A stretch of 38,258 nt of DNA, from IMG/VR virus record IMGVR_UViG_3300033512_000657, positions 1 through 38,258 of that record; one strand, written 5' to 3'. Source of the stretch: a virus (taxonomy: Duplodnaviria > Caudoviricetes). This document shows, piece after piece, positions 1-38,258 of this stretch. The translations under genes and the position numbers were made by a program. Under the pieces are notes generated by a model that was not told where the DNA came from, made no database searches, and saw only the letters and a list, made by a program, of their open reading frames with translations. Each line of letters begins with the position of its first letter. Within the stretch, counting starts at the first letter, position 1.

Positions 1-822
1 CAACTCCGGATGTTTACTTCATCGCTCAGCGAAACGAGAAACCAATTCCGTAATTTTGGAAACTAATGGTCAAACTACGGGGAGCAATGCTTCTCAAATA
101 CTCCTTGAAAGACCCGTCATGGCATCTTTCAAGTTCGATGTTTTCCCTTCTCGTGTTGCTGCAATTGTTGCCATTCCTCATTGTACTCATGTAAGTTCTC
201 CCAATGAATACAAATAATCCTTTACAGCATCATCCGTCATCTTCATGGTTTTCGTAACTCACTTGAACGTGAACGAAACTTGGTCTCAACTTTTACTCGC
301 TCTAACTCAAAATTCTTTTAGCCTTTCGAATTCTCATGTTTGAGCATCCATCATAGCTTCAACTAGTTGGTCGAATCACTTTCACTGCGACGAAGCAAGA
401 TCTCAAAGTTTTATTATTTCCGCTCTTGTTGGCTCTATTCATCTATTCACAAGCTTGATATACGATTCGGTGAGTCAATCAATTTCAAAAGGAGTCTTAC
501 TCGCCACCTCAACGATCATATCCATGGCTTCTTTTGATTTCTTTTGTGATTGTAATGCGTTTGTAAGTACTGCGTCGTATTTCTCGAACTTACCTGCTGT
601 ATCCAAAGCGGTTTTTCACAATAAAGAAAAAACTCAAACACCAACAGCACCATAGTTCCTCATGCTTTCAAATGTTTGTTTGTTTTTGTCTGCTCGTTTT
701 TTTAGTGCATCTCAAGACTTACCTATTGTCGCCATTGCGGAGCTTATAGACGTCTGGATTTTTTTAAGTACAGACGTTGCTTGGTCTTGGGCTACAACCT
801 TAAACTTCATATCGTCTGCCAT
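1..822 (-). CDS. tape measure protein (N-terminal part; runs off window)
   Basis: ATG at 822; with TGA=Gly reads ...KTPFEIDGLTESYIKLVNRGIEPT...LGDLASSQGKGFDQLVEAMMDAQTGEFERLKEFGVRA..., a tape-measure N-terminal domain; follows tail chaperone. Confidence 0.92.
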
Positions 823-824
823 TT

Positions 825-1411
825 TTATTTTTTGATTAGATCATTAAAAATTTGATCTTTTTTTGAGTCTATTTCTGCCTCCTGGTTTTTTATGTATTCC
901 TGGTTGGATTTTTCAGAAAGGTACAGCCAACAGTCATTGCGGAAGGGTATTGAAGTTTCCATGAGTTGAGATTCAGACCATCAATACTCCTTGCACAAAA
1001 CGACATTCATATACTCGTTAAAGAAAACATGGTTTTCATGCGAACTCTTTTTTCAACCTATAAGATCTCACCAATATTTTTTTTTTCAAGGTTTTCTTTT
1101 GGTTGGATTGATTCACAAGATCCAATTATCGCATTCATGTCGTCAAAAGATATTGGCATAGTGCTGAAATTTTCGTACGTAACGTCCAATATTTTGTTCT
1201 CATCATCACAAACGTCCCGATTCGTGATCAATTTAAATGCAATCATTGGCAAGTTCTTTGCCATATCTTCTTGTTTTCATGTTGCTATTTCCGCAAGCCC
1301 CAAATCCATTTGTTCTGATACTGTCAAAATATTTCTTATTGTGACCGTTATTCCACTAGACAGAATTATTTCCTTTGCTGAGTTTTTCTTTATGTCCGAT
1401 AATTTTATCAT
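825..1411 (-). CDS. tail assembly chaperone, -1 frameshift product (gpGT-like)
   Basis: A10 run at 1077-1086; -1 frame open (..VLCKEYGWSESQLMETSIPF..) to TAA at 825-827, 2 nt before the tape-measure ATG. Confidence 0.7.
1058..1411 (-). CDS. tail assembly chaperone (gpG-like)
   Basis: 117 aa between tail tube and tape measure; A10 slippery run near 3' end. Confidence 0.75.
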
Positions 1412-1436
1412 CTTGCAGGATGGTAAATAATAAAAA

Positions 1437-2906
1437 CTATGCTGTGTAGTATGTCCCTGGTTGTGCGTTCACAACTTTTATTTGTGTTGAATATGTGTCT
1501 GCAACTGAATGTTTTGCTACACCCATCAATTTTTCCTTGATTACTTCTCCTGTTTGGTCTGTTATCTCATGAGTTTGAGATACAACCTCAGGGAAAATAA
1601 TTTGCATTGAGTAAAACGCATTGTTTGTATCTGTAGCAGAAACAATAACAGGAAGTTCGAGATCAATCACATAAGCGTATGCTGTCGCTTTTCTTTGTGT
1701 ATCTCTGTTCACATTACTTTCGTATGCTCTGTTGATTTCTATCTTCACGTCTAGACCCGTAGGAGTTGCGAGGTTTTTTGTATTTTGGATAGCCTCTGCA
1801 ACTTTCTTGTCGAATTCAATAGAAATACTTTCAAAATCAAGGGGATCAGATGCGATAGCATTTGCAACAGTCGTTCCTCTTTTCAATGTAACATTTGAGA
1901 AAGAGAAGAACTTTGTGTCAGTGATAACCGCTGTTTGTTGTACTAATTCCATCTTTGTATCGTTTGCGATAGTCATTGCTGTCGATGTGATTGCGTCGAA
2001 TCCAACAACATCGTTTCCTTCATCGACAATCTTCACAACAACACTTTCTTCGTTTCCAAGACTATTGGACAATCTGATTGTGTCTGTTGCGAGAATTCAC
2101 TTCACTTGTCTTTCTCCAAAATACATCATTGATACCTGGTTGACTGTTCCTCCTGTACCAACACCACTAGAAACTGCACAATTTACGTCAACAGTTGTTG
2201 AATCAACAACATTCACAACCTTCCAGTAGCCGTTATATCAAGAAACTGTGTTTCCTGCAATCTTAACAAGATCGTTTAAAGCCAAACCATGCGTAGCAGT
2301 AACCAATCTCAAAACTCAACTTGTGGGAGTTGCGGATGTGATAGCTTTTGTAGCAGCTTCGACTTTCTCGTTTGCAACCAAAAAAGCAACGTCAAACATT
2401 CCTTGTCATTTTACATCGTTTTCCAACTTCACAATCGCATTGCTGTCAATTGTAAGTTTTGAATTATTAGGAACGACACCGTAAGTTCTTTGGACGATTA
2501 TGTTTGATTTATCCGTTGATGCTTCACATCAACCCTTCTTGTTTTCGATTGTTACAGATTTGTATCCACAAACTTGGTCTTGCAAAGTATGGCGGTGTAC
2601 ACTTCCATCAGTAAGGGAAGAAATATCTGTCGAAGAAATAGATCCAAGAAGCATATAGAACCACATTGGTACGTTTTTTGGGTCTACTTCGACCTTGATA
2701 GATCATTCGATCTTGTTTGCTCCTTTCGCCATGTAGACGACGTTATTCAAAACATTGAATCTTGATTCAGCAGAAATATTCTCGATGTTTTTGTTCAAAG
2801 AGTTTTCTACCTCTGGGATAAATTTATCAGGGATAACAGGACTTCCATTTACAGTCTCTGATTTCCATGCGGTGTACACCGACTTGGACGAAACAACTCA
2901 ACTCAT
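1437..2906 (-). CDS. major tail tube protein with inserted beta-rich domain
   Basis: 489 aa single frame with TGA=Gly (MSGVVSSKSVYTAWKSETVNGSPVIP...); position between tail completion gene and chaperone; no sheath gene seen. Confidence 0.75.
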
Positions 2907-2933
2907 GGTAATTTTTTTGTAAAATAAATAAAG

Positions 2934-3221
2934 TTATTTTTGGGACTTTTTCTTCGCATCTTTTTTTGGTTGTTCTTCTTCTACAACAACAGTAGTGTGT
3001 TTGTTTTTTGCCACATTCTCCAAGAACTCCGACAATAGTATATCGCGAACAACCTCTCCGTCATTATAGTCAATCATCCTTACTTCGAGCTGTTTCATGA
3101 GTATTCTACCAATATCGAGAGACACCTCAGCGGATCCTTTTGATGGAACATAAAGATTGTACGTTGGGATTCCGAATCCTTCGTTTGTTTTGTTTATAAC
3201 GAAATACTTTGTTTCTTTCAT
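2934..3221 (-). CDS. hypothetical protein
   Basis: 95 aa ORF tiling the late operon. Confidence 0.7.
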   Translation of the reverse strand: MKETKYFVINKTNEGFGIPTYNLYVPSKGSAEVSLDIGRILMKQLEVRMIDYNDGEVVRDILLSEFLENVAKNKHTTVVVEEEQPKKDAKKKSQK

Positions 3222-3236
3222 AGCATCTTCAAAGAA

Positions 3237-3749
3237 TTAAAATCGTTGTATTTGCTTATTGAACGTCCTTACAATTAGGTCGGCCCTGTATCAGACAAAC
3301 CCCTCTCCGCTTAGGTTCGAGTATTGCACGCTTTCGAGATAGAAGTCGTTTGCGATTGTACAATTGTCGATCACAATACATTTCACCTTTTTGAGTATCC
3401 CAAGTATTGTTTCATCATCAAACGAACAAGTTGTTGATGATTTTCTTTCTAGGATGTTTTGTATGAACTTTTTCACCGCGACAATCGACTCGTCTCCGTA
3501 TCAATAGAATTGTTTTGTTGCCACAACTACGCTTATTTTTATCCTCCATGTTGATTCATAGTATTGATTCATTTTCTCCAATGCGGAGTCAATTGGCTCG
3601 ATTATTATCGCCGGCAGGTTCTTCTCATTGTATGCAATAGGATCTCCATCGAAAACAGTCTTGATTTTTTCCAAATCACTTCACGCCGTAGCGTTGGTGA
3701 TTGCTGTCTCAAATAGAGTTTTCAAATATGTTGTTATAAGTGGGAGCAT
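3237..3749 (-). CDS. tail completion/terminator-like protein
   Basis: 170 aa, ..VFDGDPIAYNEKNLPAIIIEP..; synteny. Confidence 0.65.
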
Positions 3750-3762
3750 GGTTTTGGTTATG

Positions 3763-4248
3763 TTATGAAGATTTACGAGCGTTCCAAATACCTACCTCTT
3801 CGTCAAATTGTTTTTGGATTGCTCTCATTATTTCAGCTTTTACTTTTGGGTTGAACTCGAACACCGACCTCCTCATCCTTCAGGATCAATCTTGATGGAA
3901 GAGAGCGTACTTTGCATTGAATTTCATGGCACAATATGTGGAATCCTTTATGTACGAGATATTATCTTGTAAGTTTCATGTCCATCTCAATATTTTTGGT
4001 CTACTTGGGCTTTGGCGATAGTATCACGACCTTTGCTTCCTTGCCCTCACCGTAGAAACCGACAATGGTGATCGTCTTGGATTTATTGTCAATCAAGATC
4101 ATTCAGTATTGAAGTTCTCGTCTTTCAATTCCTCCATAACTTTCAAAACCCCATCCCAATAGTTCGGTCGCTTCAAAGCCGTTCAAATGAATTTTTCTAA
4201 CTGCCTCGATAGATTTCATCAAGACACAATTTCCATCGTTATATTCAT
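3763..4248 (-). CDS. virion morphogenesis protein (Mu gpG-like neck/tail completion)
   Basis: ENFNTEG...PR[CGA=W]SPLSVST...KILRWTGNLQ...YALFHQDG motifs. Confidence 0.82.
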
Positions 4249-4258
4249 ATTTTATTGG

Positions 4259-4744
4259 TTATCGTAAATCTGAAACCTTGAATGTTTTGTCTACTGTTTC
4301 ATTGAAAGAACTTCAAACATTTTTTGGTGGAGTTTTATTAGGACTCATCGGCACAAGATCAAACTCCTCCAAGTCAACATCAAGCAACCTAGTATTCCCT
4401 TTCCTTACATCATCAAGCATCGCCATTTGTTGCTCGTACTTGGTCTTTGCCCCGTTGTCCTCCTCCAATCTTTGCGATCAATACCCTTCGTTCAAGAGAT
4501 ACGATGAAGCAAGGATTATTTGGGTTCATTTTAGGAACGAATACGCCATACTTTGCAAGAACCTTACATCAGTGAAGCTTTTGAGATTGTATCTTCATCA
4601 TACATACGTCCACATATCCCCTCCTGCTTTGTCCAAATACAATCTCACGAAATCGTCTGTAATATCGGAGTTGTGTGTGAGTCAAGCTGAGTTTCTTATG
4701 TCGTCTATCGATGCAAGATTTTTTCATCACAGTATCTCGGTCAT
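4259..4744 (-). CDS. head-tail adaptor (Mu gp36-like)
   Basis: 161 aa; ASIDDIRNSAG..YVGGRY..AMLDDVRKGNTRL; synteny after capsid genes. Confidence 0.65.
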
Positions 4745-4762
4745 GTGTGCTTTTTCTTTAAT

Positions 4763-4796
4763 AAAAAACTATACCTTTCTAGGGGTATAGTCTTTT
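4763..4796 (-). terminator. intrinsic terminator after capsid genes
   Basis: ACTATACC/GGTATAGT stem followed by T-tract on minus strand. Confidence 0.65.
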
Positions 4797-4813
4797 ATTT
4801 TCACGATTCAAGA

Positions 4814-5176
4814 TTATTTTCTTGCTTTCTTTGTAACCACTACTGGTTCATCCGAAGGTTGTTCTTCGCCATCTTCTTCATCAACTTCTCCACTTTCATC
4901 TCCTTGAAGTTGTTTGATTGTTGCGACTGCATCTTCGAGATCTTTTTTGAGTTGTGCAATTTCTGCATCTTTTTGTTTGATCACATCAGAACTTTTGTCG
5001 AGTTCTTTTGCGATAGACTTGGTTTCATTCAAAGCAAGTGACTTTGAAGAAACCATGAACCCATCAGCCAAAAAACTTTCAAATGCTTCGTGGTCTGCTG
5101 TGATTTCGTCTCATGCTTTTAATTGTGTTCCGAGATATGTTACGTTCTTTTTCAAGAACATTGACTTTGCTGCCAT
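4814..5176 (-). CDS. hypothetical protein (coiled-coil, acidic C-terminus)
   Basis: 120 aa with TGA=Gly, ATG at 5176. Confidence 0.7.
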
Positions 5177-5201
5177 GTTACAATATTATAGAGAATAAAA
5201 A

Positions 5202-6191
5202 CTAGTCGATTACAGTAGTGACCAATCTAGCACATTTTTGATCGATGATTACCATATCGTATTCATCTTGTACAACAACCAATGAATCCAATCCATCTTT
5301 TAGTTGTTCTGTTACTGGGTAAGCAGCAGACATAACTTTCTTTCCACCTCTTCTTGTGAATGTTTTTCCAAAAGATTTTGTGTAAAGACCTGGAGCTTCG
5401 CTGTAACACATGAACACTTTCTTTTCAACCAAGTAAGACAATGTTCCTTCAAGATCACCATCATTATCCCAAGATTGAGCTTCTGAAATAAGGATTTCAG
5501 ATGCCAAAGAACTCTTCAATCTGTCTTGAAGTTCAGGAACAGTAGGAGTTGTTGTATATTTGAATCTATCAATAACTTTTTGGTTGTTTGTCATTGCAAC
5601 AAAAGCATCCAAAGAAATAACGATGTGAGTTGGTCGACTTCCACATTGATCTTTCAAAAGTTTTGCTTGTGCAAGAAGAATCGCTACAGGATCAGATGTC
5701 GCAGTATTGAATCTATCAGCCGCAGACAAAGCGGTGTTATTTGTTATAACAGTATCATCGAAGATCATAGAAGTACAAGCGTACTCCTTAGCAAGTTCGT
5801 AAGCGTTATCAAGAATAAACATTTTGTCTCTTTGTGCATCGATAGGAGCGTCAGCATTAGAGATATCTTGCTTGTAGATATCAGTATAGAGAGCATGTTC
5901 TTCAAGAGTCCATTCGTCGTCAATCTTTACTCCGAATTCGATCTTGTTTGCTCCACCTCTGAAAGCTTTCTTTGTAGCGTGGAGAGCCATTGCCTGCATT
6001 CCAAGATTTGCAATTTTTCCTTTTACTTTATTTACTGCAACCTCTGGGAAAATTTTCTTCCAAATAAACTTCTTGTTATCATTGGAATATGCTTTCAACA
6101 TTGATTGAAGTAGCTCTGGAATATACGCTTCTTGAAAGTCTCAAGCTGCGAAATTCATTACACCTTGTGGAAGGCTGAATTGTTTAGTCAT
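5202..6191 (-). CDS. major capsid protein
   Basis: 329 aa (ATG 6191, one in-frame TGA); IFPEVAV..., SDPVAIL...GSRPTHIVIS, SFGKTF motifs; follows protease and cement genes. Confidence 0.88.
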
Positions 6192-6223
6192 TAGAGTTTT
6201 CTAAAAAGAATTAAAAAAGTGAA

Positions 6224-6622
6224 TTATGCAATAACTTGAACGATAGGAAGCTTAGCGAATTCGACATAGTCTCCTTCTGCACCTGCCTTCAATGCCTTAG
6301 CAACAGCATTATCAGTAGAACCAGCGATCATAAATCCTCCGGCACCATCTGTTTTAACGAAAGAATCAAGCAATACTCCTCCAGTCCCTACTAGACCAAC
6401 GAAATAATCGCTTTCGTTTACTCAAACCATCAATCCTGCATCCTTTGCTTCGTTTGCAACACCAATAAAGTTTGCACTGTTACTTGTACACTTAATAACA
6501 TTATCAAGATCAGCAGTTGATCTTTCTACTGGGTCGCTCTTAACCATAGCGACTTTTGCAACGTAACTTGAAACTTTGTACGCTGTATTGTGAGTTTTTA
6601 CTCAAAATGGAGTTGTAGCCAT
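6224..6622 (-). CDS. capsid cement/decoration protein (DUF2190-like)
   Basis: 132 aa, FIGVANE..VKTDGAGG..AKALKAGAEGDYVE; between scaffold and capsid. Confidence 0.7.
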
Positions 6623-6649
6623 TGTAATTTATACATAACAAATAAAAAA

Positions 6650-7801
6650 CTATTTTTCAATTTCGTATCCATCCTTCAAGGTTTCATACGCCTTGTTGAA
6701 GTTTACGTCTTTGTCTTTTGCGTACTTGTTGCAAAGCTTGTTGAAAGCACTTTCAGAGATTACTTTTTTCTTTCCGTCTTTACTCATCTTTTCATCTTTC
6801 TTTTCTTCTCCTTTTGAGAAAGATTTTGAAAGTTGACCATCAGTAAGTACATCAAGAGTTTTTTGGTAATCAGAGAAAAGCTTTTGTACAGCCTCAAGTT
6901 CATCAATAGCAAGCTTTGAGAATGCCTTGATAACCTTTTGGACTTCTTCTTTCTTTTCAGCCTCTGGCTGGTTGAAGATGTGGATTCCGTTGAACTTTGC
7001 GATAGTTTCAGAGTAGACTTTTTCTTGTTTGATTTCCTCGTTTTCTTTTGTGAGGTCTTCTTTTGCTTTTTCAAGATCAGCCTTTTCTTTTTCAAGATCT
7101 TCAACTTTCTTTTCCAATTCTACGGTTCCTGTATCTTCATGTTTTTCCAAAGTAGCTTCAACCTCAACCTTCACCTCTTCTTGTTCTTCGGGTGTTGCTT
7201 CGGAGAAAGCCTTTGTAAGTTCTAGTTTTTCAGAAAAGTTCAATGATTTTTTATCAGAAAACTTTTTCAATAGATCTTTCAACATACTTTCAGATTTAAC
7301 AGATAAAATGGTATTTGGGTTTGTGGTTTCGGATGGAGCGCTTGCCACGATTTTGTCCATACCGTTGAAGTATGGGTAGTTAGTGAAAGCTCCGCCTACT
7401 AGTACATTTTCAAATCGTTTGTTGGTGTCGGGATCTTGGTATTTATCAGCAATTTCTGCGGAGAAATACTTGTAATGTTTCCCGTTTAGGTTGTCAGCCC
7501 CGTCCTTTGTGAGTTCGACGGTTGCTCGTAGCTCGTCTTCTTTTGTGTACAACTCCTTGAACCAAGCCTGCGCTCTAGTCCTATCGTGTTCCATGTTTAC
7601 AGGGATCTCATCTTTTTTAACATTATTTTTGAAGTTTTTCAACATATTTGTGAAATACTTCTCATCGATCAAGATTTTTCAGTAGAAAGGGTGGGTTCTG
7701 TTTGCGTATTTGAGGACTTGGATATTGATGATATCCCCTTGTTTTAGCTCTTGCTCAAATGCGAACATTTTCACGCCGTCGTGTCTTATGAGATTTGGCA
7801 T
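6650..7801 (-). CDS. Mu gpI-like prohead protease with C-terminal scaffold
   Basis: 383 aa; HPFYG, IPVNMEH, YKYFSAEI, GGAFTNYPYF motifs then coiled coil. Confidence 0.87.
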
Positions 7802-7832
7802 CTTATGGTTTTCAGATGTAAATATTGATGGC

Positions 7833-7860
7833 TTTATACTTCTTGCTTTAAACGATTCAA
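7833..7860 (-). promoter_or_regulatory. putative sigma70-type promoter for head genes
   Basis: TTGAAT-16nt-TATAAA upstream of protease ATG. Confidence 0.45.
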
Positions 7861-7867
7861 GAGATTG

Positions 7868-8881
7868 TTATGAATTTACCACAGAGTATGAATCTCTACA
7901 CATCATTCCATATAGGATATCGATACTCCTTGGTGTACAAGAGCATCATGATAACACAGAACAAGCAAGCCCTCATCAAATTGGCGTTGGTCAAGATGTT
8001 GGATTTGCATTTGTTCCTGTATACCCATCAGATATGTTGTTGGTGAAGGTGTTAGAGTCTATTGTATTATTTACTCAACTTCATTGGATTCATAATATGT
8101 TTCAAGAAAGAATATTTCGTGTTACAATGTTGTGATCTGGAGATCACACAAAACTCATTCAGATGCCATTAGAGTATATAAGATTTCAAGATATTATATT
8201 TCATGATGAATGTCATATAGACCCTGCTGATATTTTAATTCATGCGGTTGTATTTCAATATACTTCAGAATTTAATATACTAATTCTAGTAATATATCAA
8301 ACATTTTCTCAATACATAAATAATCAATTCACGCATCATCTTAATATTGTATTATTTATTGTACTATCAGTAAAAGCATCATTAGATGTATTTATGTCTA
8401 TACAGTATGTATTTTTTGCGTGTGTAGATCAAGAATAATTTTCTCAATCTATAGTTACTCAATCAACCACAACTCTTGTTGATAATCAATACAATCACAA
8501 CTGCTCTGGCATGTTAACACTAGAATTTATTGTTGCATATCAACGTTCTCAAACAACCGCAATACATTGTCAAAAAATATATTTTGTATTTGTAATATTA
8601 TGTATTCACGATCAAAGCACATATATTCTATTATCTGTAGAGAGAGTTCACAATATTTCAAATGCAGATCAAGATGCGACGTGAACAACACTTACTGCAC
8701 CAGTAGTACAAGATGATGTCCAATTATCATCATAACTAGACTCCGATCCATATACTCTCTCGATGATTTGCGCATCACTTGGATTTGTTGCCCAGAAAGC
8801 ATCATCAAGATACGCTCCAAATGATACGCCCATAAAAGAGAGGAAAGACATAATTAGTAATAGTTTTTTAAGTAGTTTCAT
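7868..8881 (-). CDS. secreted right-handed beta-helix protein (paralogue 1)
   Basis: 337 aa; signal peptide MKLLKKLLLIMSFLSFMGVSFG; Asn/Gly/Ile-rich beta-helix-like repeats; N-terminal domain shared with 27856-29073. Confidence 0.72.
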
Positions 8882-8898
8882 CTTTTATTTGTAAAAGG

Positions 8899-11430
8899 TT
8901 AAATGATTGATTTTTTTAGTCTATTTATTATTTCCTCGTTTTTTTCTTTTCTCTTCCCTGTGAGGTTTGCATTGTTTGCTCTTCTCCATTGGATTTCCTT
9001 CTCTATTTGTTTTGAAGCGGGAGAGTCTTTCGTCAATACAGGGACTTTCAACAATTCTTTTGATGTGAGTGTATCCTTGACTGGAATAGATGATGGGATC
9101 TCCGTGAAGTCTGGCTTGAATTGTTCGTCTGCTCTTATGTATACCCACATCGAACGGCAACGGATATGTTGAGGTGGAGAGTAGTTTTTGTAATCAGGAG
9201 AGTCAAGCTTCACAACTTTCCCATCCAAAGACAAACACCTGTTCGATGTTCTTCAATCGATAATTGCAGAGTATTGTGCGGAATGTAGTTTTTCGGCGTT
9301 TACATAAGCAACCGACTTCCTTCAACTATTGAACGATTGGTTGACTCAAATAGAAACGACCATTCATGCGGCTTGATCTAGGTATGGCTTGACGACGTTC
9401 TTCACGGCAACAACAACCGATGCTGAGCTTGTGTTCTTCAATCATTCATTCTTTACAATTTGGCTCGCTATGATAGCCTTTGTTTCCGCTTCAACCTTGG
9501 AAACAATTCCCTCTGCAATATTTTCTGCTTGTATCTTTATCACATCTTTGAGATCTTGTTTGCTACTTGGTATCTGGAATCACAACTCACGGCTTGTCTC
9601 ATTCTTTCCGTAGTCAAACATTTTTTTGTATGCTTGCGTAACGATTAGAGATATATCCGTTTTGTATTTTGCTGTAAGTTCCGATAAAGCAACCATGTCG
9701 TTCTTTTCCACTGCAAGCTTCACTTGATCGAGAAGTTTTTGTGTCATATTATCCGCAATCTCCGAATACTTCTTCAACAACAACGCTTCTTCTTCGTCGA
9801 GGTTTTCCTTTATCGATTTCAAAGATACCCTTCTTTCTGCGAATGTAAGTGGTCTCCAAAACCCATCAACAACAGGATCGGAGAAATTCCTTGCTCAAAC
9901 ATCATCTCCCTCCATGAGTCATTCAACTTGGTGGTTTATGATCTTTTCGTGGTCAAAGTGTGACTCATCAGAAAAGTGGAGATTCCCGCATCAACACGAT
10001 GAGTGTTCTTTTTCTTCCTTATTATTTTCTATTTTCGAGTTGTCTTTTTTTTTTACACTTTCCTGCTCCTTCATTTTGTTTTGTGCATCCAAAACGGATT
10101 GTTTCTTTTCATTGTATTCCTCTTCGGAAATTTGTGGGAGATGCAAAAGCTCTCTGATGTGCTCCTCTGTCTCGTGGTTGGGTGTAAGTATTTGTCCAGA
10201 AACAAGAGATGCAATAGTTGTTGAAAGTTGTGTCGTGTCTACAACACCAACCTGTCAGAACTTTATCTTTGGGCATCTTCAAACAACACCAAAATTGATT
10301 GCTACAATCTTTGGGATTATGTATTTGTTGATAACTTCCATGTCCTTTTCCAAAAGTCATTTCACCGCCTCAAAAAAGAAAGCAGTTGATGTATTCGCCA
10401 TTCAATAGGATCACTTCTCTGATTTTCAGAGGTAGAGAAATTGTTGGAAGAAAATATCGTTGATGTTTTGTTGGTAGTGTTTTATAGCTTCCGTCAACTT
10501 ATTTGCGTTGTCTCAAATATTCGTAGTCATCCATTCGTATCAAACAAGAGGCGCTCCGTCATCTGAAAGATATTCGGTAACATATCCACTCTCCAAACTT
10601 CTCATATTCTCTGCAATGTTTTTGTACTCTTCGATTTGTGCATCCTCTGTCCCTTGTGGAACTTTTATTTTCAAAGGTGGAATAGCCATCCTTTCTTGAA
10701 GGACGGCGTGGTAGTTCTCAAATTTATCTTTGAAGAATCGATCTTTTGCGATCTTACGATAAAGAGATCGTCCTTCATAATTCACTCACTCGGAGTTGAT
10801 GTTGAACAAAATAAGTTTGTTTGATGGTATGTCGACCGTAGTCATTCCCTCGTTGAGATTTTCATCGTCAGTTTCCTCTTTTGCCTTTGGGTAGAACGTC
10901 AACTGCTGGACTCATGGTTCATCTTTTGAGGTTCTCCACTTGAAAACAGTTTCACTTGCAAGCCTTGTGAATTGTGGAAAAAATCACTCATCTTTTTTCT
11001 CGAAATACAACTCAAAAAGAGAGAACCCATCCCTCACATATAAATTTATGTCTTCCAAAAATCATTTGAATCATTTATCTAGGTTTTCAAACAAACATTT
11101 CTCAACGAACTTCGCGACATCTTCATCTTCGGGAGTTGGTTCTTTCCCATCTTCGGAAAAAGGATCAACAAAAAAGTTTGTCGATGTCTTCATTAGTGTG
11201 ATTGCATTTCTCATTTGGAAAACCTGTCAATCATTATCCATTCTCATGAAAATCTGTTGACGTTCGTATTTGCTTTTGAATCTCTCGGAATACTCCTCGA
11301 ACATGAAACCGTTGCTTTGTTTTGTTCAATAAGATGACTCACGAACGAATAGAAGCTTGGTCTTTGGTAGCTGTTCCTTGTTTATACTAAAAGACTTTAC
11401 TGCGTTTTTTATAGCTTCTGTGATTTTCAT
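8899..11430 (-). CDS. portal protein (DUF935/Mu gp29-like) fused to minor head protein (Mu gpF/SPP1 gp7-like)
   Basis: 843 aa with no TAA/TAG; portal motifs (DGFSLFE, NYEG.SLYR, IPKIVAINFG) then AIIDGRTSNRCLSLDG..PPQHIRCRS. Confidence 0.85.
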
Positions 11431-11433
11431 GTG

Positions 11434-13023
11434 CTAGAAGTCTTTGGTAAAAAATTGTTTTTTTGGAGAATATTTTTCAATGAGTTCTTGTGTCCTCTTT
11501 GAGGCACTATTTTGATTTGGTATAGTATTTTTTGTGGGCGATTCAATAGATTTTGAAACGTCTTTTTCTGTCAATTGCAAAAGTATCTTGTGCTTCAACA
11601 AAAGCTGTGTGAAAGAATCGACACGATCGTCGTGTTCCACATTGGGAAACTTTATCATTTCCTTGATGAAGCCTTGATCTATATCAGGAGAAAAAAGCAC
11701 GTGTCATCATTCGATGTATGGCTGGCATTGCCTCAACCTCATCACCTTTGTCATTTTCAATGGATCGTATAAAAAAATCATCCATCAAAACTTCCTTATG
11801 AGATTTTTTCTCAACGTCATCCCTCAAGCTTTGTTTTCTATAATCAAAGCCTCAACTCAAAACTTTTTGTAAAGAAATTCTAAACGTTCCTCGATTCTTA
11901 TGGGATCTTTTTGCCTTCACTTCAATTGTTCAGAGTGCCTCACATTGAATTTCCTTTTCTCTGGCATCCATGTCGCTATTGTTACACCGATTGGATCACT
12001 TCAATCCTTTTCTGATTCTCAGGAATCGATGGAGATATAGGTTTTGTGTCAGTAAGTGATTGGGACATATTGCTCGTATCTGATCCATTGCTCCTCGATA
12101 ATAGGAACATCATTTCTCAAAGGGACAAGGAGATAATTTGCACCAAACCAATCTCTTCATTGTTCGTCGCGTAAAGCATCGATAGAAACAACGTGGCTTT
12201 CGGGAGGTAAGGTTTTATTTATTTTGTCAGCATCATCACTTTTCCAAACGAATCTTTCTGGTCGGTGGATCTTTCCGTCATCGATCAATTTCGTGTATAC
12301 GATTTTCCACTTCTTATTGTTTTTGTAATCCTCCGCAAGTCTAGGCAACACTCAATCTTCGTTGATAGTGTTTCCCAAAATTATCTTTTGTCCTGTTGCT
12401 CAACCAAAGATTGCACCCTTTACTTTGTTGTATGTTTTTTTGATAGTGATGGGATTCGCTGTGTTTTCGTCGTCATCGATGTCATCAAGTACATCAAGAT
12501 CAGGACGGAGAGATTGGTCACGCATAAAAACATTTAATCACCTTGTGGATTTTTTCACCGAGTTGGCTTTGACCATTACTCCGTTTGTCGTAGTGAATCA
12601 TGAAGTTCTTTTTTGTTCTTTCTGCTTGAATACACCATGCGAAGACTCTCAATAATACAACCTTCAATAATCGTTGACAAACATACTCGTTTCTGATCCA
12701 ATCATCATATTTGAAATTGATGTGATGTTGTCCTCCGCTTTCGATACGTCGTACGATGTCCATCTCACAAATTTTTTCTTCCTTGTTGCTACCCACTTAC
12801 AAATCATTTTTCTTATGATCGATGTTTTTGCGCAGCCTCTGTATCAAAACCATATCAAATTTCCTCCATTTTCTATCCACTCCAATATCTCTTCGTAATC
12901 TTGTGGAGTTCAAAAGGAATCACAAAAGTAAAAATCACACCAAAGCATTGGCTCCTCGGGGAAACAAATAGACCTTAGTGTCTTGTCCTGTGAAATCTCA
13001 TCGAGCAAATCTCCATCTATCAT
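11434..13023 (-). CDS. terL: terminase large subunit
   Basis: 529 aa; GYRGCAKT ATPase motif, RPDLDVLDDIDD Walker B, FPNVEHDDRVDSFTQ nuclease motif. Confidence 0.93.
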
Positions 13024-13532
13024 TTGGACTTCAGTTTTTTAAATTTATCGAGAACCTCTTTTTGTTTATCATTCAACTCGACGTGGATGTTTGGAGTCAA
13101 GTCCTCTATGTATCTTGTTGGCTCTTTTTTCTCTACCTTCACGATCTCCCATAAGTCCTTTATGCGTTTGTCAAAAAAAAATCATGTCACTTCCTTTCAC
13201 TCATCAGTCTTCACAGTTAATTCCTCCACCGCAATGCTTGTCGCTTTCATTATCTTTTCGTGCATTTCTGAAAGCAATTCTATACTTGGTTTGTATATTT
13301 TATCGGCAACTTTCGATTCCAAAGATTTCAATGCTTTCTCCATAGCTTTCTTTTTAAATTCTTGTTTTTTATTACATCGTCACTTTGTGCTTTCTGCTCT
13401 ACTCCCGGTTTGTCCCTTTGCATCCGGCTTCACAATTCCCTTTTTTTTAAGGAACTTGAATACTGATTCCTCTTCGTCTGTAAGATACTCTAGGAAAAGT
13501 TTTTCTCGTGGATATTTTTTTACTTGAGGCAT
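13017..13532 (-). CDS. terS: terminase small subunit
   Basis: 171 aa overlapping terL start; KYP[W]EKLFLEY, TKG[W], VKVEKEPT. Confidence 0.65.
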
Positions 13533-13708
13533 CTTTCTTTTTGTACATGAGATAAAACGAAAGCAATTATGTCATCCATATGAATGATAACTTTTTGTTT
13601 CTTGAAATACATCTCAATGATCTTTCACTCTTTGAGATGTTTGTTTGCTCTTTTCCAGTTGATTCACTTTTTCCTGGAATAGTCCAATATTGAGTTGTAA
13701 TAAAACAT
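13520..13708 (-). CDS. small basic hypothetical protein (possible DNA-binding)
   Basis: 62 aa with TGA=Gly, first gene of packaging operon. Confidence 0.5.
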
Positions 13709-13798
13709 ATCGTTTTTGGTAATAAATGGAATAATTTACGTCGCAAATTAGGAATATACTATTGCTTCCATATTGCAACAAAAAAAGTCTTCAAAAAT

Positions 13799-13826
13799 TT
13801 GACAAATAAACTTTTTGGGTTATAAT
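13799..13826 (+). promoter_or_regulatory. consensus sigma70 promoter
   Basis: TTGACA-16nt-TATAAT upstream of two plus-strand genes. Confidence 0.75.
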
Positions 13827-13875
13827 TACATTGTCGATGGGTATCCTGTCGCATCTTTATTCTCTATATCACACC

Positions 13876-14163
13876 ATGCAAAACAAACAAAAAATCGTTG
13901 CACTGGTTGCTGGGATAGCAACACTGCAAGAAAAAAGGGAAAGGCTTTTAGAAAAAAGGAGATTACTTTGGAAAGAGTATCTCTGTGCCAATGTTATAAA
14001 AGGTACCAAAATTCTGCATATTTGGGATAAAACCTGCGGGAAAGTTCGACAAATAGATTCAGAAATTCTTTTACTCTCTACCCAACTCTATCATGAAAAA
14101 CAAAATCTATCTCATAACTACGAAAATTATTACTATCCTTTGAGTTGGGCTTGTGTTGCTTAG
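13876..14163 (+). CDS. hypothetical protein
   Basis: ATG 50 nt downstream of consensus promoter; 95 aa. Confidence 0.55.
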   Translation: MQNKQKIVALVAGIATLQEKRERLLEKRRLLWKEYLCANVIKGTKILHIWDKTCGKVRQIDSEILLLSTQLYHEKQNLSHNYENYYYPLSWACVA

Positions 14164-14641
14164 CCCAAAACTTGCTATCCTTATCGCACAACGGAATAGG
14201 TTCTTCTTTGTGAAGTTCGTAATATTGATATTCCTTGTGATGTTTGTGGATCAATACATGGCATTCATTATGGAGAACCTCCCAAGAATCAAAAAGCTTT
14301 TTGGTAGAATATCTTTTGAGAGATCCATCGATGGGATCCCATGCACAAGGTTGCTATCGTTTTTGATGGAATATGATGGGATGCCAACAAATGAATTCAT
14401 AGCAAAATTTGGCTTATCCAAGGAGTCAACAAAAATCCTAGGAGATAATTTGGAGCGCGTTGGTATATTGGAGCGTGGAGCAAAAAATGCAAGGGTTTTG
14501 AGCAGGGTATATGATCCAGAAAAGATATTGGGTATATTACAAAATTCATCCGACTCCTCTACTCTATCAATACCACTGGTGAATATATCTCCTACATCGT
14601 ACGTATTCGCCAATAGTGGCTTGGTAAGCCAAGAAAACTAG
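14093..14641 (+). CDS. membrane protein with C-terminal winged-helix-like domain
   Basis: 182 aa with one TGA; two hydrophobic segments then FIAKFGLSKESTKILGDNLERVGILERGAKNARVL. Confidence 0.65.
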
Positions 14642-14674
14642 AAAGAAAACAGACGGAAAACAAAAATAGAACTA

Positions 14675-14709
14675 ACAGAAAACACCCCCGAAAGGAGGTG
14701 TTTTTCTGT
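14675..14709. terminator. bidirectional intrinsic terminator
   Basis: AAAACACC-CCCGAAAGGA-GGTGTTTTT between convergent genes. Confidence 0.75.
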
Positions 14710-14776
14710 CTTTTATCTTTTTCTACCATGATGAAGTGGTGCTTTTTGTATACTCATTTTTGTACACGATGCAAGT

Positions 14777-15013
14777 CTATTGATTCCGAAAGTTATGACA
14801 TTTTTTGCAGGAATACGACTTCCTTCACTTTCATAGGCTTTGGATAATTCAAACGATTATGGCCAAGGCTATGAATCCAAAACCAACTACAATTATTGGG
14901 AAGAAAACTATTCATATCAGGACCATCACACATCATATCGCCGCAACCATAATCATTCAACTTACCGTTTCATACGACCCACATTTTGGGCATTGTTTAT
15001 TTGTTGGTGTCAT
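14777..15013 (-). CDS. small membrane protein with split Zn-ribbon
   Basis: CPKCG...hydrophobic hairpin...CKKCHNF[CGG=W]NQ; 78 aa. Confidence 0.7.
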
Positions 15014-15028
15014 TCTATAGGAAAAAAA

Positions 15029-15550
15029 TTAAATATCATCCTCATACTTTTGGTCGAAGCACTCTTCGCAATATGGTCATTGGTGGATTGGGATCATTCT
15101 TAAACATTCTTTGCACGGCTTTGTTTCTTTTGTATTCATTCAATTTGTTTTGTAATGTTTCTTGAATCTCTTCTTAAACACTACCTTGAATTTATCAACT
15201 CACTCTTGTGATACGAAATATTGTTTCTTTCCAAGTTTGGATTTCTTTTCTACTATCCCCTCAATCAATCACTCTTTCTTAAGTTGGGAGAACCTTCCTG
15301 TTGAATATCAGAACAACTCACAAAATCATTCTACTGTATATAGCTTGCCATGTCACTCTGGGTTGTAGGGCGCCGCAATTTCTTTTGAGGGTTCGATCTT
15401 GGTTTCTTCGACTTTTGGACTCGTAGCAACGCCGAGAGATTCGATGCGGGTTATTTTATAGGAAACAACGTCCCCGTATACAGCAACCTTTCACTTCTCG
15501 GAATCATCTTCCAAGTATCAAAGCAGGATGTTTTTTATTTCGAACTTCAT
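15029..15550 (-). CDS. putative DNA-binding protein (HTH-like plus CxxC pairs)
   Basis: 173 aa; LYTVEGFCELFGYSTGRFSQLKKEGLI; CKEC..CEEC. Confidence 0.55.
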
Positions 15551-15574
15551 TTGATTTGATTTGATTTGGTAAAT

Positions 15575-15655
15575 AGAAGACCTTGCACAAGATCGCTAAA
15601 AGCAAAAGCGAAGCGGATATCATCTTGCTTTTCGTCAATTTGTGCTAGTGTCTTC
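15575..15655. repeat. structured repeat copy 1 (attC-like hairpin)
   Basis: AGAAGACCTTGCACAAGA...TTGTGCTAGTGTCT; ends identical to copy 2, interior different but self-complementary. Confidence 0.8.
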
Positions 15656-15674
15656 GTTCACGTTGGGAGTGGCA

Positions 15675-15702
15675 TTGCATAAAACTAATGGATTAGTATA
15701 TT
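15675..15702 (+). promoter_or_regulatory. putative cassette promoter
   Basis: TTGCAT-16nt-TATATT upstream of ATG 15743. Confidence 0.5.
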
Positions 15703-15742
15703 TAAATCGCTACAATCTTTACATACTAATCCTTTTTGTCCT

Positions 15743-16027
15743 ATGGAATACACATCTTATATTTTTTCTATACTCGCATCTATTGCTACAGTTCTTTCCT
15801 TATTTGCCACGATATATACAATACAGACAAGGAAACTCATATTGAAAAACAACTTAAACATAACGAAACAATTTGGGGTATCGAACACTTCATATCAAGC
15901 TAGTGGTAATATTATAAATAAATACTGAATACAAATAGAGGAGTTGGATAAAAGACTTTCAGATATTGAAAGAGATATACTCAAGAAAGCAGATGAAAAT
16001 TCCTTCGTTTCTTCAATAATGTTCTAA
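15743..16027 (+). CDS. small membrane-anchored coiled-coil protein (cassette gene)
   Basis: 94 aa with one TGA read-through; N-terminal TM segment; opposite strand to neighbours. Confidence 0.7.
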
Positions 16028-16069
16028 TAAACACTTCGTGAAGAGCCAAGTCTAGCACTGTGTTTCAGG

Positions 16070-16141
16070 AGAAGACCTTGCACAAGAATAGTTGCGTAAG
16101 GTTATTTCCAACTAACGCAATATATCTTGTGCTAGTGTCTA
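16070..16141. repeat. structured repeat copy 2 (attC-like hairpin)
   Basis: AGAAGACCTTGCACAAGA...TCTTGTGCTAGTGTCT; overlaps TAG stop of the Dps-like gene. Confidence 0.8.
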
Positions 16142-16573
16142 TATCCCGATCTCTTTATTGTTCTTGAAGATAAACACTCAAAGTTCTTTTCTCCATCCAA
16201 TAATTTCGTTGTTCAAAATTGTGTCGCTGTCTTTGCTTCACAATTCTCGTGCTTTCATATACATTTCCAAATAATCCATCGATTGTTTCAATACTTCTTT
16301 CTGCAAAGAAACATTCTTTTCTACTTCGTTGTCTTGTGTGATCTTGCTTTGGATTTGGATTTCAGCGTATTGTGTTGGGAAAGATATTCACAAAAGTTCT
16401 TGTCTTTCCAAAAGAAAGTCCAATTTGTCGTCAGCCCAATCATATATTTCGCCCAAGAAAGGGTGGTAATACATCGATCATTGTCAAGAACATTTGACGT
16501 GCATATTGTGGACGTTGTCCCTGAAAACGAAAAGCGTTGAAAACAACTGGTTGTAAATTTCTTTGATATCCAT
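16139..16573 (-). CDS. ferritin/Dps-like protein
   Basis: 144 aa; HNMHVKCSGQGSMYYHPFLGEIYD..DFLLERQELLG matches Dps helix A/B pattern. Confidence 0.7.
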
Positions 16574-16581
16574 GGGTATTT

Positions 16582-16905
16582 TTACAAGAAATAAATATCT
16601 TTTTGTGGATTCCTCTCTAGATTTTTTAAGAAATCATATGTGATTCTTTCTCACCTTTTGAGTTTCTCTTCTATTATGAATTTGTTTCACGCGACAAGAC
16701 GATCGACTTCGTGGTGTTCGTCCTCGTTTGCGACAAGCACAATGTTGTTTGGATCAAGTTTATACTTTTTGTACGTTCATTTCGGAAGAACGTGAGCAAA
16801 ACATCGAGCCTTTGGTTCGTTTATTCGCACTTGCGATATTTCCGATTGGTGGATACGAGTTCTTCGTATATACCAAAACAAATCCTTTTGATTCATAAAC
16901 TGCAT
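16582..16905 (-). CDS. HNH-like endonuclease
   Basis: 107 aa; YI[W]RTR..SEIS..CFAHVLPKG.Y..YKLDPNNIVLV..EHHEVD. Confidence 0.65.
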
Positions 16906-16915
16906 ATCTTTGTGG

Positions 16916-17236
16916 TTATTTTGTAAGATCATCTTGTTTATTATCAAAATAATCCTTCAATATTCAATAGATATATTTTTTCAGTTCTATGCTTTGACTT
17001 GTGAGTTCTGGAAGATTAGTATCCCACCTTTTACAAATCGCCACGCAAACTGATTCCCGCTTCTCTGATCACTTCTCGAACACCTGTGCCATTCAATGCA
17101 AAACATCCGAAAGTATTACATGGAATATTCTTATTTTTTCTTTGTCCTCTTTTTCGTCGAAGTATTTGTAGCTCCTTGTGAGCCTCAAAAAAAACTCCTT
17201 ATTCATTTCCTCCTCTTTTACTTTGCTTTCACTCAT
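16916..17236 (-). CDS. hypothetical protein
   Basis: 106 aa open frame with TGA=Gly. Confidence 0.55.
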
Positions 17237-17338
17237 GGCGTATGTTTGAAAAATAAAATCATTACCCACCAGAATCTTGCTGTCTCCACAACAAGCATGT
17301 TTTCTAGTGGAAAGTTTTTAACGAAATGGTCTGAATAC

Positions 17339-17378
17339 GGTGGGAGTTGCGGAATCGAACCGCTTCGCCAAAGCTCCC
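17339..17378 (-). ncRNA. tRNA-like minihelix (acceptor stem + T-arm only)
   Basis: GGGAGCT-TTGGCGAA-GCGG-TTCGATT-CCGC-AACTCCC-ACC; no D or anticodon arm. Confidence 0.4.
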
Positions 17379-17384
17379 GTATAT

Positions 17385-17412
17385 AAGCCCTCTTAGTAAA
17401 GAGAGCTTTTTT
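17385..17412. terminator. putative terminator hairpin
   Basis: GCCCTCTT-AGTA-AAGAGAGC followed by T-run on +; also folds on -. Confidence 0.5.
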
Positions 17413-17413
17413 G

Positions 17414-17593
17414 TTAATACTGTTTTAAATACTTTACTTCTACGCGATCAACCTTGATATCACCAGTCGATGAGTCTTCATCGTCTTGTATGATTGTGAT
17501 CTTTAACTCTGGATCAACTCTTTGATAAGCGGCAATAACGGCTCTAGATAAAGATGTCATCCACAATTCTCCATTGTACCAAACTAGATTCAT
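17414..17593 (-). CDS. hypothetical protein
   Basis: 59 aa ORF tiling early operon. Confidence 0.5.
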   Translation of the reverse strand: MNLVWYNGELWMTSLSRAVIAAYQRVDPELKITIIQDDEDSSTGDIKVDRVEVKYLKQY

Positions 17594-17723
17594 TTCTTTT
17601 TCTCCTCATCAATTTTAGTTAGATACTTCAACAACCTTTTAAAGTCGTCAGATAATTCTTTACACTCGCAAAACATCTTCTTACAGACTTTGCATTTCTT
17701 TTTTAACTTTAGTTTCATAACTT

Positions 17724-17945
17724 TTATTTTTGTTTACGTTTAACAAAGTACAGGTTCCTGAATATCGTGTTATCCATAAGTTCAGAAACTTGCTTTTCTT
17801 CTTTTACATTCGTCTCACAATTGATTACTTCAATTGTTTCTCTACCATTGATTTGCATCCACTCGTAGAATAGTGTCGACCTGAGAACTGTTAAGTGTTT
17901 ATACAATTCTCCTGTCGTTTTGTCATTTAAATAAACTGTTGTCAT
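17724..17945 (-). CDS. hypothetical protein
   Basis: 73 aa ORF in track, co-oriented. Confidence 0.55.
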   Translation of the reverse strand: MTTVYLNDKTTGELYKHLTVLRSTLFYEWMQINGRETIEVINCETNVKEEKQVSELMDNTIFRNLYFVKRKQK

Positions 17946-17978
17946 ACTATTTATATTTAAGTGTTTTATTTAGCTTTT

Positions 17979-18164
17979 TTAAATCTTCTCATGTCTCTTC
18001 ATAGACTCCACAATCATATCAAAGAACAACTGTAACTTCGTTAGTTGTCTCTGGTCGGCTACCTTCTCTGATTCTTTCAACACATTCGTCTCTATCTCCA
18101 AATCATTCTTTTTATCTTCGATAGTATTGTAGTCTTGTTTGTCTGCTCGTTCTTTGTTGTTCAT
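17979..18164 (-). CDS. hypothetical protein
   Basis: 61 aa ORF in track, co-oriented. Confidence 0.55.
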   Translation of the reverse strand: MNNKERADKQDYNTIEDKKNDLEIETNVLKESEKVADQRQLTKLQLFFDMIVESMKRHEKI

Positions 18165-18184
18165 TGCAGATTGTAAAAATAAAA

Positions 18185-18391
18185 TTAGTCACATTTACAT
18201 TTTTTAGTTTTACATTTACACTTTCGATAGATATCTCGTGTTTCTTTATATAACGATTTTCATCTCTCATTGAGTAAATCAGCATCTATAAAACTCTCTA
18301 AAATATCATTGAACTTACGTCAATCCCATTCCCACTCTTTCATGATTAGCAGAACATTATGTTCAGTACATATACTCTTATCCGTATTCAT
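18185..18391 (-). CDS. hypothetical protein
   Basis: 68 aa with TGA=Gly. Confidence 0.5.
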
Positions 18392-18411
18392 GTAAGTTAT
18401 TGTATGTAAAA

Positions 18412-18726
18412 TTATCGCTTGACTATATGAATATGCCTTTGATTCTTCCTGCTTTTATCATCCTCCGCATTCTCTATCTTAGTATGCTCTTTATAGCTTC
18501 TCATAAGAATAGAAAGCTCCATATCTTTTCACTTGCTTGGGCTTGGATGTTTCTCCCATAGAATCAGGTGCTCTGTGGTGTTAGAATATGGTCGTGGATT
18601 CTTTGCTGTTATTCGGTGCATATGATTCTCTACAATATCTCACCATTTTTTGAACCACTCCAAGTCTAATCGTTCTGGAGCATTTGGTCTTATTGAATAG
18701 TCTGGGACATAGTTGCGGAAGTTCAT
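18412..18726 (-). CDS. HIT-like protein
   Basis: 104 aa; AKNP[W]PYSNTTEHLILW ... NQRHIHIV. Confidence 0.45.
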
Positions 18727-19049
18727 TACTCGCAAGGTGACAAACTAAAGTCGATATACTCTTCTCACTTTTTCACAATGTGTTTTTTAGCGTGTATTTC
18801 GTAAATCCTATCGTCATCAAACGAATACTTTTTTTGTAGGATGTCCAAGAATGGCTTCAATACATTGTCCAAATCCTGTTGCACACTGCTTAGTCAAACA
18901 GATATTTCTAGTTTCAACTTTCATTCAGGTATTGCCATCTTTTTAAGCAAAACCATCACGATCTTTTCGTATCTTTGATACAATGTCGTTTTGTATCTTT
19001 TCCCCTGCCAAGCAGTATTCACAGACATTGGCTTGATGTTTATTTTCAT
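18726..19049 (-). CDS. rusA: RusA-family Holliday junction resolvase
   Basis: KPMSVNTAWQGKR..DLDNVLKPFLDILQKKYSFDDDRIYEI. Confidence 0.87.
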
Positions 19050-19255
19050 GGTTTTTTGGTTAACGATTTATTTCTTTTCCTGTACTCCTTCAAATATTTC
19101 TTCATGTATTCTTTGTTTCTTTTCAGATACTCCTCACTTCTATGATATTCTTTCCGATAGTCTTTGTTTTTCTCATAATATCTTGCGTTATGCTCTCTGA
19201 CTAGATCCTTATTTTTTTGCCTCCATTCTTTCTTGTATTTCTTCATGTCAAACAT
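19040..19255 (-). CDS. basic Lys/Tyr/Glu-rich repeat protein
   Basis: 71 aa, repeats like KEYxxxN. Confidence 0.55.
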
Positions 19256-19261
19256 CTGTTC

Positions 19262-19936
19262 CTATAATCAAGATAAAACAAACTTCTCTACAATAATTCC
19301 TTTCTTTTGGGATAGCTCAAACAATCAGTTCGTTGATATGTATATTTTGTATTTTCAGAGATATGTGCAATATTTACTGTTGCAATACAATTTCAATTCC
19401 CTTTCTCAAAGCTCGTTTTTATTCTTTCAATTCACATTATCATAAACCCAAATAGATCAATTTGAGTATCAAGAACTCACTACCGCAAAGTGTGTCGATC
19501 TCGATCACGACGAAGCCTCTCAAAATCATTTCCAGTATGTGAAGTCTCAACGCTCTGCTCACCTAGGATCAATTTTTGTTCAAAGTTCGTATAGCGAATC
19601 CGACCTCAAATGTCAAAGTTCTTTTTTTGTGAAAACTCACTTCATAAATCCATACGCTTTCATCAATCACGAACAATCAAAACAATCAACACAACATCAA
19701 ACATATTTCTGCTTTTCCTCGCTTCGAGTTTTTGGAGTAGCCGATCACATGCAACCTCTTGCGTATCTGAAATTGGATATCCTATCCATGAACAAAAAAT
19801 AATCCTCTATGATAATTTCTTTTTGTGACTCCCAAATATTTCTCTGTATTTCATCAATGTTTCATGTGAATATTTGATCCGATGGAATGAAATACAAAGA
19901 CATCATTCCCATCATAAAGGCAACTAGTGTTTCCAT
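19262..19936 (-). CDS. NlpC/P60-family cell-wall peptidase with N-terminal hydrophobic segment
   Basis: 224 aa; CFDCSGLMKAY, ERGDFTYW, THFAVV (catalytic Cys/His pattern). Confidence 0.78.
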
Positions 19937-20014
19937 CAATTTTTAAACTGATTAAAATCGAGACACATAAATCATTGCTTATCTTGGAATCAAACAACAA
20001 TCGTTCATGTGCAA

Positions 20015-20206
20015 TTATTTATCTTTACTGAAGAGTCTTTTATAGACCCTTGATTCGGAATTATCTTTCGTCCTAGAAATAATATCATGAGTAGAAAAGA
20101 AACCGAGATCGATATTTTTAGTATCATTGAAAACAATTTTGTCGATGAACCTTTTTCTAAAACTTTGGATTTTTTCAAACTGGTCTTGAAGATCATGTAT
20201 CGTCAT
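20015..20206 (-). CDS. hypothetical protein
   Basis: 63 aa ORF in track. Confidence 0.5.
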   Translation of the reverse strand: MTIHDLQDQFEKIQSFRKRFIDKIVFNDTKNIDLGFFSTHDIISRTKDNSESRVYKRLFSKDK

Positions 20207-20225
20207 CTTGTTGTTTTGGATAAAA

Positions 20226-20588
20226 TTATTTTATCTTTTCAATACTAACATTTATCAGTCATCTTTTCAACGATCATATTTGTTTGAAAGCGTGCGATGA
20301 TAGATCAACAACTCTTTTGTGGTTTCTCATGAAATCGTTGTTGAAGCAAGACACGCACTTTCAGTTGTCCAAATTACAAATCCTATACATTCAATAATCT
20401 TTGTGGTGATCATGGAACGCACAAGTGTCGTGTTTCTTCGATCGTCATGGATTGTTTTTAAGGTCATAATTGTACCAACTAGCAATTCAGGTCTGCAAAA
20501 CAACTGGAGCCTCGTATTTCGTAATATCTATTTTCAGTATTCAAATATTCGCAGTGTGTAGGAATAAATAGAACAGCAAACTTGCCAT
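20226..20588 (-). CDS. RlpA-like double-psi beta-barrel protein (putative lytic transglycosylase)
   Basis: 120 aa; QTGIASWY..TCA..ICNLDNGKCV..ND..RVVDLSSHAFKQIGSLKRGLINVSIE. Confidence 0.82.
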
Positions 20589-20779
20589 TATGAGAATAGT
20601 CAAAATAAAACAACGTATCACAATCCGAGCATTCATGCAAAAAGGAAACATTTCGTAAGTACGTTTTTTTCTTGTTTTTGGAATTTGATGGGCATGGAGT
20701 TCAATACAAAATAAATCTTATGTACCGACAGTATATCTTTTTTTGCGTGAATATCAAGAGGAAGTTTAAGAAAAGACAT
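20588..20779 (-). CDS. small membrane protein
   Basis: 63 aa, C-terminal TM; TAA overlaps next ATG. Confidence 0.45.
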
Positions 20780-20887
20780 AATCAATAACCTTGTCCAAAA
20801 ACTCCCAATCGACCCACATTTTCAATCAATTTTCCAGTCAAACCAATACCCAATTTCATTTTTGAGATAGTATTTCGATCATTTTCA

Positions 20888-21199
20888 CTAGAAGTTTTTA
20901 AATTCTATCCCAACCTCTTCGATTCCATCCGACAACATAGCAGTCAAGAATCATATCATCTTTGAATCGATCTTGATTTTAATCAACATCGCATTCTTCA
21001 TCGATTCCCATCTCAAAACAAAAACATTTCATTCGATACTCCTTCATCATTCAGCTTTGAAAAGTTGTCACTCTTCGTCAACAGCTCACATTTTGATTTT
21101 GTATTGATCGCACATCGTGCTTAATTTCCTGTCGATTTTCAGGGAGGCGGTGAATCATTCACTCACCTCATACCCAAACTTCACTATTTTTGCTTTCAT
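20888..21199 (-). CDS. hypothetical protein
   Basis: 103 aa open with TGA=Gly. Confidence 0.55.
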
Positions 21200-21408
21200 T
21201 TTTCAATTAAATGGGTAAAAAGTGCCTTCTCTTGTTTGTGTAGTCGTAGAATTATTTCTTGTTTCGTGAACGATATCCTATCTGTATTTTCAATACATCT
21301 AATCAATTCGTCACAAAGCAACATTGCGATATTGTCTACTTCTTCTGTATGTTGTTTATTCTCTGAATACGAACAGTATCGGCACTTTTCTTTTCCTTCT
21401 ATTTTCAT
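21184..21408 (-). CDS. hypothetical protein
   Basis: 74 aa, CRYC near N-terminus. Confidence 0.5.
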
Positions 21409-21624
21409 TTGTACTTATCTTTGAAAATAAAAGACTATAACATCATATAAGAACCTTCAAATAAAAGTTCACAGAAAAACACAAACCACCCGCTCAAGAG
21501 TTTTCATTAAATATGCTTCAAAAAATAATAAAAAAGATATACCAAACAAACACATAAAATCACCATCGCACATCACAAAACCATAATGGTTGCAATTGTT
21601 TTTTCGTCTTTCATGTGTTGCTTA

Positions 21625-22173
21625 CTAAAATAAAACGATTTTATTTTTCCTATACATCTCACAAAAACATTTCTTCGTTGCGGTGATATCACACAAAGCA
21701 TCGTGGGCATCTTCAAATTTTTCTCAGAAAATCTTTTCATGGAGATCTTGTAGTTTTGCCCATTTCGATGATCACATAACTTCTTGCGTTGCTGGATGTT
21801 TCATAGTACAAAGCGTTTTCACTTTTGATCGGTCGAATGTTATTCAAAGAATTTCACATTCTCTTTTCAACATTCTCATATCGAAATCCACGTTATGGCA
21901 AACAACAAGATCCGCTTTGTTCATATACGCCAAGAACTCTTTGATATACGAATCCATGTATTTGAACTTCGATATTTTTTCTTTTGTGATATGGTGGATA
22001 TCCGATGCTCACTTTGAGATTTCACGATCAGTGTTTATCATCTGATTGATTATACGCTCATCGAAGAAAACATCCGCTTCTTTATCATAGAATCAAAATA
22101 TTGCTCAAAACTGGATGATCCTATCTTGGCTTTCAAGCCCTGTTGTTTCTGTATCGAAAAAGAATATTTGCAT
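21625..22173 (-). CDS. DEDDh 3'-5' exonuclease (DnaQ-like)
   Basis: FFDTETTGL, VCHNVDFD, AHDALCDI motifs; 182 aa. Confidence 0.9.
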
Positions 22174-22196
22174 TTGTTACTTTTTAGACAAAATAA

Positions 22197-22418
22197 TTAA
22201 TAATCTATAGGTTTGTACCGTTTCATAAAATTTGATATACTTATTTTTAGATAGTTATTAAAAAGCCAAGCAAATAACCTATTACATCACAAAGGCACAA
22301 GATAAACTGTTTCATCTTTCACTTTCACAACAAAATCATATCATATTTTAAACTTCATATCTTTCGACATAATGCACCAAATTTCTCACCTCTTAGGGTA
22401 TTTTTTCACTTTTTTCAT
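22197..22418 (-). CDS. hypothetical protein
   Basis: 73 aa open with TGA=Gly. Confidence 0.45.
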
Positions 22419-22422
22419 TTGT

Positions 22423-23031
22423 TTATTTTATTGATAAATTCCTATTTTTCTTGATGTATATTTTCCCCTCCAATTCCTTCTTTTCATCTTCGGAAAGTCC
22501 CTTGTATCGTGTTTTTATTTCAGGGAGTCCGGATCTTGATACTGTAACATTGTATCATTTCTTTTCTAGATCCTCAACATCTTCTGGCATAATTCTTAAA
22601 ACATTGTATATCCTCATATCAAGTGGTAGGAAGTCGAGATCTTCAATAGCCATAGACTCTGAATTTGTGAACTTAATTTTTGCAACAGGTGTTTCCATTT
22701 CTTCAATCCCTGCAACATTCAAGAGGTACTCAATCCATTTGTCGGTTTTTTCTATTTTTTTGTCGTGTGCTTTTTTGCGTTCTGTAAGTTTTTTGAGCTG
22801 TTCGGATATTCCATCCGAAATCATTATTTCCTCTCTTCTTTCGGATAACTTCCGTTCGATGTAGCTTCTTACTTCATCTTTGTGTTCGGAAATCTTATCC
22901 GACAATTCTTTTTTTACCAACTCGATATCCCCTGGGGATAGAGATTGGCTCTCGCAATATTCTTGATCGTCCAGCAATTCTAGCGTTTGCATTGTATCAA
23001 AAATATTCTTTATGTTTTCAGTTAGTTTCAT
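22423..23031 (-). CDS. siphovirus Gp157-like protein
   Basis: 202 aa; coiled coil LKKLTERKKAHDKK, IEEMETPVAKIKFTNSES, C-terminal NLSIK. Confidence 0.72.
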
Positions 23032-23233
23032 GGGGTTTTATGTAACACATTTAAAATAATCTTTTGGCTTTTTACTTGTTCGATACTCATCCCGAGATCT
23101 AGTCTTTCAATTCCATTTTCTTGCTTTGTATCTTGGAGAGCGGTCACATTTTACTTTTTCTATGGCTTGGGCCTCTCCCAATGAGTGTCTCAATATGTCT
23201 AGGTTCTTTTCTTCTTTCTTGAAGAACTCTTCA

Positions 23234-23908
23234 TTAAAATGGCAGGTCATCTTCTTTCACAAGATGGCTCCCATATATCTTTTCTGCGAACCGTGTAGTT
23301 TGCAAATCATCAATAAATTCTTTTGCTTGTTCTTTCGATAGGTCTTTTGAGGATTCAACATCATATTTTTTCTTCAAATACATCTTTCTTTGTTCTTCCG
23401 TCAGCCCTGTTTTTCCCCACAATGATGCAGCAAATGCAACCTGCTTTTCTGAAATCATTCATGGATTTTGATGATCAGTTGATGGCATATTGGATACGTA
23501 TTTATGTTGTTCATTCTTTGCGTCCGTACTTTCTATTTTTCAAATCATTCGCTGATAAATAATATCCGCAGATATCTCCAATCAGTCTACTTCAATTTTT
23601 CATCAAACAACCAAATCTTTTGCGTAACTCATGGCGAATGAAATGAAATCGATCTTTGGATTTCTTGCTTGATACGATCATCACTTTTGAGAAAATGATC
23701 ATGCCTTCTGAATTTTTTTGATAACCTTTCCATACTTCCCATCGGAAATATCATACTCAAATTCCATTCACTCATTGATTCCGTCAGGTTTTGTGCTGTT
23801 GATTTTTCATTTGTCTCCGTTTTCCATTTCGATCTCGAAAGAAAACATAGTTCAATTTTGTCATTTCCACTCACTAGTGGAATGGATTTTCTTCACTTTG
23901 CTTTGCAT
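23234..23908 (-). CDS. single-stranded DNA-binding protein (putative)
   Basis: 224 aa; N-terminal WKGQNGTMFSFEIEMENGDKG beta-domain, C-terminal EDDLPF tail. Confidence 0.65.
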
Positions 23909-24010
23909 AGTTGCGATTGTTAAGAATAAAGAGTTTTGTAATCCTGTATCTTTGGTTGTGCCGTACTCGTCACACTTCGCGATGAAGTGATACTTTGTTA
24001 CGTTGATACA

Positions 24011-24544
24011 TTATTGATTTCGATATGGATATCAAGAGGAAGTTTGTGGAATCTTTTTCGAGAACTTTTCGTAGAGATCTTTGTGTCGTTTAGAGCTTAT
24101 TTCACAGATGTATCAAAATTTTTCTCACATTCATTGTTTAAGTTTTGCCATGTAAGACAATCAAACTACTATAATATTTTCTCCGTTTTCTAGTTCTGTG
24201 AAGGAAACAACTTGGTAATCTCAAACCATATCGTCAAATCTTTTGTCTTTCCTTGCAAGGTTTTGGTTCTCATCAATTTCTTTTTTCTTGCGGAAGTTGT
24301 AAATATCGAAAGACATTTTTCTTGATGGGGCAAGTATCTTCTCGGAAAAAAGATCATGGAGTTCGGTTCTAGGTAGAGTGAAAAATTCCATAATAATCCT
24401 CCCAAAGGATTCCCTGTTTTCCTCAAATATTTGTCTGTATGCTTCCCGTCACATGTTGCAAGCCTCTTCAATGAAAATGACAATATCATTGAGCCTTTCT
24501 CCTGTAGGTTTGAATTTTTTCTCTAATTCTTTTGCTTCGATCAT
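24011..24544 (-). CDS. hypothetical protein
   Basis: 177 aa open with TGA=Gly. Confidence 0.6.
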
Positions 24545-24548
24545 TTTT

Positions 24549-24833
24549 TTATTGTAATGTAGGTAAAGTTGGACGACAGTATGGATCAATTCCTAATTGT
24601 TTTTTCTCTTCGTTCTGCTTTGCTAGCCTCTCCATAAGATCCATGGTCTTCCTCTCGTCTGAGTTTGCTTCTTTTTTGTATATCCTTTTTATATTCGAAA
24701 CATTCTCGTGCCTTCATTTCTCGACCTCTATAAATTTTGATCAATTTTGGAGAAGATCCATAAGTGGTTCGTATTTCTCGATCGGGGCAAAGAAACACCG
24801 ATCGTCGAAAGTTTCAATCTTAGTAAATCGCAT
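24549..24833 (-). CDS. hypothetical protein
   Basis: 94 aa open with TGA=Gly. Confidence 0.5.
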
Positions 24834-24858
24834 AGGTCATTTTTTAAAGAATAAAGGA

Positions 24859-25647
24859 CTATTTTTTTGAAAAGCTTCGGCTATCCGCAGGAAAAGAAAC
24901 AACAACAGGAGGTTTATTCACCGATTGTTTGCATATTTGCATAAGCTCCGCCAATCCGAAGTATATTTTTTTTGGTGATCCGATCTTGTGGGAATGGTAT
25001 TGATTCTCGGAAATTATTTTTAAGACAGATTCAAGCACCTGTTGCCAGGAAAATTTTCCCGCGACGACTGTGTCTACATTCTTTAATTTTCAAATTAAAT
25101 TTTTAGAATAGATCCTTTGCTCTTTTTGGGAATCTCAACAAATACCGCTATTGTATTTTTTTATGATTTCAATTGCTTCATTTATTTCAGGATCTCCGTA
25201 CACGGCTTTTGCTTCTACGGTAGTAGAAGTATCTTCATTTGTATTATTAATATTTGTAATATTATTACTTATACTATTATGTGGAGATTTTTGTATATAG
25301 GGGTCTCCCTTTTTTTCTCCATAGGGGTCTACACATTTTTGTACATAGCTATCCTTTTTTTTCTCCACACTATCCCTTCATTTTGATATTGATATTTTCC
25401 TGCTATTCCCGTTATCTTTCGATATTTCCACTTCTATGTATCAGCTTTTTTCAAGAGAACAGACATTCACAGAAACCGTCTTTCATGTACATCAAAGACA
25501 CTCTGCAATATATTTGTTTGATGCTCGGCAAAATCACTTTTCGGCACAAAGACTTGAAATGTAACAAAACAGCAACTTCTGCTTATCCGAAAGTTCTTTG
25601 TCAAACATCACAGTGTTTGGCATTATCCCGTATCACTTTTCGATCAT
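24859..25647 (-). CDS. replication initiator protein (N-terminal HTH)
   Basis: 262 aa; IMPNTVMFDKELSDKQKLLFCYISSLCAEKGFC[W]ASNKYIAECLG; internal repeats and N/I/T-rich linker. Confidence 0.85.
25287..25367. repeat. iteron-like repeats, putative replication origin
   Basis: ATAGGGGTCT x2, ATTTTTGTAyATAG x2, CC(T)nCTCCA x2 inside initiator gene. Confidence 0.55.
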
Positions 25648-25666
25648 GTGGCTTTTACAAAAAAAT

Positions 25667-25810
25667 AAAAAAAACCCTTAAGAGCGTCGAAACAACTTAA
25701 GAGTTCTCTATTGCATACCTTTTCAGGTTTCAGTTCTCAGTGTCCTTTCGGTTTTACACTGGCACAAGTGCTTTCAATTTATGCAATACAAAAGGAATTC
25801 GACGCTTTTG
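25667..25810 (-). promoter_or_regulatory. structured leader/attenuator upstream of replication gene
   Basis: terminator AACTCTTAAG/CTTAAGGGTT+U-tract competing with AGCGTCGAA/TTCGACGCT pairing; internal TATTGCATA/TATGCAATA and CAGTGT/ACACTG helices. Confidence 0.6.
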
Positions 25811-25819
25811 ATTACAAAT

Positions 25820-25847
25820 ACTATACAAAAACACGATCGAATTTCAA
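25820..25847 (-). promoter_or_regulatory. putative early promoter
   Basis: TTGAAA-16nt-TATAGT just upstream of the structured leader. Confidence 0.55.
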
Positions 25848-25865
25848 GTGATTTTTTCGATAACA

Positions 25866-25895
25866 TAAAAACCTCGGGTATTAGGCGAGGCTTTC
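25866..25895 (-). terminator. intrinsic terminator after endolysin
   Basis: GCCTCG-CCTAATACC-CGAGGT-TTTT. Confidence 0.55.
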
Positions 25896-25942
25896 ATGTC
25901 TTTATTCTTTATCTCCGTAGCCTTACAATAATCAATCTCGCT

Positions 25943-26473
25943 CTATTTTCAAGAGAAATATTTCTTTCTGAACTCAACAAAAGATTTGATTCATCTCTCT
26001 CATCGGAAATTTCTATGTATATCGACCTTCCTAGAAGAACTAACGCCATCCCGTAATCTTTTTGACCTAGAACCAGTCCAAACGATAGAAGCATGCGTTA
26101 AAATATTTTCCTCTGGTATTTTGTACACGTTTTGGAGATGTTTTACAAGCTCTATCGTTCTGTCGAATTGTATATCAGTAAAAGTATCGACTCATTCTAC
26201 TTCGATACCCAAAGAATATCTATTCATCAATCTCAAATCTCATCGATGAGATTCTCAAGCGTGCCAAGTGATTTGATGTGGCTCTGCGAGTTTATAAGTA
26301 AGTCATTTTGGATCAATGTAGAAATGGCAACTAACTTTTCAAACTTTTCATAACAGACGATCAATGTTTCACTTTGTCCCCATACTTCATGTGCTGTGCA
26401 AAATGATGTATTCGATGGTGTTTTTACCATACGAAATGTTTTTAGTTTTTAGGGTTTTGTCTCGCTGGAACAT
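25943..26473 (-). CDS. endolysin, N-acetylmuramoyl-L-alanine amidase (Amidase_2)
   Basis: 176 aa; YIILHST, VSCHFYI, TWHAGESH[W]G, NRYSLGIEVEG, NILTHA, RKVD. Confidence 0.92.
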
Positions 26474-26486
26474 TTTGGTTTTTTTT

Positions 26487-26579
26487 GAAAATAAAAGGGC
26501 ATTGGAATCACCCAATACCCTCTTGCAAGATGCCCAGCAAAGGCATCGATTTGGTATCGATAGTTTTGGGCGATTCAAG
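26487..26579 (-). promoter_or_regulatory. terminator/antiterminator leader upstream of endolysin
   Basis: AGGGTATTGG/CCAATGCCCT+TTTATTTT terminator; upstream GAATCGCCCAA complementary to TTGGGTGATTC. Confidence 0.55.
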
Positions 26580-26584
26580 GTTTT

Positions 26585-26953
26585 CTATCTTTGTGTAACA
26601 ACTTTTGCTATCGTGAGAACTCAAACAGGAGTAGAGTGCTGTGAAGATTCAGATCGAACGACCTTGCAGTCATACGAAAAATCTCACAATCACAATGTCT
26701 CTGTATCCGTCGGTGTTATCGATACCGTGAATTTTCATTCAAGTGGAGTTACGTCAGTAATAGTTTTTGTAAGCAAAGCATTTGTATCAGTTACATCTAT
26801 TTCTTCAATATCTATCGCTTTCTTCACTGTGAAATAAATCGTAGCACCAGTCAAGTCAATTGCTTGGTCCTCTGAATTTGTGAGTGTGAAAAAAATATTT
26901 TTTGAGTTTCCTAGTTTCACAAGTATCGACTCTAATCACTCTTTTTTTATCAT
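26585..26953 (-). CDS. BppU N-terminal-like virion protein
   Basis: 122 aa; IDLTGATIYFTVKK..GKFTVSITPTDT..GDFSYD. Confidence 0.7.
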
Positions 26954-27219
26954 TTCGTCTTTTTATCTCATAAATCTTCAATCATTTCCGATTCCTGATC
27001 TCTTACATACTTCTTGAATCACGCTAGGAAGGCTATTCAAAATCAAGAAACAAAAGCTGATATCACAGCCTTAAAAGAGAATTCACCTCATGTGAGCAAC
27101 ATCTCTATTCATGAAATGAATGCAATGATCAATGTTGCTATTTGAGAAACAAAGAATATTTCTATTGCCCTCCCCTGAGCTTTTGAGATATATCACTTTT
27201 CAATAAGCTTTCAGACCAT
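26947..27219 (-). CDS. putative holin
   Basis: 90 aa, two hydrophobic segments, charged C-terminus, near endolysin. Confidence 0.6.
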
Positions 27220-27241
27220 TCTTTTTATTAGTGAATAAAAA

Positions 27242-27475
27242 TTATAATACGTCTGGAGATACTTCTTGTATGCACTCTACAGTGTGTTTGATGGCATCCC
27301 TGATATCATCCTCAAACACAACCGAAACCTGTATCATAGATTCCAATGTAGAAATAAACCTTTCATCTCCTGGAGCTATTTGTTCAATTATCGTCTTTGC
27401 CGCCTTTAAGTGGTCGGTAACCATCCTAGAAAGGTCTGCTTTTCTTCAAAGATCTTCGTTCAATTGTGATACCAT
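27242..27475 (-). CDS. hypothetical protein
   Basis: 77 aa with TGA=Gly. Confidence 0.55.
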
Positions 27476-27542
27476 AATTTTGATAGAGAATAAAAGCAAT
27501 ATCGCGCATTATTCCTTTTCAGATTATGTTTTGATTTTCAGA

Positions 27543-27812
27543 TTACATCGCTTCGATCGTATTCCTTATCCGTTGGATATCGGTTTGAATTTTTGCAAGA
27601 ACGATATCATTCCCTGCAATTTTTTGTTTGAGGTTTTCTATCTCTATTTTGTTCGCAAAATCTTCTTTTATATGATCATCGATTTTTTTCATCGATAAAT
27701 CAATTTGGGATTTGTATCCCCTTAATATCCGAGTTTGTGATATTATGAATCAAACGATGGTGACCGCAGTTCATATTGTTAATTGGATTTCCGTTAATTC
27801 CATTGTTCCCAT
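27543..27812 (-). CDS. single-TM coiled-coil protein (holin/lysis-associated-like)
   Basis: N-terminal TM; C-terminal LAKIQTDIQ[CGG=W]IR. Confidence 0.55.
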
Positions 27813-27855
27813 CGTTTAGTATTAAATCATAGGCACGAATTGTGAACCAGTGCGG

Positions 27856-29073
27856 TTAATTACTCAATTGTGATCGAATAGTTCAAGATGCACATCCTCG
27901 GAAAAGTCCTCAACTCAACGCCAAAGCTCCAGTTGTACATGAAACAATATCTGTTGAAACTCCAGTCATATATTTGAAACCATTCCCATCATAGGCATTT
28001 GAAAGGATGTTCAAGCCACTACAGTTGAAACAAGCGTATGGGTCTAGTGACATATTTCAATTTGGAGTGATAAGCAAAGTTTTCCACATAGTGCTTATCG
28101 TTGACGTTGGGTTGATCCACTTTCGGACGATAGAATCAACGATATTTTTGAAGTAAGGAATCGCTGTGAGCATATTCGTTCCTGTGAATCCGTTAGCAGT
28201 GTTTCCTGTGAAAATATTGAGGTCAAAAAGTAAGTTATGGATCAAAGAATCAACTCATGTTGTATTATTTGATATAACATTACTAACAAATCTATTTCCA
28301 GTGTTTAGATCATAGATAAACCCTCATACTACATTGTTTGTGAATGTATTGTATTTGAAAAAAATTCCTGTCGATGAAGCATTGTCTGTTTGCAAGAAAA
28401 AACCTCAAAGATCCGCTCCACTTACAAAATTATTTGTAACAATAATATTTGAGATATTTTGTGTTGCATCCCAAGCCTGTAAATCGATACCATAATCGTT
28501 ATTCAATATTGAATTATTGTTGATTGTTACGTTCGCAATATTTCATGACGAGTTGGAGGAGTCGTCAGAAAGAACAACGATACCATCCGTGCTTTTCCCG
28601 TAGTATCAAGAAAGATTGTAAGCTCAATCAATATCCAATCCATCAACAATGATATTTCTACTTTGTCCATATATTACCATACTTGCACCTGATGCAATTG
28701 TTCAAGTAGTCGCTGTATACTGAAACAAGTTTGCGTTGTTGTGTTGTCAAACAACAGCAATACAAGTACCTGATATACCTTTTGAAGAGGTAATCTTGTG
28801 GTCCCCAGAAAGAAGAACGTAAACTTTATTTGATGTTTTCAATCTTCCAAGTGCTGCAAAAGCAGTACCAGGCTTTACACGAACAACAGACATTGCGGAT
28901 TTTGTACATCCGGTTCCTATCCAATTGTCGTCGTAAGTAGAATCTACACCATAAATTCTTTCGATAATTTGCGTGTTTGTTGGATTTGCTGTCCAAAAGT
29001 CTGTGTCTAGATATAAACCATGTGTTGCTCAGATAGCAAACAAAGAAATAATAAATCATAGAATTTTTTTCAT
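27856..29073 (-). CDS. secreted right-handed beta-helix protein (paralogue 2)
   Basis: 405 aa; signal peptide MKKILGFIISLFAIGATHG; YLDTDFWTANP..QIIERIYG..YDDNW domain; beta-helix repeats. Confidence 0.75.
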
Positions 29074-29137
29074 GTATTTTTTGTGAAAAATTAAAATCTT
29101 GGACATTATTTATTTTTATTTTCTCCAAATTCAATCC

Positions 29138-29386
29138 CTACTTTCTTCAATTTCATCATTTTGTGTGATTCGTCATATCCATTCATACTTTATTTTTGTA
29201 ATAATCTATCCAGTATTTTTCCTCCTCATCTCACATTTCAGAGTCAACAGTTGCAAGAACTCTAAAAAGCAGGTTACTGTTTTTTCTTGAATGCTCCCTT
29301 ATTCTTTCCGACAATCTCTTTGTTCTTCAAACGTATTTGCACTCTTCATACTCGTCAAAAAGTCAATAAATATGTGTATGATTCAT
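29138..29386 (-). CDS. small GIY-YIG nuclease
   Basis: HIYGL..KYVGRT..RIREH..EEKYWIDYY..MTNHTKGG; 82 aa. Confidence 0.8.
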
Positions 29387-29402
29387 GTTTTTTAAGTAAA
29401 GG

Positions 29403-31274
29403 CTAAACTTCAACTCATTGTTTGATTACTATGTCGGCTATTTTTAAACCAGGGAAAGTAGAATTGTTAACAATAAAGAATGATGACGTTGTAATTGTAT
29501 TATCCGTATAAGTTCAAACAGATGTATAATTTGTATATATTCATCATTTCACATAAACCGAGAATAATCATTGATTCGTCCTAGTTATTTTAATATCATA
29601 ATAATTTGTATTTGCTAATGGGATTAAAAAAAGTTGTGTTTGTACTCAAGATACAATTTTATAAAGTCAAAGTCATAACGTGCCATGATACAAACCATAT
29701 CAATTGTTTGATGACAAAATTGTTCTATCATTCATAAAATATATACCGCATTCTGAATTATTAGAAGCATGTAGTGCAAATTCCCAAGTTCAATACGCCT
29801 GTTTGCTTTGATATGATATCGTTCAGACAACTGTGTTTTGTAAATACTTTTGTCATTTCTTTATTATAGAGTTTCATGCTGTTTCGGTTACTAATTTATA
29901 ACTTCAAGTTCAAGCTATCCACCCAGTAGGAACAACAGTATTTCAATCAGCTTTATCGTATGCAAATGTTTCTTTAAATACTATTTGTCTTGCCCATTTG
30001 TTATAATCGCTATTAAGTTTTGAGTCTGCAAGTATTTGATTGTATAGTTTTACACTTTGGATATTTCAATCAAAGTCAATAGCTAAATCTGCTCTGTTTC
30101 ATATGTACAAACTTCAATCAGAATCTGTCACAAAACTCCAAGCTCAAACTATGGTTGATGTCAGTGTTTGTGTAACTCAATTTATTTTAATAATAGGTAC
30201 ATTTCAAGAAGAACTTGAGTTATATGTAAGCTGTACATAGACTTTTTTTCATAGAGTTATAGAGTTAATAGGTGTTTCCCATTGGCTGTAATTTGGGTTG
30301 CCTCTATATATTATAAATTTTAAAGAGTTGCCAGCTTCCATTCAGAAAAACCATCAAGACACTGTTGTTGTTTTTTTAGCGACCACACATCATGCACTAG
30401 CTCCTCAAAGTCAAACAGGTGTAAATTCCGCCTGTATTGTTCATCACGATTGGAACATATCATTTATTCCAGTTCATGGAGCAACGCTATAGAAAACATT
30501 GGCTCAGTCTTTGAAATTTACACCCTCGATTGTTGGCGAAACAACTCAAGAGCTTTTAGTCATATTTTTACTATTCCCACTAATATCCACGAGAGTACTC
30601 CCGTTTGGTTTCATATTCCAAGCTCATACAAGTCAAGGCTCTGTAAGTGTTGTAGGTTTTGGATAAAAGATGTTTGTTTTCTTTTCTAGGAGTGGTTGGA
30701 GTTGGAGAAATCTTTTGTATTCGTTTGAAATACTGCTATTGCTTATTATGTTATCGTGTGCAACTATACTTGCACAATATCAATAAAATGGGTAATTGAA
30801 ATTTGACCTCTTAAAAAGTTTATTTATATCAATTGGGTTATTTGTTGTTGGTATATTTCATGTTCATATTAACACTCAGTCTACAAAAAAATCACATGAT
30901 TGTCAATTCCTTCTTACTGCAATAAATTGCCATTTTCATATTTTCAAACTATATGGTATTGATGCAAAATTAGCTCAGTCATTAGTATATATCCTTGTAG
31001 ATGAAAATCATAAAGCATAACTTCATGTAGAAGTTCATCATGTGAGAAAAGAATATGTAGATATTTTATATATTTTAATATATGCAATAAAAGAAAAAAC
31101 TGTTCATAATGTTACAGTATTTGATAATGTGACAAGTGGATCTGTAGAAAATGGAGTTTGTATTGCCAATCATTTATTTGTTCTAGAAAAAACACAATTA
31201 CTGTTAGTTATAACAGAGTTGTTTACTTTGTCTACCATTCAATATGTTGGGTTGAACTCAAAAACTTTGCTCAT
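29403..31274 (-). CDS. tandem LamG/concanavalin-like domain virion protein
   Basis: 623 aa (ends and junction frames checked); EPGLVGAWNMKPNGSTLVDISGN domain start. Confidence 0.75.
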
Positions 31275-31283
31275 AGATATATT

Positions 31284-31736
31284 TTAGATAAAAAAGGGTT
31301 TTTGACTTGTATAGAGTTGAGTATGTTCTGCTAGTGCCAATTCTCTATTATATAGTCTTTCCATAGATAATTGCATACTTCAATATGTTGTATTATTTAT
31401 TCATATTGTCATTGCATTGAATGCGACATCCGTTGTACTTATTATCGTAACAAATTGCCATTTATTCGCTACAAGCGTATTAGTATCGACTCAATTTATA
31501 TAAGCATTATCAAAGTCTGTATATGTCAGCGTTCAAGAATTTATATGAATAAGATTTGCATTGGCACTTCATTCTAATATTTTTACCGTTGTTGATTTTG
31601 GGTATATCCAAAAACATATTGATTTTACTGTGTAGGTTCAAGATACTACTAGTTTACTTGCAGTGCCGTTGTAATCCTCAACATAAAATGGTCATTTTCT
31701 TTTTAAAGTTACTGCTGTATTAGTGATATCAACCAT
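31284..31736 (-). CDS. LamG domain protein (C-terminal part of split gene)
   Basis: 150 aa; DYNGTASKL, SICFWIYP, NKWQFV, RLYNRELALAEHTQLY. Confidence 0.75.
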
Positions 31737-32394
31737 ATGTTTTTTTATGTTCTAAATAGTGACAACTTCTACATAATGTTATTCAGTTTTTAACATCTCG
31801 TAGTCTCTTAAATTCAATAAGATATTCTTGCGATTTTCAAATTAGATTATTTTCCACTATTATATCTTTTATTCTTTTCTTATGATGTGCCTCTATATAT
31901 CATCAACATCAACATTTTGTACATTTTTGTAAATCTCTATTAAAAACCTTTTCCCTTCGTTCTCTATATTTATATATTCATCTTATTTTATTATATGTTT
32001 TTGTTATTCATCATTTCCGATTATAACACTTTTCTCAACTTAAATTTATAGAATATCATTTTGATCTACACTTCATACTACAATAATAATTGTCTCATCT
32101 TTTATAGTCCGTTCTATTTCTGTAAATATCTTTTCAACATATAGAACATTGGCATTCTATATCTCATCATTTCCATTGTCAATTACGAGTTCATTTTGTG
32201 CTACAATCATTACAATATTTATATGTTTTCTTGGATAACTCTTTTCAGCAGTCAATACAATATGATTTTGGTTTTCTCCTATAATCACTCATACAATCTT
32301 GTGAACAAAAGTTCGTTTTTCATTCTAAACATTTTTTATTTATATATTCATTTCAACATTGCTTGCAAATATACACCTTTTCTGATTCTCTCAT
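31720..32394 (-). CDS. HNH homing endonuclease with Zn-finger repeats
   Basis: 224 aa; FCSQDC, N[W]KGG, YRE[W]REKVFNRD..CTKC..EAHH..L[W]DVKNGITLCRSCH. Confidence 0.9.
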
Positions 32395-32423
32395 ATTATA
32401 TAGTAGGATATAAAATCCTATAT

Positions 32424-32451
32424 ATTATATATGTTTATTTATGGGTTTCAA
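32424..32451 (-). promoter_or_regulatory. promoter of HNH gene
   Basis: TTGAAA-16nt-TATAAT, followed by TAGGAT/ATCCTA hairpin before ATG. Confidence 0.6.
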
Positions 32452-33128
32452 GTTATTATTCAACTTCTACTATCAATATCAAATACAAGTCAGTTTCTTA
32501 TGTCTTTGTAGGTAGAGTTGTTATATAGATTGGCTATTTCCTGGTCAGTAAATGTCTTTGGAAAAAACTCTACAATTTCAAAGATTCAGGTATTAGCTAT
32601 GTAAGATCAAAGCCCATTATAAGCATTACCTATCCTTGCATTTTTACTTGATATCACAGGGCAAGAAGTCAAAATAGTTCAGGTAAAGCCAAGTGTCTGC
32701 TTTACTCAGTTTATGTAAAGAATTGCTTTTGTTGCGTTTGTCGCTTGTGAACCGTCATAAACAAAATACATATCATATGCTCACAATCACAAAGCTATAG
32801 ATCAATATCAAGCTCATGTTTGAAAATAACACCTATTATCATTATACATTCACAAAAACACTTGTGTTGCCGAGTTAGTGACTCATTGTGAAACTGAAAA
32901 GGCTCTTGATGATGTCGTTAGAGTTCACTTTATTCTTACCGTAAATTTAGTCTTTCAAGAAAAGTCATACCCACTATTAACATAATCTCACACAACATTA
33001 TTTATAGTCATCGCTCAATTAGAAAAAGTAGGAGTTCCAACAACTGTTCCTTGCTTTCTTGTATCCTGTTCTGAATTGAAAGTGTATCTTTCGACAGGCT
33101 TTCATTGACTATAAAGTGATTCCTTCAT
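32439..33128 (-). CDS. LamG domain protein (N-terminal part of split gene)
   Basis: 229 aa; FVYDGSQ..ILYINGV..TDQEIANLY, ending at start of another module (NGLVFDIDSRSGII). Confidence 0.75.
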
Positions 33129-33483
33129 TGTTTGTAAATTGTGAAACAAAATCCTCCCAAGAGGTGTTTTCTTCGTATGTTAAAACATAGTCGATGTAAT
33201 CGTTTACAAATACTTCTACGTCAATCAAATCACTTGAAAGCATTTCTATCAGTTCTTGTTTTGACTGTGGCTTTGTTTCACTATTCATTGCGGTATCACC
33301 TAGTGTTTCAAGCCTTTTAACTTCCTCCATTACTTGAACAAAGTATTGGAATGGGTATTTACTAGTCTTAGAGAAAGCCTCCGATTCGTTTCATCGTTGT
33401 TTTAGGAACTCATAAACCTCTTGTGCTTGTTCTTGTGTTATTGGTGGAATTGGTTCTGATGGTTTTATTTTATTGAAAAGCAT
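33109..33483 (-). CDS. hypothetical protein (tail-fibre region)
   Basis: 124 aa with TGA=Gly. Confidence 0.6.
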
Positions 33484-33500
33484 AGTGTTTATTTTAGAAA

Positions 33501-35183
33501 TTAAATATATTCCCTTACTCAAATAGTTCAAACATAAGACTCATTTCAACCATTGTTATTGTATACACATAACCATATTTCATCTCTTACGCTTGCAAGG
33601 CTTTTTCACAATCTCAATGCATTTTGTAAATCAGAACTTGAAGCGTCTACATCTGCAGAAAAGAATCATGAGGCAATAACTTCTCAATACGCTGTTACTG
33701 GAAGATTATCCGTAGCTTTTTGTAATACTGAGTTTGTAACGTCTGTAAATGTTGAAGCTCCTGTATATGTAGGGTTAAATAACAATAATCGATGTCAGTT
33801 TCAAGATGTGGTAGCTAATATTGAAACGTCTGTAATATCAGTGGCAAATTCAAAGCTATCTTCTTTTAATCTAATTCAAAGTATTGTTTCAGTAGCTCCA
33901 CTAGCTACTGCTTGTGCTGTTTGTTTGTATATACTTCTATACATACCTTTGGGGTTAAATCACCCTTCACTAATAACAGAACTACATATTTGTTTCAAGC
34001 TTCATGCTCACGCTGTGCTTGTTATTGCATAAGAAATAGGCAAGTTTGCTGTTCTCATATATACGTCTGTAAAACTAGCCGTGCTTGCGTGCCTGAATTG
34101 ATGTGCAACAAGAACTTCTCCATTTGGAGAAACGAAACCACATCTTACTGCTCAAACTCATAACCATTCCAAATCAAAGAAAAGGATATTTGCGTATGCT
34201 ACATTTATTGTTATTCAGCTTTTCCCTGTGCCGTCTAATTTATCAACATTCCAACTTGATTGTGCGACTGTTTCTGTAACTACTCAATTATTATAAATAC
34301 AAAATGATAAAGTTCCTGCATTATTTACAAAACAAACCCCATTTCTAGGAGTGTTGTTTATCGTTGCCAATCAAACATTATCATAATCAAGCAATCCTGC
34401 TCTTTTTATTTGTCATGCTTCGGTATTGAATAATCAAGTCATCAAAACCATATGCGATTTTCAAGGTTGGTATTTGAATCTTTGTTTTGTTTGTCTTACT
34501 ACATAATCACCTGCAGTTGCTGTTGAAAGTGTATATTTACTTGTTGGATTGTCATATAATCAGCTTCAAGTTCAATTAGTCAATGTACTCCAAAATAAAG
34601 TATCTGAAAATTGAGAAGTAAGAGAGTTGTCGAACAATGTATAAGGCTCTGATACTCTTATTCTTCAAAATGCATCTTTCTGCTCTTCCAAAGAAACTGA
34701 TAGATTTCAGTTTATGTTTGTTTTAATATCACGAAATACTCAATTAGGGTCTTCTCAAGTAAGAACTGATTTCATGAGCTCTGCATCATCGTCTCCCTCA
34801 ATAGTATCTTTTATCCTATGTGAACTAGGTTTTACATATGTTGTTTTGAATTGTGTTTGTAATCTGAAATATGTTTGAGGACTCGCACCATTGGTATATA
34901 CGATTCTAAACCACTTGAATACTGGTTGAAATGTGTAAGTCTCACCGTGAGTTCAATGTACTGTATAGACATCGGTAACATCTCGGTTTGTTCAATCAGG
35001 AGAAAATTGTACTGATAGTCAATCAGTTGCACTGTTTACGTCAGTCCTTACTGAAACTACTATGGTTCAAGTATCCACTATATTTTCCGCAGTACCTGTA
35101 AAAACAGCACCACCTGCTAAAGTCGCTACCGTGCTGTTTACCTTTGACACTCTTCCGTCAAATGATGATTGGAGTTCTTTCAT
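33501..35183 (-). CDS. virion structural/tail-associated protein
   Basis: 560 aa; NSTVATLAGGAVFTG, QFSPDGTN[W]D, DAFGRIRVSEP, RQTKQRFKYQPGKS, QSSWNVDKLDGTG. Confidence 0.7.
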
Positions 35184-35204
35184 TGTTTGTTGTGAAAAAT
35201 AAAA

Positions 35205-36773
35205 CTAATATGTCAAAGTGTATAACAGGTTATCTATTTGACCCGTTCAGTCTGCATCGTCTCTAGCTTGTACTTGGATATATGGTGTTCAAGTTACATC
35301 AAAAGTAATCTTAAACAATTGATCGCTATCACTAGCTATTAAGTAATCATTAAGATTTATTGTTGTTTGTCATCATGCGGGACTTCATAGGAATATTTCT
35401 CTATACTCCTCAGCTCCTGCACTTGTGTGTTTATGGAGTATTCTAATTTGCACACCTGTTGAAGTATTTATGTCTATAGTGAATCGTAGAGTCAAATACT
35501 TATATCAAGCACAAGGTATTTCAAACCCAACATCCGCAAAAGTGTTTGTAAGTTCGTAAGCTGTAGAAGTAAGAGGTGTTACTTCTTGGTAGTAACTAGA
35601 ATCTGGATTTTGAGAAACAACTTTTTTTACATCCAAACTTGGGTCATTTTCCTTCAAAACACTATTAATTCAAACCTCATAAACATCTCAAGAAGCGAAC
35701 GCCGTTCCTGTATGTCAGGAAATAGTGACGACATTCGTTGCTGTATCGACTCTCAAAGTGCAATTTATTCCCGCCCTCCAAATTTTTGTGTTTCATGATG
35801 TAGGAACAACCTTGATGTATACAAGTTGTGAGCTATCAACAAACGAGAAAGGAAGAGCAGAAAGTGTGATGGTCGTTGGACTTGTGTATGTTGCGGTGAA
35901 ATCCGATGGGCTTTTGTAGTCAACAGCAGAAACCATAAGTCAAACAACCGAGTTCATTAGAGAAAGCGTTGTTTCTGTTGCGAAATCTTTTGCGTTCAAC
36001 GTTGTGAACTTCCCATCGATGCTCGATAGGGAAGAATTTCACGTATCCTGTTTTGCAGACGTAGCGAAATCTTTTCAAGCAATCGTCGCAAGGTTTCATC
36101 ACGATTCTTGAGCATAATTAGAAATATTTCAGCTTTTTATGTTGATATCCAAAGCCCCCGTTGTACTTGTTATCGCATTTCCTGTCCCGTCGAAAAGATA
36201 TGATTTAACTGATGTGGTGAGCTGGGTAACAATATCTTTCAACCTTCAAAGCAATGTATTTGATGTTGGTGATGCTTGAACTTCTCAAACCTTTGTATCA
36301 ATATTTCAAAGACTAGTATTTCAAGTGTCTTGCTTCGCCTCGGTTGAAGGTGCTGAAATTATTTTATCGGTTCATGTCTTTATTCCACTCAAAGCAGTAT
36401 CAAGGTTGTCGGTTTTGGCTTTTATTGCCGCAAGAGTCGTCTGTGTTGCGAAATCTTTTCATGCTATCGTTGCAAGATTCCCACCTGTCTCTTTCGCTAC
36501 ATTCACAAGAGTATCAGGAAGATCCATAATTATCATAAGATCGTCCGTATTTGTCATCGATGAAGTGTCAAAATCCAATGTGAAAACATAACCAACAAGA
36601 GTTGCTCAAAATCCTGTCTTGTTCGGTTGGTACATGATCGTGTTTGTGTTTACGTTCACGATGGCCAAGAGCCATTCCAACTTGATCGTTTCTGAAATTC
36701 AAGAAATAGTCACCGTTTTTGCGGTTTTATCGAAAGCATAGGATCACACATTTACCCCCATGAGTTGTTTCAT
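35205..36773 (-). CDS. tail fibre-like protein with internal repeats
   Basis: 522 aa; YAFDKTAKTVTI..LDFDTSSMTNTDDL; repeats GGNLATIAGKDFAT. Confidence 0.7.
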
Positions 36774-36774
36774 T

Positions 36775-37185
36775 TTATCAAAAAGCTAAGGCATAAAAAA
36801 ACGCATTTGAATCAACTTCGTTCAATGCTATTTGTAAGTCTGTTTGGTCTGATAAATTCCCTGTTATTTCTCACCACACTGGATCGGTTGCATCATTTCG
36901 GTTGTCGATATCTTGTTGGGTTATCCCAAAAAAAGGATACGCCTCTAATTCTGTTTTCGTGTAGTAATTAGCAAATATCGCATCGATCTCTGCTTTTGTG
37001 TAAATATTCCCGAAGGTTCATGTAGTAGCAATAATTCAATGAGTTCACAAATTGACATCTTTGTAGGCTCACGAATAGGGAACAAACTCAACTGGAATAT
37101 CTCAAAATTTCCAAACAATTAGTTCTGTTTGGTCTATCGATGTGTTGATGTCTTGCTCTTGTTCGACTTTCACGATGATGTCCAT
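36775..37185 (-). CDS. tail fibre-associated protein
   Basis: 136 aa; FVPYSGAYKDVNLG, ITQQDIDN[W]N, WGEITGNLSDQTDL. Confidence 0.72.
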
Positions 37186-37205
37186 TTTTTACTTTTGGGT
37201 TAAAA

Positions 37206-38258
37206 TTATCGCTGTGGCTGGCGGATAAAGTATGATCATGATGGATCTCTTACGTATATCCATTTTCATACGAAACACGTAATTGTAGCTCATCTGGCTA
37301 TTGGTCATGTTCACGTGAGGTCGTTTCATGAACTATCTAGGAGGTGTGTATATAGTGATGTTGCCTCGAGTATTGCATACTTTCATATTCATACGGTAGT
37401 ATAGGATGGGTCGATATTGTACGTCAGTCAAGAAAATGTAAGATCTCATCAACTTGCCATGCTAGTGTCATATCTATATATCACCTTATCTACGCTTCAC
37501 GCTTTATAAAAGCAAAGGTAATCTCAATCAAATCAACATAGGTTGTATGTCCCTCAATCTAGAACTCACGATCATATTTCTGTTCGGTTTCATGATACCG
37601 ATACATCTGAGGTAGTTGGGCATTTAAACACCTTTGTATCTGGAGAAGTATACAATGCAATGTAATAGTAACCACCAACCACAACTCATCAACGTCATTG
37701 AGAACCAACAAATAGCGATGATGCTGCTATATCTTGGTCGTTTCACGAAAGGAGTTTTTTCGATCTCGATGTGGGGTGATAAATATCGACACTTGTTCAC
37801 GCACAATCAACTCCAAGGTTTGGGTCGTCAGTATACTCCCAAATAACTCATCAGTAAAGGATATTCGTGTCGGTAAAAACACCACTATACACAGCCTTAC
37901 TCGTTGGAACTTCTAAGTCTGTATCATTAAGTGATGTCGCTATTTTAGAACCTCAGTCTTTTATTAACTTTCCAGTAGTAGAGTCAAAAACAGCGATATT
38001 TTCGTCGTTTGCTGAACTTGGTCAGTTAACATCTCCAGTCCCTGAATATCCTCAAAATACTGATGCTTTGTAATTCTCAATATCCGTAACCACTCATGAT
38101 GCAGTCGTTACTATTGCAAGAAGAGCCTTGTCAGTATCGTCGGAAGCCTCTTGTGTGATTACTCAAGAAGAGTCAACCAAAATGTAAATTACGGAATCGT
38201 CTGCAACAACCAAATCCGTAATTCAAGCATAGATTCATTTGTTTCAATGTACGGAATA
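37206..38258 (-). CDS. tail fibre protein (5' end outside window)
   Basis: open to window edge; GDVNGPSSANDENIAVFDSTTGKLIKD and VPTSKAV motifs. Confidence 0.72.

Follow-up and report, generated by a model that had tools for sequence, protein, structure and literature searches.

The Absconditabacteria (SR1) have been predicted computationally to read UGA as Gly and both CGA and CGG as Trp, and in the most advanced host genome of that study CGA, CGG, and UGG occur at 30, 24, and 35 per 10,000, counted in Pfam domains only (Shulgina & Eddy 2021, PMC8629427). Code-25 phages and prophages have been predicted for Absconditabacteria and Gracilibacteria, with their dense TGA taken to reflect a code-25 host to which they have adapted (Liu et al. 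2023, PMC10746230; Borges et al., 10.1101/2021.08.26.457843). RSA-ATP1 is a 39-kb code-25 tailed phage of Strigamonas methylophilicida, Absconditicoccaceae (10.1101/2024.03.08.584096). Adoption of a sense-codon change is also on record for two phages with AGG=Met, which match recoded Bacilli hosts (PMC8629427).

The Absconditabacteria code is known from bacterial genomes; here we find it in a phage, whose genome (the window, the whole 38,258-nt stretch of DNA that was analyzed) appears to share all three reassignments, together with low GC (about 0.35), Arg encoded mainly by AGA, and CGA in excess of CGG (PMC8629427). Its Trp codons are CGA or CGG in 45 of 97 cases, near the most advanced host genome of the same study. 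As in the published code-25 phages, in-frame TGA for Gly is dense and reaches about 90% or more of the genes; the hosts of those phages were linked via spacers or prediction, whereas ours is proposed from the code (PMC10746230; 10.1101/2021.08.26.457843). By description, RSA-ATP1 resembles it in being a code-25 tailed phage with a DnaD-like initiator and RusA-like and HNH genes, but has four tRNAs, one of them tRNA-Gly(TCA). As in the AGG=Met phages, a sense codon reassigned in the host is taken up by a phage that does not itself encode the tRNA; those phages differ in codon and phylum, and the present case combines changes to one stop codon and two sense codons (PMC8629427). The term CGA is absent from the main texts of PMC10746230 and 10.1101/2021.08.26.457843, whose supplements may list the genome, and from the text of 10.1101/2024.03.08.584096, and we found no report of CGA/CGG=Trp in a phage in the literature searched. 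The altered code is real. It is nevertheless mostly what known biology would predict, because both the host code and phages with code 25 have been published and such a phage should follow its host.

Genome organization and gene content

The window, positions 1..38258 of a linear IMG/VR record, is a tailed-phage genome estimated to be 91% complete, with almost every gene on the minus strand (Table 1). A metagenome scan returned only the two relatives already known, G002 and G003, and no tyrosine integrase was found in the three records (phage and relatives). None of the conclusions draws on the unpublished genome G195. Cluster look-ups yielded no names, ORF 27856-29073 received no family assignment, and sequencing-run records listed one DNA run, with a 0.07 share, and no RNA run. 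The 32 homology-supported genes comprise 7220 codons, with 263 TGA, 207 GGN, 52 TGG, 35 CGA, 10 CGG, 28 CGT/CGC, and 191 AGA/AGG. Frame 16139-16573 is better than 16158-16493; the latter is included in the replication, lysis-cassette, stop, and TTC/TAC/AAC/ATA/AGG codon counts given below and excluded from the totals with 263 TGA, the number of TGA-containing genes, and the Gly counts of high-copy versus other genes. The probable tail tube protein is 68-74% identical to those of the relatives.

Table 1. Coordinates of the features discussed, with the assignments and codons on which the analysis draws.
Feature	Position	Strand	Assignment	Codons and remarks
Tape measure protein (TMP)	1..822	-	PHROG 5062/26804	17 TGA, 3 CGA; truncated by contig end
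Probable tail tube protein	1437..2906	-	Named by position, no informative PHROG name	TGA-poor, 7/31 Gly
Tail completion / neck 1 (gpG-like)	3763..4248	-	phrog_26	CGA at 4072-4074
Major capsid protein (MCP)	5202..6191	-	phrog_1005	TGA 1/15 Gly; CGA at 5634-5636 (codon 186)
Small head protein	6224..6622	-	phrog_673; decoration-like label inferred	TGA 2/14 Gly
Mu I-like head maturation protease/scaffold	6650..7801	-	phrog_328, PF10123	TGA 1/14 Gly; 2 CGA
Portal fused to head-morphogenesis domain	8899..11430	-	phrog_113 + phrog_241	CGA at 10738-40 and 10768-70 (codon 221)
Terminase large subunit (TerL)	11434..13023	-	phrog_38	18 TGA; CGA at 12262-64
Replication/recombination block	21625..25647	-	phrog_192, 253, 428	DnaQ-like exonuclease, Gam-like protein, 23234-23908, replication initiator (CGA 25525-27)
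Amidase_2 endolysin	25943..26473	-	PF01510	11 TGA; 4 CGR, including CGA at 26243-45
HNH endonuclease	31720..32394	-	149 homologues	20 TGA; CGG 32017-19, CGA 31957-59, CGA 31798-800
Virion structural protein	33501..35183	-	phrog_1645	31 TGA; CGA at 34983-85 and 33789-91
Probable tail-fibre-type protein	35205..36773	-	Family D7	Internal repeat pair

TGA is read as Gly

The preliminary description held that TGA sits at Gly positions and CGA/CGG at Trp positions across the genome, and this codon pattern is confirmed. Under code 11, frames of at least 600 nt span a fraction of 0.09 of the genome. This fraction climbs to 0.66 once TGA is treated as sense, compared with only 0.16 when TAG is so treated and 0.25 for TAA. 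The 56 annotated genes end in TAA (38) or TAG (18), TGA never having been offered as a stop by construction. In-frame TGA decoded as Gly, with only TAA and TAG as stops, corresponds to table 25.

At the motifs singled out earlier, TGA does encode Gly in LGDLA (394-408) and TGEFERLKEFG (307-339) of the tape measure protein, in WHAG of the amidase (26255-66), and in DCSG (19667-78), although the NlpC label given to the last ORF is motif-based and the ORF has no PHROG or Pfam match. The internal repeat pair likewise carries GGT GGG at 36491 and TGA TGA at 36107.

Profiles of 111-145 outside homologues per gene were built for three genes with TGA and CGR masked; the window's own records were left out, as were 18 W-rich homologues (4 HNH, 9 TMP, 5 structural) because they are likely code-4 mistranslations. 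This test assigned TGA to Gly over 56 columns, 71 log units above the next residue. In masked alignments with the relatives, TGA lay opposite GGN in 72/116 cases in G002 and 84/136 in G003. In public databases, the protein records P0001 and P0005 from this genome treat TGA as Trp (code 4) and CGA/CGG as Arg, and one HNH TGA does stand opposite W in 74/130 homologues. Against that reading, TGA was opposite TGG in none of 252 cases in the two relatives, and Gly ranked first at 13 of 16 well-covered TMP columns and at 24 of 31 columns of a second set, Trp at none. The code-4 reading is refuted, with practically no probability left to it, and the public records are wrong twice, giving TGA as Trp and CGA/CGG as Arg.

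Evidence for CGA and CGG as Trp codons

In the same masked test, CGA was assigned to Trp over 5 columns (posterior 0.9999, 16 log units over Arg) and CGG to Trp with a posterior of 0.83 from one outside-profile column only. As a control, the standard residue was recovered for 53 of the 56 other codons having columns, the remaining three having 2-4 columns each and posteriors below 0.3; CGT/CGC, with 2 columns, were uninformative. Codon swaps first totaled 41 across relatives and were then recounted per genome because L001-L003 are near duplicates. CGA/CGG stood opposite TGG in 22/31 cases in G002 and 15/21 in G003, and this held for CGA alone (15/20 and 8/13) and for CGG alone (7/11 and 7/8), with no Arg opposite either. 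CGT/CGC paired with AGA/AGG (11/24 in G002, 10/19 in G003) and never with TGG, indicating that they remain Arg. Outside profiles and codon exchanges with relatives thus support all three reassignments, TGA to Gly and both CGA and CGG to Trp, as the probable code of this phage.

All nine CGA/CGG positions listed in the preliminary description carry the codon reported, on the minus strand, eight being CGA and the HNH site at 32017-19 CGG, and their conservation as Trp varied by protein. In the HNH endonuclease, W was present in 127/141 homologues at the CGG and in 132/145 and 116/136 at the two CGA sites (31957-59 and 31798-800), and its WKGG repeats use TGG (32173-75) in the first and CGG in the other, as had been noticed. 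The portal CGA at 10738-40 aligns with W in three of three cultured phages. Conservation elsewhere was partial: W in two of three outside homologues for TerL, in three of six outside proteins for the initiator (the others having T, Y, and T), in AMPDh2 and P0004 but not AmpD (Y) for the amidase, and in just 35/84 homologues at the QFSPDGTN-W-D site of the structural protein (CGA 34983-85), whose second CGA (33789-91) is W in 99/112. For the gpG-like protein the PHROG score was the sole test, rising from 25.7 to 33 bits under CGR=W. The top PHROG score increased in this way in 12 of the 16 proteins with CGR and a match, and decreased in four (MCP by 4.1 bits, BppU by 1.8, an RlpA-like protein by 1.3, and TerL by 0.1).

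Some CGA codons fall at positions that are not Trp in outside proteins. Portal CGA221 is opposite R in all three aligned cultured phages, MCP CGA186 is opposite K, Y, D, R, R, Y, and E in outside proteins, and TMP CGA43 and CGA224 are opposite S/K and L/T. Ambiguous decoding, in which CGA is mostly Trp but partly Arg and so persists at ancestral Arg positions, would account for the portal site and for the R or K found opposite MCP 186 in three of seven proteins, with its lowered score. We consider such ambiguity very unlikely, since both codons are TGG in a relative (G002 for the portal; G003 for MCP, where G002 has CGA) and CGR was opposite Arg or Lys codons in 0/52 cases in the two relatives. 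The idea that these two codons, MCP 186 and portal 221, mark an Arg-to-Trp scar was also weighed; with mixed residues in the outside columns and V at the portal position of L005, it was left as weak.

Host assignment and decoding

The code matches the Absconditabacteria prediction in all three reassignments, as first proposed, and since CGA=Trp is reported only for that group in the published survey (PMC8629427), the host order is likely Absconditabacterales. The same code might instead reflect a host from BD1-5/Gracilibacteria or another unsampled code-25 clade that reads CGA as Trp; some Gracilibacteria read CGG as Trp (PMC8629427), and our placement comes from the code alone. That alternative has a small chance of being correct, given that CGA=Trp appears in the survey only in Absconditabacteria and that CGA exceeds CGG here (35 vs 10). 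The code-25 signature was seen in 0/57 sampled Patescibacteria genomes (58 stretches, one uninformative), a sample containing no Absconditabacterales genome. The sole TerL match in genome contigs, a 2.5-kb contig of a "Dojkabacteria" MAG, was rejected as a host link because the MAG is a mixed bin, three contigs using code 25 and four code 11, and the weak matches of its relatives were without stops. When 300-400 sampled genomes of that MAG's phylum were searched four times, no match with in-frame TGA occurred among the matches listed (150 of 394 in one search).

The earlier statement that no suppressor tRNA is present holds for the window and extends to a 100%-complete relative, ARAGORN having found no tRNA gene in either. 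RF00005 and the RF-1 family (PF00472) were each absent from the three records G000, G002, and G003 in searches whose positive controls were detected, and an Rfam search of the window gave no match. Decoding would fall to the host, with a tRNA-Gly(UCA) reading TGA and a Trp-type tRNA(UCG/CCG) reading CGA/CGG, and TGG, CGG, and CGA could interchange as synonyms through single transitions. The explanation as a whole, a recoded genome passively adapted to a likely Absconditabacterales host whose tRNAs do the decoding, we regard as highly probable.

These findings offer independent support, from a separate gene set, for a bacterial sense-codon reassignment that has so far rested on computation, and they yield a simple marker of host identity for phages that infect uncultured Patescibacteria. 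Table 25 alone would still mistranslate every CGA and CGG among the Trp codons of the supported genes (45/97).

TGA usage across gene classes

Recoding was said to span early and late genes, and TGA indeed occurs in 31 of the 32 homology-supported genes and accounts for 55/90 Gly codons in replication genes. We weighed whether the host could use the standard code, with in-frame TGA serving to switch on late or lysis genes, a role proposed for code-4 and code-15 gut phages. TGA is frequent in the lysis cassette (endolysin and holin-like genes; 22/32 Gly codons), but this share is not enriched relative to the remaining genes (p=0.71), replication genes are recoded, no code-switch gene was found, the three records yielded neither a suppressor tRNA nor a release factor (which only some stop-recoded phages encode), and a stop suppressor cannot account for a change of sense codons. 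The switch reading is largely refuted and exceedingly improbable, and the recoding is better viewed, as the preliminary description suggested, as passive matching to the host than as a timing device.

Our analysis adds an observation absent from that description: TGA is avoided in capsid, protease, decoration, and tail-tube genes (11/74 Gly codons vs 252/396 elsewhere, the high-copy set having been picked after the per-gene table was seen). Depletion in high-copy virion genes is the opposite of what a lysis switch would produce. We propose that UGA, although the commonest Gly codon genome-wide, is decoded less efficiently, perhaps slowly or with errors, by the host, and that selection would strip it from the most heavily translated genes. 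The avoidance makes a testable claim on the decoding quality of a reassigned stop codon. Whether all parts of the broader proposal hold jointly we judge to be evenly balanced: that all three Absconditabacterales reassignments are shown here for the first time in a phage family, that UGA is a second-class Gly codon, and that CGA=Trp could serve as a sequence-only host tag separating Absconditabacterales phages from other code-25 phages. The high-copy genes also favor TTC, TAC, and AAC and shun AGG and ATA (ATA 6/78 vs 348/806), further signs of translational selection.

Reading frames and gene content

The window, an entire IMG/VR virus record, is linear and 91% complete, with a GC content of about 35%. 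Long reading frames cover 0.09 of the window under code 11 and 0.66 once TGA is read through, and read-through of TAG or TAA brings no comparable gain. Translation with TGA as Gly (code 25) yields siphovirus-like genes on the minus strand, among them a portal (phrog_113) fused to a head-morphogenesis domain (phrog_241) in a single 843-aa ORF that is also full length in G003, one of two independent relatives found (26 kb). Synteny with the other, G002 (42 kb, 100% complete), places the remainder of the tape measure and two more tail-region genes in the part absent from the window. The only plausible plus-strand genes, two ORFs, had no match in a Pfam search.

Features of the window
Feature	Position	Strand	Remark
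Tail-assembly-chaperone-like ORF	1058-1411	minus	stop just past A10 run, 1077-1086
Same, with -1 frame after A10 run	825-1411	minus	KKKYWG.. on to 825
First Asn/Gly-rich repeat ORF	7868-8881		between portal and protease
Portal/head-morphogenesis fusion	8899-11430	minus	code-25 reading
Tape measure, neck, capsid, protease, terminase		minus	code-25 reading
RusA-like, exonuclease, Gam-like, initiator, amidase, HNH		minus	code-25 reading
Possible gene	14093-14641	plus	membrane-protein-like, one TGA
Possible gene	15743-16027	plus	membrane-protein-like, one TGA
144-aa ORF	16139-16573	minus	code-25 reading
Repeats in initiator gene (family D3)	25290-25367		three imperfect, 32 nt, spacing 22-24 nt
Second Asn/Gly-rich repeat ORF	27856-29073
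LamG-domain, HNH and structural gene block	29403-35183

Meaning of the recoded codons

The preliminary description read TGA as Gly and CGA/CGG (CGR) as Trp; each codon it cited is present as claimed, and the reading is supported by both masked outside profiles and codon exchanges with relatives. Three window genes, with TGA, CGA and CGG masked as X, were aligned to profiles of HNH (n=145), tape measure (n=111) and structural protein (n=114) homologues, after removal of records that come from the window itself and of 18 W-rich homologues. TGA was assigned to Gly (56 columns), CGA, with 5 columns, to Trp (posterior 0.9999; 16 log units above Arg) and CGG to Trp (1 column; 0.83). Among the other codons with columns, 53/56 gave the standard residue and 3/56 were uninformative, a control that is favourable because its codons were aligned under the standard reading. 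At individual CGR columns, W occurs in 127/141, 132/145 and 116/136 HNH homologues and, for the structural protein, in 99/112 at 33789-91 and only 35/84 at 34983-85; cultured phages have W in 3/3 at portal 10738-40 and in 3/6 at the initiator CGA site, and the TerL CGA site has W in 2/3. Reading CGR as W raised the top PHROG score in 12 of 16 proteins and lowered it in 4.

In masked alignments of genes with at least 40% identity, with differing sites counted per genome, CGR lay opposite TGG at 22/31 (G002) and 15/21 (G003) sites, opposite Phe or Tyr at 5/31 and 4/21, and never opposite Arg or Lys in either relative. CGT/CGC (CGY), in contrast, faced AGA/AGG at 11/24 and 10/19 sites (Arg contrast, p=2e-5 and 1e-4) and never TGG, and TGA faced the standard Gly codons (GGN) at 72/116 and 84/136 and likewise never TGG in these alignments. 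From these exchanges, the CGN box is split throughout the phage family into CGY as Arg and CGR as Trp. TGG, CGG and CGA form a series with steps of one transition, a route by which they could be exchanged silently.

Some sites fit poorly and leave a small chance that the recoded codons are read ambiguously. At capsid codon 186 (CGA, 5634-5636), the W reading costs 4 bits of PHROG score and outside proteins have K, Y, D, R, R, Y and E; portal codon 221 (CGA, 10768-10770) faces R in 3/3 outside proteins, tape measure CGA43 and CGA224 fall in columns without Trp, and one HNH TGA lies opposite a W column. However, the capsid and portal codons are each TGG in a relative and Trp is therefore tolerated at both. 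Arg is frequent at these two sites in outside proteins, and the codons could be leftovers of reassignment, but the outside columns are mixed. Under the Gly and Trp reading, P0001 and P0005, public records of window proteins translated with TGA as Trp and CGR as Arg, carry 15/176 and 23/224 wrong residues; records P0002 and P0003 look likewise mistranslated. We conclude that the three-codon recoding is real, well supported and correctly interpreted, and was mostly foreseen by the published host code.

Likely host and extent of recoding

In Shulgina & Eddy (PMC8629427), UGA as Gly with CGA plus CGG as Trp is predicted for Absconditabacteria, and CGG alone as Trp for some Gracilibacteria; it is the Trp reading of CGA that points to Absconditabacterales as the likely host. 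The sole bacterial-genome match lay in a mixed bin labelled Dojkabacteria, and the matches listed from sampled Patescibacteria genomes included no code-25 bacterium. This Dojkabacteria-labelled MAG (G001; contigs L005, L016 and L019; JANWZV010000105.1) holds code-25 phage-like contigs beside code-11 contigs and is probably mis-binned; under table 25, R stands at the expected Trp position of its TerL (LHRPERF).

Searches of the window, G002 and G003 found neither tRNA genes (ARAGORN, Rfam) nor an RF-1-family gene; the earlier statement that no suppressor tRNA is present holds for the window and extends to the complete relative. TGA occurs in 31/32 homology-supported genes and CGR in 25/32, and lysis genes are not enriched in TGA (22/32 Gly codons versus 453/700, p=0.71), a genome-wide pattern that favours, as had been proposed, a match to the host over a lysis switch. 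Host tRNAs would decode TGA, CGA and CGG, with TGA probably a disfavoured Gly codon. In the capsid, small head protein, protease and tail tube genes, a set selected post hoc with the per-gene table already known, TGA makes up 11/74 Gly codons versus 252/396 elsewhere (p=4e-15); a six-gene set shows the same trend in G002 (16/82 versus 107/241) and G003 (33/86 versus 125/198). These four genes also favour TTC, TAC and AAC and make little use of ATA and AGG, a bias of the kind that usually marks selection for efficient translation.

Code-25 phages of Absconditabacteria/Gracilibacteria have been described (Liu et al. 2023, PMC10746230), RSA-ATP1 being another (10.1101/2024.03.08.584096); about 90% of genes are recoded in such phages, interpreted as host adaptation (Borges et al., 10.1101/2021.08.26.457843). 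A sense change, AGG as Met, is given for two phages (PMC8629427), the KACI preprint also recovers the host reassignment, and gTranslate assigns table 25 to GTDB class JAEDAM01. "CGA" is absent from the main texts, as distinct from the supplements, of PMC10746230, Borges et al. and the RSA-ATP1 paper, and a search linking Absconditabacteria, phage, CGA/CGG and tryptophan, with coverage of a minority of subscription journals, surfaced only PMC8629427. This analysis adds evidence from a phage family for the sense-codon change, the host tag given by CGA as Trp, the finding that public records are mistranslated, and TGA avoidance in high-copy genes.

Other features

The A run and -1 frame of the chaperone-like ORF are conserved in both relatives, an arrangement that we take to be the one expected of a lambda G/GT-type frameshift; the Trp of this frame is TGG in the window and CGA in G002 and G003. 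The two Asn/Gly-rich ORFs look paralogous, with a hydrophobic N-terminus and a common first domain, and have no counterpart in either relative; the first has no PHROG or Pfam match. Both are possibly host-derived surface proteins. The 144-aa ORF looks ferritin/Dps-like by motif and had no match in a Pfam search, and the initiator-gene repeats are possible origin iterons. The LamG/HNH/structural block, unmatched in both relatives, appears to be a swapped tail/receptor module; it is recoded as fully as the core, with 49 TGA in the LamG ORF.

Follow-up and report, generated by a model that had tools for sequence, protein, structure and literature searches.

Cassette sites and hairpin-bounded mobile units

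The closest described counterparts of the sites reported here are the attC sites of integrons, such as attC aadA7 and the VCR of Vibrio cholerae. An attC site carries a conserved AAC in R'' and a conserved GTT in R', and its pairing runs over 9–11 consecutive bases (PMC2727003). It forms an imperfect hairpin of 57–141 nt with a variable terminal structure, and on its bottom strand extra bases lie opposite the crossover triplet (PMC5027507). The central spacer is unpaired, with 5–6 nt per arm, and two extrahelical bases are placed about 6 bp apart (PMC5027507, PMC3053210). How new cassettes arise is stated as unknown (PMC4889954). Integrase-free cassette sites are known in phages as CALINs, which, like the locus below, have at least two sites and are likely served by a host enzyme; unlike the sites below, they were identified through canonical attC models and are recombined by IntI1, and the main text of that report mentions neither CPR nor Patescibacteria (PMC9892861). 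Phage cassettes with canonical sites are already known. The literature search on integrons and attC sites in CPR bacteria and Gracilibacteria, with most subscription journals and the supplements outside its scope, listed no account of a system like the one reported here.

Single-stranded hairpins are the recognition sites at IS200/IS605 ends and in REP/REPIN elements, where non-autonomous units are moved in trans. Excision of IS200/IS605 takes out both end hairpins. The pdif modules of Acinetobacter, recombined by XerC/D, are small, often encode toxin-antitoxin pairs and lie between host-recombined sites. Each pdif site is a 28-bp double-stranded sequence with a fixed 6-bp centre.

The locus described here lies in a linear virus contig of 38,258 bases, which is about 91% complete and is analysed as a whole (the window). 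Two hairpins, named sites A and B, bound a 495-bp one-gene unit, and we consider, with a probability of about 0.7, that they are single-stranded recombination sites cut in one arm by a predicted host tyrosine recombinase. Hairpin size (60–74 nt) and a variable terminal structure agree with attC, as does the placement of extra bases on the 3' arm and of the crossover in the 5' arm. A stop codon in the first box and toxin-antitoxin cargo are further likenesses. Upstream of the array, where an integron would have attI and Pc, the other hairpin lies directly against a resident gene. In contrast to attC, the triplet is GAC/GTC instead of AAC/GTT in all four sites of the family, and the central spacer measures 3 by 4–5 nt and is partly paired, with the first extra base directly after the triplet. 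The arms are also invariant in sequence, the sites fall into two positional subtypes, and no IntI was found. The locus is not filed as an integron because its triplet and central spacer fail the attC definition. It resembles pdif in having small gene modules between presumed host-recombined sites.

The phage and its likely host

Genes of the window are open solely under translation table 25, in which TGA is read as glycine. The window is a tailed phage, and a profile search identified terminase, portal, capsid and amidase genes among its genes. The portal protein (843 aa, positions 8899–11430) includes a Mu F-like head morphogenesis domain as a fusion. Gracilibacteria and Absconditabacteria use code 25 (PMC10746230). 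Because the window reads table 25, its host is likely a member of one of these groups of ultra-small CPR bacteria. INPHARED phages included nothing close to the window, and relatives sought through Dps, terminase and tail alignments gave 0, 1 and 1 loci, respectively. A public run search listed no RNA dataset as carrying the window sequence.

A solitary 182-aa gene on the + strand (14093–14641) has an N-terminal hydrophobic stretch and belongs to no family. It faces a minus-strand operon, and a two-way terminator lies between them at 14679–14704.

Two hairpin sites in the window

The features of the locus are collected in Table 1.

Table 1. Features at the hairpin-bounded unit; positions are those of the window.
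Feature	Position	Strand	Description
173-aa ORF	15029..15550	-	helix-turn-helix-like and Cys-pair motifs by eye; adjoins site A
Shared left arm of site A, crossover interval	15575..15592	+	18 nt; twin at 16070-16087
Site A	15579..15652	+	74 nt, GAC...GTC; subtype 1; goes along with the cassette
Cassette	15579..16073		495 bp; site A plus cargo, up to GAC of site B
Possible cassette promoter	15675..15702	+	TTGCAT-16-TATATT; overlaps the second hairpin; putative, aligned with a similar G001 motif
Second hairpin	15690..15732	+	conserved arms, variable loop, A-C mismatch; directly before cargo start
Cargo gene	15743..16027	+	94-aa orphan, code 25; runs against the phage operon
Site B	16074..16139	+	66 nt, GAC...GTC; subtype 2; remains behind; overlaps Dps stop codon
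Dps/ferritin-like gene	16139..16573	-	resident phage gene; its TAG stop gives the first base of site B

The preliminary description of this DNA had reported two direct repeats with common ends, and these were confirmed as the 18-nt left arm and a 14-nt right arm (15640–15653 and 16127–16140). Exactly two perfect copies of each arm occur in the window, and looser matches are at chance level. Of 200 shuffled versions of the window, one contained an 18-mer repeated within 2 kb. Both sites fold as DNA on both strands (z −3.3 to −6.1; −3.3 for site A and −6.1 for site B), none of 200 shuffles equalled them, and the bulge and mismatch first described were recovered in both. They also fold well as RNA. 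The statement that both interiors are self-complementary held for site B, whose interior alone folds better than shuffles (z −3.24), and failed for site A (z −0.64; 50 of 200 shuffles as good). As for the conserved ends, the GAC...GTC cores of the 74- and 66-nt elements stand, while the outer A is not conserved. From the GAC core of site A to that of site B the distance is 495 bases.

Rfam gave no match at the sites and two chance-level matches elsewhere in 13500–18000, and a terminator scan made no call at site A or site B. The + strand of site A shows the geometry of an attC bottom strand. An extra T lies on the 3' arm of the + strand, and the first site of the second phage (G001, below) has a further extra base. 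The + strand is probably the recombining strand because these extra bases lie opposite the crossover triplet, as in attC bottom strands.

The cassette and its neighbours

An inverted membrane-protein gene had been placed between the sites, and it is present as a 94-aa ORF that runs opposite to its neighbours. It has a single hydrophobic N-terminal segment, a predicted membrane anchor, and contains one in-frame TGA. The protein belongs to no Pfam, PADLOC or PHROGs family (best PHROGs E 0.028), and homolog searches returned itself alone plus two weak matches in long proteins. The proposal that the unit has its own promoter was not borne out by the promoter scan, which lists none upstream of the ORF start and gives 16 sites in the region against 11.1 ± 3.3 expected. 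A TTGYAT-16-TATAWW motif was noted by eye in the cassettes of both phages, without support from the consensus scan, and it provides the possible promoter in Table 1.

The second hairpin occurs once in the window and once in G001 (L016 7421–7468), each time inside the cassette, and is absent from the site-free relative G002. In both cassettes it stands just ahead of the inverted membrane gene, and the three phages contain no other copy. The RNA folds score z −2.3 and −4.9. The distance from the membrane gene stop to the right site is 45–46 nt in both cassettes (window 16028–16073; L016 7956–8000), and TAAACAC follows the stop in both.

The Dps-like protein matches phrog_3636 (E 6e-12), and its Pfam Ferritin match (E 0.0025) is below cut-off. 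Its stop codon had been said to fall inside one site, and indeed the G of TAG on the minus strand is the first base of site B. The Dps proteins of the window and G002 share 54% identity, equal length and the same upstream neighbours. The G002 gene also stops in TAG, with no hairpin and a 28-nt spacer after it. The distance from site A to the next start in the window is likewise 28 nt. The comparison fits site B being a cargo-less hairpin that may have dropped into an ordinary intergenic junction. Dps as cassette cargo was considered and rejected by the synteny with G002.

The gene beyond site A had been placed about 25 nt away, and the start of the 173-aa ORF is 28 nt from GAC and 24 nt from the shared arm. 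This ORF has no match at this place in G002. Homolog searches found none except itself, with a weak PADLOC match to mad1 (E 0.017). A TTTGA microsatellite (15549–15568) overlaps its start. A contig from the metagenome run X1 has one extra unit, which alters the spacing upstream of the start codon.

The site family and a second phage

Search patterns anchored on the outer A had no match in the viral, GTDB genome or JGI metagenome collections; this base is not conserved. A relaxed pattern without it led to one viral record, G001 (1 locus), which is a complete code-25 phage with terminal repeats. G001 has exactly two sites, which are separated by 1262 bp and lie where the lysis genes give way to the replication genes. 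In its cargo, HicA (Pfam E 8.8e-11) forms a hicAB-like pair with a small gene that matches DUF1902 at E 8e-4, below cut-off, and a further gene encodes a 158-aa protein with a membrane anchor. Every cargo gene in both phages carries an in-frame TGA, and the sites of the two phages lie at different loci with different cargo. To the left of G001 site 1 (L016 6140–6740) there are about 600 bases without a long ORF, rich in short hairpins.

All four sites of the window and G001 fold (60–74 nt, z −3.2 to −6.1). Their interiors differ, while the same 12-nt left arm and the same 11 stem pairs recur in 4/4 sites. The stems give no covariation because the conserved pairs never vary. One invariant bulge sits beside the triplet. 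The interior measures 35–49 nt from arm to arm, and it folds alone in three of the four sites. Twelve comparisons of interior likeness were made. The left-site interiors of the two phages are alike (0/500 shuffles) and the right-site interiors weakly alike (17/500), whereas partner sites within one phage are not alike (404/500 and 469/500). Left and right sites are two positional subtypes across phages.

A covariance model, which had been recommended as a check, was built from the four sites of two phages and revealed no additional site in the window, G001 or G002. It was also run on 66 of 76 loci, the remainder being G001 duplicates or G002. The best other match of the model in G002, at 15.9 bits, lies inside a gene and does not fold. 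A loose-pattern set of 14 viral loci was dropped entirely as chance, the closest (L009/L010) lying inside a standard-code tail gene. Two GTDB genome loci were both inside standard-code genes and were judged chance, as were 18 JGI metagenome loci, none of which had the full fold in a code-25 context. A later viral scan gave 32 loci, two from G001 and 30 standard-code chance matches. Pattern scans of GTDB genomes and JGI metagenomes thus yielded neither a true site nor a host array. A hypervariable repeat described in Gracilibacteria is unrelated, as it is a coding tripeptide repeat (PMC6851277).

Natural variants and position of the crossover

Public metagenome run X1 contains a tenth of the sampled window words. 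At 80% likeness, 11 of its contigs were placed on 13000–19000 and six on 15380–16330. One 151-nt contig is an empty allele that joins 15574 to 16070 and skips exactly 495 bases, so that site A and the cargo are gone and site B is kept whole. It runs 71 nt without a difference on one side, extending to 16140 only, and its left flank has variants of its own, namely a 5-nt insertion and one substitution. At the joint, 18 letters fit either side. A second 151-nt contig represents a re-joined site, in which 15579–15687 is exact and follows 42 foreign letters. The foreign flank stops at 15578, just before the G of GAC, and the shared core starts at 15579. Each junction is a single contig at a depth of 3.5–3.9 from one run and might stem from a single molecule. 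The X1 contigs include no circle junction. The foreign flank contains TGTGTTT, and it may end another cassette because this motif resembles the window cassette end.

The stem pairing of attC is complete in the circular cassette. With a left-arm crossover, an excised circle would bring the flank preceding the right site together with the flank that follows the left site. In G001, 6 bp are paired beyond GAC/GTC in the excised-circle arrangement only, against 1 bp in both resident sites and in the empty form. The chance of such pairing is about 4e-4 per arrangement, with four arrangements looked at. The circle form has 9 consecutive pairs, within the 9–11 of attC, and only its flanks read AAC/GTT one triplet outside the core. 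The window circle gains 3 bp, the same as site A in place, and G001 alone discriminates. No complementarity of the outer cassette end to the flank of site B or of G001 site 2 stands out.

The empty joint and the foreign flank place the crossover in the left arm, with GAC as the boundary of the family. At the resolution of the arm, it is confined to the left arm starting GACCTTGCACAA on the + strand. The empty contig, the foreign joint and the G001 circle stem all place the crossover in one arm. Crossover in the R' arm and one site left after excision are attC features also seen here, in one contig each.

The preliminary description had read the locus as hairpin-based cassette capture. The copies in G001 with differing cargo, the site-free G002 and the empty and re-joined X1 alleles support this reading, and both further copies and presence/absence variation, whose lack it had named as refutation, were found. 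Because the same hairpins flank other genes and the unit is absent or re-joined in natural variants, the unit likely moves like an integron cassette. The observation is real, and mobility of the unit has support that is good but thin (two phages, one contig per junction).

Predicted recombinase and proposed mechanism

PF00589 matched none of the three phage records (G000, G001 and G002) but all 14 of the controls. Scans of the 39 window ORFs, which cover the ~91% of the genome present, and of 34 of the 49 G001 ORFs of at least 80 aa, where the other 15 are the structural block and three minor ORFs, gave no recombinase, transposase or HUH family. As had been anticipated for an enzyme acting in trans, none was found in either site-bearing phage, as far as tested. 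Since likeness between the two phages is limited to tail genes and a distant terminase, they have no phage enzyme in common. IntI1 recombination drops 150-fold when both partners carry GTC (PMC2811028), which argues for an enzyme other than IntI1. The putative enzyme is most likely a host-encoded, Xer-like, non-IntI1 tyrosine recombinase.

In the proposed mechanism, the + strand would fold out into a hairpin while the phage replicates or enters. Site A would recombine with site B, setting free a circle that consists of site A and the cargo, and site B would stay behind. The circle would re-enter at another GAC-core site in a phage or host, with the junction resolved by replication. Because the cargo uses code 25, a Gracilibacteria or Absconditabacterales host is the likely source and destination of the cassettes. 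This explanation leaves the entry of site B into the stop codon and the two subtypes unaccounted for.

A more tentative idea, which we regard as possible and rather doubtful, is a two-part, integrase-free dock. A cargo-less hairpin of subtype 2 would land at GTC cores, for instance in the stop codon of a resident gene, and a host non-IntI tyrosine recombinase would plug cassette hairpins of subtype 1 into it. If this were true, site B on the Dps stop would be a snapshot of how an ordinary gene acquires a hairpin, cassette creation would have been caught at its first step, and CPR phages would be carriers as well as sources of cassettes. A site on the stop codon of a resident gene, together with a relative that has the gene without the site, offers a concrete case for the study of cassette creation. 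The recombination-site reading would show integron-style gene shuffling by a site family outside the standard attC rules, in code-25 phages. The natural variants already map the crossover arm, and the four sites of 60–74 nt are ready substrates for an enzyme search and for enzyme assays.

Alternative explanations

The sites could form a CALIN of a true but divergent integron, on which a host IntI with an extra domain acts. The alike layout, the one-arm crossover and the toxin-antitoxin cargo agree with this, integrase-free cassette sites are known in phages (PMC9892861), and IntI1 accepts a change in one partner (PMC2811028). In the G001 circle, AAC and GTT appear in the flanks at a distance of one triplet, which points the same way, as does the fit of the G001 site 2 top-strand flank to GTTRRRY. 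The window sites, however, have no AAC/GTT outside the core, and we consider a divergent integron unlikely. It is quite unlikely that the hairpins are RNA processing sites or terminators spread by ordinary recombination, with the empty contig a product of slippage or a library chimera. They do fold well as RNA, lie between genes and in one case touch a stop codon, and the junctions are single low-depth contigs in which a chimera across the 18-nt repeat is possible. Their orientation is against the main phage transcription in the window and along it in G001, and the sites drew neither a terminator call nor an Rfam match. Such elements also do not predict pairing in the circle only or a foreign flank that ends exactly at GAC.

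The hairpins might also terminate a non-autonomous element for which an HUH enzyme (IS200/IS605, REP-type or IS91-type) provides the mobility. This would account for two imperfect hairpins in direct order, for left and right ends that differ, as the positional subtypes across phages suggest, and for insertion at unrelated loci. The empty contig, in contrast, retains one whole hairpin, site B, at the donor, the junctions fall at the stem base, and no such enzyme is among the scanned phage proteins; this explanation is very unlikely. A serine or ordinary tyrosine recombinase that acts on double-stranded att sites, in which the arms are binding sites and folding is not needed, agrees with arms that are invariant in sequence. 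Sites of the dif/pdif or serine att kind have a fixed spacer and a central crossover, whereas here the arm-to-arm distance varies, most interiors fold alone and the crossover maps to the outer arm, which makes this reading highly improbable. The reading as single-stranded recombination sites cut in one arm is preferred.

Relationships among the three phages

G001 and the window have only tail genes (33–87% identity) and a distant terminase in common. The common tail block spans 29403–36773 in the window and 14386–20000 in L071, and head and replication genes are unrelated or distant. To judge from this comparison, tail-module exchange between the two lineages is likely. G002, the closer relative, has head and replication genes in common with the window, together with Dps and its two upstream genes, and pattern and covariance-model searches found no site anywhere in it. 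With two positives and one negative, there is a hint that the sites track tail genes, and hence possibly the host, rather than phage lineage.

Around the G002 Dps gene (L015 329–7208), genes resembling a glycosyltransferase, a UDP-GlcNAc epimerase and a methyltransferase were noted by eye, and a cold-shock gene follows at L015 7554–7769. G001 has a low-complexity Ala-Met/Ala-Leu repeat frame (L072 13843–14169), which probably shadows a short repeat gene, rich in Gly, that is read in a different frame.
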